A DNA stretch of 54,371 nucleotides, from positions 1 to 54,371 of IMG/VR virus record IMGVR_UViG_3300007735_000756; one strand, written 5' to 3'. Below the pieces are notes generated by a model. That model ran no database searches, was not told the DNA's origin, and was given only the letters and a program-made list of their open reading frames with translations. A program made the position numbers and the translations under genes. The stretch comes from a virus. Lineage: Duplodnaviria; Caudoviricetes. Shown here one piece after another: positions 1-54,371 of this stretch (position 1 is the stretch's first letter; each line of letters starts with the position of its first letter).

Positions 1-5
1 TGTAA

Positions 6-152
6 ATGACTGAAGAAGAGAGAGAAGAACTGAATAATCTAAGAAAGGCAATCACTGGTTATCCACAATCAGTACATCCCGAAAAACAAGCAAGATTTAC
101 AGAACTTTTTGTAAAATCATTAGAAGGTAAGTCCGATAAGGTTTTGGTATAA
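6..152 (+). CDS. Small hypothetical protein (48 aa, MTEEEREELNNLRK...)
   Basis: ORF read manually, ATG 6 to TAA 152; below the ORF-track cutoff. Confidence 0.6.
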   Translation: MTEEEREELNNLRKAITGYPQSVHPEKQARFTELFVKSLEGKSDKVLV

Positions 153-155
153 ATA
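148..155 (+). promoter_or_regulatory. T4-type late promoter TATAAATA
   Basis: Exact gp55 consensus 19 nt upstream of ATG 174. Confidence 0.75.
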
Positions 156-173
156 TCTAAAAATAGGTTTTAT

Positions 174-605
174 ATGAAAACTTTTAACGAATTCTTAGAA
201 GAATCTTTTAAAAGAACTGGAAAATCTATAGAATTTAAGATACTTCATCATGGTACTGATACAGATGCTGCAACATCTATTAAACGTACAGGACCTAAAC
301 CTTCTCCGCAAGGAAGTCAGGGTCCTGGACATTATGTAACTCCTGATCGTAATAAAGCAGCAAAATACGCACAGTTTACTTCAAAAGAACGAAATAAAAA
401 GCCGGCAGTAGTTTCTTATCGTGTATCTCCTCAAAGTATACAAAAAACATCTGAGATTCCAAAAAAATTAACCTCTCAACCACAGACTACACCAAAAAAA
501 CCAGTAATTCAAAATACAAGAACTGGACATGTTGCAATGGATCCAATGTATGCAAATAAAAGAATGATTCGTAATCCACAACCTGTAATTAAAAGAGGGA
601 GATAG
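174..605 (+). CDS. Putative ADP-ribosyltransferase-fold protein with capsid-targeting-like N-terminus
   Basis: LHHGTD...QGPGHYVT...AAKYA resembles H-Y-x ART/PARP motifs; MKTFNEFLEE resembles the T4 internal-protein CTS MKTYQEFIAE. Confidence 0.6.
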   Translation: MKTFNEFLEESFKRTGKSIEFKILHHGTDTDAATSIKRTGPKPSPQGSQGPGHYVTPDRNKAAKYAQFTSKERNKKPAVVSYRVSPQSIQKTSEIPKKLTSQPQTTPKKPVIQNTRTGHVAMDPMYANKRMIRNPQPVIKRGR

Positions 606-644
606 AAATATCTTTCTTTTTTTCTAAATAGTTGAAAAAGTATT

Positions 645-2645
645 ATGGCGGATCCAAAAACAGATATAAATGAATCTCTATGTTGTATTGCACTACGATA
701 TATTGATAAGTATCCGACAAATAGTGTAGATGATTTTGTGGATATGATAACCACTAAAGGTACAAAACCAAAGGAGTGGAGTGATACTGGTGTTTTGGAA
801 AATTTGGAAATAGGAAGAGGGAAATTTAGAACACATTCGACATATAGATCTGCCTATGGTCAAAAAGATCCAAATGGAAATTTAAAGTATAAAATTTGGA
901 TTGAGGGATCATTTTATAGTGCTCAAGAAATAAGAAAAAAACTAAATGTTGTTTTGAATCAATATATAATATCAAGACCAGACAAAGAAGAAAATAATAA
1001 AGCGTATGTAATTAAAGAAAAATGTACTTCTGCAATTAAAAAGTGGGCATATGTTTTTGGAAAAACCGATGTTGCAAAAGCACAAGGATGGTCTAGTGGA
1101 ATTTTATCTAATTTAAATTCCGATAAAATTAATATTGCAGATATTATGTTGATACATAAAAACTTTCAAATTTATGATGAACTTGATGAAATTCAAAAAA
1201 TAACAAATGAAATAAAATGGGGTGATGTTAGGAATAATCCATCAATAATTAAAAAATTACTAACACCCAAAAAATATAATGAATACATGAATAGAGCATG
1301 GTTGATAAAAGATATATTCAACATTTCATTAAAACAAGTATTGTCTGAAAATTTTCCTGTAAAATTGGTAAATTTAGATAAAAATTCTGCAAAAGAATAT
1401 GATAATGATGTTGATGAATTTCAATTTTTACTAACTTCATTAGTTGGCGCTGCCAAATCTGGATCTCTTTCTAATTTTGAAAATCTTATTAAAGAAACTA
1501 TTGATTTGGAACCGATCATATTTTCTGCAAATGACAGATTGGAAGTTAAGTATAAGTTGAATATCAAAAATCTCAAATTCAATAAAGTCAAATCTTATGA
1601 TTATACAATGTGGACTAATTTTGGAGGAGGTTCAAATTCTGTTTATTTTTCTCAAGAAGGTAGTGATTCTGCTTCCGGTGAGGGTGGCATAACACTCTCT
1701 TACTTTTCCAGTTTAGTTGGGGATATTCCAAAATTAAGAACCTTTCTGACATATATGAAATTAAAGAGAAAGGAATATTTTGGTACAGCATGTAAAAAAT
1801 ATGGTGTAAATTTTAGTGATTCTAAAATGGGAACTTCTTCTTTGTCAGATGTAAAGTATAATTCTGTTCTTTACACATCAAATGATTTTAAAAAGTTGGT
1901 TCATGTTTTACTAACCGACACAGAACCAGTAACACAAGAAGATGTAGTTACTCCTATAAAATATATTACTAAAAGCACAGGAGAAGTTATTATAAATGAT
2001 GGTGAAAAATTAACTATAATAGATTATAAATCTATGTTGGTACTGGAAGAATTTTTTAATTTATATGTTAATTTTTTATCAAACAATAGTAGCAAAATGG
2101 GAACATATTTTGGATTGAGTGAAAAAACAAAAAAAACCTTAATATCTCAAGGAAGAAATACTTATAAAAAGTTTGAACAAATTCACCAAAGAGAAGTTTT
2201 ATCAAAAAAGAAGAAAAAATTGGATCTAAAAAAAAATGAGGTATTAAAAAAAGAAATCAATAAAATTAAAGGCACTGCCGCATCAGAAACAATAACATTA
2301 AAAAATGAACGTATATCTAATGCAATTTCTTTAACTGAAAGTGAAATTAAATCTATTAAACAATTTTCTATCTCAGAAGTAAGAAAATGGAGAGATAATG
2401 AATATAAAGATTTTGAAAAAAAATATAAAAAAGGATTTGCTCTTCTTGCTAATGCAGAGTTTGGATACATGTACTCTACATACGCTGAAAAAATTAATGA
2501 ATTAGTAAAAAAACAAGTGTTACTATCATTATATTCGGCAGCGAGTGGTAGGGGATATATTATATTTGACGGAAAAAAATTTGAAATGGATGATTATTTT
2601 AAAAAAGATGTAAAAGGGTCTCCATATCTAAAAGTTGGGATGTGA
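645..2645 (+). CDS. 666-aa hypothetical protein, possible PD-(D/E)XK-like nuclease domain
   Basis: Long ORF; DKINIADI...ISLK pattern; CTAAATA late-promoter-like box at ~625. Confidence 0.45.
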   Translation: MADPKTDINESLCCIALRYIDKYPTNSVDDFVDMITTKGTKPKEWSDTGVLENLEIGRGKFRTHSTYRSAYGQKDPNGNLKYKIWIEGSFYSAQEIRKKLNVVLNQYIISRPDKEENNKAYVIKEKCTSAIKKWAYVFGKTDVAKAQGWSSGILSNLNSDKINIADIMLIHKNFQIYDELDEIQKITNEIKWGDVRNNPSIIKKLLTPKKYNEYMNRAWLIKDIFNISLKQVLSENFPVKLVNLDKNSAKEYDNDVDEFQFLLTSLVGAAKSGSLSNFENLIKETIDLEPIIFSANDRLEVKYKLNIKNLKFNKVKSYDYTMWTNFGGGSNSVYFSQEGSDSASGEGGITLSYFSSLVGDIPKLRTFLTYMKLKRKEYFGTACKKYGVNFSDSKMGTSSLSDVKYNSVLYTSNDFKKLVHVLLTDTEPVTQEDVVTPIKYITKSTGEVIINDGEKLTIIDYKSMLVLEEFFNLYVNFLSNNSSKMGTYFGLSEKTKKTLISQGRNTYKKFEQIHQREVLSKKKKKLDLKKNEVLKKEINKIKGTAASETITLKNERISNAISLTESEIKSIKQFSISEVRKWRDNEYKDFEKKYKKGFALLANAEFGYMYSTYAEKINELVKKQVLLSLYSAASGRGYIIFDGKKFEMDDYFKKDVKGSPYLKVGM

Positions 2646-2699
2646 CACTCTACAAAGTGACCACTGCACGTGAATTTTTTTGAAAATGTACCCTATAAT
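2641..2699 (+). promoter_or_regulatory. Cyanomyovirus early-promoter-like element (imperfect dyad GTGACACT..AGTGACCAC, then TATAAT)
   Basis: Related arrangements at 2897-2948 and 12486-12546. Confidence 0.55.
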
Positions 2700-2729
2700 A
2701 AAAGTGTAATTAAAAACAACCATGTAATC

Positions 2730-2894
2730 ATGATCAAAGATTTCAACATAGTTCTTGATGAGAGGGAAATTAATACTATTTTATATGTTTTGAATTCTCT
2801 TGATGAATCAACACAAGAATATACTGCATACAATGATAATCTGGAGTACTCTGTATCATTGAAAGAAAAGTTTGAAGAGATCATTGGAAAATAA
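2730..2894 (+). CDS. Small early hypothetical protein
   Basis: Track ORF 2670..2894; ATG 2730 lies downstream of the TATAAT. Confidence 0.6.
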   Translation: MIKDFNIVLDEREINTILYVLNSLDESTQEYTAYNDNLEYSVSLKEKFEEIIGK

Positions 2895-2896
2895 AC

Positions 2897-2948
2897 CACT
2901 CAAACAACTGGCACAAGACCCCACACCAGATGCCAAAGATACCTTATA
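2897..2948 (+). promoter_or_regulatory. Early-promoter-like element (AACTGGCACA ... TATATT)
   Basis: ACTGGCACA half-site shared with 12486-12510; C/A-rich leader to ATG 2985. Confidence 0.55.
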
Positions 2949-2984
2949 TTAGATAAGTAAACAAACGAAGCAACTTCCAAATCA

Positions 2985-3227
2985 ATGGAAACTCTTGAAC
3001 TCAACGAAACCAACTACTGTGATCAAACTCCAGTCACAATGGAGTTCTCATTTGAAGAGCACGATCTGTTGAATAGTATTCTGGTTCATGCTTCTGAGGC
3101 AATGGATCTTGCAATTCCATCAATTTATGAACTTCCAGAAGACTCTGAGATTCGTCAACGTTATGAGACTCTTGAGAGATTACGTCAGTTCTCTTATGCT
3201 CTGTGGGCAAAACGTTTTGGTAACTAA
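2985..3227 (+). CDS. Hypothetical protein
   Basis: 80-aa ORF after promoter-like element. Confidence 0.75.
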   Translation: METLELNETNYCDQTPVTMEFSFEEHDLLNSILVHASEAMDLAIPSIYELPEDSEIRQRYETLERLRQFSYALWAKRFGN

Positions 3228-3310
3228 ATGATGACTTGTGGTATTCTGGTGCTCTTGGCATATTCTCTGGGAGCACTTCAAATTATTCTTCTCAAACACT
3301 ATCAAACCAA

Positions 3311-3514
3311 ATGACAACGAGTTCTAATTCATCATCTTCTGGCATTGGTTTCACTGGTGCTTTGACTATTCTGTTTATTGGTCTTAAGTTGTGTAACGTA
3401 ATTAACTGGTCTTGGTGGTGGGTATTATCTCCCATCTGGATTAGTTTGCTAATAGCAATTTTCATTATTGCTATTCTTGCTATTTTTATTCTTATTAAGG
3501 AACTTGGCAAATGA
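3311..3514 (+). CDS. Small membrane protein (LKL..VI.WSWWWVLSPIW type)
   Basis: Two hydrophobic helices; likely ATG 3311 after a C/A-rich leader. Confidence 0.7.
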   Translation: MTTSSNSSSSGIGFTGALTILFIGLKLCNVINWSWWWVLSPIWISLLIAIFIIAILAIFILIKELGK

Positions 3515-3705
3515 AAAAAAAGTTTGTGTCCGTTCAACCAGTCTCTTCTGATGCAAAAGATAGGTTCGTAAATGTTATGGATTCTTTTCATTCGTGCGTG
3601 GTTGAACAGGAAGAAAATGAAATGCTCTTTCTTGCTTCTCTGAACAAGTGTTATTATTTTACATTACCTCGTGGTGGTAATGAGCATTGGAGGATTCTAA
3701 AGTGA
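3511..3705 (+). CDS. Hypothetical protein, paralog of 16356..16547
   Basis: AK.RF.N.MD....C.VEQ.....FL.SLN shared. Confidence 0.75.
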   Translation: MKKKFVSVQPVSSDAKDRFVNVMDSFHSCVVEQEENEMLFLASLNKCYYFTLPRGGNEHWRILK

Positions 3706-4366
3706 CTGAGAAAACTATTTCTGTTCAGTTGACAGATCAGGAACTATTTGATATTCGTATTGCCCTGATGGATTATCGTTCCAAATGGTTTGACTTATAT
3801 CACAAAGGGTTGCAAGGTGAAATGCCTCAAAACTTTAATGTGAAAGGTGCAGAATTAGTTTATCAGGGTATATTAAAACTTCAAGAACGTATTATTCATT
3901 TTTCTGAGGAAATCAATGACTGAAAACTTTGTGAGATTGACGATTGACGAGATTGAAGTTTTAATGGAGGCACTTCAATTGATTGATACAAAAAATGAGG
4001 ATCTAATTCACAATAGTACTGGTATATCTCTTCCTTCTTTGTATAATAAACTTTATAGTTCTGTTGAGGAAATTTAGGCATTATAATGAAAAGCACACAA
4101 ATCACCTACATCTATCTTGCAGTTATTGCGATGCTTGTGTATAATTCATTGCTAGCAGTTCGTGATACAAATGGACTCAAATCATTAGAACAACAAACTA
4201 CTGTGAGGATCTCAAAGTGATTGAATATAGTCAAAATCGCAAAGATATTCAAAATGAGCGATTGATTGAAGATTTCTTTATTTGGGCTGAATCTGAATCA
4301 GCATCCAGAGAAATAACTGTGGATTATTTCATTTCAGAATTTTTAAACGTTCCGGAGTTTGTATGA
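3702..4366 (+). CDS. Run of four small ORFs (~3702-3923, 3916-4077, 4086-4220, 4217-4366)
   Basis: Overlapping or closely spaced start/stop codons read manually; 4086-4220 has a hydrophobic N-terminus. Confidence 0.55.
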
Positions 4367-4432
4367 CTTTTCTTCTTGGTATTGCACTGGGTTCACTAAT
4401 TACAATCGGAACTTCGTTTCTGGTTGCCGGAC

Positions 4433-4461
4433 TTGACGAAAACGACTCAATCTACTAAAAT
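4433..4461 (+). promoter_or_regulatory. Sigma70-type promoter TTGACG-N17-TAAAAT
   Basis: 17-bp spacer; GAGG then ATG 4485. Confidence 0.65.
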
Positions 4462-4484
4462 TAAGAGGTAATTTACAACAAACA

Positions 4485-4724
4485 ATGGCAACCAAGTTTC
4501 TTTACATCGTTGATCACTACATTCCATTTCCCAGTTCAGAATATGGCGGCATTTGGAATGTGATTGCAGAGAGTGATGATGAGTGTTTTGATCTCATTAC
4601 TTCTAGCGATGATGATTACTATCGGCAGCACCATTCACGCCTGAAAGAGAATATTCTTCAAGCAGAAAAGTTTGCTCTTATTGAAAACGAAAACTCTCGC
4701 ATAGTAGAATCCTTTACCACCTGA
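4485..4724 (+). CDS. Hypothetical protein
   Basis: 79-aa ORF with promoter and RBS. Confidence 0.75.
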   Translation: MATKFLYIVDHYIPFPSSEYGGIWNVIAESDDECFDLITSSDDDYYRQHHSRLKENILQAEKFALIENENSRIVESFTT

Positions 4725-4871
4725 TTATGACTAATATAGTACATCTGAATGAAATGTTGTCCGAACTTCGCAAGCAACATCAAGAACGAATTGATTATCT
4801 TGAATGTAAAATTACAGAGCACGAAAGAGAAATCACTCAACTCAAAAATTTAGTTCTAGAGGAAAAGGTTT

Positions 4872-5096
4872 ATGATGTCTGATATGGTGATTGATTATGC
4901 CGCACATCTAAAAGCAGGTAGAGTGTGGAGAGTTGAGATTCAATTGCCAATGCAAGATTCGTCAGATGATGCACCAGACTTTCTCACTGTGTCTGTTGAT
5001 GTTGTGGCACCCAATAAGAATCTAGCACAATATATTGTGTCTACAATATATTCAGATTTTGAATCATTATCTATTTCCGATGAACCCCTCAATTGA
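4872..5096 (+). CDS. Hypothetical protein
   Basis: 74-aa ORF. Confidence 0.7.
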   Translation: MMSDMVIDYAAHLKAGRVWRVEIQLPMQDSSDDAPDFLTVSVDVVAPNKNLAQYIVSTIYSDFESLSISDEPLN

Positions 5097-5379
5097 TATA
5101 ATTCCACAGTTTTTACATAAAGCACCTAAAGGTTATAGTTACGAAGTCAATGAGTTCAAACGTGGCATTTTTGCAATTTGGTTGTGCTGCTCTCATCATT
5201 TTAATTATAATGGTGGAAAACCTTCCAAAAGTATTTGGGGTTTTTACAATTACAAGGAGTGTAAGTTTTATTCTCCTGTAAATAGTAAGACAGTAGGAAA
5301 ACAAGTGCAGTTCAAAAACACAAGAGACTACTCTGCAATGCCAATTAAACAGTATCCTTTAGATAAATTCTTTAGATGA
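5080..5379 (+). CDS. Hypothetical protein (HKAPKGYSYEV...IWGFY)
   Basis: Track ORF 5035..5379, likely ATG 5080. Confidence 0.7.
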   Translation: MNPSIDIIPQFLHKAPKGYSYEVNEFKRGIFAIWLCCSHHFNYNGGKPSKSIWGFYNYKECKFYSPVNSKTVGKQVQFKNTRDYSAMPIKQYPLDKFFR

Positions 5380-5561
5380 ACTCATTTGCAACTGGTGTGA
5401 TTGTTCAATACAAAGAGTGGGTTGGTGAAGTACGTTTTGTCTGTGAAGATTATGTTAGTATCTGTACGTCAATAGGAAAACATATATCAGAAGATATATG
5501 TGTTCTGGTATATAAACAGAACTGGGTAAATGTAAGACTTTTGAAGGAAAGTGACAAATGA
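5376..5561 (+). CDS. Small beta-rich hypothetical protein
   Basis: 61-aa ORF with ATGA overlaps at both ends. Confidence 0.65.
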   Translation: MNSFATGVIVQYKEWVGEVRFVCEDYVSICTSIGKHISEDICVLVYKQNWVNVRLLKESDK

Positions 5562-5773
5562 AAAGATTCTGGAAATTATGGGCCCAGAGTCTGGGCGAGA
5601 AAGTATCCAAATGTGATAAAGAAAGCGACACGGTAGCGATGATTCGCACCGTGATTTTTAGTACATATCTCATCACCAATCTCTTCATATGTGCTGGTGT
5701 GTCACGTCATTGGAATGATGTAACTCTGGGGCCTTCAAAGTGTTCCTATAGTGTAAGCACTCAAACCAAATGA
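5558..5773 (+). CDS. Small membrane protein (W++WA+SLGEK...D.VA.IRT)
   Basis: ORF with one TM helix; C-terminus reads through repeat copy 1. Confidence 0.65.
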   Translation: MKRFWKLWAQSLGEKVSKCDKESDTVAMIRTVIFSTYLITNLFICAGVSRHWNDVTLGPSKCSYSVSTQTK

Positions 5774-6229
5774 TAGAGTTTGACGACATTTCAATTGAAG
5801 AGTTCTCTCCTTTTGATTTTGTAGAGGAGATGAATGAATCTCCCGACAAAGAAGATTCATTCAAATTTGATGAATATCTAAAATCCAACATTGATTATTG
5901 ATTATGAATCCTGACACTTTTAATTTCACCGGTGATGCTGTTACCTATTTGGGTTTTGTTGGTGTGATCTCCACACTGATTATTCTTGTAACTGCTTTCA
6001 CTCGTTTCTACAAATCGCCCCTAAACAAATGACCGACACTGTAAACGTTCTGCCTCATCTCAAAGAACTTCGTGATTCTTGGAAGCAGCAAGATTTTCAA
6101 TTCACTAAGGAACAGCAGGAAAAATATGATATTCTGATTATTGCTCGTCAGGAACGAATAAAGTTCTTCAAAGAGAACGGACTTGTTTCAAAGGGTAGTA
6201 AAGTTGTTGATTCTCGTGAGGTAGATTAA
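5770..6229 (+). CDS. Cassette 1: 43-aa acidic peptide (5770-5901), 42-aa single-TM peptide (5904-6032), 66-aa protein (6029-6229)
   Basis: ORFs read manually after repeat 5722. Confidence 0.65.
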
Positions 6230-6262
6230 CACTAAATAATCAAAAGATACGTTCAGCAGCAA

Positions 6263-6859
6263 ATGAAAACCTTTCAAGAGTTTTATATGATTGCAGAGGC
6301 AACATATGACGCAAGTGTAATGAGTTCTTCTCAAATTAGAAAAACTGGAGAAGGTGGGCGTATTGGTGCTGAACGTAAGAAATCTGCTGCTGAAATACGT
6401 AGATTGAGGCAGGCAAAACCTGGAGAGGAAAGAAAACAAACAGAATATAAAGATCGTAAAGATATAGGTACTCAACGACAGGCAGATACAAGAGTACAAC
6501 AACCAACACAACCCCGTGATTCTGCTGCTGTAAGAGAAAGAGCAGCAGCAGCAGCGAGGGAAGAAAGAAGACAAGCAGCATTGGCAAGAAGATCTGGTAC
6601 AGATACACCAAAACCAAAACCAAAAGATTTGGTAAAAAGTGCATCAAAACTTTTAAGTAAAACTAAAACCCCCGAAGTAGATTTGAGACCTTCAGATCAA
6701 CCAAAGAGAGCAGTTGTTGGTATGTCAAGAGAGACAAGAAAGGATATTACTAGAAGAGGAAGTAGAAAACTTAGAGATTTAGTAATAAAGCATAGAGCAG
6801 AAAAGCAAGGAGTTGATCCATCTAAAATTACACTTTCACCAGACTATGATGTAAAATAA
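6263..6859 (+). CDS. Basic late protein with capsid-targeting-like N-terminus (probable internal head protein)
   Basis: MKTFQEFYMIAE; CTAAATA at ~6232; K/R-rich. Confidence 0.65.
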   Translation: MKTFQEFYMIAEATYDASVMSSSQIRKTGEGGRIGAERKKSAAEIRRLRQAKPGEERKQTEYKDRKDIGTQRQADTRVQQPTQPRDSAAVRERAAAAAREERRQAALARRSGTDTPKPKPKDLVKSASKLLSKTKTPEVDLRPSDQPKRAVVGMSRETRKDITRRGSRKLRDLVIKHRAEKQGVDPSKITLSPDYDVK

Positions 6860-6928
6860 ACTCTGGGGCCTTCAAAGTGTCCCTATAGTGTAAGCACTCA
6901 ACCCAACCAAATTCAACCAGACAAGATT

Positions 6929-7099
6929 ATGACTTCAAATCCTTATGTTGATCACTTGATTGAAAAGGGTTACACTGAGCAAGAGATTCGTCAGACTCGT
7001 GCTCCGAAGCGCACCTTCCCTTATACTATTGGGGCACGTACATATCAGACTGAAGAGGCATATCAATGGGCACTTAGTGAATTTCTAAACGGTATTTGA
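6929..7099 (+). CDS. Cassette gene, 56 aa
   Basis: Sole ORF between repeats 6859 and 7111. Confidence 0.7.
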   Translation: MTSNPYVDHLIEKGYTEQEIRQTRAPKRTFPYTIGARTYQTEEAYQWALSEFLNGI

Positions 7100-7164
7100 T
7101 AGGTAATAGTAACTCTGGGGCCTTCAAAGTGTCCCTATAGTGTAAGCACTCAACCCAACCTCAA

Positions 7165-7832
7165 ATGACCCGAATTGAGATTCAAAGAGCACTCTATGAT
7201 GCTCGCAAAGAATATGTAAAAGCACAAAAGCAAGTTGAGTTTCAAAAACGTGAAATCGCATTTCTAAATCAATGCTGGAAAGAATTTGATTTAGACCTTT
7301 ACTCTGAAATGTTTTCCTAAATTTTCATTATGAAATCCGTAACTATTCCCATCACAACTCTTGAGGCTCTGATTGAGTGTCTTGCAGATGCGATTAATGT
7401 TTGCTATAATGTAGATTCCAAATCCAAACGTTGTGAACTATCTTATCCTTATGCAGTAGGATATAGTCGTTCTGCAATGCTTCTAATTCAGGATCAACTT
7501 AAGAATCTGAAAACACAAAACTGATTATGACACTTTGGAGAGCAGAATGTTGGTTGGGTTCCAATGCGGGACGCCAAACACTTGAAGTAAACGCAAGTAC
7601 ACCTACAGGTGCAAAGGAACAACTGCAACGGGTTTATGGTGCAGAACATATAAGTAACATAAGAGAAGTTTCCAATCTTTCTACTGGTTTATCTGGTGAA
7701 GATATTGATGCAAAAATATGGTTAATTGCTATTATAGGGGTTCTTTATTTGGTTGTAACATATTGGTATGTTGCTATTCCAGTTAGTGTTATTCTTGGTA
7801 TTCTCATCTATATGGGAATGAAGGAAGATTAG
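7165..7832 (+). CDS. Cassette genes 7165-7320 (51 aa), 7330-7524 (64 aa), 7527-7832 (101 aa, C-terminal TM)
   Basis: Consecutive ORFs after repeat 7111. Confidence 0.7.
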
Positions 7833-7866
7833 AATAACTCTGGGTCCTTCAAAATGTTCTTATAGT

Positions 7867-9117
7867 ATGAATCTCAACTCAATGAACTTTCAACTTCGTC
7901 CTCATCAACTTCGTGGTGTTGATGCTATGTCCAAGCACGACAAAGGTCAACTCATAAAACCAACTGGAGCAGGAAAAACTCTTACTATGATTGCTGATGC
8001 ACTCAAAGAGTTTGCTAAAGAAACTCCACAGACCATTGTTGTTGTTGCACCACGTATTTTGCTTGCGGAGCAGTTATCCTGTGAGTTTTTGGAGTTTATC
8101 ACTAACGCACAAGTATTTCACTGCCACAGTGGAGAAACTCATCACGAAAGTTCTACTCGTCCTGCTGTGATTAGTCAGTGGGTTGAGAACAATAACTCTC
8201 ATCACAAGTTGATATTCACCACATACAATTCTCTTCAACGACTTGTTGATGCCGAGATTGATGTGAATACGATATTTTTTGATGAGGCACATAACAGCGT
8301 CAAACGTAACTTTTTTCCTGCAACGGAGCACTTCTCCGCAAATGCAAATCGTTGTTACTTCTTTACTGCAACCCGCAAGACTTCTGCGACTGTAGGTAAA
8401 CCAGGAATGAATGATTCTGAGGTTTATGGTAACATAATTTGTCGTGTTTCTGCACCAGAACTTGTTGATGGTGGGTATATTGTCCCACCCAAAGTTTTTA
8501 CACACCCATCTAAAACTACTGATGAATGTGGTGGGTGTTCTTATGAACGAGACAAGCACAATCTCATAGACATTATCAACACCTATGGAATGGATAAAGT
8601 ATTGATTGTATCCAAAAAGACTAAGGATATTATAGGTCTCACTACTCAAACTGATTTCCAACTCCAAATGGAACAATTGGGATATGAGGTTCTTCACATT
8701 TCCAGTAAGTTTGGTGCCTTTATCAACAATCAGAAAGTCAATCGTGAGGTATTTTTTGATACTCTCAATGCTTATGGTAAGGATGTGAACAAGAAGTTTG
8801 TTGTGCTGCATTTTGATATTCTTGCGGAAGGATTAAATATATCTTGCCTGAATGGTATTGTATTTCAGCGCAGTACAGATTACATCAAAATATTACAAAC
8901 TGTTGGTCGTGCTATTCGTCTTGATCCACGAGACAGTAAGGGTATGCAAGAGGGCACAATCACTCCCGGTGCCGTGAATACCTACAATAAGAAGTTTGGT
9001 CTCGTTGTTACTCCTGTGTTTGATAAGGTTGGTATCAGCACTGCCAAAAAAATTGAGGTTTGCCTTGATACTGTTTTTTCGAAAGGTGATATGTTAGATT
9101 CAGTGGTTCGCAGGTGA
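7867..9117 (+). CDS. Superfamily 2 DEAH-box helicase (ResIII-like)
   Basis: LRPHQ Q-motif, PTGAGKT, DEAH, TAT, ILAEGLN, QTVGRAIR; start may be 7867 or 7882. Confidence 0.9.
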   Translation: MNLNSMNFQLRPHQLRGVDAMSKHDKGQLIKPTGAGKTLTMIADALKEFAKETPQTIVVVAPRILLAEQLSCEFLEFITNAQVFHCHSGETHHESSTRPAVISQWVENNNSHHKLIFTTYNSLQRLVDAEIDVNTIFFDEAHNSVKRNFFPATEHFSANANRCYFFTATRKTSATVGKPGMNDSEVYGNIICRVSAPELVDGGYIVPPKVFTHPSKTTDECGGCSYERDKHNLIDIINTYGMDKVLIVSKKTKDIIGLTTQTDFQLQMEQLGYEVLHISSKFGAFINNQKVNREVFFDTLNAYGKDVNKKFVVLHFDILAEGLNISCLNGIVFQRSTDYIKILQTVGRAIRLDPRDSKGMQEGTITPGAVNTYNKKFGLVVTPVFDKVGISTAKKIEVCLDTVFSKGDMLDSVVRR

Positions 9118-9229
9118 GACCCAATGAGACCCTGGTCTACCACTAGAGCAAAACCTGATTTTTTGATGATTCTACCCTGAGAGCATGAAAGGTCATTTAC
9201 CACAAACGAAAACACCGATTTTTTGAAAA

Positions 9230-9659
9230 GTGACACAAATGCAAAAAGGATTTTTGATTGATAAGGGTGTCTATGCTTGTGTTTCCTCTGGTGGGCAGTT
9301 TATGATACTTTACGAGGGGCAACAGTTGAAGTTATGTCGGACAGAAAGTTCGGCAAGAAAGTATATCAACGAACACAAGAAAATCGGGAGTGTTGCACAA
9401 CTACCCATAGAATAAACTTTCCGGAACCTTCAAAATGTTCATGACCAAACAAAATCACAATTCTCTCCAAACTCAAATCAAAATGAATAAACAATTCCTA
9501 ATTGATATTACGTGCGAAACATTTATTGCTCGCACCAAATACTTTGCTCAACAGAATGATTTTTCCACAGTCGCAGCAATTTATTCTGAATGGATCGTTG
9601 ATGGGGTAGATCCAGAAAATGGAGAGTATGTATGGAGTTTTATTCCCATAATCATTTGA
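9230..9659 (+). CDS. Two small hypothetical proteins (9230-9415; 9435 or later start to 9659)
   Basis: Track ORFs separated by the truncated repeat at ~9415. Confidence 0.6.
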
Positions 9660-9690
9660 TGACATTAGAAATTGTATCTTGAGATAAATT

Positions 9691-10119
9691 ATGAAAACCA
9701 TTTTGCACAGTGGATACGGTTATCAAAAACTTCTCTGTGAGAATGTTACTTCTTGGTTTCTGAATAAGTTTCTTCCCCGACATAAAGTTGAGGTTGAAAT
9801 CTTACATCGTGGTCTCAAAAGAGAGGGGGTTTATGGTTGGTGCTCTGTTCAAGATTGTAACTGGAATCCCAGACATTTTCTGATTGAGATTCAAACTCAC
9901 CTAAATCAGGACGATTACATTATTTGTTTATTGCACGAACTACAGCACGTTTTACAACATGTTCGCGGAGATTTGAAAGATAAAGGCAACATTCGCTGTT
10001 GGAAAGGTATTGATTGTAGTGAAATGAAATATGATGAGATGCCATGGGAAATTGAGGCACATAAAAAAGAACAAGAACTTTATAAAGAGTATTTTATCCA
10101 TCTAAATTCTAATACCTAA
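9691..10119 (+). CDS. HEXXH zinc metallopeptidase-like protein
   Basis: LLHELQH ... PWEIEA. Confidence 0.75.
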   Translation: MKTILHSGYGYQKLLCENVTSWFLNKFLPRHKVEVEILHRGLKREGVYGWCSVQDCNWNPRHFLIEIQTHLNQDDYIICLLHELQHVLQHVRGDLKDKGNIRCWKGIDCSEMKYDEMPWEIEAHKKEQELYKEYFIHLNSNT

Positions 10120-10617
10120 ATGACTCCCGAACAAAAGTTACAACAACTGTTTGAAGAGATATATCAACTCTGCGACCAACAAGGTTGGGGTGACCCATTC
10201 TCATATGCTCGCTCTCGTGAGATACATCTTGCTTGTATTCTTGGGCATAAAGTAGCAAAAACCTATTCTGGTGCTGATGCTGTGGATGAAGAAGGTGAAT
10301 GTGAGTATAAATCTACCATTGCTAATTCTATCAATGCGACATATAATGGCATTAGTGTTCAAGATAATTGGGAAGAACAGGAGCGTTATTTAATTGAAGA
10401 AAAGATCGGTAAATACTCTAATCATTATATTGCTCGCTATGATGGTTGTAAAGTGGCAGAAGTGTGGAAACTGACTAGTGATAATGTATTGATGATTCTT
10501 CTTCCCAAACTCAAGAAAGATTGGGATCGTAAGATTCACGGTAAGTACAAAGATCCCCGCCTCTCTGGTAGTCTGTCCAAGAAAGAAATCTATCAATTTG
10601 GTAATCTTATTATATGA
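10120..10617 (+). CDS. Putative PD-(D/E)XK endonuclease
   Basis: RE...GADA....CEYKS; overlaps the MTase start. Confidence 0.55.
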   Translation: MTPEQKLQQLFEEIYQLCDQQGWGDPFSYARSREIHLACILGHKVAKTYSGADAVDEEGECEYKSTIANSINATYNGISVQDNWEEQERYLIEEKIGKYSNHYIARYDGCKVAEVWKLTSDNVLMILLPKLKKDWDRKIHGKYKDPRLSGSLSKKEIYQFGNLII

Positions 10618-11162
10618 CAATTGACTCTAAAAAGATTTTATATTCAAATGGTGGAGGAAATGAAGCGTATACTCCTGATTATGGTGTTACTCCAATTCTC
10701 AAATATATTCCCATAGATGCAAAGGTCTGGTGTCCATTTGATACAATTGATAGTGAGTTTGTCAAGCAGATTAGTCAGCAGAATGAAGTAGTCTTCACTC
10801 ATATTCAGTATAATCAGGACTTTCTCACCTATGAACCTGATAACTGGGATATAATTGTATCTAATCCACCATTCACAAACAAGCGTAAGTTCTTTGAGAG
10901 AGCATTATCATTTGACAAACCATTTGCATTGATTATGTCCAACACTTGGTTGAATGATAGTGCTCCAAAGCAGTTATTTAAGAACAAGGATTTGCAGTTG
11001 TTGATGTTTGATAAACGAATGAAGTTTCATAGTCCTGATGGTAGATCAAACGACAAGATTACGTTCAGTAGTAGTTACTATTGTTGGAACTTTCTACCCA
11101 AACAAATCATAATGGAAGAATTGCAAATAAATCAATCAAAAGCAAGACTTCCCGTTGATTAA
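10614..11162 (+). CDS. Small amino (N6-adenine-type) methyltransferase
   Basis: YTP, WCPFD, QDF, DIIVSNPPF motif IV. Confidence 0.85.
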   Translation: MTIDSKKILYSNGGGNEAYTPDYGVTPILKYIPIDAKVWCPFDTIDSEFVKQISQQNEVVFTHIQYNQDFLTYEPDNWDIIVSNPPFTNKRKFFERALSFDKPFALIMSNTWLNDSAPKQLFKNKDLQLLMFDKRMKFHSPDGRSNDKITFSSSYYCWNFLPKQIIMEELQINQSKARLPVD

Positions 11163-11191
11163 AACTCTGGGGCCTTCAAAGTGTCCCTATA

Positions 11192-11381
11192 GTGTCGGGG
11201 AGAGCACCAAAGTTCTGGTTCAGGTTTAAGTTTTTGATCAGACTTAAGTACTTGGTCCGGGCAATGGAATAATGCTCTTGGTAATTCGTCTCAAACAATT
11301 TAGTGCTTCACAAGGTACTAAAGAGAATGAGAATCCACTGTTGTGAGTGGTAGGATGGGGGTTCAAATCCCCCCCCGATGT
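11192..11381 (+). ncRNA. Candidate structured RNA with tRNA/tmRNA-like T-arm at its 3' end
   Basis: GGGGG-TTCAAAT-CCCCC; TCGGG/CCCGA closing stem; several internal hairpins; no ORF; fills a cassette slot. Confidence 0.6.
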
Positions 11382-11481
11382 ATTCTTGACCCATTGAATA
11401 GAGGGGTCTTTAAATATACTCTATTCTGGGGCCTTTAAAGTGTCCCTATAGTGTCACCACTCACTTTGTTCTTTCTTGATT

Positions 11482-11733
11482 ATGATTGTTTCTGAAGTAT
11501 TTCATTACACTACTTCCGGTTGGGATTGGCAAGATTGTAATATGAATCAGATGTGGATTGAAGAGATTGAGGAATCTCCTGATTGTTACAAATACGTTGC
11601 TGTTGCTTACAATCCTCGTAAGGATGTGAGGATTGTAATGTCTGAACCACGTTGCTATGCTGATACCCTAAATTGGATACGTAGTTGGTGTCGTACTTTC
11701 TGTATTCTTCCTGAGTTCTCTGTTGCTGTTTGA
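11482..11733 (+). CDS. Cassette gene, hypothetical
   Basis: Track ORF 11476..11733 after repeat 11422. Confidence 0.7.
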   Translation: MIVSEVFHYTTSGWDWQDCNMNQMWIEEIEESPDCYKYVAVAYNPRKDVRIVMSEPRCYADTLNWIRSWCRTFCILPEFSVAV

Positions 11734-11878
11734 TTATGACACCCACACAAGTTAATGGTAAGAAGGTTAATCGTGAGAACTTTTAGATCGACTTAATCAA
11801 TTGATTCAGAGTTACTAACTCTGGGGCCTTCAAAGTGTCCCTATAGTGTAACCACCAACCAACCAAAAGCAAAACCCA

Positions 11879-12482
11879 ATGTTTATTACCTGCCCTGTTT
11901 CTTTTGATTTGTGTGATGCCGAATGGTTTGATGATGTGGAGGATGCAAAGGATGATGCACTTAATTGGAGTGTAGAACTTCATGGTGAGAATGTAGTTGT
12001 ATATGAAGCAGTTGAGGATAATTGTGGATATAAGTTTAATCCATTATCGTCTATTTTTGCCTAGTTATCTTGCTATTTTTACCAATGAAAGTTCCAAACT
12101 GGGTTCATAACTCAGGAAAACAAAAGAATACTAAGGGCACTTGCAAAGGACAACTTAAAGCAAGAAAGCAAGCACTTCAAGCACTCAAAAACAAACTGAA
12201 CTTCAAATGACTTTCATGGAACTCTCACAAATTCTCACACTCTCTACTGCACACCTTCATCCTTTGGAAGGACAGAAGATTGATAAAGCTGCTTATATTG
12301 CTAGTGATACTTCTGCTCTGGTAACTACTGACCCAGGAATGTATGAGTTTTATATTGAAAAAAGTCTACCTTGTTTGGTAGAATTGCTGAAATTGGTTAA
12401 AGAACAACATGATGATGTTGCTTATGTTTTATTTGACCCTGATGCAAATGTAGATGATGCTTACAAATCTTATGATTGGTAA
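11879..12482 (+). CDS. Cassette genes 11879-12064, 12085-12210 (basic 41 aa), 12207-12482
   Basis: ORFs after repeat 11817; 12085-12210 read manually. Confidence 0.7.
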
Positions 12483-12485
12483 CCC

Positions 12486-12546
12486 TTGTGCCCAGTAATC
12501 GCACTGGCACATAACACCTCCAAAGGCACCTTTGCCGTGTTATGAT
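12486..12546 (+). promoter_or_regulatory. Early-promoter-like element TGTGCCCAGT-N6-ACTGGCACA ... TGTTATGAT
   Basis: Clear dyad plus extended -10, upstream of ATG 12589. Confidence 0.6.
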
Positions 12547-12588
12547 TACGGAGTAATCAACCAAAAGCAACCCCGTCAAAGAAACAAA

Positions 12589-12750
12589 ATGAACACTTTC
12601 ACCAGACCCTACAATCTTCACCGTCAATGGGTTGAGGATGACATGAAGGAGGATTATGGTTATGACAATCTTATCGCATTTAATGAGGCAGTTGCTAATG
12701 GTGATTTAATTATTGGTGCAGATGGGTACGCAAGACCTCCAGTTGATTAA
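12589..12750 (+). CDS. Small hypothetical protein
   Basis: Track ORF 12532..12750, likely ATG 12589. Confidence 0.65.
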   Translation: MNTFTRPYNLHRQWVEDDMKEDYGYDNLIAFNEAVANGDLIIGADGYARPPVD

Positions 12751-12781
12751 AACTCTGGGGCCTTCAAAGTGTCCCTATAGT

Positions 12782-13678
12782 ATGAAGAACACACACCTAG
12801 AACACCCTGAAGATGAGATTCTCACAGGTAACCTATCTGTGCTGAATTGGTTCACTGCAAAATCAAAGATTACCGTCAAAATTGATGGAAGTCCTGCAAT
12901 AGTTTTTGGTACAAACCCAGAGAACGGTAAGTTCTTCGTGGGCACCAAAAGTGTCTTCAATAAAGTCAAGATCAAAATCAACTATTCCGTAGAAGATATT
13001 ATTCGTAATCACGGTAATAATGTTCGTGTCTCAGAGATTCTGATTGCTTGCTTTCACAATCTACCACGTATCTCTGGTATTATTCAGGGAGACTTTATTG
13101 GTGCTGGTGGTTCCGATACATATTGCCCCAATACTATCACCTATAAGTTTCCAAAAGTAATCACTCAACCGATTATCTTTGCTCCTCATACAACCTATTC
13201 TGGGAGCAATCTTCGTGATTGTAGTGCATCCTTCGGTGCGAAAGTTCGTGCCTGTTCTACAGTCTTATGGGTGCGTCCTAGAGTGTATCTAACTGCGGAT
13301 CGTGAAGATATTCTTGACTTCTGTAACTTTGCCCGCCAGATGAGCACTTTGTGTGAATTTGTGTCTGAAAAAGAAGCAGTCAAAATCAAGAAAGAGATTA
13401 ACCTTTATATTCGTGAGAATCGTAAAGTTTGTGAGTATGAGATTGCCGAGAAGTATAATTGTGACAAAAACTTGATTCGGTTGTGGAAACTTGTGGAGAG
13501 CATAAAGATGGATTTGTTCTTCTACATTCGTGCCGATAAAAGTATTTATTGTGAGATTGATGGTCGCAGTAGTGATCACGAAGGATATGTTATTTCCAAT
13601 CGTTTTGGAACCTATAAAGTGGTGAATAGAGAAGAGTTTAGCAGACTCAACTTCACTCTGGAGAAGTCCTGGAGTTAA
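12782..13678 (+). CDS. Ligase/nucleotidyltransferase-superfamily protein (DUF6267-like)
   Basis: VKIDGS (motif I), QGDF, EGYV, YKVV; N-terminus MKNTHLEHPED. Confidence 0.7.
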   Translation: MKNTHLEHPEDEILTGNLSVLNWFTAKSKITVKIDGSPAIVFGTNPENGKFFVGTKSVFNKVKIKINYSVEDIIRNHGNNVRVSEILIACFHNLPRISGIIQGDFIGAGGSDTYCPNTITYKFPKVITQPIIFAPHTTYSGSNLRDCSASFGAKVRACSTVLWVRPRVYLTADREDILDFCNFARQMSTLCEFVSEKEAVKIKKEINLYIRENRKVCEYEIAEKYNCDKNLIRLWKLVESIKMDLFFYIRADKSIYCEIDGRSSDHEGYVISNRFGTYKVVNREEFSRLNFTLEKSWS

Positions 13679-13775
13679 TAACTCTGGGGCCTTCAAAGTG
13701 TCCCTATAGTGTAAGCACTTCAAATTCCAACATCACTGAAGTCTCACTACTTTCTTAACATTCAACTAAATCAAA

Positions 13776-14129
13776 ATGACTGCTACTTTTTCTGATTACG
13801 TTGCCACACAGGATGCTCGCAACACCATTCATCTTAACATCGTTAAGTATGGTCTGATTCTGTGTGATGCACTGAAGCAAACTGCACCAGATGGTTATGG
13901 TTTTGAACTGGAATCTTCTGGGCGTAAGTATCATAAGATCTTTTTGTGTATCAACGGCAAGCGTGATTCTATTCACGCTTTTATTGATAAGAAGACTGGT
14001 GATGTCTACAAACCAGCATCAATCAAAGCACCTGCCAAAGGTGTTAGATACAACCTGCGACTAATTAACGATAGGGAATGGTTATTTGCGAATGCCGACT
14101 GGAGCGGATCGTATCTTTATTCTCGTTGA
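13776..14129 (+). CDS. Phage hypothetical protein (HAFIDK.TGDVYKPAS..APAK)
   Basis: Sole ORF in its cassette. Confidence 0.85.
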   Translation: MTATFSDYVATQDARNTIHLNIVKYGLILCDALKQTAPDGYGFELESSGRKYHKIFLCINGKRDSIHAFIDKKTGDVYKPASIKAPAKGVRYNLRLINDREWLFANADWSGSYLYSR

Positions 14130-14201
14130 TTAAAACTCTGGGGCCTTCAAAGTGTCCCTATAGTGTAAGGTTCAAACCTTTCAAACCACCAAATCTCAAA
14201 A

Positions 14202-14489
14202 ATGGCACAAACACTTCATCCATTCACTTCTTCTACTTCAGGTCTTGGTTACAATGTAGTTTCCAGTGAAATCTCAAGGATTGCTGTTGTTTCAAACGAC
14301 ACAGGAACTTATGATCTATTGGTAATTTTTCACAGCAATGTGGATAAAGTTTACCGATACATTTTTGAAGATGCTGGTGCTGCAATTCGTTTCATTAATC
14401 TTCTTGAAGATGATGTTGCCAGAGCAGAAACATCTTGGGGTTATGAGTTTAATCGGGCCCTAAAGCATGGTGATATTGAAATCGTTTGA
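14202..14489 (+). CDS. KTSC-like domain protein
   Basis: VSSEI.RI.....LLVIFHS...VYRY pattern. Confidence 0.5.
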   Translation: MAQTLHPFTSSTSGLGYNVVSSEISRIAVVSNDTGTYDLLVIFHSNVDKVYRYIFEDAGAAIRFINLLEDDVARAETSWGYEFNRALKHGDIEIV

Positions 14490-14500
14490 TTTTATACACA

Positions 14501-14531
14501 AAGAGGGGTGCTTTATGTGCCCCTCTTATTC
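14501..14531 (+). terminator. Hairpin AAGAGGGGTGC-TTTAT-GTGCCCCTCTT
   Basis: Strong stem after a stop codon, followed by T-rich sequence. Confidence 0.6.
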
Positions 14532-14552
14532 TTCCAAACTCTTTTAATTCTT

Positions 14553-14616
14553 TACCAGAAGTTGGGATGAAAAGTATCTTCAACAGGTAATGATTCCTAT
14601 TACTGTGTGTGCATAG
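14553..14616 (+). pseudogene. Orphan 3' fragment of a paralog of 14975..15379
   Basis: TRSWDEKYLQQVMIPITVCA* versus TKSWSETYLQQVEIPITVCA*. Confidence 0.85.
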
Positions 14617-14685
14617 GTAATCATAACCTGGGGCCTTCAAAGTGTCTCTATAGTGTAAGGCACTCAAACATTCAACCAAATCAAA

Positions 14686-15379
14686 ATGACACTCACCACT
14701 CAAACAATTCAAGAGTTCTTCACAGAAAATGAATGGGATATGATCTACAACTTCATCGGAAATGCTCTGGACAATGATGATTATGAGCGTGAAGATGTTT
14801 ATGCGATTCGTGCTAAAATTCACAATCTCTTTCTTTCACAATGAACACTCCAAACTGGAAACATAACTCTGGTAAGTCTAAACGAACCAAGGGCATGTGT
14901 AAGGGGCAAATTGTTGCTCGCAAACAAGCACTTAAAGCACTCAAACTCAAACTCAAGTAACATCCTTCAAAATCATGTCAACTCGTTCCCGCATCGGTCT
15001 ACAACTCTCAGATGGTTCTATATTATCTTCCTATCATCATTATGATGGTTATCCCGAATGGTTGGGACGTATTCTAACTACTCACTACAATTCAAAATCT
15101 CTTGCTGAAGAATTGATTGATGGTGGTGATATGACTTCCTGTTGGACAGATGAACGTTGGGATGATAGTGGTGTGAAGGGTGTTTATGGTCCTCAATATT
15201 ACTCTGCTCGTGGTGAAGATGTTCCACCTAGTCTTGATAATACTCTTGATGAGTATCTAAAACATAGTGAAGATTATTCTTATCTTTATCGTAATGGTGA
15301 ATGGGTATGTTATGATACTAAAAGTTGGAGTGAAACATATCTTCAACAAGTAGAAATTCCTATTACTGTGTGTGCATAG
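14686..15379 (+). CDS. Cassette genes 14686-14844 (52 aa), 14841-14960 (basic 39 aa), 14975-15379 (MSTRSRIG...HYDGYP type)
   Basis: ORFs after repeat 14625. Confidence 0.75.
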
Positions 15380-15453
15380 GTAATAGTAACTCTGGGGCCT
15401 TCAAAGTGTTCCTATAGTGTAAGCACTTCTCAACCACTTCACTCAAACCAAAA

Positions 15454-15873
15454 ATGCAACTTTCTGTCCGCTGCTCTTCTGCCCCTTGGGAGAACGAAAC
15501 CACTGATGAAGATCGTGCTATTGATCTGGCATATTCTCTCTCTGAAGAATACTCCTGTGATGTTCATTTAGTATACACTTCAACTGGTACTATTCACTCT
15601 GTTGTTTCTAACTACTAATCGATTATGAAACTCTACATTCTCAAAGAAGTTCTTTATGATTACACTTCTGGAATGTGTATCATCGCAGCAGAATCTATGC
15701 CTCAGTGTGAACAGATCTTTATGCAAGAGTTCGGGTATTTTACTGATTGCAATGGTGAACGTGTGAAAGATGAAGAGATGCAAAAACAGTTCAACAATGC
15801 CCAAGTCACTATCATCGAATCTGTAGGACTTGATGAAGCAGGTATTGTAGAATATGTTTATGGTGGAGGTTGA
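15454..15873 (+). CDS. Cassette genes 15454-15618 (54 aa) and 15625-15873 (82 aa)
   Basis: ORFs between repeats 15388 and 15889. Confidence 0.7.
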
Positions 15874-15941
15874 ATCATAAGAGTTAATAACTCTGGGGCC
15901 TTCAAAGTGTCCCTATAGTGTAAGCACTCACTCAAACTCAA

Positions 15942-16735
15942 ATGACCGACACTCAAACTCAAATGACCGAACAATCTTACTCCTTCAGGGGTATCTTCAC
16001 TGACAAAAACTACTCTACTCGCCTTGGTTACATGGCACCAACTGCACAAGATGCTTGGAATGGTATCGCAAAGCAGCATCCTACTTTCCTAGTTCAAAAC
16101 TGGGGACTTGAGGGTCAAGTTGACTAAAACTATTTTTCATTTATTAACATCTAAACTCAAACCAAACAAAATGACTGCAACTTTCACGATTAAGTATCAA
16201 GTTCCTTATCCATCAGTTGGACTCATTGAAGAATGGAGAACGCAAACATTTTCCACTCGTAATGAAGCAGAAAGAATGATAAAGTTCTATCGTTCCTGTG
16301 GTTCACCTGCAAAGATGATTTAGTTTAGTAAAGTATCAATCACAAAGAGGTTATTATGAACACTTTTGCAATTGTGACTCCAAAAAGTAATAAGGCAAAG
16401 AACAGATTTGCCAATCTTATGGATAAGAATCAAACTTGTATTGTTGAACAAATTAAGGACAATCTTGTGTTCTTACGTTCATTGAATGGCAAGAACTTTT
16501 TCTGGGTAAATCTTCTTAACGATTCTGATTGGAGCATTAAACTATGAAAAATCAAGATCAACTTATTCGTTCAATAGAACAAAGAATTGAAGATCTTTCC
16601 TTTATTGATGAAGAACTTGCATATCAATTTGAGTGTGATTTGTATTACGAAACAGATGGTGATGACGTGCCTATTGTTGAACTTTTCAATCAAGAACTTT
16701 TAGATGAACTTGATCAATTGATTCAGAGTTACTAA
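15942..16735 (+). CDS. Cassette genes 15942-16127, 16171-16323, 16356-16547, 16544-16735
   Basis: ORFs between repeats 15889 and 16734. Confidence 0.7.
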
Positions 16736-16787
16736 CTCTGGGGCCTTCAAAGTGTCCCTATAGTGTAAGCACTCAACCAACCTTCTA

Positions 16788-16976
16788 ATGACTAAAACAC
16801 AGATCAACGAAGCAATCGCTCAGGAATTCCTGAATCTTTCTACTCTCAACGAGTCGCTTTATGATTATTGGATCAATAATCTTTATACTGTTAATGGTGA
16901 ATTCATTGAGGATTCATGGAATGAATCCAATCTGAAAAAGATGAAAGATGATGTAATTTTTAACTCTGAATCTTGA
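16788..16976 (+). CDS. Cassette gene, 62 aa
   Basis: Sole ORF between repeats 16734 and 16992. Confidence 0.75.
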   Translation: MTKTQINEAIAQEFLNLSTLNESLYDYWINNLYTVNGEFIEDSWNESNLKKMKDDVIFNSES

Positions 16977-17044
16977 ATCATAAGAGTTATTAACTCTGGG
17001 GCCTTTAAAGTGTCCCTATAGTGTAACCACCAACTCAACTTCCA

Positions 17045-17377
17045 ATGACCACCTTTACCACCTTTCCTTTCCGAAAAACAATGAGCATCAATGACCTGTT
17101 TGATTCTATCAAACTCACTGAGTCTTTAGCACTTGAAAACTATCAGCAACGTAATGGAGTTGTTGATTATCGTTTAGATGGAGTTTGTAATCATTACTTC
17201 CCAGTCTGGAATGATAAAGAACCGTCATTTAAAACTGGTGAGATAGTGCTCACATGTAAGGTATCTAAAACAGTCAAGGGTCAGTTACGTTACAACTTTC
17301 TTATCAATGGTAAGAGAGTTGCAGAGAAGATGATTCCTTCAACATTCTTATCATTGGGTGCCTTTTGGAGTAAGTAA
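17045..17377 (+). CDS. Cassette gene, hypothetical
   Basis: 110-aa ORF after repeat 16992. Confidence 0.75.
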   Translation: MTTFTTFPFRKTMSINDLFDSIKLTESLALENYQQRNGVVDYRLDGVCNHYFPVWNDKEPSFKTGEIVLTCKVSKTVKGQLRYNFLINGKRVAEKMIPSTFLSLGAFWSK

Positions 17378-17466
17378 GATCTAAAGAGAGGAAGGAGTTT
17401 TTTGCCTCTATAAACAAAGTGACTCTGTAAAGTATGAATAATTCTTTAAAAGGTGGTTGGGTGAAT

Positions 17467-17506
17467 AAAGAGAGAGAGGACTGGTAATCCTTTCTCTCTT
17501 TTTTTT
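17467..17506. terminator. Probable bidirectional intrinsic terminator
   Basis: AAAGAGAGAGAGGA-loop-TCCTTTCTCTCTTTTTTT between convergent genes. Confidence 0.8.
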
Positions 17507-18008
17507 ATGTCAATAAACGACGTAATCCATATTGCATAATATAACTTTCTAGTGAGTTTTCAATGATAGAATTGATGAAGGTGTTTGTATCAGGAACTGG
17601 TAATCCTTTTCTTATTGATGCTGTATAAACCTGTTTCACTCTCTTTGCAAGAAAGTCATCTAATACGTAACCATCAAACTCTTTCTGTATCTTATCAGTC
17701 TTCCATTCTAAGTTCTCAAGTCTGTTATCACTTAAGTCACCATTCTTGTGTATTACAGATCTTGAAATGTCATCAGTTGGAATGAATGCTAATGCTAATA
17801 ATCTATGAATCACGAAGTTCTTCAGATTGCCGTATCTATCAGTAAGTCTTACAAACTTACATTGTCTTGTCTTAGACTTCCAACCGGGAGAAAGTATCTT
17901 TGATTTATTATGTCTAAAACTCCATACATTTCCTTCGGTGTCTATACCATACTCAGTGAAGTCTTTAAGTAATTCAACTTTAGATAAGTTGACGATTCTG
18001 CTCTCCAT
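17505..18008 (-). CDS. NUMOD4-HNH homing-endonuclease-like protein
   Basis: YGIDTEGNVWS, IHRLLALAFIP, HKNGDLSDNRLENLEW; only convincing minus-strand gene. Confidence 0.8.
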   Translation of the reverse strand: MESRIVNLSKVELLKDFTEYGIDTEGNVWSFRHNKSKILSPGWKSKTRQCKFVRLTDRYGNLKNFVIHRLLALAFIPTDDISRSVIHKNGDLSDNRLENLEWKTDKIQKEFDGYVLDDFLAKRVKQVYTASIRKGLPVPDTNTFINSIIENSLESYIMQYGLRRLLT

Positions 18009-18143
18009 ATCTTTGAATTGTTTTTCCTGTTCATTTTATGTATGGGAAAAGAGTTTTCCACAGGTTGAATTTAAAGATTGAATTATTATTAGTTAAACTT
18101 GAATTTTAGTGTATTACAAATCTTAATAGGTGATGAATAAAGA

Positions 18144-18268
18144 GTCTTATTAAATGCTGAATAGGGTTCTTAAGAATCTTTATTAAACCTTATTAAATGC
18201 TGAATAAAGGTCTTATTAAGTGTTGAATAGGGTTCTTAAGAATCTTTATTAAACCTTATTAAATGCTG
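18144..18268. repeat. AT-rich ~66-bp tandem duplication built from CTTATTAAATGCTG sub-repeats
   Basis: Units start at 18144 and 18210. Confidence 0.9.
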
Positions 18269-18289
18269 GATCTTATAGTTATCTAAGCG

Positions 18290-18318
18290 AGCATACACCA
18301 AGAATCATAAATTGTCAA
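18290..18318 (-). promoter_or_regulatory. Sigma70-type promoter TTGACA-N17-TATGCT (minus strand)
   Basis: TGTCAA at 18313-18318 and AGCATA at 18290-18295. Confidence 0.7.
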
Positions 18319-18360
18319 GAATAAAGTTGCAAATCTCCACAAAAGTTCCCCCCAGGACCT

Positions 18361-18400
18361 CATAAACACTCATAAACACTCACAAACACTCATAAATACC
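18361..18400 (+). repeat. Four 10-bp tandem repeats (CATAAACACT)
   Basis: cataaacact cataaacact cacaaacact cataaatacc. Confidence 0.9.
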
Positions 18401-18410
18401 CTCAACCTAC

Positions 18411-18439
18411 TTGACACCTATTGTAGGTCATTGTAGACT
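18411..18439 (+). promoter_or_regulatory. Sigma70-type promoter TTGACA-N17-TAGACT
   Basis: Exact -35, 17-bp spacer, AAGGAG RBS downstream. Confidence 0.75.
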
Positions 18440-18468
18440 AGTCACATACATTAAGGAGCATCATTCTC

Positions 18469-18642
18469 ATGTCGGTATCTTATCTTCAGGGACAAAAGCA
18501 ACGTTTTCGTGTTACATTAGAACTTGACGTTTTGAATGACTTTGATCCACACAATATGGAATGGGAGAGGATTTTTGACCTAGAACCGAATGAGAAAGTA
18601 TCGGCATATGTAGAGGATCTCGATGTACCTGTGCGCTGGTAA
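18469..18642 (+). CDS. 57-aa hypothetical protein (RVTLELDV..DFDPH..EW)
   Basis: ORF read manually, with promoter, RBS and terminator. Confidence 0.8.
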   Translation: MSVSYLQGQKQRFRVTLELDVLNDFDPHNMEWERIFDLEPNEKVSAYVEDLDVPVRW

Positions 18643-18658
18643 TCTATGAAGTGATAAT

Positions 18659-18693
18659 ACCTGTGAAGTAATAGTATTTCACAGGTTTATTTT
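18659..18693 (+). terminator. Intrinsic terminator
   Basis: ACCTGTGAAGTA-ATAG-TATTTCACAGGT-TTATTTT. Confidence 0.75.
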
Positions 18694-19161
18694 GTATAAA
18701 TAAACATATCAGATTAAGAGTTCTGAATTGTTTCATTCTAAAGTATAATTCTTTCCCATAAAAGCACAATAGCCGGTTAACCCGCGTGAGGTAAGACTTT
18801 TAAGAGTGGATATAAAGAATTCCCTACTTTCTTTGAGCACTTAAGAATCATTAACTGATACATTCTATTTGAATACATTTCAGGCAAAACTGGTTTAACG
18901 CAAGGTTTCCTAAGGCGCCGCACAAAAAGTATATTCAAATATAGCACAATTAAGAATAACAAAAACAGGGATGGTTCCTAATAGAATTAGATTTTAATTC
19001 TATTACTTAGGGGTCAATTTATAGTGTCTAGATGTATTAAGTTCTTATTAAGTTCTTATTAAGTGATGAATTAAGTATCTGATCATAACCTATAAGTATC
19101 TGATCATAACTCTGGGGCCTTTAAAGTGTCCCTATAGTGTAAGCACTCAACCAAGCTTCCA

Positions 19162-19374
19162 ATGGTTATTATCTACACTAAGGCGGCCGCCAATGGCGAA
19201 TTTGATGGAGTCGGCATGGATAGTCAGCGTATCAGTCGCGAATATAAAACAACTCGAGGATTCCTTCAGCACGGTCTTCCTAATAACTTTAGGGGGACAA
19301 CATTAAGATTGGAGATATATTATGGGGACAATATTTATCGGGCTCCGGATAAAGTTACGTACATTGTGACATGA
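19162..19374 (+). CDS. Cassette gene, 70 aa
   Basis: Sole ORF after repeat 19108. Confidence 0.75.
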   Translation: MVIIYTKAAANGEFDGVGMDSQRISREYKTTRGFLQHGLPNNFRGTTLRLEIYYGDNIYRAPDKVTYIVT

Positions 19375-19494
19375 CAGATCTGACCCATTGAATGGATGGG
19401 TCATTAAATATACTCTATTCTGGTTATCTTAACTTAAGATAACTCTGGGGCCTTTAAAGTGTCCCTATAGTGTAAGCACTCAACCAAGCTTCCA

Positions 19495-19740
19495 ATGACC
19501 TACAATCCTTGCAAAGATGCTGCCACCCTTGAACACTTTGCAAGGTGGGAGATGCACTCTAAAACTCTAGATATGTACTCCTTAAAGTATATAATCAACG
19601 ATTGCAAGTCTGCTGCTGAGAATATGAAGGGTTGGAATCCAATCCGAGAGGGTTACTATCTGGACCAGGCAGCAACTTATGGGATGGAAGTAACACGTAG
19701 GAATGCGCAATTGCCCTTTGGTTTACGTCATAGAGTATAG
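19495..19740 (+). CDS. Cassette gene, 81 aa
   Basis: Sole ORF after repeat 19441; leader identical to that of 19162. Confidence 0.75.
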   Translation: MTYNPCKDAATLEHFARWEMHSKTLDMYSLKYIINDCKSAAENMKGWNPIREGYYLDQAATYGMEVTRRNAQLPFGLRHRV

Positions 19741-19865
19741 TACTAAGTAACGTTGACCCATTGAATAGGGGGGTCATTAAATATTCTCTATTCCGGTTAT
19801 CTTAAGTTAAGATAACTCTGGGGCCTTTAAAGTGCCCCTATAGTGTAACCACCGCCCAAACCAAG

Positions 19866-20156
19866 ATGACCACCGCAACCTATCAATTGAATTCCCTTAA
19901 TATCTCCTACAATGGTTGGGAGAATTATGAAACCTGGAATGTTGCTCTCTGGATTCAAAATGATGAGTTTCTCTATAACACAGCCAAAGCATGTGTAGAG
20001 TTCTGCAATGATAACGAAACACCTTATGATAAGTTCGTTCGTTGCATGACTGAGGGACAGATTGGTCGTCATCTTGTTAGCACTCCGGACGGTGTTTCTT
20101 ATAACAATCCTAAAATCAATCACCTGGAAGTCAACGAAATGATTCAAGATCTTTGA
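19866..20156 (+). CDS. Cassette gene (YNGW.NYETWNVALW type)
   Basis: 96-aa ORF after repeat 19814. Confidence 0.8.
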   Translation: MTTATYQLNSLNISYNGWENYETWNVALWIQNDEFLYNTAKACVEFCNDNETPYDKFVRCMTEGQIGRHLVSTPDGVSYNNPKINHLEVNEMIQDL

Positions 20157-20174
20157 GTCGTTAACACAAACAGT

Positions 20175-20346
20175 CCTGAGTTATGACTATAAACTAACTC
20201 CGTGAATTAGGGCACAATCACGTTAATCATGCCCAGGTAGATAAGTAATGCGATCTACCGTGAATGGCAGTGATACACGTCACAACTCTGCCAAACTATG
20301 TACCCTCTGGTTGACACTGGGGGGCACTACAGTGAGTGAAACTCAC
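20175..20346 (+). ncRNA. Candidate structured RNA (tandem pseudoknots and hairpins)
   Basis: Crossed pairs AGTC/GACT with GAGTT/AACTC, CGTGA/TCACG with GGGCA/TGCCC; GGTAGAT/ATCTACC; TGGCAG/CTGCCA; GTGAG/CTCAC. Confidence 0.5.
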
Positions 20347-20489
20347 CAGTGGAATGGTGTAACACCCGACCCAACGGGAGTAGGGGTCATTAAATATACT
20401 CTATTCTGAGAATTCTGAGGTAATCATAACTCTGGGGCCTTTAAAGTGTCCCTATAGTGTAAGCACTCAACCAACTCAACTTTCCTCCC

Positions 20490-20837
20490 ATGCGTAAGAT
20501 TGAAACCGCAATGATTGAAGCAATTGAGAATCAACTCAATTGGAAGTCTGCTAACACTGAAGTGATTAACTCTGAACTGGCAAGTGATGGAACTGTTGTC
20601 AGTGTAGTTAAACTTCACGGGCATAAGATTGCCGTGATCGGCGACAACTTTATTCAACTATTCGATGGTGGTTGGCAGACTGCTACCACCAAAAGTAGGT
20701 TGAATGCAATACTCAAAGGGTTCGGAATTGCGGGAGAAGGTGTATTTCAAAAGGCAGGGGAATGGTTCGTACGTATTCATGAAGATTTTAAAGTTGACTT
20801 TGAAGTTGTTAAATTCACCAGTGGAATGGTGATCTAA
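20490..20837 (+). CDS. Cassette gene (MRKIE...GGWQTATTKSRLNA type)
   Basis: 115-aa ORF after the last repeat. Confidence 0.8.
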   Translation: MRKIETAMIEAIENQLNWKSANTEVINSELASDGTVVSVVKLHGHKIAVIGDNFIQLFDGGWQTATTKSRLNAILKGFGIAGEGVFQKAGEWFVRIHEDFKVDFEVVKFTSGMVI

Positions 20838-21541
20838 GGTAATACCCGACCCAACGGGAGTAGGGGTCATTAAATATACTCCTCCCAGAGTTTAAGTAAC
20901 AGTGTGTCACTTAAGTGACAGTGAGTGGCACACTTTTAGTGAGTTGTATAAAGAACCCGTTTCGTGAGTTGTATAAAGAACTCGTAGTGTATTAGAATTA
21001 AACAGTGAGTTCTTATCAGTAATATCGTGTTCGTGGTTAATTGTTTATACTTAGTTAAATGTAAAGAATTAAACAGTGCTGTTTGACAGTTATTATTAAT
21101 TCGTGGTTGTTAATAATGGCGGGTAATGCGCCCCCGTATATTATTTTTTTGGGTCCCTACAACCTACAGAGGTGACAAATCGACCGATAAATATCAATCT
21201 CATAAAAAATTTCCGGAGTATGAAAAAACATCCCACAAGGTTTAATGGATATTATATTACTGAGAATGAAAAAGTTTATCATGAACCAAATAAATGTTTT
21301 GACGGTAAAAATAAAAAAGATTTGGTAGAAGTTCAGCAATTGAATAATAGATAAAAGTATGATGAGCACCCTTAGAAATCTCCGCCGAACTCCTTACTGG
21401 AACTTCTGGAAGGTTGTACTTGCAGGTTGGTGTATAAGATATCCAAAACAAATAATATTCATTCCTCTTGGATTTTTATTGATCTTGATATATAATCTTG
21501 TTGCGAAATAATTCTCAACAAAAAATTTTTGCCATAAAAAA

Positions 21542-21742
21542 ATGTCTTATAAAGAAAAAATATACCACATATATGCAAAGGACCGATGTCTATTTCATTC
21601 TATCAAAGAAGAAGAATTTAATACAACCTGGTCAACACTTAAGATTATGGTTGGTCTGATGAAAACAGACTATACTATAGAAGACTTGTCATATGAAGAA
21701 CTTACCTTCAATAAAGATTTGACACTTCATTCTTCTCATTGA
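21542..21742 (+). CDS. Hypothetical protein
   Basis: 66-aa ORF. Confidence 0.65.
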   Translation: MSYKEKIYHIYAKDRCLFHSIKEEEFNTTWSTLKIMVGLMKTDYTIEDLSYEELTFNKDLTLHSSH

Positions 21743-21767
21743 CAATGCATATATAAACTGTTAAAAT
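21739..21767 (+). promoter_or_regulatory. Sigma70-type promoter TTGACA-N17-TAAAAT with extended TG
   Basis: Upstream of ATG 21792. Confidence 0.75.
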
Positions 21768-21791
21768 TAAACTTAATTGAATTGAAAATTT

Positions 21792-22559
21792 ATGGCAAAA
21801 GGTTTCACTGTGAAAGCTGCTACTCCAAAACCATCTCAAGAAGAATGGGATTATCAAGCAATTAAAGAAAGAATGCGTGGAAAGTCAATTGTATTTTGTC
21901 TTCCTGGTCGAGGATGTTCTTTTATTTTTCTCAAGGCATTTGTACAACTTTGTTTTGATTTAGTACAAAATGGAATGAGTATTCAAATTTCTCAAGACTA
22001 CTCATCAATGGTAAACTTTGCCCGGTGTAAGTGTCTAGGTGCAAATGTACTACGTGGTCCAAAGCAAATTCCATGGGATGGAAAACTTCAATATGATTAT
22101 CAACTTTGGATTGACTCGGATATTGTCTTTGACTCAAACAAGTTCTGGCAACTTTGTGATATGGCACTGCCTGCCGAAGGTGAACAAAAGGAAATTGTTG
22201 GTGGTTGGTATGCCACAGAAGATGGTCACACAACCTCTGTCGCACATTGGTTAGAAGAAGATGACTTCCGCAAAAATGGTGGAGTCATGAATCACGAAAC
22301 TGTGGAGAGTATCTCCAAGCGTCGGAAGCCATTTACAGTTGATTATACTGGTTTCGGTTGGGTTCTGATTCAGAAAGGAGTATTTGAAAATCTTGAATAT
22401 CCATGGTTTGCACCGAAGATGCAAGTCTTTGAGTCTGGTGCCGTACAAGATATGTGTGGTGAAGATGTCTCATTCTGTCTCGATGCAATTGAAAAAGGAT
22501 TCAAAATCTGGTGTGATCCGCGCATTCGTGTCGGGCACGAAAAAATTAGAGTGATTTAA
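21792..22559 (+). CDS. GT-A fold glycosyltransferase-like protein
   Basis: WIDSDIVF (DxD), TGFGWVLI, GEDVSFC, RVGHEK. Confidence 0.75.
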   Translation: MAKGFTVKAATPKPSQEEWDYQAIKERMRGKSIVFCLPGRGCSFIFLKAFVQLCFDLVQNGMSIQISQDYSSMVNFARCKCLGANVLRGPKQIPWDGKLQYDYQLWIDSDIVFDSNKFWQLCDMALPAEGEQKEIVGGWYATEDGHTTSVAHWLEEDDFRKNGGVMNHETVESISKRRKPFTVDYTGFGWVLIQKGVFENLEYPWFAPKMQVFESGAVQDMCGEDVSFCLDAIEKGFKIWCDPRIRVGHEKIRVI

Positions 22560-22863
22560 TGCAAGAAAAACTTTACAATCTCTTATATAAGAATCGTAAA
22601 ATTTATATGAATCTCACTGCAGAAGAATGTAGTGAGATTCTTCAAGAATTCTCCGAACAATTTTATGCCGGAGAAGATGTTAATCCAAATGAACTTGAAA
22701 TGGAGGAAATTTAATCATGGCAAAAAATCGAAAAACACTGAACGGTTCAGATGTAATTGAATCTCATCCCAAGAATACCCGACAGGGTGATGGGAAGCAC
22801 ACAAAATACAGCAGAACTAGCAGAAACAAGGCACGAAAACCATCTCGTGGACAAGGTAAATAA
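22559..22863 (+). CDS. Two small ORFs (22559-22714; basic 22717-22863)
   Basis: Read manually; GGAGG before 22717; terminator follows. Confidence 0.55.
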
Positions 22864-22871
22864 TTTATCTC

Positions 22872-22903
22872 AAGGCATTCGGAGTTTCTCTGAGTGCTTT
22901 TTT
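22872..22903 (+). terminator. Intrinsic terminator
   Basis: AGGCATTCGGAG...CTCTGAGTGCTT followed by a T-run. Confidence 0.7.
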
Positions 22904-23019
22904 ATGATCATTACTTAAGTTTATGATACCTTTTGATTTTAAGATACCTTTTGATTTTTAGATACCTGCGGGGCGTCGCTCCTCTCGCTCGAAGAAACCC
23001 TATAGAAAGAACCAATTCA

Positions 23020-23481
23020 ATGAAAACATCTGAAGTCGAAAGAAACATTCGTAAATGGATCAAAGAAGTATCAAAGGTAAGAAAGGAATTAGGTAATTTT
23101 TCTATCTGTCCATTTGCAGCAAAAGCAAGATATCTGATCGTGGAGTGCGCTGCGAGCGCCATCGTGCCGTCTGAAGGGTATCAGGTGATCATATATGTCA
23201 TTGAGGACTCATTCAACCTTCAAGAGGTTCAGAGATGGGTAAAAATTTACAATGAAAGATATGATGAATGGAAATTTTTTGAGGATTGTGCTTCTTATGA
23301 TACCTACATAAAAGATGTAAAGACTAATAATGGACTTTATAATTTAATTCTAGCTCAACCAAAAGAAGAATTGCGCGAATTTAGAAAAAAATTGGCAAAA
23401 ACTACTTATTATGACAACTGGGACGAAGAATATCTAAAAGAAATTCTTCAAGATGACTATGATTTAATTCAAAAGGGATAG
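23020..23481 (+). CDS. Hypothetical protein (ICPFA motif)
   Basis: Track ORF 22933..23481; ATG 23020 is the likelier start. Confidence 0.7.
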   Translation: MKTSEVERNIRKWIKEVSKVRKELGNFSICPFAAKARYLIVECAASAIVPSEGYQVIIYVIEDSFNLQEVQRWVKIYNERYDEWKFFEDCASYDTYIKDVKTNNGLYNLILAQPKEELREFRKKLAKTTYYDNWDEEYLKEILQDDYDLIQKG

Positions 23482-23525
23482 CAACCCCTTTAAAAGTTCT
23501 GATTTTCAACAAATCAGGAGAAAAA

Positions 23526-23765
23526 ATGGGAAAACCTTCAGATAGAGACAAAAATTATATGAGAGAGATGTGGGGAACTGAAAAATTAATCACTGATTAT
23601 ACAAAAACTCCATCAAAAATGCTTCGTGAAATAGCAAATGACAATTTAACTCCAAAAAATCATGATTTTGTAGTACAAAAAGAAATTCACGAAAAAATTC
23701 GTAATGATGATGACTATGATGATTGGGAATATGGTACGGAACCAATTCCATTGACCGAATTTTGA
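23526..23765 (+). CDS. Hypothetical protein preceding gp25
   Basis: 79-aa ORF with AGGAG RBS. Confidence 0.75.
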   Translation: MGKPSDRDKNYMREMWGTEKLITDYTKTPSKMLREIANDNLTPKNHDFVVQKEIHEKIRNDDDYDDWEYGTEPIPLTEF

Positions 23766-23795
23766 CGAATAAATAAGATAGATTTACAATATTCA

Positions 23796-24197
23796 ATGCA
23801 TCTAGAGCGAGTTAATAAAGGTTTCAGAGATATTAGTATGTCATTTCAGGTAAATCCTCTGAATTTTGATTTGATTGCCCTTAAAAATGAGACTTCAATT
23901 GCTCGTTCTATTCGCAATATAGTTTTTACTATTCCCGGAGAGAAATTTTTTAATCAAAATTTTGGTTCCAAGATTAATAGAACTCTTTTTGAAAATGTTG
24001 ATGATATTTCTGCATCAATTATTCGAGATGAGATTGAAAATTCACTCAATAATTATGAACCAAGAATTGAATTGATTGAAATAAGTACAACACCAGATTA
24101 TGATCTTGGTGCATTTGATGTAATAATTAATTATAGAATCGTTGGTGCAGACGTTCCTGCACAACAACTACAGTTTGTTCTGCAACCTACCAGATAA
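23796..24197 (+). CDS. gp25: Baseplate wedge subunit gp25
   Basis: SIRNIVFT.PGEKFF...FGS, YEPRI; late promoter AATAAATA at 23768. Confidence 0.93.
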   Translation: MHLERVNKGFRDISMSFQVNPLNFDLIALKNETSIARSIRNIVFTIPGEKFFNQNFGSKINRTLFENVDDISASIIRDEIENSLNNYEPRIELIEISTTPDYDLGAFDVIINYRIVGADVPAQQLQFVLQPTR

Positions 24198-24205
24198 TCA
24201 GGTAA

Positions 24206-26131
24206 ATGCCCCTAGTAAACTTCACGAATCTGGATTTTTACCAGATTAAATCCACACTCAAAGATTACTTAAAGTCAAATTCCAATTTTACGGACTATGA
24301 TTTTGAGGGATCCAATCTTTCGACGATTCTTGATGTTCTGGCATATAATACATATATCACCTCGTACAATGCCAATATGGTGGCAAATGAGGTGTTCATT
24401 GATAGTGCAACACTGAGAGAGAATGTTGTTGCACTTGCAAGAAATATTGGATATATTCCCCGTTCAAAGAAATCGGCAAGAGCAACTGTAACCTTCTTTG
24501 TTGATACCACAAATATTAATCCAACTCCAGCATCACTGATATTAAAGAAAGGTCCGATTGCAAGTACTTCCGGATCCTTTGGAAATCAGTCTTTTATTTT
24601 TTCAATCTTAGAAGATGTTACTGTTCCGGTAATAGATGGTTTTGCAACCTTTACAGATCTTCAAATTTATGAAGGAACTCTACTGACTTCAAGTTTTACT
24701 TATAGTACAAGAAATCCAAATCAAAAATTTATACTACCAAATAGTGGCATTGATACAAGTTTAATTTCCGTAATTGTTAAATCAAATTCTTCCCCACAAT
24801 CCCCTTCTGTAAAATATAGTCTTCAGGATAGTTTATTTTCTATTGATAAAGAATCTGAGGTCTATTTCTTGCAAGAAATCGAAAATGAAAGATATGAATT
24901 ATTTTTTGGTGATAACATCTTTGGGAAGGCACTTTCAGACGGAAATTATATCGAAGCATCTTACATTGCAACAAATGGTGATAGTGGAAATGGTGTCAAC
25001 CAATTTAGTTTTTCCGGAAGATTGACATATACCAGAAACTCAACAGAGTATGTTGTAACCTCTGGAATTTCTTTGTTGACAACTGGATTAATGGCATCTG
25101 GTGGTGAAAATATAGAGTCGGTTGATTCTATTAAAAAGTATGCTCCCAGAATATATGCTTCTCAAAATAGAGCTCTGACAGCAAATGATTATGAGACTTT
25201 AATACCTGCAAAAATTTATCCCGATACAGAATCAATCTCGGTGTTTGGTGGAGAGGAACTTATTCCTCCACAATATGGAAAAGTTTTTATTAGTATCAAA
25301 CCAAGAACAGGTGATTTTCTTCCAAATTTAATCAAGGAAAATATAAAACTTAAATTAAAAAAATATGCGGTTGCAGGAATTGTTCCAGAAATTTTGGATC
25401 TTAAATATCTTTATATTGAAGTTGATTCAAAAATTTATTATAACACAAATCTTGCTCCAAATGCGGCATATGTTTCTAACATCATTCAATCAAATGCAAA
25501 TAAATATGCAGAATCTACTGAATTAAATAGATATGGAGCAAGATTCAAATATAGTAAATTTTTGAAAATCATCGATGATGGTCATATGTCGGTTACCTCA
25601 AACATCACCAAGATTCAAATGAGAAGAGATCTAAGGATTGTCTTGAATACTTTTGCAGAATATTTTATTGGGTTTGGTAATCAGTTTCATATTGGTAGTA
25701 TGAATGGGTACAATATTAAATCCTCCAAATTTAGAATTGCTGGTATTCAGCAAGATCTTTATCTTTCTGATATTCCAGATACAAACAGAAAATCTGGAAC
25801 TATATTTCTATTCAATGTACCATCATCATCTTCCACTACTGCAACAGTTGTGAGTAGAAATGTTGGAAAAATTGATTATGTAAAAGGAGTTATCACATTA
25901 AATCCCATCAATATTACATCTGCAAAGGTTAAAGATGGGCAATCTATCATAGAAATCTCTGTTGTTCCACAATCAAATGATATTATTGGATTACAGGATT
26001 TATATTTGCAACTAGATATTAATAACAGCAATTTTGAAATGGTCGTTGATGAAATTTCTTCTGGTCTTGACCCATCGGCATCAAATTATATCGTAACATC
26101 CAGCTACACTAACGGAAATCTAGTAAGATAA
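24206..26131 (+). CDS. gp6: Baseplate wedge subunit gp6
   Basis: FTDYDFEGS, SATLRENVV, QNRALTANDY, YGKVFISIKP. Confidence 0.95.
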   Translation: MPLVNFTNLDFYQIKSTLKDYLKSNSNFTDYDFEGSNLSTILDVLAYNTYITSYNANMVANEVFIDSATLRENVVALARNIGYIPRSKKSARATVTFFVDTTNINPTPASLILKKGPIASTSGSFGNQSFIFSILEDVTVPVIDGFATFTDLQIYEGTLLTSSFTYSTRNPNQKFILPNSGIDTSLISVIVKSNSSPQSPSVKYSLQDSLFSIDKESEVYFLQEIENERYELFFGDNIFGKALSDGNYIEASYIATNGDSGNGVNQFSFSGRLTYTRNSTEYVVTSGISLLTTGLMASGGENIESVDSIKKYAPRIYASQNRALTANDYETLIPAKIYPDTESISVFGGEELIPPQYGKVFISIKPRTGDFLPNLIKENIKLKLKKYAVAGIVPEILDLKYLYIEVDSKIYYNTNLAPNAAYVSNIIQSNANKYAESTELNRYGARFKYSKFLKIIDDGHMSVTSNITKIQMRRDLRIVLNTFAEYFIGFGNQFHIGSMNGYNIKSSKFRIAGIQQDLYLSDIPDTNRKSGTIFLFNVPSSSSTTATVVSRNVGKIDYVKGVITLNPINITSAKVKDGQSIIEISVVPQSNDIIGLQDLYLQLDINNSNFEMVVDEISSGLDPSASNYIVTSSYTNGNLVR

Positions 26132-29100
26132 TGACAGAAACGAGAATCAAGTTCAGTAACATCGTACAAAATCAACTTCCTTCTTATGTTAGGGAAGAAT
26201 ATCCACTAGTTTCTGAATTCTTATCCCAGTATTACATATCACAGGAGTTTCAAGGTGCTCCAATTGACTTAATACAAAATATTGACAAATATATAAAAAT
26301 TGATGAACAGACAAATCAGGTTGATAGTGCAGTCTTATTGTCTGATGTGTCGATTGTTGATGATACAGTTTATGTATCTTTTGAGAATCCATCAAATGGG
26401 ACATATGGATTTCCAGATTCATATGGATTGATTAAAATTGATGATGAAATTATTACATATACTGGAAAAACAGATGGTTCTTTTACTGGTTGTATAAGAG
26501 GTTTTAGTGGTATTGATTCTTATACCAAGCAAAATAATCCAGATGAATTACTATTTTCTTCATCAGAAGTTGCAGATCATTTTTCTGGGGCAACTATTAC
26601 CAATCTAAGTTCTTTGTTTTTGAAGGAATTTTTAATTAAGTCAAAGCATCAATTACTTCCAGGATTTGATAATAGATCTCTTTATACAAATTTGAATCAA
26701 TCTATTTTCATTAAACAATCTCAGGATTTTTATCGGAGTAAGGGAACAGACGAATCTTTTAGAATTTTATTTAATGTTCTCTATGGAGAAGATGCATCAA
26801 TAATTCGTCCAAAAGAAAATCTTTTTAGACCATCAGATGCAAAATATACAATAACCAAAGATTTAGTTGTTGAAAGTATTTCTGGTGATCCAGAAAATCT
26901 CACAAATTCTACATTACTTCAAGACACTTATATTAATATTCCCAAGGCATATGCGCCAATTACAAAGGTTGAAAAATTAATATCAGATACTGGTAAACCA
27001 TATTATAAATTGAGTCTTGATGGTGGGTACAATAGAGATATTAATGTAGATGGATCAGTATATGGAAATTTCTCCGTTCATCCAAAGACAAAATTGATCG
27101 GACAAGTTTCTATTGGAACTACAGTATTGTGTGTAGATTCAACCGTTGGATTTCCTCCAAGTGGAGAATTGCTGGTATATTATACTGACAATACGACTGG
27201 AGTTGTATCCTACTCTTCAAAGTCATTAAATCAATTTTTCGAGTGTCAAAATTTATCAGGAACAGTTGCTGATGGTTCAAATGTTGGAATTAACACTTAT
27301 GCGTATAGTCAAGTAGTTGCCGGAACAACAACAGAAACTATCAAAGTAAGAATTAATTCCGTTTTAAGCAATCTTGATATTGTTGATGATACTTATTACT
27401 ATAGTGCTGGTGATACTGCGGTAATTAAGACTCTTGGGGTAAATGAAAAAAATTCTCCCTCAAATAATTGGTTATTCAATATTGCAACTTCATATGATGT
27501 AATAGCAATATCATTAATCAATAGTTTAGATAATACTTATGATATTGTAACTGGAACAGATCATACTTTTAAAATTGGAGATAGTTTATCAATCATTGAT
27601 GAAAACAATACAGAAAAAACTTCAACAATTATTGATATTACATCCTCAAAATCGCTATCAATAAGGGGACAAGGAAAATTATCTCCAACATCTTATTATA
27701 CAATAAAAAGAAATTTATCAAAAGTAAATTCGTTAAACTTCCCATCAACTTCGGTGGTAAATGCAGATGTTCAAAACATATATAAAATTAAGGATAGAAT
27801 ATTAGTTGCATCTCCATCACTGCCATATTATAATGAACAATCTCTCGAAGTTACAGATAGATCTTTAATTTTTTCTGGAACATATAGCGGTGACACTTTT
27901 AATATATCATCTTCAAAAGATCACGGATTTTATACTGGCGATTTAATTTATTATGCTCCAGAAAAAGTTATCGTTTCCTCGACAGATTCTGATGGAAATA
28001 TTAAAGATAATGAAGTTACACGGAGTTACTTATTTGATGAAGGAATATATTATATAAAAAGAGTAAGTTCAACTAGTGTTAAATTTGCAAAGAGTGAATC
28101 AGATATATTAAATTCAAATTTTGTATCTGTAAGCAGCGCAACCACTGTTACAAATAATAAGTTAGAACTATACAATCTCAAATCAAAAACTTTAAAATCA
28201 CAAAAACTCTTAAGAGAAATTTCCTCCTCTGAAAGTGATGGTGAGTTATATCCAACAAATCCCGGATTAACGGGAATATTAATTAATGGTGTTGAAATTT
28301 TAAATTATAAATCAAAAGATATAGTTTATTCTGGACCACTTGAAGATATTCAAGTGATTTCTTCTGGATCCGGATATGATGTAATCAATCCACCAGTTTT
28401 AAATATTACCGATTCTGTTGGAAGTGGAGCTACCGGATATTGTGCAGTAAACGGAAGTTTGAGTGAAATTAGGATTATAAATCCTGGTTTTGATTACGAA
28501 GAAACTCCGATTATCAATATTACAGGTGGTAATGGAGTTAATGCAGTGGCATTAGCAAATATGAAAATGATAACTCATCAAGCATCATTTAACTCTCAAG
28601 GAAATGCTGCACTTATTGGATTGGGAAGTACTTTATCTACTATTGGATTTACTACTTATCATAAATTCAGAAATGTAGAAAAAGTCATTTACCGAACAAA
28701 TGGAGAAAAATCAGTAGGTGGTTTGTCAACAGATTCATCATACTATGTTTCTGTACAGTCTCCACATATCATAAAATTACATAATACATTAAATGATTCC
28801 GTATCCGGAATTAACACTGTTACCTTAACTTCTTACGGCACAGGAAATCATACTATTGAATCCTTTAATAAGAAGTCAATTCTGGGATCAATCAACATAG
28901 TTAACTCTGGAAGTAACTATGAGAACAAAAAAAGAACCGCACAGCATACCGGAGTAAGTACATCATTAAATTCCATTGAATTAAAAAGTCACGATTTTAA
29001 ATCTGGAGAGATTGTAAAATATACAACAGAAGGTACATCAATCGGAGGACTAACGACAAATACGAATTATTATATTACAAAAATTGATTCAGATAGTTTT

Positions 29101-32100
29101 AAATTATCCCAAGTAGGTTCTGGAGATACAACTAAAGAATTTTATTACCAAACAAATCAATATGTTGAGTTTAGTTCTGTTGGATTTGGAACACATATAT
29201 TCAATTATCCAGATATTTCAGTAGAGGTTATTGGAAGAATTGGCATCTCTTCTACTAATGGCGAAACATTCCAGGCAGTAGTTCAACCTATTTTTAGGGG
29301 AAATATTACATCAGTACATTTATCTTCCGGTGGAACCGGTTATGGTGCTGAAATATTAAATTATAATAGATTGCCATTAATTTCTTTAGATAGTGGTTCT
29401 GGTGGACAACTTACTCCAGTTATCTCCAATGGGAAAATTGTTGAAGTTCTTATTAATAATCCAGGAAAAAATTATAATTCTCCTCCAAATTTATCTGTTA
29501 CTGGTGGAGTCGGAGCAATTTTAACACCAGTCTTGCAGAATGGACAAATTGTATCTGTAAAAGTATCCGATGGGGGAGCAGGATACACTTCGAGTGGATC
29601 ATCAATAAGAATAACTCCTGCAGGATCTTCGTCTATATTACTACCAAAAATAACTTCCTGGACAGTCAATCTTTTTCAAAAATATCTGAATAATATTACT
29701 GGTGATGATGGTTTTTTAACTGAAGGAATTAATTCCGAATATGAACTACAATATGCACATTTATACGCTCCAAGAAAACTAAGAGAAGTAATTTATTCGG
29801 TAGATTCTAGTGGTAAAATTTTATACGGAAATGGAAAAACAGACCTAAAAAAAGTCAATAATATTGAAATTCAATCTTCAGATCATTCACCAATTATTGG
29901 ATGGGCTTATGATGGAAATCCAATTTATGGTCCATATGGATATGTTACAAAACAAGGTGGTACAGTAACCCAAATGAAATCTGGGTATGTAGAGTATCTA
30001 AAATCAAATAGACCTTCTGTAAGTGAATTTCCTTTTGGATTTTTTATTGAAGATTATGCTCATTTCAATGTTAGTGATGAAACTGTTTTAGACGAAAATA
30101 ATGGAAGATTCTGCGTAACACCGGAATTTCCAAATGGAACTTATGCATATTTTGCAACTGTTAGTAATTCGTCTGCAGATTCCTCAGGTGTTTTTGCAAA
30201 ATATAAAAAACCAATTTTTCCATATTTGATTGGAGAAAATTACAAATCAAAACCGAACGAGTTTAATTTTAAAAAATTATCAAATCAAGACAATATAAAT
30301 CTAAATGATAGTACTTGGGTAAGAAATACTCAACCATACAATTTAATTGATGATAATGCTTCATATGATTATTTGACAATTCCAAATCTTTTGAATCAGA
30401 CTGTAGACATTAAAAATTGTTTACCCGGATTTATTGAAAATATTGGAATAGTAACTGGAGGTAATAATTATAAAATTAATGATTCTGTAGTATTTGATAA
30501 CTCGGGAACAAGTGGATATAATGCATCTGCAAAAGTTTCAAGATTGGAGGGAAAACAAGTAAATTCTGTTAGTGTAGCTACCAGTACAATTTATAATGTG
30601 GAATTATATCCATCAAACAGTAATGGATCTATTCTTATCTACTCACAAAATCCACACAACTTTACCAATGATGATATTATAACAGTTTCTGGATTAAATA
30701 CAACTTCTTCACTGATTGAAGGATCTTATCAAGTTGGTATTTCTACCTTAAACACACTAGTACTTACTGCCGGTGTTGGAACAACAGGTGCAACAGGATT
30801 AGTAACTTATTTTTCTGTTAGAGGAAATTTGAATGAAAAAAATATCAGAGAAAATGATATCTTTACTATAGGAACAGAAAAAATAAAGATTTTGAATATA
30901 GATTCTTTGTCGTCAAGAATTAGAGTCTTAAGATCTACTGATAGCTCAACAGGATCTGCACATACTGCAACAGAACTTTTATATGAAAATTCAAGGAAAC
31001 TCACAATAAACACCAGATTTAAAACCGCATATGATTCTATTGTCAATAAACAAATATATTTCAATCCTATAGAATCTGTAGGGTTAGGTACTATCTCTGG
31101 AGTTGGAATTGGTACGACATTATCATTCTCAAATCCAGGTGCTGGAATCACCCAAATTTTTATTCCAACCAAAACAATTTATATTCCAAAACATAATCTT
31201 GAAACAGGAGATCAACTTACATATTCATCAAATGGTGGTGCTGTTATTGGCGTTTCTACAAACGGAATTTCTACTTCGGTTACTCTTTCAAATCAATCCA
31301 CACTATATGTTGCAAAAATTTCAGATGATTTAATTGGAATTTCTACAGTAAAAGTTGGAGTCGGATCTACTGGCACATTTGTCGGAATTACATCTACAAC
31401 AAATGGTTTAGGAACTTTATATTTTACTGGTATTGGATCTGGAACTAATCATAGTTTTCAAACAAATTATTCTACTATTAGTGGACAAATTTCCAGAAAT
31501 ATTGTCACAGTTTCTGTTGCAGAAACTCACGGTCTGCAAAATAATGACAATGTTTATATTGACGTAAACCCATCAATATCAACCACATTTACTATTAAGT
31601 ATAATGATTACAATAGAAAATTACTTGTAAATCCGAAAGATTTTTCAGCAGTTGGAATCAATACAGTTGATGATTCAATATCAATTACAAATCACAATTT
31701 TACAAAGGGACAAAAAGTAGTTCATACTTCATCTTCCCCATCTGGGGGATTGCAAAATAATGAAATTTATTATGTAGTTATTGTTGACAATAATAATATT
31801 AAACTTTCTGATAGTTATCATAGTGCTATTAGTTTAAATCCAGAGATTGTGGGTATTACTAGTTCATCAAATGGAACTCTTTCTGCAGTCAATCCACCAA
31901 TTGTGGGTTATAGAGATTCTCAAGTATCATTTGATCTCTCAGATTCTTCACTTTCATATATCAATCAAGGAAATCTTTATCCAGCATTCAATTTAAATCT
32001 TTATAAAGATTCAAATTTCACTCAAGAATTCAATTCTACAGAGAAAACTGATCAATTTGAAGTTATGAGATATGGAACCGTCGGTGTTACTACCGATGCG

Positions 32101-35100
32101 AAGGTAGTTCTATCCATTAACAATCATATTCCAGAAAAACTTTATTATACATTAACTCCCATCTATGATAACTCATTACCACCAATCAAAGAAGAAATAA
32201 ATATAGATTCTTCTGTATTTGCAAATAATGAGATTCAAATTAAGGTAAGTGGTTATAATGGACAACACAATGTAACCGTTGCTTCCACGTCAGAATTCAC
32301 ATACAGTGTGGCAGAAACACCAGAATCAGTTTCATATGCTTCAAGCACAAGTGCATCTATATTAAAATATTATACTGATTCTACATATGCTTATGGTCCA
32401 GTTTCAAAAATTAATATTTTAAACAAAGGTCAAAACTATTACTCTCTACCAGCAATATCTACAATCAATTCTGATACCGGATCTGGCGCATTATTGGAGG
32501 CACATAGCACAACAATAGGGAAAATAAATAAAACTCAAATTAAAGATATTGGATTTGATTTTCCTTGCGATCATACAGTTAGACCAAGCGTTTCTCTTCC
32601 TCAAATTGCAAAAGTTGAACCTTTAGCATCATTTGATTCTATTGGAATTTCCTCCTTTGGTAGGGGTTATGGTTCTGCGCCAAAATTAATAGTTTTAGAT
32701 GGAAAAACTAATCAAGTTGTTCCTGAAGTTGATTTAAGATATAATCTTGGTGATAATAAAGTAACAATATTAAAAAATGCTTATGGTTTGAATGATCTAC
32801 CTCCTACAATTATTCCGACGCAAAATTCAAATGGTGTTGGAATAAGTTCGGCATCTTTCAACAGCACAACTAATGATGTAACGATTACTCTATCTGTAGG
32901 ATTTAGTACTGCAGATTCTTTCCCATTTGCAATAAATGATAAGGTTTTAATTGAAAATATTAGTAGTGGAATTGGTTCAACTTCTAGAGGATACAATTCG
33001 GAAAATTATGAATATCAATTATTCACGATCAATTATGTTGATTCAAATCTTGGTGGAAATAACGCCACCATAAGATACAGTTTAAATGGATTTTTAAATT
33101 CTGGAGAAATTCCAGGAACATACGACTCAACAAATTCATCGGGAAGAATTATTCCACAGAAATATTTTCCAATATTCAATCCAGTTTTAAAGAAAAATAA
33201 TTTTATTATTGGGGAAAAAGTTAATTCTACTTCTTCCAGTGGATATGTTGGAAATTGGAATTCCAAAACAAATCAATTGAAAATAATTTCAAATAAAGAT
33301 TTTGTAGTTGGTGAAGTTATAGAAGGTTCTGTATCAAAAACTCAAGGAGTTACTTCTTCTATTGATAAATTTGATTCTTTTTTTGATATGGATTCAAAAT
33401 CCACAGTAATACTGGGATGGCAAACTCAAGCAGGATTCTTAAATACAAATTCACAAAAACTTCAGGATGGTGAGTATTATCAGAATTTTTCATATTCGGT
33501 AAAATCAAGAATAGATTATGACACTTGGAAAGATGCTGTAAGTACTTTAAATCATACTTTAGGATTTAGAAAATATGCAGATTATCAATTAGAATCATCC
33601 GCATCAAATTCAATGGTGGTTGGATTTTCAACATATCTCACTTCAGTCGAAGTTATAAATGACATAGTTGAAGTTGTTGATTTAAATTGTGTTTATGATT
33701 TTGATTTGGTAAAAGAAAATTCGATGAGGATTGGATCTTCTATATTTTCGGATGAAGTAACCTTCTCAAGCAGAATATTGACAGATTATTTTGAGTCAGT
33801 TGGCAATAGAGTTTTGTCTATTGATGATATAAGTCCAAAATTTAATAGTAATCCTAGAGAAACAAGATTTAGTGAAGTGCATAGATTTAATCTTACAGAT
33901 GGAAGAGCACAAAAATATATTACTTATGTTAGAGATAGAAGATATACTTCGCAAAGGCAGACAATGCTTTTAACTCTTATACACGATGATTCTATTGGAT
34001 ATATTGATCAATACGGTAGAGTTGAATCTACATATGATTTGGGTTCATTTGATTTTGCGGTTGAAGGTACAGAAGGTGTCATATTATTTTATCCATCAAA
34101 ATATTCTGTAAATGATTATGACATATCCACATTATCATACAATTTGAGGGATAGTCTTTCTGGTGTTGGTACGTCTAGTTTTGGCAATATTGTTGATTTG
34201 AAAACAAGCAGTGTTGCTGTTTCTTCTGGATCAACTACAATTGTTGGTATTGCAAGTACATATACATCGGCAAAAGTCTTAGTTGAAATTACTGGTTCAA
34301 ATGGTGATTATCAATTTGATGAGTTAAATATTTTACATAATGGAACAACGATTGAGTTTATAGACTATGGTCAATTGACAACTATATCACAGGAAATATA
34401 TTCAAGTTCTGGTCTTGGTACATATTACCCATATTTCTCAGGATCTCAATTAAAAATTGATTTTACTCCAAATGTTGGTGTAGCAGCGACAATCAATACA
34501 ATTCAAGTTGCTATTGCAAATACACTCTCGTCTGGTATTGGAACTTTTGATATGAAGCACGCTCGCTTACAAGCAACTTCAACATCAATTGCATCATCAA
34601 CTTCTCCAGTAGCAACAGTAATTGCAGAGTATCCCGAAGAATATGATTGTGCATATGCTGTACTTCAAGTTTCAGATACAACCAATAATAGACATCAATT
34701 GTCCGAACTTGTAATATTGGATGATGGATCAGAAACTTATATCGCAGAATATGCAAATATTGACACTTTCGGTGGTTCTGGACTTGGAACTGTAGGATCT
34801 GCTACAACAACATCATCAACAAGATTGACATTTACACCACTAGCAAATATCAATGTGGAAGTGAAAATATTTTTTAATGCAATTAGATATCAAGATGATG
34901 ATAAGGATATTGTTAATTTTAATAACGCTAGTTTAGAAACTAATGATGGAGTATATTATGGAACTGAAAGAGATGTTAAAAAATCTTTTGACTTAACTCA
35001 CGATGGTTATGAAATATTCCAGAGATCTTTTGATGGAAGTAATTCTTCAATAGTTAATATTTCCACAAATACAATATCTTTACCAAATCATTTCTTTGTT

Positions 35101-38100
35101 ACTGGAGAAGAATTGGTATATACTAATGCTGGATCTGGAAGTACAACAGCAATTGGTATTGGAACTACAACTTTTGTAAGTGTTGGATCAACAGACAAGT
35201 TAGCAGCAAGTGTTTATGTTGTAAAATTAAACAATAATGATATTAAATTGGCAAGAAGTGCCGAAGATGCTCTGAAATTAGTTCCAGCAACCTTAGATTT
35301 TACAAGTGTTGGTATAGGTACCACACACTCATTTACTTCAAAAAATCAAAATGCAAAAGTTATAGTTGCAATTGATAATCTTATTCAATCACCCGTTGTT
35401 GCATCAAGTGTAACTACTATTTTATCAACTAATGCTTATAGCACAGATGATGTAATATATTTTTCGGGTATATCTTCATTCTTTGGTGGAGATTTGATTA
35501 AAGTTGGAAGTGAAATTATGAGAATTAATAGTGTTGGTGTTGGTAGTACTAATGCCATATGGGTTAGTAGACCATGGTTGGGAACTAGCATTGCCGGATA
35601 CTCTACTGGAACTTTAGTTACTAAGGTATCGGGAAATTATAATATCGTTGATAATACTCTCAATTTTACCGATGCGCCATATGGAAATATCCCAATAGTC
35701 ACAAGCAATCCAAATGAGAAAGATTGGTCTGGAGTATCAACATCTTCAAGTTTTCAGGGTAGAAGTTTTTTGAGATCAGGGACGCCAAATACAACCAATG
35801 AAACATATTATAAAAATTACATTTTTGATGATATTTCTTCTAATTTTAATGGAAATAAAAAAGATTTTACACTAAAATCAAATAATTCAAATTTAACTGG
35901 AATTACCAATGAAAACGCTGTCATTTTAATAAATGATATTTTCCAAGCACCTGGTTTATCTGCTGGATATACTCTATCAGAAAATGTTGGAATAACGTCA
36001 ATCAGTTTTGTTGGAACTGGAATTTCAGTTTCATATGATGCAAATATTTCAAATCTTCCAATTGGTGGAATTATTGTATCAGTTGGTTCATCCGAAGGGT
36101 TTGGATATCAACCACTTGTTTCTGCGGGTGGAACTGCCATAGTATCGGCAGCAGGCACCATATCATCTATCAGTATAGGAAATAGTGGTTCTGGATATAG
36201 AGTGGGCATACAGACCGTCAGAGTGGGCGTAGGAACTTCTACAACAGGAGTACCAAATATACAATTTATCGGAACTGCTTCAGTATCTAACGGTCATATT
36301 GTCAGCATTGCAATAACTAATCCTGGAGTTGGATATACTACATCTAATCCACCATATGTGTTCATTGATGATCCTCTTTCATATTCAGATATTCCACTAA
36401 TTTATAGTTCTTCTTCGGTAGGAATAGGAACTCAGGCAACAATTGATATAGTTGTTGGTCAAGGATCAAGTGTTATTGATTTTGAGTTGAAGAATACTGG
36501 ATATGGTTATATTTCTGGAGAAATTTTAACAATTCCAATCACATCTATTGCTGGAATTCCAACAACTTCCAGTGCAGGGTTTAGAGAATTCCAAATTAAC
36601 ATTCAAAATACATTTACGGATAATTTTGCTGGATGGTCTCTCGGTGAATTGCAGTCATTAGATAGTCTTGACAGTTTATTTGATGGAGAAAGAATCGTTT
36701 TCCCAATTTCATATCTTGGAAATTTAATTTCAATACGTTCTTCTAGAGGTTCTAATATTAACGTGCAGGATTCTATTCTTGTCTTTATTAATGACATACT
36801 TCAAGAACCAGGAAAAGGATACATTTTTCCAGGAGGAAGTTCAATAACATTTACCGAACCTCCAAAAGTTGGCGATACTTCAAAAATTATTTTCTATAAG
36901 GGAAGTGGTTCTATTGACGTTATTGAAAGAAATATTTTAGAAACTGTAAAGATTGGTGACGAATTGACTCTTGGATACGATTCGTCAATCGGGCAAAGTT
37001 CAACATTACAAGAAGATTCTAGAACTGTTACGAGTATTAATTCAACTGACTTATTAAATACAAATCCATATTTTGGTCCAGGAAATACCAGTGATGAGTC
37101 CCTTGTAAGAACCGTTGTGTGGTGTAGGCAATCTGAAGACAAAATTATTAATGAGAAAGAGGTTGGAAAAGACCGAATTCTTTATGAATCTCAAATTTAC
37201 CCATCATCATACCTTATACAATCTGTTGGAATTGGTTCCACTATTGCTTATGTTGATAGTATTAGACCATTCTTCAATTCAATAAATGAAAGTAATTCGT
37301 CACTATCTTTCCAAAAAGATGTTAGGTTATTATCTCAGAATTCTAAAGTGGCAGCGGCCGCAACAGCAACTGTATCTATTGCAGGAACAATATCTTCAAT
37401 AGTTATTTCTGACGGTGGAGTTGGGTATACAACTAATCCATCTGTAACTATCGAAAATCCTGTTGGTCTTGGAACTACTCAAAGAGCATCAGCATCAGCA
37501 TCAATTACTTCTGGTATTGTTACTTCAATAATTATAACTTCACCTGGAACAGGTTATAGTTATGTTGATCCACCACTTGTTTTGATTGAATTCCCACCAT
37601 TTACATTTGAAGATAATACTGCCAGTTCATATGAAGGTGATTTTGGTATTATAACAGGTATAGCAACAACTTCGGTTGGAGTTGCTTCAACTGGAATTGT
37701 ATTTGATTTTGTTATTCCATACAATTCCTTTCTCAGAAATTCTTCAATAACTGGTATAGTAACGGTTAGTGGAATTCAAACTGGATATTACTTCACGGTT
37801 TACAATTCAAATGTTGGTGGAGGAGTAACTTCACTTGATTCTTCAGGATCGACAGTTGGAATAGGAACCACTTTCTTGGATAATGTGTATCAAGTGGCAG
37901 CAGTTTCAATAGCACAAACATCTGCTGTTGGTTTTGGGATTACATATGTTGCAAAAGTAACTGTAAATGTTTCAAGTTATAATGGGTTAACAGGAATTGG
38001 ATATAGTAATTTTTATGGAGAATTTAGTTGGGGAAAAGTTTCTCTCGGATCTAGAGTCAAACAAAATTCATATGATGCTTATACATTGAATGGATTTACC

Positions 38101-38163
38101 GGTATCAGTACCGGAACAATTTTGAAAAGAACCAATTCTTTAAAGTATCTAAATTATTTGTGA
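26131..38163 (+). CDS. gp7: Giant baseplate wedge initiator (gp7-like, 4010 aa) with YHYH-like and repeated beta domains
   Basis: Between gp6 and gp8; FYRSKGTDES, YYQNFSYSVKS, G.GY...P repeats. Confidence 0.8.
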   Translation: MTETRIKFSNIVQNQLPSYVREEYPLVSEFLSQYYISQEFQGAPIDLIQNIDKYIKIDEQTNQVDSAVLLSDVSIVDDTVYVSFENPSNGTYGFPDSYGLIKIDDEIITYTGKTDGSFTGCIRGFSGIDSYTKQNNPDELLFSSSEVADHFSGATITNLSSLFLKEFLIKSKHQLLPGFDNRSLYTNLNQSIFIKQSQDFYRSKGTDESFRILFNVLYGEDASIIRPKENLFRPSDAKYTITKDLVVESISGDPENLTNSTLLQDTYINIPKAYAPITKVEKLISDTGKPYYKLSLDGGYNRDINVDGSVYGNFSVHPKTKLIGQVSIGTTVLCVDSTVGFPPSGELLVYYTDNTTGVVSYSSKSLNQFFECQNLSGTVADGSNVGINTYAYSQVVAGTTTETIKVRINSVLSNLDIVDDTYYYSAGDTAVIKTLGVNEKNSPSNNWLFNIATSYDVIAISLINSLDNTYDIVTGTDHTFKIGDSLSIIDENNTEKTSTIIDITSSKSLSIRGQGKLSPTSYYTIKRNLSKVNSLNFPSTSVVNADVQNIYKIKDRILVASPSLPYYNEQSLEVTDRSLIFSGTYSGDTFNISSSKDHGFYTGDLIYYAPEKVIVSSTDSDGNIKDNEVTRSYLFDEGIYYIKRVSSTSVKFAKSESDILNSNFVSVSSATTVTNNKLELYNLKSKTLKSQKLLREISSSESDGELYPTNPGLTGILINGVEILNYKSKDIVYSGPLEDIQVISSGSGYDVINPPVLNITDSVGSGATGYCAVNGSLSEIRIINPGFDYEETPIINITGGNGVNAVALANMKMITHQASFNSQGNAALIGLGSTLSTIGFTTYHKFRNVEKVIYRTNGEKSVGGLSTDSSYYVSVQSPHIIKLHNTLNDSVSGINTVTLTSYGTGNHTIESFNKKSILGSINIVNSGSNYENKKRTAQHTGVSTSLNSIELKSHDFKSGEIVKYTTEGTSIGGLTTNTNYYITKIDSDSFKLSQVGSGDTTKEFYYQTNQYVEFSSVGFGTHIFNYPDISVEVIGRIGISSTNGETFQAVVQPIFRGNITSVHLSSGGTGYGAEILNYNRLPLISLDSGSGGQLTPVISNGKIVEVLINNPGKNYNSPPNLSVTGGVGAILTPVLQNGQIVSVKVSDGGAGYTSSGSSIRITPAGSSSILLPKITSWTVNLFQKYLNNITGDDGFLTEGINSEYELQYAHLYAPRKLREVIYSVDSSGKILYGNGKTDLKKVNNIEIQSSDHSPIIGWAYDGNPIYGPYGYVTKQGGTVTQMKSGYVEYLKSNRPSVSEFPFGFFIEDYAHFNVSDETVLDENNGRFCVTPEFPNGTYAYFATVSNSSADSSGVFAKYKKPIFPYLIGENYKSKPNEFNFKKLSNQDNINLNDSTWVRNTQPYNLIDDNASYDYLTIPNLLNQTVDIKNCLPGFIENIGIVTGGNNYKINDSVVFDNSGTSGYNASAKVSRLEGKQVNSVSVATSTIYNVELYPSNSNGSILIYSQNPHNFTNDDIITVSGLNTTSSLIEGSYQVGISTLNTLVLTAGVGTTGATGLVTYFSVRGNLNEKNIRENDIFTIGTEKIKILNIDSLSSRIRVLRSTDSSTGSAHTATELLYENSRKLTINTRFKTAYDSIVNKQIYFNPIESVGLGTISGVGIGTTLSFSNPGAGITQIFIPTKTIYIPKHNLETGDQLTYSSNGGAVIGVSTNGISTSVTLSNQSTLYVAKISDDLIGISTVKVGVGSTGTFVGITSTTNGLGTLYFTGIGSGTNHSFQTNYSTISGQISRNIVTVSVAETHGLQNNDNVYIDVNPSISTTFTIKYNDYNRKLLVNPKDFSAVGINTVDDSISITNHNFTKGQKVVHTSSSPSGGLQNNEIYYVVIVDNNNIKLSDSYHSAISLNPEIVGITSSSNGTLSAVNPPIVGYRDSQVSFDLSDSSLSYINQGNLYPAFNLNLYKDSNFTQEFNSTEKTDQFEVMRYGTVGVTTDAKVVLSINNHIPEKLYYTLTPIYDNSLPPIKEEINIDSSVFANNEIQIKVSGYNGQHNVTVASTSEFTYSVAETPESVSYASSTSASILKYYTDSTYAYGPVSKINILNKGQNYYSLPAISTINSDTGSGALLEAHSTTIGKINKTQIKDIGFDFPCDHTVRPSVSLPQIAKVEPLASFDSIGISSFGRGYGSAPKLIVLDGKTNQVVPEVDLRYNLGDNKVTILKNAYGLNDLPPTIIPTQNSNGVGISSASFNSTTNDVTITLSVGFSTADSFPFAINDKVLIENISSGIGSTSRGYNSENYEYQLFTINYVDSNLGGNNATIRYSLNGFLNSGEIPGTYDSTNSSGRIIPQKYFPIFNPVLKKNNFIIGEKVNSTSSSGYVGNWNSKTNQLKIISNKDFVVGEVIEGSVSKTQGVTSSIDKFDSFFDMDSKSTVILGWQTQAGFLNTNSQKLQDGEYYQNFSYSVKSRIDYDTWKDAVSTLNHTLGFRKYADYQLESSASNSMVVGFSTYLTSVEVINDIVEVVDLNCVYDFDLVKENSMRIGSSIFSDEVTFSSRILTDYFESVGNRVLSIDDISPKFNSNPRETRFSEVHRFNLTDGRAQKYITYVRDRRYTSQRQTMLLTLIHDDSIGYIDQYGRVESTYDLGSFDFAVEGTEGVILFYPSKYSVNDYDISTLSYNLRDSLSGVGTSSFGNIVDLKTSSVAVSSGSTTIVGIASTYTSAKVLVEITGSNGDYQFDELNILHNGTTIEFIDYGQLTTISQEIYSSSGLGTYYPYFSGSQLKIDFTPNVGVAATINTIQVAIANTLSSGIGTFDMKHARLQATSTSIASSTSPVATVIAEYPEEYDCAYAVLQVSDTTNNRHQLSELVILDDGSETYIAEYANIDTFGGSGLGTVGSATTTSSTRLTFTPLANINVEVKIFFNAIRYQDDDKDIVNFNNASLETNDGVYYGTERDVKKSFDLTHDGYEIFQRSFDGSNSSIVNISTNTISLPNHFFVTGEELVYTNAGSGSTTAIGIGTTTFVSVGSTDKLAASVYVVKLNNNDIKLARSAEDALKLVPATLDFTSVGIGTTHSFTSKNQNAKVIVAIDNLIQSPVVASSVTTILSTNAYSTDDVIYFSGISSFFGGDLIKVGSEIMRINSVGVGSTNAIWVSRPWLGTSIAGYSTGTLVTKVSGNYNIVDNTLNFTDAPYGNIPIVTSNPNEKDWSGVSTSSSFQGRSFLRSGTPNTTNETYYKNYIFDDISSNFNGNKKDFTLKSNNSNLTGITNENAVILINDIFQAPGLSAGYTLSENVGITSISFVGTGISVSYDANISNLPIGGIIVSVGSSEGFGYQPLVSAGGTAIVSAAGTISSISIGNSGSGYRVGIQTVRVGVGTSTTGVPNIQFIGTASVSNGHIVSIAITNPGVGYTTSNPPYVFIDDPLSYSDIPLIYSSSSVGIGTQATIDIVVGQGSSVIDFELKNTGYGYISGEILTIPITSIAGIPTTSSAGFREFQINIQNTFTDNFAGWSLGELQSLDSLDSLFDGERIVFPISYLGNLISIRSSRGSNINVQDSILVFINDILQEPGKGYIFPGGSSITFTEPPKVGDTSKIIFYKGSGSIDVIERNILETVKIGDELTLGYDSSIGQSSTLQEDSRTVTSINSTDLLNTNPYFGPGNTSDESLVRTVVWCRQSEDKIINEKEVGKDRILYESQIYPSSYLIQSVGIGSTIAYVDSIRPFFNSINESNSSLSFQKDVRLLSQNSKVAAAATATVSIAGTISSIVISDGGVGYTTNPSVTIENPVGLGTTQRASASASITSGIVTSIIITSPGTGYSYVDPPLVLIEFPPFTFEDNTASSYEGDFGIITGIATTSVGVASTGIVFDFVIPYNSFLRNSSITGIVTVSGIQTGYYFTVYNSNVGGGVTSLDSSGSTVGIGTTFLDNVYQVAAVSIAQTSAVGFGITYVAKVTVNVSSYNGLTGIGYSNFYGEFSWGKVSLGSRVKQNSYDAYTLNGFTGISTGTILKRTNSLKYLNYL

Positions 38164-38186
38164 TAAATAGATAAAAAACTTATAAA

Positions 38187-39737
38187 ATGGCAGCAATTAT
38201 AACTGATCAAATTAGAATATTGAATGCCAAGAATTTTGTTGCAGGAGTTACTTCTTCCACAGATTCTTATTATTCATTTATTGGATTGCCGAATGCAACC
38301 GATATTCAATCTGATTGGAACACCACACCGCCAGCACCAAAGGATAATTTTGATGAGGAGAGTAATTATTGGGACACGATGATTGCATTAAAGAAGATAA
38401 ATTCTGGTGATGTGAGGCAAGTTATACAAAAAAGAATTTGGTCTTCCGGTACAACATATGATATGTACCGTCATGACTATAGTAGGTCAAATACAGCGAA
38501 GGTTTCTAGATCAACAAATTTATATTCATCATCATATTACATTTTAAATAGTGATTATAAAGTTTATATTTGTCTTCAGAATGGTATTTCACCAGAAACT
38601 CCAAATGGAAAACCTTCTTTAGATGAACCAACATTTACAGATTTGGAACCAAAATCTGCTGGATCTAGTGGTGATGGGTACGTTTGGAAATATCTGTACA
38701 CGATTAAACCAAGTGATATCGTAAAGTTTGAATCTACAGATTTTATGCCAGTTCCTGCAAATTGGGAAACTAGCACAGAAAATTCCGCAGTCAGGGATAA
38801 TGCGGTTGATGGGTCAATCAAAATTATTACTATTACAAATAGAGGAGTTGGTGTAGGAACTGCAAATAGAACATATACAAGAGTACCAATTAAAGGTGAT
38901 GGAACAGGTGCAGAATGTACTATTATTGTTAATAATGATCAGCAAGTAGATTCTATTACAATTTCAAGTCAAGGATCCGGATATACTTATGGTAATGTTG
39001 ATTTAGTATCTGGAAATACCCCGATAGGGACAACAAGACCTACTTTTGATGTAATTATTCCACCTCAAGGAGGTCACGGAAAAGATATTTATAGAGAACT
39101 TGGTGCATATAATGTACTTCTATATTCAAGAATGGAAAATGATGTGGAAAATCCAGATTTTATTACTGGAAATCAGATATCTAGAGTTGGAATTGTAAGA
39201 AATCCATTAACTTATGCATCTTCACAATCATTAAGTTTAGATAAAGCAAGTGCAGTTTCTGCAATTAGATTAACAGGAATCGGTTATAGTTCTGCATCTT
39301 TTACTGCTGATTCATTCGTTACACAGACTGTGAGCACAGGGGTGACTGCTGTTGGAAGAGTAGTTAGTTATGATCAAAATACTGGTGTTTTAAAATATTG
39401 GCAAGACAGAACTCTTGCTGGGTTTAATACTGTTGGTACTGCACAATCAAGTCCACAGTATGGATTTGATCTAACAGAATTTACTAGTTCCCCATCAACT
39501 GGAGGAAGTTTAACAATTCTTGGTGGTAGTGTTAGTTTATCAATCAATTCAACCTTTACCGGTATATCAACCTCAATAAATAATAGAACATATTACTTGG
39601 GTCAATCTTTTACAAATGGTCTTTCCAGTCCAGAAGTTAAGAAATATAGTGGCAGCGTAATTTACGTAGATAATAGACCATCCATTACAAGATCATCAAA
39701 CCAAAAAGAAGATATCAAAGTCATTTTGCAGTTCTAA
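38187..39737 (+). CDS. gp8: Baseplate wedge subunit gp8
   Basis: MAAIITDQIRILNA, YKVYICL.N, DGYVWKYLY; late promoter GATAAATA at 38162. Confidence 0.92.
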   Translation: MAAIITDQIRILNAKNFVAGVTSSTDSYYSFIGLPNATDIQSDWNTTPPAPKDNFDEESNYWDTMIALKKINSGDVRQVIQKRIWSSGTTYDMYRHDYSRSNTAKVSRSTNLYSSSYYILNSDYKVYICLQNGISPETPNGKPSLDEPTFTDLEPKSAGSSGDGYVWKYLYTIKPSDIVKFESTDFMPVPANWETSTENSAVRDNAVDGSIKIITITNRGVGVGTANRTYTRVPIKGDGTGAECTIIVNNDQQVDSITISSQGSGYTYGNVDLVSGNTPIGTTRPTFDVIIPPQGGHGKDIYRELGAYNVLLYSRMENDVENPDFITGNQISRVGIVRNPLTYASSQSLSLDKASAVSAIRLTGIGYSSASFTADSFVTQTVSTGVTAVGRVVSYDQNTGVLKYWQDRTLAGFNTVGTAQSSPQYGFDLTEFTSSPSTGGSLTILGGSVSLSINSTFTGISTSINNRTYYLGQSFTNGLSSPEVKKYSGSVIYVDNRPSITRSSNQKEDIKVILQF

Positions 39738-39743
39738 AGAATT

Positions 39744-42700
39744 ATGTCTCAACAAACTAACCTCAACGTATCACCATATTTTGACGATTTTGATGCGAAT
39801 AATGACTACTACAAAGTTCTGTTTAAACCTGGATCTCCTGTCCAAGCAAGAGAATTAATAACTTTACAATCTATTCTGCAAAATCAAATTGAGAAGTTTG
39901 GGCAACATTTCTTTAAAGAAGGTGCTAAAGTTATTCCAGGTAATACTGCATACAATGCACTATATTATGCAGTAGAATTGTCTAATAGTTATCTTGGGGT
40001 TCCTTTATCTGCTTACATAAGTCAAGTTGTAGGTTCAAAAATTACAGGACAAACTTCTGGAGTTACTGCAGTAGTTGAAAAAGTATTGCCTTCAAATGAA
40101 TCGGAAAGAGGAAATGTAACTTTATATGTGAGGTACGTTGGTAGTAGTACGCAAAATAATTCATCTCAACAATTTTCTGACGGAGAAACATTAACATCAA
40201 ATATATCAATTAGTTCCGGACTTATTGGTAATAGTTCAATAAATCCAGGATCACCATTTGGTATTACTATTGCAAATAATTCAACTTCTGTTGCATCAGC
40301 ATTTTCAATTACTCAAGGTATATATTTTATTCGTGGGCAATTTGTAAGTGTAGATAGTGAGACATTGATTTTAGATCAATATAGTAATAAATCAAGTTAT
40401 AGAATTGGATTGTTTGTTAATGAGCAAATTGTTAATTCTGACCAAGATCAAGGATTGAATGATAATTCTCAGGGATTTAACAATTATTCAGCACCAGGTG
40501 CAGACAGATTAAAAATTTCAGTTTCATTATTCAAAAAAAGTTTAGATGATTTTGGTGATAATAATTTCGTAGAGTTGGCAACTGTTAAAAATGGCATTCT
40601 ATCTTCTCAAGTAAAGACAACTGCATATAGTACAATTACTGATGAATTGGCAAGAAGAACATATGCAGAATCTGGAGATTATTATGTAACTCCTTTTGAT
40701 GTTTCTGTAAAAAATTCTTTAGATGATGGTCTAGGTAGTCGTGGTATTTTTAATGCGGGTCAGTTTACATATGGCGGATCAACTCCATCAGATGATTTGA
40801 CAGTTTATCAAGTATCTCCAGGAAAAGCATTTGTAAGGGGATATGAAATTGAAACTATTAGTCCCACATTTTTAGATTCACCAAAACCAAGAACAACTAA
40901 AACTTTAGAAAATTATTCAGTAAACTACAATACGGGACCCACATTAAAATTAAACAGAGTTTATGGTTCACCGATTATTGGAATTGGTAATACTTATACA
41001 CTAAGTTTGAGAAGTGAAAGAGTTGGAATTGCTTCTGATGTAGCACCAGGAAAAGAAATTGGTGTATCTAGAGTTTATGATTTTAAATTAGAATCTGGGT
41101 CATACAATTCTACAAATTTAAACTTGAATCAGTGGAATATTTCTCTCTATGATATTCAGACAACAACAGAGGTGACTTTAAATGAAGCGACAACTCTTAC
41201 AATTCCCACCTTTGTAAAGGGAAATTCAAGTGGAGCAACGGCATTTTTAAAGGACTCTGTTTCAAATTCAAAATCTTTAATTTTATATGAAAAAAATGGA
41301 GATTTTATACCAAACGAATCCTTCAGTTTTAATGGAATTAGTAATGGAAGAGTTGCTATTGCAGTAAAATCATATGGAATTTCTGATATTAAATCTGTTT
41401 ATGGAATTGTGGGATCTGGATCAACTTTTAGTGCAGATACGATTCAATCTGTTGGAGTTCCTGTTGGTCTTGCAAATATTACTCCAGTAACATATGTTGA
41501 TTCTCCCATTTTAAACACCACACTAACATCAACTGTTGGTGTCGGATCAACACAAATTTTTCTAGATAACGTTACCGGGGTTTCTGTAGGCAGTTCTATA
41601 TCTACAGTCAATTCTCTTTACGGAGCAGGTATTGCTCTAACAACAGTTTATGTTACCGGAATTAATACAAATTCAATTTTTATTGGTGCAGCATCAACAG
41701 CAGGAGTAGGAACTACATCTACCACTCTTAGATCAAATATTGGTATTGGATCAACAACGATTTATTTGAGTCAAGTATCACCAGCACTCACTCTACAATC
41801 TCTAATTACGGTTTCACCATCAATATCTAATGTAGCAATTACAGGAATTGGAAGCACATATGTCACAATTTCTCCAGGGTCAGTATCAAATGCCACTCTA
41901 AGTCTTTTAATCAATAATCCAGTTAGTGCTGGAGCAACACAACTTTTTGTTTCAAGCGTAGCAGGAGTTTCTGCAGGAAGTTCTTTTAATCTAGTAAGAC
42001 CAAATTTAGTTACGAATATTACCTCAGGACAAACTGTTGGTATAGGATCAACACAAATTTTCGTCACAAGTCTTTCTGGAGTTGCTATAGGAAACTCCAT
42101 TAGTGTTGGGGCAGCAATCACTAATGCACCGATTGTCTCTGTCGGTACAACATCAGTCTTTATTGGATCAGCAAATACCTCACCAACCACATTAACTGCA
42201 GGAACAGCAGTAACATTTTCACTTATAAATTATAGAATACCTGTTGTTAGTATTGGTATTGGATCAACTTCATTATTCATTGGAACTGCAAGTACAATAT
42301 CATCTACAATTGGTATTGGATCTACACTGGCATTCACAAATGTTTCGTCAATGGTTGTCGGAACTGCAGTTTCATTCTCCAATGTATCCACTCTTGTTGC
42401 TGGTGCTGCGGTAAGTTTTACAAATCCACTATACACAAGTACAGTTACATCACCAAATACAATATTCCCTGGAACTTTAGTTCAAAAAGACAACGTAATT
42501 TCATATTCAAATACAAATTCTATAGATCCATTTTATGGTAAGGTTGTTTCTGTTGGATCAACATTCATAACTATTGGTGGATACAAACTTCCAAACATTG
42601 CGATTGGAATTGCAACAGTTTCTGGAATATGTGATGGAGCACTACCAACTACAACATTATCTGTCACAGATTTTAAAATTCTAACAACAAATTTAGAAAC

Positions 42701-45700
42701 TTCAATAGATAATACCCTTTATACAAAACTACCCAAAAATAATATTTCTTCCGTTGACTTAAATAATGCATCTTTGGTAATAAGAAAGAAATTTACTGTT
42801 AATATTTCAGGAAATCAACTGTCAACCCCAGCAGTTGCTGGAACAAACGAAACATTTTTACCATTTGATACTGGAAGATATTCTTTAATTAGATCTGATG
42901 GAACAACTGAGGTATTGACTGCAGATAAGTTCTCATTTATAAGTGGATCTAGTCAGTTACAAATTTATAACTTAGGTTCAAATAATACTGGAGCAACTTT
43001 AATTGCAACTTTGACCAAAATTAAACCAAAATCTAAAATAAAAAGAAAAAATAGGATCAATTCAATTCTGATTGATAAGTCAATTCATTCATCTTCAGGA
43101 ATTGGTTCTACTACCCTTAATGATGGATTATCATATGGAAATTATCCATATGGTACAAGAGTTCAAGACCAAATCATTTCTTTAAATGTTTCTGATATTA
43201 TTGAAGTCCACGCAATTTATGAATCTCTTGATACTACGGATCCATCATCCCCTACTGCAGTATTATCTTCAATTAATGGACCTTCAACAAAAACAAGTGA
43301 TTTAATTATTGGAGAGAAATTTACAGGTCAAACAAGTGGGGCAATTGGAATCTGTGCCGAAAGACTTACAGATTCTCAAATTGCATTTGTCTCAAAAAAT
43401 AATAACAGTTTCAAAGAAGGTGAGACTATTATATTTGAAGAATCTAAAGTAAGTGCAGTCATTGTAATATTAAATTCATCAAGTTTAAATGTTTCATCCA
43501 ATTTTACATTTACAAATGGACAAAATGGGTCATTCTATAACTATGGATTCTTAACAAGAAAATCTGATGTTGAAGAAATCACCAAAAAACTAAAAGTATA
43601 TTTTTCAAATGGATATTATGAATCTTCTGATGATGGTGACATTACCACAATCAACTCATATAGCACTTTTGATTATGGAAAGGAAATACAGACTGTTAAT
43701 GGTGTAAGAAATTCTGATATTATTGATATCAGACCAAAAACCAGTGATTATTCAGTAACAGAAGGGTCAAGATCTCCTTTAGAATTTTATGGTAGATCTT
43801 TCAATGGGTCTGGCAATTCTGCCACAAACATTCTTGCTTCCGATGAATCAATTTTAACTTCGTTTTCATTCTATCTTGGAAGAATAGATAGAATTTATTT
43901 GACTAAAGATGGAAAAATGCAAGTTAAGTATGGAACTCCATCAGAAAAATTTGAAAAACCAGTTTCTGTTGATGATGCACTAGAAATTGCAACTATAACA
44001 CTTCCACCATACCTTTACAACGTATCACAGGCTTCCATAGAATTTTTGGAACGTAAAAGATATAGAATGGTAGATATTAAACAACTTGAGAATAGAATTA
44101 AGAGCATTGAATACTACACAACATTATCACTTTTAGAAACTAGTACTGCAAATCTATTTGTTTCAGATTCAGATGGTCTCAATAGATTCAAATCGGGTTT
44201 CTTTGTGGATAATTTCACATCACTTCTTGCCCAAGAAAATAGTATTGAATTTAAAAATAGTATCGATCTTCAGAATAAAGAGATTAGACCTCAACATTAT
44301 ACAAATTCAATTGATCTAATTACCGGTCCGGTTGTAGGTATCGATCCAACAGATGATCTACAATTTTCTCCAGTTGAAGGTATTAATGTTCGCAAAACTG
44401 GCAATATTGTCACTTTAGATTATGCTGAGATTGAATGGATTAAACAAGTTTTTGCAACAAGGTCGGAAAGTGTCACTCCATTCCCAGTCAGTTTCTGGCA
44501 AGGAACATTAGATCTTACACCAGCATCCGATACTTGGGTAGATACGACTAAGATTAGTGCCAAGATTATTAATATTGAAGGAAATTATGCTCAAACAATG
44601 GCAGATGCAGTTAAAACCCTAAATGTCGATCCACAAACTGGTTTTACTCCCACTATTTGGGGTACTTGGCAAGATAATTGGATTGGTAAAGAGGTTTCAT
44701 CTACCTTAACAAATCAAAGGACAGTAACAACTGGTGGTGATTGGCAAGGTACTACTGGTGGTGGATCTATAGCACGATATGATACACAAACTACTACAGT
44801 ATATGAAGATAAATTCATAGAGACTTATAAGGTGGGAACCTCTGAAAGGAGTGGTACTGCAAAACAAGTTATTGAAGTTTTAGATCAGACTTCTGTTGGT
44901 GATAAAGTTGTAAGCAGAAATTTGATTACAAATATGAGATCAAGAAACATTCAATTTGTTTCTAAAAAAGTCAAACCACTCACACAACTTTATGCTTTCT
45001 TTGATGGAAAAGATGTAACAAAATACTGTGTTCCAAAATTACTACAAATTAGAATGATCTCCGGAGTTTTTACGGTCGGAGAAAAGGTAATCGGAAAAAC
45101 TCAACAAACTGGACTTGGACCAAATACAAATCCTTCTAGTGCGGCTAGTATATCTTTTAGAGTTGCTCAATCAAATCATAAAGAAGGTCCATATAATTCT
45201 GCAATTTTAACCTTCCAATACAGTCCATATAATGGGCAGAGTTTGCAATCAATTTACTCTTCAACATCAAATATTTTGAATGTTGATATATTTTCTCTCT
45301 CAAACTTAACACAGGGTGGATATAGTGGGTATGTTGAAAGTGGAATGACTTTAATTGGTGAGACAAGTGGTGCTCAAGCATCAATTACTGAAGTTAAACT
45401 TATTTCGGATTTATCTGCAACATTAATTGGAAGTTTGTTTATTCCAGATTCAACTAGTAACATTCATCCAAAATTTGAAACTGGAACTAAATCCTTTACT
45501 CTTATTAACAATAACTTAAACGATCAAAATTCTGCTACAACAATTGCTAGAGAACAATTTATTTCAAGTGGAACATTAGAAACTGTTCAGGATAATATTA
45601 TTTCTGTTAGAAATGCAAAAATTGCTGATAAACAGGTATTTGACAGTAAAGCAATAAAGCAAACAGTTGGAACTCAAGTAATTTCCACAACTCAAGTAGG

Positions 45701-48170
45701 ATCATCATCATCTAAACAAGTTCTTGTTGGTTGGTATGATCCTCTTGCACAATCATTTTTAGTTGAAGATGAGACTGGTGTTTTCCTAACCAGATGTGAT
45801 GTTTTCTTTAGAAGTAAGGATGATGGTGATACTCCAGTCACGTTCCAATTGAGAACAATGCAAAATGGATTCCCAACACAAAAGATTCTTCCATTCTCTG
45901 AAATTACTTTAAATCAAGAAGATGTTAAAACTTCTACCGATGGATCTGTTGCAACATCCTTTACATTTGATTCTCCAGTTTATGTGGAAGGTGGTAAAGA
46001 TTATTGTGTATGTCTTGCATCAAACTCAACAAAATATAGCGTATATATTTCAAGAATTGGTGAAAATGATCTTCTTACTCAAGCATATATTTCAAATCAA
46101 CCAACTCTTGGTTCATTATTCAAATCACAAAATGCTTCTACTTGGGAAGCGAGTCAATGGGAAGATCTCAAATTTACTCTTTATAGAGCAGATTTCTTAA
46201 CTTCAGGAACTGTTGAATTTTATAATCCAGAATTGACAGAAGGAAACCATCAAATAGCAAATTTGATGCCAAATTCTTTAAATACAAACTCAAGAAGAGT
46301 TAGAATTGGAATTGGTTCAACCCTAATTGATTCAGGATTAACTTTTGGAAATACTGTTCTGCAGTACAATACAAATGCATCTGGAAACTATGTTGATAGT
46401 GCTGGTATTGCTACCGGAAGTTTAAGTATCAATAATTCCGGTATTGGATATACTCCATCTTCAGGATCGTATACATTCACTAATACTTCATTAACAACTA
46501 TTACTGGAAATGGTAGAAATGCGACAGCAAATATTACTGTCAGTAATGGTGTAGCAATTGCTGCGACTATTGTAAATGGTGGTATTGGATATAAAGTTGG
46601 TGATGTTTTAGGAATCACTACAATTGGATCCTCTTCTGTTGGATCCAATGCAAGATTGTCTGTAGGAATTATTACTGGTATCAATGAATTGATTTTAGAT
46701 AATGTTCAGGGTGATTTTTCCGTTGGTGCTGCAAATACTATTAGATATGTCAATAGTGCAGGAATTACTACAAATTTAAACCAATCTTCCGGTGGAAATG
46801 TTGCTGCAACACAAATTATCGTAGAAAGTGATGGATTGCATATCAAAATCAATCACAAAAATCACGGAATGTATTTCAGTGAAAATTTTGTTAATGTATC
46901 TGGAGTTGAATCTGATATTACACCAACAAAATTAAGTCTTGCATATGACTCAAATTCAACTTCAGCAATTTCTGTAGAAAGTGTTTCAAATCTCAATACT
47001 TTTGAGGGTGTTGGTGTTGGTACAACCAATCTTGGATATATTTTAATTGGAGATGAAGTAATTTCATATACTTCCGTTTCCGGTTCAACGATTGGTGGAG
47101 TTATTGTGAGAGGAACAAATCCCAAAAATTATGCAGTAGGAACTCCAGTTTACAAGTATGAATTGGCAGGTGTCTCTTTAAAGAGAATTAATACAACACA
47201 TAATCTTGAGAATGTATCCGTATCGAATCCTATTACATTCGATTCCTACAATATCAAACTTGATATGTCAACAAATGGTACTGATAGATCTGTAGGAACC
47301 GGTTTCCCCAAATTATATCAGAATAAAACAAAATCAACTGGTGGTTATAACATTAAGGCAACTCAAAATATGCCTTTTGAATTAGTTACTCCGATGGTGC
47401 ATAATCTCACTGTTCAAGGAACTAATTTAACTGGTGAGATGAGAACAATAACTGGACAGAGTATAAGTGGAAATGAAATTCCATATGTTGATACTGGGTA
47501 CGAATCAATTACATTGAATAAAACAAATTATCTTGATAGCACAAGAATAATTGCATCTAAAGTGAATGAATCTGCAAAATTATCAAATCTAACTGGAAAT
47601 AAATCTCTGAATATGAGACTCACAATGAGTACAGTTGATAGTAAATTGACGCCAGTTATTGATACACAAAGAATCAATTTGATAACAACATCAAATAGAG
47701 TAAATAGTGTAATCACAAATTATGCAACTGATAGTAGAGTTAATAGTATCTCAGAGGATCCAACTGCATTCCAGTATATTTCCAAAGAAATTTTATTGGA
47801 AAATTCATCTTCATCAATTTTAATTCTACTAAGTGCTAATATCAATACATATTCAGATATTCGTGCTTTCTACACAACCTCACAAAATCAAAACTTTACT
47901 CCAATTTTTGTTCCATTTCCTGGTTACAACAATTTAGATGCTAAAAATCAAATTATAACCCCAGAAAATAATGATGGAAATTCTGATACTTTCATCAGTC
48001 CTTCATCACATTTGGCATTCTTACCACAAGAGTTGGAGTATAAAGAATATTCATTTAGTATTGATAACTTATCACCATTCAGATCATATAGAATTAAAAT
48101 TATAATGACATCAACAAATCAAGTGTATCCACCAAGATTCAAAGATCTTAGAGTTATTACACTTGCATAA
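39744..48170 (+). CDS. Large virion structural protein (DUF4815/VrlC-like)
   Basis: NLNVSPYFDDF, QAREL..LQS, APGADR, DPLAQSF, GSLFKSQN. Confidence 0.85.
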   Translation: MSQQTNLNVSPYFDDFDANNDYYKVLFKPGSPVQARELITLQSILQNQIEKFGQHFFKEGAKVIPGNTAYNALYYAVELSNSYLGVPLSAYISQVVGSKITGQTSGVTAVVEKVLPSNESERGNVTLYVRYVGSSTQNNSSQQFSDGETLTSNISISSGLIGNSSINPGSPFGITIANNSTSVASAFSITQGIYFIRGQFVSVDSETLILDQYSNKSSYRIGLFVNEQIVNSDQDQGLNDNSQGFNNYSAPGADRLKISVSLFKKSLDDFGDNNFVELATVKNGILSSQVKTTAYSTITDELARRTYAESGDYYVTPFDVSVKNSLDDGLGSRGIFNAGQFTYGGSTPSDDLTVYQVSPGKAFVRGYEIETISPTFLDSPKPRTTKTLENYSVNYNTGPTLKLNRVYGSPIIGIGNTYTLSLRSERVGIASDVAPGKEIGVSRVYDFKLESGSYNSTNLNLNQWNISLYDIQTTTEVTLNEATTLTIPTFVKGNSSGATAFLKDSVSNSKSLILYEKNGDFIPNESFSFNGISNGRVAIAVKSYGISDIKSVYGIVGSGSTFSADTIQSVGVPVGLANITPVTYVDSPILNTTLTSTVGVGSTQIFLDNVTGVSVGSSISTVNSLYGAGIALTTVYVTGINTNSIFIGAASTAGVGTTSTTLRSNIGIGSTTIYLSQVSPALTLQSLITVSPSISNVAITGIGSTYVTISPGSVSNATLSLLINNPVSAGATQLFVSSVAGVSAGSSFNLVRPNLVTNITSGQTVGIGSTQIFVTSLSGVAIGNSISVGAAITNAPIVSVGTTSVFIGSANTSPTTLTAGTAVTFSLINYRIPVVSIGIGSTSLFIGTASTISSTIGIGSTLAFTNVSSMVVGTAVSFSNVSTLVAGAAVSFTNPLYTSTVTSPNTIFPGTLVQKDNVISYSNTNSIDPFYGKVVSVGSTFITIGGYKLPNIAIGIATVSGICDGALPTTTLSVTDFKILTTNLETSIDNTLYTKLPKNNISSVDLNNASLVIRKKFTVNISGNQLSTPAVAGTNETFLPFDTGRYSLIRSDGTTEVLTADKFSFISGSSQLQIYNLGSNNTGATLIATLTKIKPKSKIKRKNRINSILIDKSIHSSSGIGSTTLNDGLSYGNYPYGTRVQDQIISLNVSDIIEVHAIYESLDTTDPSSPTAVLSSINGPSTKTSDLIIGEKFTGQTSGAIGICAERLTDSQIAFVSKNNNSFKEGETIIFEESKVSAVIVILNSSSLNVSSNFTFTNGQNGSFYNYGFLTRKSDVEEITKKLKVYFSNGYYESSDDGDITTINSYSTFDYGKEIQTVNGVRNSDIIDIRPKTSDYSVTEGSRSPLEFYGRSFNGSGNSATNILASDESILTSFSFYLGRIDRIYLTKDGKMQVKYGTPSEKFEKPVSVDDALEIATITLPPYLYNVSQASIEFLERKRYRMVDIKQLENRIKSIEYYTTLSLLETSTANLFVSDSDGLNRFKSGFFVDNFTSLLAQENSIEFKNSIDLQNKEIRPQHYTNSIDLITGPVVGIDPTDDLQFSPVEGINVRKTGNIVTLDYAEIEWIKQVFATRSESVTPFPVSFWQGTLDLTPASDTWVDTTKISAKIINIEGNYAQTMADAVKTLNVDPQTGFTPTIWGTWQDNWIGKEVSSTLTNQRTVTTGGDWQGTTGGGSIARYDTQTTTVYEDKFIETYKVGTSERSGTAKQVIEVLDQTSVGDKVVSRNLITNMRSRNIQFVSKKVKPLTQLYAFFDGKDVTKYCVPKLLQIRMISGVFTVGEKVIGKTQQTGLGPNTNPSSAASISFRVAQSNHKEGPYNSAILTFQYSPYNGQSLQSIYSSTSNILNVDIFSLSNLTQGGYSGYVESGMTLIGETSGAQASITEVKLISDLSATLIGSLFIPDSTSNIHPKFETGTKSFTLINNNLNDQNSATTIAREQFISSGTLETVQDNIISVRNAKIADKQVFDSKAIKQTVGTQVISTTQVGSSSSKQVLVGWYDPLAQSFLVEDETGVFLTRCDVFFRSKDDGDTPVTFQLRTMQNGFPTQKILPFSEITLNQEDVKTSTDGSVATSFTFDSPVYVEGGKDYCVCLASNSTKYSVYISRIGENDLLTQAYISNQPTLGSLFKSQNASTWEASQWEDLKFTLYRADFLTSGTVEFYNPELTEGNHQIANLMPNSLNTNSRRVRIGIGSTLIDSGLTFGNTVLQYNTNASGNYVDSAGIATGSLSINNSGIGYTPSSGSYTFTNTSLTTITGNGRNATANITVSNGVAIAATIVNGGIGYKVGDVLGITTIGSSSVGSNARLSVGIITGINELILDNVQGDFSVGAANTIRYVNSAGITTNLNQSSGGNVAATQIIVESDGLHIKINHKNHGMYFSENFVNVSGVESDITPTKLSLAYDSNSTSAISVESVSNLNTFEGVGVGTTNLGYILIGDEVISYTSVSGSTIGGVIVRGTNPKNYAVGTPVYKYELAGVSLKRINTTHNLENVSVSNPITFDSYNIKLDMSTNGTDRSVGTGFPKLYQNKTKSTGGYNIKATQNMPFELVTPMVHNLTVQGTNLTGEMRTITGQSISGNEIPYVDTGYESITLNKTNYLDSTRIIASKVNESAKLSNLTGNKSLNMRLTMSTVDSKLTPVIDTQRINLITTSNRVNSVITNYATDSRVNSISEDPTAFQYISKEILLENSSSSILILLSANINTYSDIRAFYTTSQNQNFTPIFVPFPGYNNLDAKNQIITPENNDGNSDTFISPSSHLAFLPQELEYKEYSFSIDNLSPFRSYRIKIIMTSTNQVYPPRFKDLRVITLA

Positions 48171-48171
48171 T

Positions 48172-48568
48172 ATGAGTTATCTTAAGGTTGAGGGTCACTC
48201 AAATTTAATGAGAGACCCTCATACAAATTCAATTATTAATACTAGTATGTCAGAATATCAAGAATATATTACAAGAAGAGATTCAAAAAGTGAAAAGAAT
48301 CAAAAGATACAAAATCTTGAATCTGATGTTGCTAATATAAAAAGTGATATCAATGAAATAAAGTCGTTACTCCGGAGTTTAGTTAATGGATCCTGATAAA
48401 ATTAAAATTGAAAGTCTGAGCAAAAGTTTTGAATACTTTAAAATATCTTCAGAAATAGATAATATACACGATATTGAACTCGTTAAAAATGTTGCAAAAT
48501 GTTATTTTAAACTTTATTTAAAACAACAAGAAGTATTATCGTCTATAGAAGCTCCAAGTATTAAATGA
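48172..48568 (+). CDS. Two small proteins (48172-48396 coiled-coil; 48386-48568)
   Basis: KVEGHSNL.RD..T..IIN plus heptads; overlapping ORFs. Confidence 0.7.
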
Positions 48569-48704
48569 AAATATAAAGTTTAATATAGATTCTGAATTTT
48601 AGTTAGTTGTGGTTCTACTGTTTATCTAATATTGAATTAAAATATTCTAATTATATAACCACAATCTACTCATATCCCTAAATATCTTGAGATGTATTAA
48701 ATAA

Positions 48705-49553
48705 ATGGCGCAACCATCTACCAGGCAGGAATTGATAAATTACTGTAAAAGAAAACTGGGTGCGCCAGTTTTAGAAATCAACGTAGCTGATGAGCAGATT
48801 GATGATTTAGTTGATGATGCAGTTCAATTTTTCCAAGAACGTCATTTTGATGGAGTTTATCCAACATTTTTTAAATATAAAATTACACAGGATGATATTA
48901 ATAGGGGAAGAGCAAGAGGTAATAATAATTCAAGCGTTGGAATTGTAACAACGAGTGTAACCACTAGTATCGTAGGTACTGCGACAACATTTAATTATGA
49001 GGAAAATAGTAATTATCTACAGGTACCTCCCGGAATAGTTGGAGTAACAAAAATATTCCAATATGATAGTGCAAATACTATCAGTCATGGTATGTTTAGT
49101 GTAAAGTATCAGTTATTCTTGAATGATGTTTACTATTGGGGAACAACAGAACTTTTGTCATATGCAATGGTAAAAACTTATCTTGAAGATTTGGACTTTT
49201 TATTGAACACTCAAAAGCAAATTCGTTTTAATAAAAGACAGGATAGACTTTATCTTGATATTGATTGGGGAGCAATAAGCACGGACACTTATATCATTCT
49301 TGATTGTTATGCAGTTTTAGATCCAAATGACTATAGTAGAGTGTGGAATGATTCATTTATTAAACCATATTTAACATCATTAATTAAACGTCAGTGGGGG
49401 CAAAATATGATGAAATTCACTGGTGTTAAACTACCTGGTGGTGTAGAACTCAATGGTCGTCAAATGTACGATGATGCTCAAAGAGAAATTGATATTTTAA
49501 TGGAAAAAATGTCCAATACTTATGAGCTTCCACCTTACGACATGATTGGTTAA
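48705..49553 (+). CDS. gp13: Neck protein gp13
   Basis: RKLGAPVLEINV, QWGQN..KF.G..LPGGV.LNG. Confidence 0.95.
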   Translation: MAQPSTRQELINYCKRKLGAPVLEINVADEQIDDLVDDAVQFFQERHFDGVYPTFFKYKITQDDINRGRARGNNNSSVGIVTTSVTTSIVGTATTFNYEENSNYLQVPPGIVGVTKIFQYDSANTISHGMFSVKYQLFLNDVYYWGTTELLSYAMVKTYLEDLDFLLNTQKQIRFNKRQDRLYLDIDWGAISTDTYIILDCYAVLDPNDYSRVWNDSFIKPYLTSLIKRQWGQNMMKFTGVKLPGGVELNGRQMYDDAQREIDILMEKMSNTYELPPYDMIG

Positions 49554-49557
49554 TCTT

Positions 49558-50970
49558 ATGTTAAATCCATTTTTTCTTCAAGGTTCAGAATCGGAAAGAA
49601 ATTTAATTCAAGATTTAGTTAATGAACAATTAAGAATGTATGGTGTGGAAGTTTACTACTTGCCAAGAAATTATCTTACACAAAATACTGTTATAAAAGA
49701 AGTTATACAATCTTCATTCGAAGATTCATATCCAATAGAAGCATATCTCGTTAATTATGATGGATATGGTGACAATCCAACAATTCTTTCAAAATTTGGT
49801 ATTCAAGCACTTAATGAATTAACTATAACGATATCTAGAGAACGATTTGAAACTTATATTTCTCCTCTTATAAGGAATAAACAAAATATTAGAATATCAA
49901 ACCGTCCAAAGGAAGGAGACTTAATTTATTTTCCCTTTGGAGATCGTTTATTTGAGATAAAATATGTTGAGCACGAAAAACCATTTTATCAACTTAATGG
50001 AAATACCACTTATGATTTAAGATGTGAACTCTTTAGATATGAAGATGAGGTGATTGATACTGGAGTGAGTGAAATTGATGATACTCTTGCAGGAAGTTCC
50101 AGCGATCCATACGATATAACTAATATTGTTGGTGTAATTCAAAAACTAACAGTTGTTGGAAGCGCAACAACTGCTTCTGCAATTGCTTCAGTTGTTAGTG
50201 GTGGTATTAGATACTTTACAGTTACTAATAGGGGTGGTGGATATACATCTGCACCAAGAGTTGCAATCTCTTCTGCTCCATCGGGTGGAATGACAGGAGT
50301 AGGATCTGCAACGATGATTGGAGGAATTGTTGTTTGTAATAGCAACGTAAATCCAGTTTCATCCTCTGTACAATCTGTTGAAGTAATAAATGCTGGTTAT
50401 GGATATACAGTTGCTCCTGGAGTTTTATTTTTTGGAGATGGGTCTGGAGCTTCCGCAACTGCAACAATTGGTGACGGAGTTGTTGGAATTGTCACAATCA
50501 CAAATGGTGGAACTGGATATACAACTTCTCCAACAATTACCTTTACTGGAATTTCTACAGTATCTGCAGCTGCGACTGCTATTGTAAGTTCTTCTGGAGT
50601 AATATCACAAATAAGATTGACAAATACTGGTTTTGGATATACTGAACCACCAACTATAGTAATTGGAAATCCATCTTCCAGTTCTTTTGGGAATTATATA
50701 TTTAATGAAGTTATAGTTGGATCTATAAGTAGTACAACTGCAAGGGTAAGATCTTGGAATTCAACTACAAATCAACTTGAAATTTCTAACATATCTGGAG
50801 AATTTTTAATCTCGGAAAATATTGTCGGATCTGATTCTGGTGCCTCTCATGCACTAAGAACAATTGATGAATATCCAGTTAACGATGGATATACTGACAA
50901 TAAGAATATTGAGACTGAAGCAGATTTGATCATAGATTTTAGTGAAAAAAATCCCTTTGGAACTCCTTAA
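49558..50970 (+). CDS. gp14: Neck protein gp14 with beta-repeat insertion
   Basis: YYLPR, SKFG, RPKEGDLIYFP, PFYQL, DFSEKNPFG. Confidence 0.93.
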   Translation: MLNPFFLQGSESERNLIQDLVNEQLRMYGVEVYYLPRNYLTQNTVIKEVIQSSFEDSYPIEAYLVNYDGYGDNPTILSKFGIQALNELTITISRERFETYISPLIRNKQNIRISNRPKEGDLIYFPFGDRLFEIKYVEHEKPFYQLNGNTTYDLRCELFRYEDEVIDTGVSEIDDTLAGSSSDPYDITNIVGVIQKLTVVGSATTASAIASVVSGGIRYFTVTNRGGGYTSAPRVAISSAPSGGMTGVGSATMIGGIVVCNSNVNPVSSSVQSVEVINAGYGYTVAPGVLFFGDGSGASATATIGDGVVGIVTITNGGTGYTTSPTITFTGISTVSAAATAIVSSSGVISQIRLTNTGFGYTEPPTIVIGNPSSSSFGNYIFNEVIVGSISSTTARVRSWNSTTNQLEISNISGEFLISENIVGSDSGASHALRTIDEYPVNDGYTDNKNIETEADLIIDFSEKNPFGTP

Positions 50971-51017
50971 TATAAATATATATTATATTATTGAATATCA
51001 ATAGAGAGTTTATAAAA

Positions 51018-52019
51018 ATGTTTGAGTATTTTTACAACGAGATCTTAAGAAAAACAATAATTTCCTTTGGTTCTCTATTTAATAATATTAAAATTAAGCA
51101 CACAGATTCTAATGATAATGTTGTTAGCGTAATAGAAGTCCCTCTTGCATATGGACCAACTCAAAAGTTTTTAGCAAGACTTGAGGAATCTCCAGATTTA
51201 AGCAAACAAACTCAAATAACATTGCCAAGAATGTCATTTGAGTTTACAGGAATGACTTACGATCCATCAAGAAAGTTAACAACTACTCAAACATTTGTAG
51301 CAAAAGATCTGAATAATGGAACGGATACAAAAAAATCATATATGCCCGTTCCATATAATATGCAATTTGAATTGAGTATTATGTCAAAACTTAATGATGA
51401 TGCTCTTCAAATTGTAGAGCAAATTTTACCATATTTTCAACCATCATATAACATTACTGTCAATTTAGTCTCAAGTATTGGTGAAAAAAGAGATATTCCA
51501 ATAGTTTTGGAAAATATCACTATGCAAGATGACTATGAAGGAGATTTCACAAAAAGAAGAGTTCTCATTTATACATTGAGATTTTCTGCAAAAACATATT
51601 TGTTTGGTCCAGTGCAGTCTGCATCAAAAGATGTTATCAAGAAAATGTCTGTCAGTCTTATTTCTGGAGAAACAAACTCTACACCGTCAAGAGAAGTTGT
51701 GTATTCGGCAAGTCCAAGAGCAATTAAAAACTATACTGGAATTGTTGTTACAAATATATCTAAAGATATTGCAGTTGAAGATATTTTAATTTCCGTAAAT
51801 AATGCAACCACAATTGTTACAAATACATATCTTGATATAGAAGGTGAAGAGGTTTTTGTGAAATCAAAATCTGGAAATGTTCTTACTGTTGATAGAGGAA
51901 GAGATGGAACCTTAATTATTCCTCACCTTGCTGGAGCTCAAGTAAAATCAATCACATCATCAGATAATCTTCTCATCCCAACTGGTGATGATTTTGGATT
52001 TAGTGGATCTACCACGTAG
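51018..52019 (+). CDS. gp15: Tail sheath stabilizer/terminator gp15
   Basis: FGSLFNNI, VPLAYGP..KF, LPRMSFE, QIVEQILPYFQP; TATAAATA at 50971. Confidence 0.95.
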   Translation: MFEYFYNEILRKTIISFGSLFNNIKIKHTDSNDNVVSVIEVPLAYGPTQKFLARLEESPDLSKQTQITLPRMSFEFTGMTYDPSRKLTTTQTFVAKDLNNGTDTKKSYMPVPYNMQFELSIMSKLNDDALQIVEQILPYFQPSYNITVNLVSSIGEKRDIPIVLENITMQDDYEGDFTKRRVLIYTLRFSAKTYLFGPVQSASKDVIKKMSVSLISGETNSTPSREVVYSASPRAIKNYTGIVVTNISKDIAVEDILISVNNATTIVTNTYLDIEGEEVFVKSKSGNVLTVDRGRDGTLIIPHLAGAQVKSITSSDNLLIPTGDDFGFSGSTT

Positions 52020-52034
52020 GAACTCAAAATTAAC

Positions 52035-52466
52035 ATGACAAATAAATTTGATAATTTGAATGAAGCATTTAATGTTACTGGAGAAATAGTTTCCATTGAT
52101 ACCGAAGAATCTTCCACAGATAAAATAGAAAAAATTACCTCTACAATTGATGATGTAAAAAAAGATTATGAATACACTAGAGGAAATTTATATTCTATTA
52201 TAGAAAAAGGTCAGGAAGCAATTAACGGGATTCTTGAACTTGCAAAAGAAAGTGAAATGCCTCGTGCATATGAAGTTGCTGGGCAATTGATAAAAAATGT
52301 TGCAGATGCAACTGATAAACTAATGGAACTTCAAAAGAAACTGAAGGATATTGAGGTTGATAAAGGTGTAAGAGGTCCTACAAACGTTACTAATGCACTC
52401 TTTGTTGGATCAACCGCAGAACTTGCTAAACTTTTGAAGTCTAAACAGTTAGATCAACCTAAATAA
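52035..52466 (+). CDS. gp16: Terminase small subunit gp16
   Basis: DYEYTR.NL, PRAYEV, NALFVGSTAEL. Confidence 0.93.
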   Translation: MTNKFDNLNEAFNVTGEIVSIDTEESSTDKIEKITSTIDDVKKDYEYTRGNLYSIIEKGQEAINGILELAKESEMPRAYEVAGQLIKNVADATDKLMELQKKLKDIEVDKGVRGPTNVTNALFVGSTAELAKLLKSKQLDQPK

Positions 52467-52633
52467 CGAATTGAGAGGAAATACCAAAGTATATTAGTAA
52501 TATACTTTAATTTGGATGGTGTCACTGAAAATGTTCACCTTCTCAAAATTCTTATATCTTTATCATCAATAACTTTTAAAATAGTTAGAACATCAATTAA
52601 TTTATAAATATCTTTACGGCAATCAAATGTTAA

Positions 52634-54371
52634 ATGAATAGTTTTTCTGAACAATTAAAACCTCATAAAACAGTTCAACAGATTGCAAAGAAGCATAATC
52701 TTAATGCATCTTTAATTCAGAAGCAACTAGATATTGGAGAACCAATTGAGCACGAACATACAAAAGATCATAATCTTGCTATGAATATTGCTCTTCAACA
52801 TTTGGATGAAATTCCCGATTATTATACCAGACTTAAAAAAATGGAAGCATCTGCAAAAAAGGATCATAGAAAATTTAAAGATGTGAAAGAAGAATTAGAA
52901 GAGCAAAGATATTGCCCTCTTTGCGACAAAAGAGAAACAAGATCAGAATGTTCCTATGGTGGAAAATCTTGGGATAAGGTTTCTGTGAAAGATCACGAAT
53001 ATTCTATGGTAAGATCAGAACTTGCTACAATGTCTGATGCCATAAAGAGACTTCAAAAGAAAGTGGGTAAGGGTGAAGGAAATATTGAGTCTTGGGTTCA
53101 ATCAAAAATTACCAAAGCAGCAGATTATATTGATACTGCTGCTGATTATATTGCAAGTAAAGAAATGGAAGAAGCATGTTGGGTTGGGTATAAACAAAAT
53201 GGGTTAAAGAAAAAGGGAAAGAGAATGGTTCCAAATTGTGTTCCAACAAATGAAGCAAAAACACTTGGATTTGAAATTAAAAAGTCATCAGGTGCAGGTG
53301 CATTAACTCCAGATGCAGCAAAGCAACTTGGGGATAAAGCAGTTACACTTCAAAGGGAAAAGGCAGCAAAAGTTGATTTACCAAAACTAAAAGAACATAG
53401 AGGAATTGTTGCAAAAATTCTTGAAGAACTTCAAGAAGAATCAAAGTCTGGAGATTCATCTCTTCACGATTGGTTTTCTAAAAGTAAATCAAAAAGTGGA
53501 AAACCGGGATGGGTTCAACTGGGAGGAAAATATGCTGGAGAACCTTGTGCTCGCCAACCAGGCCAAACCACTAAACCAAAGTGTGGTAGTTCAAAAATGG
53601 CATCAGAAATGTCTCCAGAAGAGGAAGAGGGAGCAGCAAAAAGGAAAAGAAAAGAAGATCCAAATCCTTATAGGACAGGTAAGGTAATAAATGTTGAAAC
53701 AGAAGAGTATGTAAATGAAGACGCATGTAAAGAAAAAGTCAAATCAAGATACAAAATTTGGCCTTCAGCCTATGCCTCAGGAGCACTTGTAAAATGTCGT
53801 AAAGTAGGTGCCGCAAACTGGGGAAATAAAACCAAAAATGAAGATGTGACAATTGAAGATGTGAATGGAAAGACATTTGCAGAAGTTGTTGATATTATCA
53901 AACCAGAACCAATCAAAGGATTTAAGCAGCAAGTGAATGAAGCAACTCGTCTTCCTGCTACAACCGGTAATATTATTTCGGTGATGTTGAATTGGAGAGG
54001 AAAAACCTATGGAACAAAAATGTTTTTCCCTCAAACAAAACTTCCATCAAGAAAAGATATTGAATATGAAATTCAAAAAGTTTATCCGGATTGCAGAATA
54101 TTAACATATAAGGTTGCAGAATTTGTTCCAGGACAAGCACTCATTTATGTGGACAATACAAAATCAAAAAACTATTTGATGAATAATAAGACTATTGGTG
54201 AAGAGACTATTGAGGAAGAAGGTCCTGTATTATCGGTTGGAAGAGGTGAAAAACTTTCCGTAGAAAGAGGTGGTGGACTTACAGCAAAGGGAAGAGCACG
54301 TTACAATCGTGAGACTGGTTCCCATCTTCAAGCACCTGTAACAGGGAAGGTAAAACCAGGAAGTAAAGCAG
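52634..54371 (+). CDS. Late multi-domain protein, at least 579 aa, truncated by the window end (DUF5661-like N-terminus)
   Basis: Manual translation from ATG 52634 found no stop; absent from the track for that reason; TATAAATA at 52603-52610. Confidence 0.85.
   Translation, partial: MNSFSEQLKPHKTVQQIAKKHNLNASLIQKQLDIGEPIEHEHTKDHNLAMNIALQHLDEIPDYYTRLKKMEASAKKDHRKFKDVKEELEEQRYCPLCDKRETRSECSYGGKSWDKVSVKDHEYSMVRSELATMSDAIKRLQKKVGKGEGNIESWVQSKITKAADYIDTAADYIASKEMEEACWVGYKQNGLKKKGKRMVPNCVPTNEAKTLGFEIKKSSGAGALTPDAAKQLGDKAVTLQREKAAKVDLPKLKEHRGIVAKILEELQEESKSGDSSLHDWFSKSKSKSGKPGWVQLGGKYAGEPCARQPGQTTKPKCGSSKMASEMSPEEEEGAAKRKRKEDPNPYRTGKVINVETEEYVNEDACKEKVKSRYKIWPSAYASGALVKCRKVGAANWGNKTKNEDVTIEDVNGKTFAEVVDIIKPEPIKGFKQQVNEATRLPATTGNIISVMLNWRGKTYGTKMFFPQTKLPSRKDIEYEIQKVYPDCRILTYKVAEFVPGQALIYVDNTKSKNYLMNNKTIGEETIEEEGPVLSVGRGEKLSVERGGGLTAKGRARYNRETGSHLQAPVTGKVKPGSKA

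Follow-up and report, generated by a model that had tools for sequence, protein, structure and literature searches.

A ~36-bp element, repeated in a single orientation in a viral stretch of 54,371 nucleotides (IMGVR_UViG_3300007735_000756, hereafter the window), probably acts as a −10-type promoter (TAnnnT, without a −35 box) at the head of each cassette of small genes, its copies doubling as patches of homology for cassette exchange. The repeat is conserved in relatives of the phage, is restricted to one genomic region, and is enriched for breakpoints of homology. That the element is an active promoter and an early one, where precisely transcription begins, and how cassettes recombine are inferences.

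Results

An array of repeated elements in a T4-like cyanomyovirus

By its sequence, the window derives from a T4-like cyanomyovirus, of whose genome it covers only ~25%. It has Pfam domains of gp6, gp8, a neck protein, and gp15, the gp15 being 64–66% identical to that of Synechococcus phages SynMITS9220M01, S-SM2, and Bellamy. The array, with ~20 cassettes, fills a hyperplastic region of small genes that lies upstream of the baseplate genes gp25-gp6-gp7, and all element copies are confined to 5.7–20.5 kb of the window. The T4-type late motif TATAAATA precedes structural genes at 50971 and 52603 and has no copies before the cassettes; a putative element class distinct from late promoters is thereby supported.

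In a repeat search, a 52-nt family had 19 members and a 21-nt family 20, every one in the same orientation, from 5725 to 20451. The 28-mer CTGGGGCCTTYAAAGTGTCCCTATAGTG has 18 matches in the window with 0–1 mismatch, all on the + strand, and matched in 0 of 100 shuffles. A pattern search of the whole record gave 18 forward and 0 reverse matches (0 and 0 for a control pattern), and a profile made from the element copies gave 19 matches in the window. Together the copies span 5725 to 20466 on the gene strand (Table 1). An earlier note on this DNA had described 19–20 near-identical copies on one strand, which holds with some gradation: 18 are within one mismatch, the copy at 7839 is weak, and that at 9420 is very degenerate and missed by the profile. 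The closeness to the previous stop codon described there was also recovered, 13 of the 20 copies beginning 1–21 nt past the stop codon of the upstream ORF (measured for the copy at 12754 from ORF 12589–12750), as was the C/A-rich leader downstream of each copy, followed by 0–4 small + strand ORFs.

The element is bipartite, joining a lineage-specific 5′ half (here GGGGCCTTY) to the core AAAGTGTCCCTATAGT, which recurs across cyanomyovirus genera. Among 205 unique copies (profile matches in the window and 40 IMG/VR loci), positions 0–24 are nearly invariant; T21 is found in 201, A22 and T26 in 199 each, C30 in 149, and A31 in 180.

The window also contains a second repeat family, a hairpin module with 5 matches (0.01 expected). 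Besides the one in Table 1, modules end at 19415, 19788, 20401, and 20881; four of the five lie just upstream of an element copy, and the fifth closes the array. The named cargo consists of a helicase, a DUF6267 protein, a sub-threshold restriction-modification-like pair, and a structured RNA candidate whose closing stem begins 2 nt past TATAGT, while the majority of the cargo has no known function.

Table 1. Element copies and other features of the array, in window coordinates
Feature	Position	Strand	Content and remarks
Copy 1, GTTCC variant	5725–5760	+	4 small ORFs, 5770–6859
Copy 2	6862–6897	+	1 ORF, 6929–7099
Copy 3	7114–7149	+	3 ORFs, 7165–7832
Copy 4, weak	7839–7874	+	30.6 bits (profile); TATAGT abuts ATG of helicase ORF 7867–9117
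Very degenerate copy, 5′ half only, no TATAGT	9420–9455	+	Repeat family D4; before ORFs 9435–11162
Element copy	11166–11201	+	Cassette without ORF; structured RNA candidate 11193–11382
Hairpin module, GACCC..GGGTC and WTTAAATATWCTC	11388–11421	+	Second repeat family (D7)
Element copy, T variant	11425–11460	+	Hairpin module upstream; 1 ORF, 11482–11733
Element copy	11820–11855	+	4 ORFs, 11879–12750; 44 nt upstream (11776–11819) duplicate the 3′ end of ORF 16544–16735 (D3, 95% over 80 nt)
Element copy	12754–12789	+	TATAGT abuts ATG (12782) of DUF6267 gene 12782–13678; 24 nt upstream duplicate the 3′ end of ORF 10614–11162 (D1, 96% over 52 nt)
Element copy	13683–13718	+	1 ORF, 13776–14129, DUF7717
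Element copy	14137–14172	+	1 ORF, 14202–14489
Element copy	14627–14662	+	3 ORFs, 14686–15379; 75 nt upstream (14553–14627) duplicate the 3′ end of ORF 14975–15379 (D10, 84%)
Element copy	15391–15426	+	2 ORFs, 15454–15873
Element copy	15892–15927	+	4 ORFs, 15942–16735
Element copy	16737–16772	+	1 ORF, 16788–16976
Element copy, T variant	16995–17030	+	ORF 17045–17377, then strong terminator-like hairpin 17467–17501 (z −4.6)
HNH homing-endonuclease ORF inside array	17505–18008	−	Absent in relative L013
Element copy, T variant	19111–19146	+	1 ORF, 19162–19374
Element copy, T variant	19444–19479	+	Hairpin module upstream; 1 ORF, 19495–19740
Element copy, T variant, GCCCC	19817–19852	+	Hairpin module upstream; 2 ORFs, 19866–20409
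Last element copy	20431–20466	+	Hairpin module upstream; ORF 20490–20837, Kyano_Gp96 family

Promoter-like features of the element

The core contains TAnnnT, as TATAGT or the overlapping TAGTRT, which would be a −10 box and at the sequence level fits the −10 feature of the promoter-early stem-loops (PeSLs) of T4-type phages. The conserved TAnnnT, the single orientation, the position just upstream of genes, and the separation from late promoters agree with the promoter-like element proposed previously. The element has no −35 box matching the consensus, the letters 17 nt upstream of the −10 box being CTCTGG/CTGGGG, and the region at −35 distance varies between lineages. A sigma-70 scan listed no element copy on the + strand, and its total of 59 hits (61.2 expected) is at chance level. 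In the reading we favor, host RNA polymerase would read the element without a −35 box and start transcription ~5–9 nt downstream of the −10 box, near the conserved CAC, and the remainder of the element may be a specificity or activator site.

An ATG directly follows TATAGT in 108 of 203 unique copies and is in frame with an ORF of at least 30 codons in 103 of these, while the same frame is open in just 34 of the 95 copies lacking this ATG. In 26 of the 103, several DUF6267 genes among them, there is no second in-frame ATG inside 20 codons. The ATG abutting TATAGT and the RNA stem 2 nt past it argue against a start downstream of TATAGT; with such a start, the ATG-abutting ORFs and the RNA stem could be expressed only via read-through from upstream cassettes.

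The element in related phages

The 3′ core AAAGYGTCCCTATAGT has 613 copies in 150 loci, on the gene strand in all 150, and the 250 profile matches in the window and 40 IMG/VR loci are likewise all on the gene strand. By their 5′ half, the 613 copies divide into at least 12 types, and in the 93 contigs with at least three copies the dominant type accounts on average for 87% of them. Two cultured Synechococcus phages, S-SM2 and SynMITS9220M01, have the core as well, and in both it keeps to the syntenic region of small genes that precedes the baseplate genes. This region holds 11 homologous copies in S-SM2, whose 190-kb genome has 13 forward pattern matches, 10 of them inside 42.7–57.1 kb; SynMITS9220M01 has 12 copies, and all 10 of its forward pattern matches lie inside 36.3–50.0 kb. 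At the same genomic place, Syn9 (region gp55–gp93) and ACG-2014f have different yet analogous repeats ending in CTATAAG and CTATACT, respectively, with this box 17–28 nt upstream of the ATG and a purine-rich stretch between. The element core has 0 forward matches in Syn9 at up to 3 mismatches, the CTATA box alone being common to both.

Homology breakpoints at the element

Gene-order maps of 40 relatives show that cassettes are conserved and that their order changes. In 25 loci, at least 10 named families occur as the left neighbor of the DUF6267 gene, and homology begins at the 5′ edge of the element. In 238 locus pairs, homology blocks have 329 unique left ends, of which 160 fall within −20 to +5 of the element (1.9% expected), and 325 unique right ends, of which 121 fall at +15 to +60 (3.4% expected). 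A block end is present at 137 of 221 element junctions versus 139 of 566 plain junctions (odds ratio of 5.0), block ends being ~4–5 times commoner at element junctions than at plain gene junctions. Neighbor conservation is 0.50 at element junctions versus 0.67 at plain ones, with P values (0.03 and 0.02) that overstate the support because junction instances from related contigs are not independent. Contig joints, where PeSL-type mini-circles from recombination between flanking copies would show, are ambiguous, since the repeat has many mapping positions. In the window, the junction of the w25 cassette is at its ATG and has no element, and three copies are flanked by duplicated 3′ remnants of foreign upstream genes (Table 1). 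Part of the breakpoint enrichment could come from selection that keeps transcription units intact, with the repeat itself playing no mechanistic role.

Several claims of the earlier note bear on these comparisons. Its picture of shuffled cassettes agrees with relatives that do not keep their gene order across the repeats. Its expectation that breaks occur exactly at the repeat stands as a strong enrichment and fails in exactness, since about half of the unique block ends lie elsewhere (of 654, 202 are at plain junctions and 130 at other places). The likeness it drew to PeSL-type shuffling in a T4-type phage is borne out, gp15 and the Pfam domains placing the phage and block ends being enriched at the element.

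Because the same 30–40 bp heads every cassette, the copies could act as patches of homology. Related viruses would differ chiefly in cassettes exchanged at the element. The comparison of relatives suggests that the general recombination system of the phage deletes, inserts, replaces, and reorders cassettes at these copies, and a moved cassette would stay expressed because its promoter is either brought along or met on arrival.

Discussion

Alternative readings

The mechanism offered in the earlier note was integron-like, the element being an attC-type site at which a dedicated site-specific recombinase excises cassettes as circles. Although cassettes bounded by one-orientation sites and the many homology-block ends at the site would fit, we consider it very improbable. 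The search for such an enzyme, which that note had called for, gave 0 matches to tyrosine (PF00589) or serine (PF00239) recombinases in the window, ~25% of its genome, and in the three complete genomes of S-SM2, SynMITS9220M01, and ACG-2014f, with controls positive in 14 of 14 and 12 of 14 genomes, respectively. The imperfect dyad that the note had pointed out is present in the letters of the element (GGGGC...GYCCC), but folding is no better than that of shuffled sequence (z −0.9 and −0.7), and pairing is not conserved between lineages: 5′ halves of sister lineages with the same 3′ core pair at just 2–3 of 6 positions, and across 5′-half types anywhere from 2 to all 6 of the 6 positions pair, with no compensating changes. 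These values do not support an attC-type folding site, and the dyad, being unstable and unconserved, is literal but probably incidental. Moreover, the promoter-like element is present in every cassette and not once for all of them, three copies have duplicated remnants of foreign upstream genes beside them, and many junctions are away from the element. With no recombinase found in the window or the three complete genomes and an unstable, unconserved dyad, the array is thus best read as a variant of PeSL-type modular shuffling and not an integron. Scarcely credible is a short selfish repeat, either MITE-like or serving as a homing target, that has no regulatory role and whose local exchange is driven by the nearby HNH endonuclease. 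The HNH ORF inside the array and the homogeneity of 5′ halves within a genome are compatible with it, but the element has no terminal inverted repeat or target duplication, keeps to the gene strand in every one of the 150 loci and to a fixed position relative to start codons, and its core is conserved across genera without the HNH gene, as in relative L013.

The features that begin exactly at the 3′ edge of the element bear on readings that retain a function in expression. An RNA-level element, that is, a processing or stabilizing site and translation-initiation region in a polycistronic transcript, would account for the in-frame ATG right after TATAGT, the sole nearby start in 26 of 103 cases, for the RNA stem closing 2 nt past TATAGT, and for the copies just past upstream stop codons. 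We nonetheless judge it unlikely, given the folding and pairing results above, best-conserved letters that are TAnnnT followed by CA at promoter-like spacing, and the distance between the analogous box and the ATG in ACG-2014f and Syn9. Decidedly improbable, in our estimate, is a promoter read not by the host sigma-70 enzyme but by another polymerase (phage-encoded, virion-delivered, or a modified host enzyme), with a start in or after CTATAG and near-leaderless mRNAs. More than 30 conserved base pairs without a −35 box and functional features right after TATAGT would suit it, and CTATAG recalls the start region of T7-group promoters, a likeness of letters and not of aligned sequences; the early element of T4-like cyanophages has also reportedly been called "novel" by Doron et al. 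(2016). Against it, YHYH, baseplate, and DUF4815 domains are the only ones in the giant ORFs, and T4-like cyanophages are not known to encode such an enzyme; PF00940 had 0 matches in the window, S-SM2, and Syn9, a weak negative since the control genomes also had 0. The promoter for host polymerase that we favor has a more elaborate form, which we regard as rather doubtful: a two-part early promoter whose constant core would be read by host polymerase and whose 9-nt 5′ half would be read by a co-evolving, phage-delivered specificity factor, exchange at the core making a recombinase-free "promoter integron." If that were true, cassettes carrying protein genes, the restriction-modification-like pair, and the structured RNA would cross cyanomyovirus lineages in lakes and oceans.

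Comparison with known systems

Integron arrays share with this one the one-directional small cassettes bounded by a repeated site and the high turnover of cargo. They differ in that here no integrase was found in the window or the three complete genomes, there is no attC-type fold or shared promoter, and junctions are imprecise; integron cassettes are promoterless and served by a common promoter, whereas each cassette here appears to have its own promoter-like element.

Work of 2016 by Doron et al., in ISME J 10:1437, reportedly presented a "novel" early-gene regulatory element in T4-like cyanophages that, by the same account, is conserved among cyanophages and in metagenomes; the work is not known to give it any role in cassette exchange. 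Like the repeat seen here upstream of small genes in S-SM2 (11 copies) and SynMITS9220M01 (12 copies), with analogues in Syn9 and ACG-2014f, it is reportedly a non-canonical repeat upstream of small genes in T4-like cyanophages, a likeness of description and not of motif sequence.

T4 middle promoters combine a MotA box with a −10 box (PMC4122927); our element likewise has a −10 box and a conserved upstream box instead of a −35 box, the sequence of that box being different. MotA and AsiA are reported absent from T4-like cyanophages (PMC5780444).

PeSL cassettes are known in the T4-type phages RB49/phi1, T4/PST, and KVP40/nt-1 (Arbiol et al. 2010, PMC2839356; Comeau et al. 2014, PMC4122927). 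PeSLs have sigma-70-like −35/−10 pairs, whereas our element has no −35 box, is bipartite with a lineage-specific 5′ half, and belongs to a phage of a cyanobacterium. Nor is an adjacent stem-loop, in PeSLs a terminator, a general part of the unit here: the hairpin module accompanies four copies only, at a greater distance upstream, and the 55 nt upstream of the element average −8.06 kcal/mol against a background of −7.92, with 0 of 19 copies beyond the 5th percentile. In cyanophage S-PM2, PeSLs were judged too sparse to explain gene gain (PMC4503421). Both systems nevertheless have a conserved regulatory repeat before small accessory genes, copies gathered in one hyperplastic stretch that conserved modules of a T4-like genome flank, copies adjoining insertions, deletions, replacements, and displaced ORFs between relatives, and homologous recombination between copies as the proposed mechanism. 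The array therefore resembles known T4-type shuffling of accessory genes rather than an integron.

A direct repeat heads the small-gene cassettes of a cyanophage

The element, a ~36-bp repeat heading each small-gene cassette, was recovered by three kinds of search, which bear out the copy number and single orientation described by the earlier note. First, a repeat search of the window returned a 52-nt family (n = 19) and a 21-nt family (n = 20), lying between 5701 and 20458 and all direct. Second, the 28-mer CTGGGGCCTTYAAAGTGTCCCTATAGTG has 18 matches at 0-1 mismatch, on the + strand only, and 0/100 shuffles contained any match; over the whole record, an IMG/VR contig of CheckV completeness 25 that is identical with the window, the counts are 18 forward and 0 reverse. 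Third, a profile made from the element copies recovers 19 in the window, the copy at 7839 being weak, and misses the copy at 9420, which retains the 5' half only. The proximity to the previous stop codon that had been noted holds for 13/20 copies, where the stop lies 1-21 nt before the element start. Every copy is followed by a C/A-rich leader, and the number of small + strand ORFs that come next ranges from 0 to 4. The ninth element position is T (GGGGCCTTT) in the last five copies (16995-20431) and at 11425, and C in the others; since the T variant is grouped in the last five copies, adjacent copies are alike.

The earlier note had also seen an imperfect dyad in the element, which did not hold up as a structure. 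The element folds at the level of shuffled sequence (z -0.9 and -0.7), and across 5'-half types the six candidate dyad pairs range from ~2 paired (CTCACC type) to ~6 (GGGACG type), and the core carries no compensatory change. As a structure, then, the dyad is not conserved, and the element as a hairpin was rejected. A general upstream stem-loop was likewise rejected, because the 55 nt upstream fold at background in 19/19 copies; a hairpin module precedes only four element copies. The array also contains a second repeat family, a GACCC..GGGTC hairpin followed by WTTAAATATWCTC, which may act as a terminator or as some other signal.

Pfam matches in the window include the T4-type tail proteins gp6 and gp8, a neck protein and gp15, with adjoining ORFs of 4010 and 2808 codons, and gp15 is 64-66% identical to its counterparts in Synechococcus phages SynMITS9220M01, S-SM2, and Bellamy. 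Judged by these proteins, the window represents part of a T4-like cyanomyovirus genome. The array sits in a small-gene region upstream of gp25-gp6-gp7, as do the corresponding arrays in S-SM2, SynMITS9220M01, and Syn9, and the DNA runs containing the stretch are mostly labelled freshwater or viral metagenomes; a search for runs with the stretch listed no RNA run. Cargo genes were compared with Pfam and PHROGs.

Coordinates of features in the window and in related loci
Feature	Sequence	Position	Strand	Remark
Second repeat family	window	11404-11421, 19398-19415, 19771-19788, 20384-20401, 20864-20881	+	5 copies vs 0.01 expected
Syn9 repeat	L051	6303-6368, 8572-8629, 11014-11079, 13010-13075
ACG-2014f repeat	L055	3312-18207		16 copies of ~75-105 nt
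RNA candidate	window	11193-11382	+	in ORF-less cassette at 11166
Adjacent ORF pair	window	10120-11162	+
HNH endonuclease	window	17505-18008	-	free-standing
Tandem repeats	window	18144-18271, 18359-18398		66-nt x2 and 10-nt x4, beside HNH ORF
Duplicated 3' gene remnants	window	12730-12753, 14553-14627, 11776-11819
Sigma-70-type match	window	21739-21767	+	TTGACA, 17 nt, TAAAAT, with TG
Conserved ORF past array end	window	21792-22559

The element combines a shared core with a lineage-specific 5' half

We then considered how the element is distributed among relatives. The exact 25-mer is present in 40 further IMG/VR contigs, each time in arrays of one orientation. The syntenic region of S-SM2 holds 11 copies of a AAGGGGGGTCGCCTAAAGCGTCCCTATAGTGTAAGCAC-like sequence, and 10/13 forward core matches in its 190-kb genome fall in 42.7-57.1 kb; SynMITS9220M01 has 12 copies of TTACTCACCTCTAAAGTGTCCCTATAGT, with 10/10 forward core matches inside 36.3-50.0 kb. 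Scanning with the core alone brought the total to at least 613 copies in at least 150 loci, and among the matches listed every locus has its copies on a single strand. At least 12 types can be told apart in the 9 nt immediately 5' of the core, including GGGGCCTTC, GTAACCTCT, GGGACGTGT, and GGGCCCCTG; in the 93 contigs with three or more copies among the matches listed, an average of 87% of copies belong to the majority type. Because the core is common across genera and the 5' half is uniform per genome and varies between lineages, the element is bipartite at the sequence level. Either recombination that homogenises the copies or co-evolution with a factor specific to the lineage would fit the 5'-half pattern. 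In cyanophage metagenome contigs, the core motif is a practical marker for finding the region of probably early accessory genes.

Longer, different repeats occupy the same genomic place in Syn9 and ACG-2014f, and have in common only a CTATA box and a start codon 17-28 nt later. The intergenic repeat of ACG-2014f contains TGTGACAG, GTGGCACAAG, a G/C-rich hairpin (with a T-run in some copies), and CTATACT, and has more the look of a genuine composite of promoter and terminator.

Conserved positions support a proposed promoter

In 205 unique copies, element positions 0-24 are nearly invariant, and conservation fades past position 32. A TAnnnT motif, formed by T21 (201/205), A22 (199/205), and T26 (199/205), overlaps TATAGT, and is followed by C30 (149/205) and A31 (180/205) at about the spacing expected for a start site. 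No match to a -35 box was found at the element, where that region is the part varying between lineages, and a sigma-70 consensus scan of the window gave a count at chance level. The best sigma-70-type match of the region lies just upstream of a conserved ORF, directly past the array end. A T4-type late motif precedes gp15 (50971) and the ORF at 52634 (52603) and is absent before the cassettes, which places the cassettes in another promoter class. The element as a promoter is supported in the sense of PeSLs, the promoter-early stem-loop cassettes of T4-type phages. Doron et al. 2016 reportedly found that a novel element, conserved in genomes and metagenomes, drives the early genes of T4-like cyanophages; synteny with Syn9 suggests that ours may be the same.

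How start codons are placed bears on this reading. An ATG lies immediately 3' of TATAGT in 108/203 unique copies and opens an ORF of at least 30 codons in 103/108, compared with 34/95 in which the same frame is open without that ATG. A second in-frame ATG occurs 5-10 codons on in 65/103 of these ORFs, and 26/103 have none within 20 codons, as in the DUF6267 genes beginning MKNTHLEHPED. An ORF-less cassette contains a strongly folding RNA candidate (-67.9 kcal/mol, z -4.0), whose closing stem starts 2 nt past TATAGT. It has a T-arm-like hairpin, GGGGGUUCAAAUCCCCC, which gives a local match to the tmRNA model (E 0.0036) far under the gathering score; ARAGORN detected no tRNA or tmRNA in the window, and Rfam gave no match there at gathering thresholds.

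If transcription starts downstream of TAnnnT, the abutting ATGs and the RNA candidate would be expressed only from read-through transcripts, a plausible route, since terminators are missing between most cassettes. A start at the ATG or ahead of it would instead imply an unusual polymerase or mode of recognition. We keep two rivals beside the promoter reading, namely that the element has a role at the RNA level and that it is a promoter for a non-canonical polymerase. PF00940 had 0 matches in the window, S-SM2, and Syn9, and 0 in the control genomes as well.

Cassettes are reshuffled, with breakpoints enriched at the element

Gene order in the array is not preserved among relatives: cassettes such as w13-w16, w25-w26, and x39-x41 (labels of our gene-order maps) remain whole but vary in order and in neighbours. 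Between the helicase cassette, headed by the copy at 7839, and the DUF6267 gene, we counted at least nine different fillings among relatives; the left neighbours of the DUF6267 gene belong to at least 10 named families in 25 loci, and homology upstream of this gene starts within a few nt of the element 5' edge.

The earlier note proposed testing whether gains, losses, and reorderings break exactly at the repeat. A count of blastn HSP ends made only against the window proved confounded by divergence, with 37/170 starts also at plain junctions, and was therefore replaced by an all-against-all test of homology blocks (238 locus pairs, HSPs of at least 80% identity and at least 200 nt). Left block ends fall within -20..+5 of the element in 160/329 unique cases (expected 1.9%), and right block ends at +15..+60 in 121/325 (expected 3.4%). 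Block ends per junction number 1.46 with the element vs 0.36 at plain junctions (~4x), and at least one block end is found at 137/221 element junctions vs 139/566 plain ones, an odds ratio of 5.0 from related contigs whose instances are not independent. Neighbours are conserved across the element at 0.50 vs 0.67 across plain junctions (p 0.03 and 0.02), a modest difference obtained with crude ORFs (ATG start, at least 30 codons) after dropping families with fewer than three instances or 25-75% element-linked junctions. Several observations speak against a precise, site-specific process. Of the block ends, 202/654 fall at plain junctions and 130/654 elsewhere. The junction of w24 with w25 in the window falls at the w25 ATG and has no element, and duplicated 3' remnants of genes found elsewhere in the array precede three copies.

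Read-derived contigs from four DNA runs end at element copies, as short-read assembly does at repeats >31 nt. Joints such as 6896->12755 and 15937->19866 have short sides (27-54 nt) and may result from arbitrary repeat placement. A further joint, 12560->11873, is found in contigs from three runs of three studies with at most 9 extra letters between; it is not element-bounded and may represent a 688-nt segment in tandem or circular form.

The site-specific recombinase predicted by the integron idea did not materialise: searches of the window and of three complete array-bearing genomes gave neither a tyrosine nor a serine recombinase, and positive controls matched. An HNH endonuclease is the sole mobility gene of the array; it lies next to tandem repeats and is absent from the related locus L013, in which the segment measures 226 nt vs 859 nt. 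Matches below threshold to a PvuII-type endonuclease (22 bits against a cut-off of 25) and to methyltransferase families occur in two adjacent ORFs, which in L022, L031-L033, and L040 travel together as a single cassette flanked by the element.

Comparison with known systems

Hyperplastic regions carry most T4-like cyanophage genes of unknown function, and their gain and loss are poorly understood. This lineage and its relatives offer a dense, quantifiable case, with hundreds of copies and breakpoints ~4-5 fold enriched at the element. S-SM2 and SynMITS9220M01 are cultured and hence open to tests of early transcription without a -35 box and of exchange via short promoter homologies.

Among described systems, the PeSL comes closest. 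In the accounts of T4-type coliphages and vibriophages that we draw on, PeSLs are conserved promoter-plus-stem-loop cassettes of hyperplastic regions, which give sites for homologous recombination and form mini-circles (PMC2839356, PMC4122927). The array resembles them in where it lies and in being associated with rearrangements, but the element lacks the -35 box that defines a PeSL, and the array lacks a general stem-loop, with background folding upstream of 19/19 copies and only four following a hairpin module. A study of cyanophage S-PM2 considered PeSL-type shuffling unlikely in that phage (PMC4503421). The proposal that one element serves as promoter and recombination site is supported in the PeSL sense. 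Its integron analogy is not supported, and the array is not an integron. What is new here relative to these systems is the bipartite architecture, a dense and quantifiable cyanophage case, and start codons abutting the element.

What the first reader, a model, noticed from the sequence alone, without database searches (positions are those of the whole stretch)
11192..11381. ~190-nt tRNA-mimic RNA carried as its own cassette
Seen: the slot after repeat 11163 has no ORF. It ends in GGAT-GGGGG-TTCAAAT-CCCCC-CCCGATG, a canonical T-arm plus a 7-nt strand that pairs with 5' TGTCGGG (two G-U pairs). Internal helices are AGAGCA/TGCTCT, ACCAA.GT/ACTTGGT, TTAAGT/ACTTAA, TCTCA/TGAGA, TTTAGTGCTT/AGGTACTAAA and CCACT/AGTGG. 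It is too long for a tRNA, about half a tmRNA, and has no Ala acceptor stem or encoded CCA. Inference: a tRNA-like decoy (for example against anticodon nucleases), a reduced tmRNA, or a Y-RNA-like adaptor.
Basis: partly seen in the sequence, partly recalled or inferred. Interest (0 to 1): 0.8.

Follow-up and report, generated by a model that had tools for sequence, protein, structure and literature searches.

The report
Oversized tRNA-like RNA in a cyanophage
A freshwater T4-like cyanophage carries a roughly 190-base non-coding RNA gene that has the end-pairing and T-arm of a transfer RNA but two long extra hairpins in its 5' part; it recalls the old, still unexplained 'species 1' RNA of phage T4, and its role is unknown.

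Summary
Window 11192-11381 (+) has no ORF and is the most stable 190-nt fold of the window: -67.9 kcal/mol, z -4.0, beyond all 2710 sliding windows after GC correction. It has a canonical T-arm and a 7-8 bp acceptor stem. ARAGORN and Rfam at their normal thresholds call nothing. The 3' ~47 nt plus the 5' strand look tRNA-like beyond 60 of 60 interior shuffles. The D-arm side is occupied by two long hairpins and is no more tRNA-like than shuffled sequence.

The host genome is a freshwater T4-like cyanomyovirus. The RNA sits in a hypervariable early region, between a promoter-like repeat (18 copies) and a stem-loop element. Contigs of public runs show forms without the RNA and forms with other downstream neighbours, so the 'cassette' idea is supported.

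No homologue was found, so no real covariation test was possible. The closest known thing is T4 species 1 RNA (rnaC), which has a similar architecture, but a covariance model of rnaC does not match. tmRNA and Y-RNA readings are not supported; the decoy role is untested.

Verdict: a real tRNA-like ncRNA gene, a new variant of a known kind, function open.

The parts
11167..11194 (+). Copy of the 28-nt promoter-like repeat CTGGGGCCTTYAAAGTGTCCCTATAGTG. Its last three bases (GTG) are the first bases of the RNA.
   Evidence: 18 copies at up to 3 mismatches, all on the + strand, at 5726-20459; 0 expected from shuffles. The flanks are aligned. The core AAGYGTCCCTATAGTR recurs in the marine phages S-SM2 and SynMITS9220M01.
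11192..11381 (+). The tRNA-like RNA as a whole: 190 nt, GC 0.45 against 0.38 locally.
   Evidence: Fold energy -67.9 kcal/mol, z -4.0. The same fold is kept inside a 263-nt context. Most extreme of 2710 sliding windows.
11193..11199 (+). 5' strand of the acceptor stem, UGUCGGG. G11192 could add an eighth pair, in the manner of the G-1 of tRNA-His.
   Evidence: Pairs 7 of 7 with 11374-11380. ARAGORN draws 8 bp on the excised core.
11201..11278 (+). Hairpin domain H1: basal helix AGAGCA/UGCUCU closing a long irregular hairpin. It stands where a D-arm would be.
   Evidence: Minimum-energy fold. The three listed substitutions of the natural variant (X5) are at unpaired positions; its 2-nt deletion removes a 2-bp G-C/U-G mini-helix with its bulge and leaves the fold. 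As a D-arm it is no better than shuffled sequence (control 2).
11279..11288 (+). Single-stranded linker UGGUAAUUCG. With the preceding U it reads UUGGUAA, like a D-loop GG motif.
   Evidence: Unpaired in the minimum-energy fold. The D-loop likeness is my reading of the sequence, not a test.
11289..11332 (+). Hairpin H2: UCUCA/UGAGA closing the 10-bp helix UUUAGUGCUU/AGGUACUAAA with loop CACA.
   Evidence: Minimum-energy fold. No sequence differences listed here in runs X2, X4 and X5.
11335..11350 (+). Hairpin H3: CCACU-GUUGUG-AGUGG. It is like an anticodon arm (loop UUGUGAG in a weaker register) or like the long variable arm of class II tRNAs.
   Evidence: Keeping it next to the T-arm gives 588 ARAGORN calls against at most 170 in 60 interior shuffles.
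11357..11373 (+). T-arm GGGGG-UUCAAAU-CCCCC.
   Evidence: The only part aligned with confidence to Rfam tRNA-clan models. It is the only T-arm motif of the window with an all-G/C stem.
11374..11381 (+). 3' strand of the acceptor stem, CCCGAUG, plus U. No CCA is encoded.
   Evidence: None of 12 related-phage tRNA genes encodes CCA.
11386..11415 (+). Stem-loop element TTGACC-(GACCC...GGGTC)-TTAAAT: a weak terminator and/or a sigma-70-like promoter with an internal stem-loop (PeSL-like).
   Evidence: Repeated near 19381, 19753 and 20382. Sequence. The PeSL concept is from passages read in PMC4122927.
11426..11453 (+). Next copy of the 28-nt repeat; it starts the next cassette (ORF 11482-11733).

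Best explanation
This is a separately expressed, non-decoding tRNA-like RNA gene of a freshwater T4-like cyanomyovirus.

Its two ends form a tRNA-type acceptor stem stacked on a canonical T-arm. A short hairpin of anticodon-arm or variable-arm type lies just before the T-arm. The D-arm side is taken up by two long hairpins, about 135 nt in all.

Inferred steps:
- Transcription starts inside or just before the ...TATAG end of the promoter-like repeat, so the 5' acceptor strand is part of the transcript.
- The downstream stem-loop ends or pauses the transcript.
- The host's tRNA-maturation enzymes then treat the acceptor/T-arm minihelix as a tRNA end: RNase P at the 5' side, 3' trimming, and CCA addition.
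- The result would be a stable small RNA.

Its job is most likely done by the appended hairpins or by mimicry of a tRNA. It could bind and titrate a host tRNA-binding factor, or it could be a small RNA carried on a tRNA scaffold. This would be the same kind of molecule as the species 1 RNA (rnaC) of phage T4.

Shown: the fold, the tRNA-type parts, the cassette setting, and presence in several environmental data sets. Inferred: processing, stability and function.
For: Structure:
- Fold z -4.0, the best of 2710 windows after GC correction, and strand-specific.
- The fold is unchanged in a longer context.
- Acceptor pairing is 7 of 7 and sits exactly at the end of the repeat.
- With the acceptor and T-arm kept fixed, the real interior gives 588 ARAGORN tRNA calls among 15,608 double-excision constructs. 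Sixty interior shuffles give a mean of 25 and a maximum of 170.

Setting:
- T4-like cyanomyovirus: gp6/gp8 domains, and gp6 is 76% identical to that of Synechococcus phage Bellamy.
- 18 promoter-like repeats.
- In window copy 12755, in 4 of 8 S-SM2 copies and in 4 of 9 SynMITS9220M01 copies, an ATG directly follows TATAGT. For the DUF6267 gene the N-terminus MKNTH.. is conserved with synonymous changes. Transcripts must therefore include the end of the motif.

Population data:
- DNA contigs of runs X2 and X4, from different studies, carry the RNA unchanged.
- Run X5 carries a variant with three listed substitutions, all at unpaired positions, and a 2-nt deletion. It keeps the fold: -67.6 against -67.9 kcal/mol.
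- Contig joints 11193->11809 and 11426->11816 show forms without the RNA or with another neighbour.

Analogue:
- T4 rnaC folds into an acceptor stem, a long hairpin, a second hairpin and a T-arm.
- In an alignment of five Tevenvirinae phages, 19 of its 46 pairs show compensatory changes.
Against: - No homologue was found anywhere, so there is no real covariation test.
- The X5 variant's retention of fold energy is only weakly unusual: 8% of random variant sets do as well, or 13% if the changes are confined to H1. One of its four substitutions was not listed.
- Expression evidence is one low-depth contig (depth 2.1) in one RNA library, covering 11258-11454. It could be DNA carry-over and shows no ends.
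- The three outermost acceptor pairs are G-U wobbles.
- The D-side is no more tRNA-like than shuffled sequence: 12 of 30 shuffles reach the real count.
- The rnaC covariance model does not match.
- If TATAGT acted as a standard -10 box, the start site would fall inside the 5' acceptor strand.
- No tRNA-related enzyme gene is in the window.
Confidence: 0.6

Rival explanations
1. It is a decayed tRNA gene (His-like or Leu-like) that picked up two insertions and is now a functionless remnant in a hypervariable region.
For: - ARAGORN calls the 3' 73 nt tRNA-His(gtg) only at relaxed thresholds.
- After excising positions 16-73 and 88-143, the remaining 77 nt pass the default threshold as tRNA-His.
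- The 21-mer GGATGGGGGTTCAAATCCCCC recurs in ordinary tRNA-Leu genes: 33 of 38 genome hits.
- There is no stable 7-nt anticodon loop, and no homologues were found.
Against: - The excision result is weak on its own. With free choice of boundaries, 50 of 60 shuffled interiors also give at least one tRNA call.
- The whole 190 nt, insertions included, is the most stable fold in the window.
- All stems are intact, and the RNA has its own promoter-like repeat.
- It is kept nearly unchanged in runs of several studies.
- No tRNA-His with this loop and T-arm combination exists in 185,579 species genomes.
Confidence: 0.15
2. It is a cis-acting punctuation element: a tRNA-like structure inside early polycistronic transcripts. 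RNase P would cut there to define mRNA ends, as t-elements do in plant mitochondria; the released RNA itself would have no role.
For: - No terminator lies between the upstream methyltransferase gene (ends at 11162) and the RNA.
- The RNA-library contig runs on from the RNA into the next cassette.
- The t-element idea comes from the search listing of PMC1920247; I saw only its title and the start of its abstract.
Against: - Only one of the 18 repeat-bounded slots has such a structure.
- About 135 nt of extra hairpins are not needed for an RNase P site.
- A promoter-like repeat sits directly in front of it.
Confidence: 0.12
3. It is a working tRNA (His or Leu) whose two inserted segments are removed or tolerated, so that it takes part in translation.
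For: The excised core passes ARAGORN at default settings, with an 8-bp acceptor and a G at -1 as in tRNA-His. Related cyanophages carry 10-11 tRNA genes.
Against: - ARAGORN's intron mode finds nothing at default settings.
- The insertion sites, in the D-loop and between the D and anticodon stems, are not sites of any bacterial tRNA intron that I know of (recalled, not tested).
- The insertions are too short for group I introns, and Rfam finds none.
- The anticodon stem in the decoding register has a C-A mismatch and two G-U pairs.
- The excision control is weak.
Confidence: 0.05
4. It is a reduced tmRNA or a Y-RNA-like adaptor.
For: A T-arm plus paired ends. In the 8-bp register there is a G3-U70 pair followed by A. 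The best Rfam clan match is tmRNA.
Against: - That match is 13 bits against a gathering score of 47, and only the T-arm aligns with confidence.
- ARAGORN's tmRNA mode finds nothing at a 70% threshold.
- The basal helix after the acceptor closes only H1, not the whole body as in tmRNA.
- No Y-RNA family matches.
Confidence: 0.03
5. It is a chance structure or untranscribed spacer: a leftover tRNA 3' fragment next to unrelated foldable DNA.
For: Acceptor pairing somewhere within 400 nt has a chance of about 0.1. No homologues were found. Expression is not shown.
Against: - The fold statistics and the strand asymmetry.
- The placement exactly at the end of the repeat.
- The real interior exceeds 60 of 60 shuffles.
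- Dense coding elsewhere makes the 319-nt gap stand out.
Confidence: 0.05

Closest known systems
Phage T4 species 1 RNA (rnaC; AF158101 70908-71046, - strand), a ~140-nt stable RNA of unknown function
   Same: It is encoded by a T4-type myovirus. Its ends pair into a 7-bp acceptor-type stem stacked on a canonical T-arm (CCGGG-UUCGAAU-CCCGG), with long non-tRNA hairpins in between, and it is not a decoding tRNA. Like the candidate, it is absent from Rfam: no match at E up to 1.
   Different: - No detectable homology. The rnaC covariance model gives 28 weak matches in the window (E up to 10, filters off), none at 11192-11381.
- rnaC has two internal hairpins and the candidate has three.
- rnaC lies inside the T4 tRNA cluster. 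The candidate lies among small early ORFs, with no tRNA gene in the 54-kb window.
- That rnaC is cut out by RNase P and receives CCA is recalled from the older T4 literature; I read nothing on it here.
Canonical tRNA, class II (Leu) or tRNA-His
   Same: Acceptor stem, T-arm with UUCAAAU loop, and a hairpin just before the T-arm. No CCA is encoded, as in 12 of 12 related-phage tRNA genes. The T-arm 21-mer is shared with tRNA-Leu genes.
   Different: 190 nt long. No call by ARAGORN or Rfam at their normal thresholds. No stable 7-nt anticodon loop. The D region is replaced by about 135 nt.
PeSL cassettes of T4-like phages (Arbiol, Comeau and Krisch; PMC2839356, PMC4122927)
   Same: Repeated promoter and stem-loop motifs border small variable genes in hyperplastic regions and mark the points of gain, loss and replacement (passages read; window data).
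   Different: The 28-nt repeat here is not a sigma-70 consensus promoter. The cargo here is an RNA gene rather than an ORF. The papers' passages that I read do not cover cyanophages: a search of PMC4122927 for 'cyanophage' gave 0 occurrences.
tmRNA
   Same: A tRNA-like domain with T-arm and paired ends.
   Different: Half the size, a different helix order, no pseudoknots or tag frame recognised, and far below the thresholds.

Membership tests
tRNA (Rfam RF00005 / ARAGORN) | Acceptor stem stacked on a 5-bp T stem with a 7-nt UUCRANY loop | tested here: met
   Rfam aligns the T-arm with posterior probability 1.0.
tRNA (Rfam RF00005 / ARAGORN) | Whole cloverleaf of 70-95 nt recognised at the programs' own thresholds | tested here: not met
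   ARAGORN finds 0 genes at default settings, with or without intron mode. Rfam has no match at gathering scores, and no tRNA-clan match above 13 bits.
tRNA (Rfam RF00005 / ARAGORN) | 7-nt anticodon loop with U33 and a purine at position 37 | tested here: inconclusive
   The loop UUGUGAG exists only in a register with a C-A mismatch and two G-U pairs. The stable fold has a 6-nt loop.
tRNA (Rfam RF00005 / ARAGORN) | D-arm with the GG motif | tested here: inconclusive
   A GAGC/GCUC stem and GG motifs exist, but shuffling positions 9-143 gives as many ARAGORN calls: 12 of 30 shuffles reach 588.
tmRNA (Rfam RF00023 and clan, ARAGORN -m) | Match to the family model, including the body, pseudoknots and tag frame | tested here: not met
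   13 bits against 47, with only the T-arm confidently aligned. ARAGORN -m finds none at a 70% threshold.
tmRNA (Rfam RF00023 and clan, ARAGORN -m) | G3-U70 alanine acceptor | tested here: inconclusive
   Absent in the 7-bp register (3:70 is U-A). Present if the stem is counted as 8 bp from G11192.
T4 species 1 RNA (rnaC) | Match to a covariance model built from five Tevenvirinae rnaC sequences | tested here: not met
   Model R2. Search of the window with filters off: no match at 11192-11381 among 28 matches with E up to 10.
T4 species 1 RNA (rnaC) | Architecture: acceptor stem and T-arm enclosing long non-tRNA hairpins | tested here: met
   This shows likeness of kind, not homology.
T4 species 1 RNA (rnaC) | Processed by RNase P and given CCA | not testable with these tools
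   Needs RNA from infected cells or in vitro assays.
Y RNA / YrlA | Match to Rfam Y-RNA families | tested here: not met
   No match at E up to 10.
PeSL-type shuffling cassette (flanks only) | Repeated regulatory motifs at cassette borders, with gain or loss at those motifs | tested here: met
   18 and 4 repeat copies. Contig joints fall at repeat copies. Unrelated DNA lies between conserved flanks in L009 and L035.
PeSL-type shuffling cassette (flanks only) | Near-consensus sigma-70 early promoter in the motif | tested here: not met
   The 28-nt repeat has no TTGACA-like box at the right distance. Only the second element reads TTGACC-N18-TTAAAT, and in 2 of its 4 copies.

The most novel reading that the evidence does not exclude
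The RNA is a natural 'expanded tRNA'. It would be made from its own phage early promoter, trimmed and CCA-tagged, perhaps even aminoacylated, by host enzymes. It would act in trans, either as bait for a host tRNA-targeting defence nuclease or other tRNA-binding factor, or as a tRNA-scaffolded regulatory RNA. That would make it and T4 rnaC two instances of an unrecognised class of mobile tRNA-mimic genes that T4-type phages exchange as cassettes.
Probability: 0.2. Interest if true: 0.8.

Novelty: new variant of a known kind. Interest (0 to 1): 0.55.

Why it matters
Phage tRNAs and host nucleases that cut tRNAs are a current theme in phage defence and counter-defence. Yet the function of the tRNA-like stable RNAs of T4, known for decades, is to my knowledge still unexplained.

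A second, unrelated-in-sequence example in an abundant environmental phage group suggests this is a recurring solution rather than a T4 oddity. It is expressed from its own promoter-like element and moves as a cassette. It also gives a compact object to test: 190 nt with clear modules.

It shows, too, that standard tRNA and Rfam screens miss such genes.

Tried and rejected
Homologue searches that found nothing useful:
- blastn against GenBank phages.
- Exact and degenerate patterns in IMG/VR. The three hits are ordinary tRNA clusters.
- blastn and nhmmer and the single-sequence model R1 on 80 loci around DUF6267 homologues.
- R1 on the whole genomes of Bellamy, S-SM2 and SynMITS9220M01.
- One JGI metagenome pattern scan: 36 loci, none related.
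- Two scans of species genomes: 0 hits, then 38 hits that are mostly tRNA-Leu genes.
- The tools warn that records very near the window may be left out, so absence of near-identical copies there means little.

Other tests:
- A T-arm plus acceptor scan of related loci and of two complete marine relatives found only tRNAs and chance sites. The one 171-nt candidate in SynMITS9220M01 lies inside a CDS and does not fold that way.
- Antisense idea. H2 contains AGUGCUU, complementary to the common leader UAAGCACU. Duplex energies against 17 leaders are no better than for shuffles (observed mean -25.0, shuffle mean -27.3). Complementary 10-mers to the window number 12, against 13.1 expected. Rejected.
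- RNA hairpin reading of the 28-nt repeat (GGGGC/GUCCC). SynMITS9220M01 keeps the 3' half of the motif but has no G-run to pair with it. Disfavoured.
- tRNA-His origin. The default ARAGORN call after excision is weakened by the controls.
- Another strongly folding stretch, at 14440-14660, is an ordinary terminator plus a gene remnant.

RNA run X20 is one contig of depth 2.1 with no ends; I do not count it as proof of expression. Parts without cover are not interpreted.

Literature:
- Searches listed no paper on a tRNA-like RNA of cyanophages.
- The Syn9 transcriptome paper (Doron et al. 2016) is not held. What I remember of its early-promoter motif is recall only and is not used.
- The supplements of PMC10690425 (about 10,000 candidate structured RNAs from IMG/VR) are closed. 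This RNA could be listed there.

Full report
WHAT IS THERE

Window 11163-11481 is a 319-nt gap in an otherwise tightly packed run of + strand genes. It opens with one of 18 copies of a 28-nt repeat, CTGGGGCCTTYAAAGTGTCCCTATAGTG. All copies are on the + strand, at 5726-20459, and none is expected by chance.

From the last three bases of that copy, 190 nt (11192-11381) fold into a compact structure of -67.9 kcal/mol. The z-score is -4.0, and 0 of 200 shuffles fold as well. The structure has these parts:
- a terminal stem, UGUCGGG/CCCGAUG, which G11192-U11381 can extend to 8 bp;
- a basal helix, AGAGCA/UGCUCU, closing a long irregular hairpin (H1);
- a 10-nt linker;
- a second long hairpin (H2);
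- a short hairpin, CCACU-GUUGUG-AGUGG (H3);
- six linker bases;
- a canonical T-arm, GGGGG-UUCAAAU-CCCCC.

The same fold forms inside a 263-nt context. After correction for GC content it is more extreme than all 2710 sliding 190-nt windows of both strands. The opposite strand folds far less well (z -2.4).

The exception, ACCAA.GT/ACTTGGT, competes with the predicted pairing and fits the one natural variant less well.

WHAT IT IS NOT

ARAGORN calls nothing at default settings, in tRNA, intron or tmRNA mode. Rfam has no match at gathering scores. At permissive E-values only the 17-nt T-arm aligns with confidence. The best family, tmRNA, scores 13 bits against a gathering score of 47.

The helix order also differs from tmRNA: the helix after the acceptor closes only H1. 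No Y-RNA family matches.

HOW tRNA-LIKE IS IT?

At relaxed thresholds ARAGORN reads the last 73 nt as a poor tRNA-His(gtg). I then removed positions 16-73 and 88-143 in a script. The remaining 77 nt pass ARAGORN's default threshold as tRNA-His, with an 8-bp acceptor and a G at -1.

Controls show how much that is worth.
- Over 15,608 double-excision constructs, the real sequence gives 588 calls.
- With the acceptor and T-arm kept and the interior shuffled, 60 controls give a mean of 25 and a maximum of 170. However, 50 of those 60 give at least one call. A single call after hand-picked excision therefore proves little, while the total count is beyond all 60 controls.
- With H3 also kept and only positions 9-143 shuffled, 12 of 30 controls reach the real count.

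So the acceptor strand and the 3' 47 nt (H3, short linker, T-arm, acceptor) are tRNA-like beyond chance. The D-arm side is not.

H3 can be read in two ways. It can be an anticodon arm, but the 7-nt loop UUGUGAG exists only in a weaker register. Or it can be the long variable arm of a class II tRNA. The 21-mer GGATGGGGGTTCAAATCCCCC occurs in 38 places of 185,579 species genomes, and 33 of them are tRNA-Leu genes. No tRNA-His with this loop and T-arm combination exists there.

The missing CCA is normal for this phage group: none of 12 tRNA genes examined encodes it.

THE GENOME AND THE CASSETTE

The window is a 54-kb IMG/VR record that CheckV rates 25% complete. It carries T4-type baseplate genes gp6 and gp8 and giant neighbours of 4010 and 2808 aa. 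Its gp6 is 76% identical to that of Synechococcus phage Bellamy and 73% to that of S-SM2. The public runs that hold the stretch are mostly freshwater or drinking-water metagenomes.

The repeat's core, AAGYGTCCCTATAGTR, recurs in the marine relatives S-SM2 (8 copies) and SynMITS9220M01 (9 copies). The copies are all on the forward strand in the equivalent early region, and each phage has its own upstream half.

In window copy 12755 and in 8 of the 17 marine copies, an ATG follows TATAGT directly. For the DUF6267 gene, the encoded N-terminus MKNTH.. is conserved with synonymous differences, and the Pfam profile starts two residues after that ATG. Transcripts must therefore contain the very end of the motif. 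Either transcription starts within ...TATAG, or the motif is read through. In both cases the RNA's 5' acceptor strand is transcribed. Which polymerase form reads this motif is open; it lacks a sigma-70 -35 box.

Behind the RNA lies a second repeated element, TTGACC-(GACCC..GGGTC)-TTAAAT, present in 4 copies. It looks like the promoter/stem-loop composites (PeSLs) that Arbiol, Comeau and Krisch described as shuffling points in T4-like phages (passages read).

Population data fit that picture.
- Contigs of runs X2 and X4 carry the RNA unchanged.
- A contig of X4 joins 11426 to 11816, which gives the RNA another downstream neighbour.
- A contig of X5 joins 11193 to 11809, which gives a form without the RNA.
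- In the two closest relatives (DUF6267 94% identical), the 3.4 kb between the helicase end and DUF6267 is replaced by unrelated DNA.

CONSERVATION

I found no diverged homologue in any collection that I could search (see Tried and rejected), so covariation could not be tested.

The only variant, in run X5, has three listed substitutions and a 2-nt deletion. All three substitutions are at unpaired positions of H1. The deletion removes a 2-bp mini-helix. The fold and its energy are kept: -67.6 against -67.9 kcal/mol. Random variant sets do as well in 8% of trials, or in 13% when confined to H1. That is weak support only.

CLOSEST KNOWN

T4 species 1 RNA (rnaC) folds with z -4.6. It has a 7-bp acceptor-type stem with two U-U mismatches, a long hairpin, a second hairpin and a canonical T-arm. 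In an alignment of five Tevenvirinae phages, 19 of its 46 pairs show compensatory changes. It is not in Rfam either.

A covariance model of rnaC does not match the candidate. The two are therefore alike in kind but not demonstrably related.

MECHANISM

Most likely (about 0.6) this is a non-decoding tRNA-like RNA that the host's tRNA-maturation enzymes recognise through its acceptor/T-arm minihelix. It would act in trans through mimicry or through its appended hairpins.

Tests for antisense targets among the phage's own leaders, and in the rest of the window, were negative. No tRNA-related enzyme is encoded nearby. The upstream genes are a PvuII-like nuclease candidate and a DNA methyltransferase, and the remaining neighbours are small proteins of unknown function.

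The rivals are a dead tRNA gene with insertions, a cis-acting RNase P punctuation site, a tRNA that works after removal of the insertions, a tmRNA or Y-RNA relative, and chance. Each is weighed in its own section.

NOVELTY AND SCORE

This is a real and unusual RNA gene that standard screens miss. It is a new variant of a known but unexplained kind. Function and expression are unproven, and there is no family yet. Interest 0.55.

Noticed in passing
window 5726-20459 (18 sites); W02 (S-SM2) 42696-57141; W03 (SynMITS9220M01) 38894-50027: The promoter-like motif has a core, AAGYGTCCCTATAGTR, shared by three cyanomyoviruses. Its upstream half differs by phage: CTGGGGCCTTYAA, GGGGGGTCGNNTA, TTACTCACCYCTA. 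In 9 copies the start codon directly follows TATAGT, which implies leaderless or near-leaderless early mRNAs and an unusual start-site geometry. That is recall and was not tested.
   Followed up: partly
window 11386-11415, 19381-19423, 19753-19800, 20382-20408: A second repeated element: a GACCC..GGGTC stem-loop followed by (A/T)TTAAATAT(A/T)CTCTATTC. In two copies a TTGACC box sits 18 nt before TTAAAT, which is the layout of a PeSL.
   Followed up: partly
window 10120-11162: Overlapping genes directly upstream of the RNA. One is a weak PvuII-type endonuclease match (Pfam E 1.7e-4, below the cutoff; phrog_35715). The other is a DNA methyltransferase (phrog_799). Together they could be a phage-borne restriction-modification-like pair.
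   Followed up: no
window 17505-18008 (-), 18090-18270, 18350-18400, 19035-19100: The only clear - strand gene is an HNH endonuclease (Pfam HNH_3, phrog_959). It is followed by about 1 kb that is poor in ORFs and holds several tandem repeats (cttattaaatgctgaata..., ctcataaacact x4, taagtatctgatcataac x2). This could be an origin or a regulatory region.
   Followed up: no
window 14501-14528 and 14530-14620 vs 15300-15390: A strong intrinsic terminator (AAGAGGGGUGC/GUGCCCCUCUU). It is followed by a non-coding copy of the 3' end of the gene that ends at 15379, which looks like a scar of cassette shuffling.
   Followed up: partly
window 645-2645: A 666-aa ORF with no Pfam or PHROG match.
   Followed up: no
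window 26131-38163 and 39744-48170: ORFs of 4010 aa and 2808 aa lie around gp8. The first is syntenic with Bellamy gene 111, annotated 'baseplate wedge initiator'.
   Followed up: no
W03 (SynMITS9220M01) 146660-146754: ARAGORN calls a 95-nt tRNA-Ile(tat). That is unusually long for a class I tRNA and the only tRNA of that genome missed by my T-loop motif scan.
   Followed up: no
window repeat 3' part plus leader; L198 2543-2620: GUCCCUAUAGUGUAAG, the end of the repeat plus the start of the leader, reads like the 5' end of a tRNA (7-nt acceptor strand, UA, then the start of a D-stem). In L198 the same letters do begin what looks like an ordinary tRNA. Probably coincidence.
   Followed up: no
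L089 5054-5172 (-), T4 rnaD: T4 species 2 RNA, unlike species 1, shows no significant fold on its own (z -0.8).
   Followed up: no
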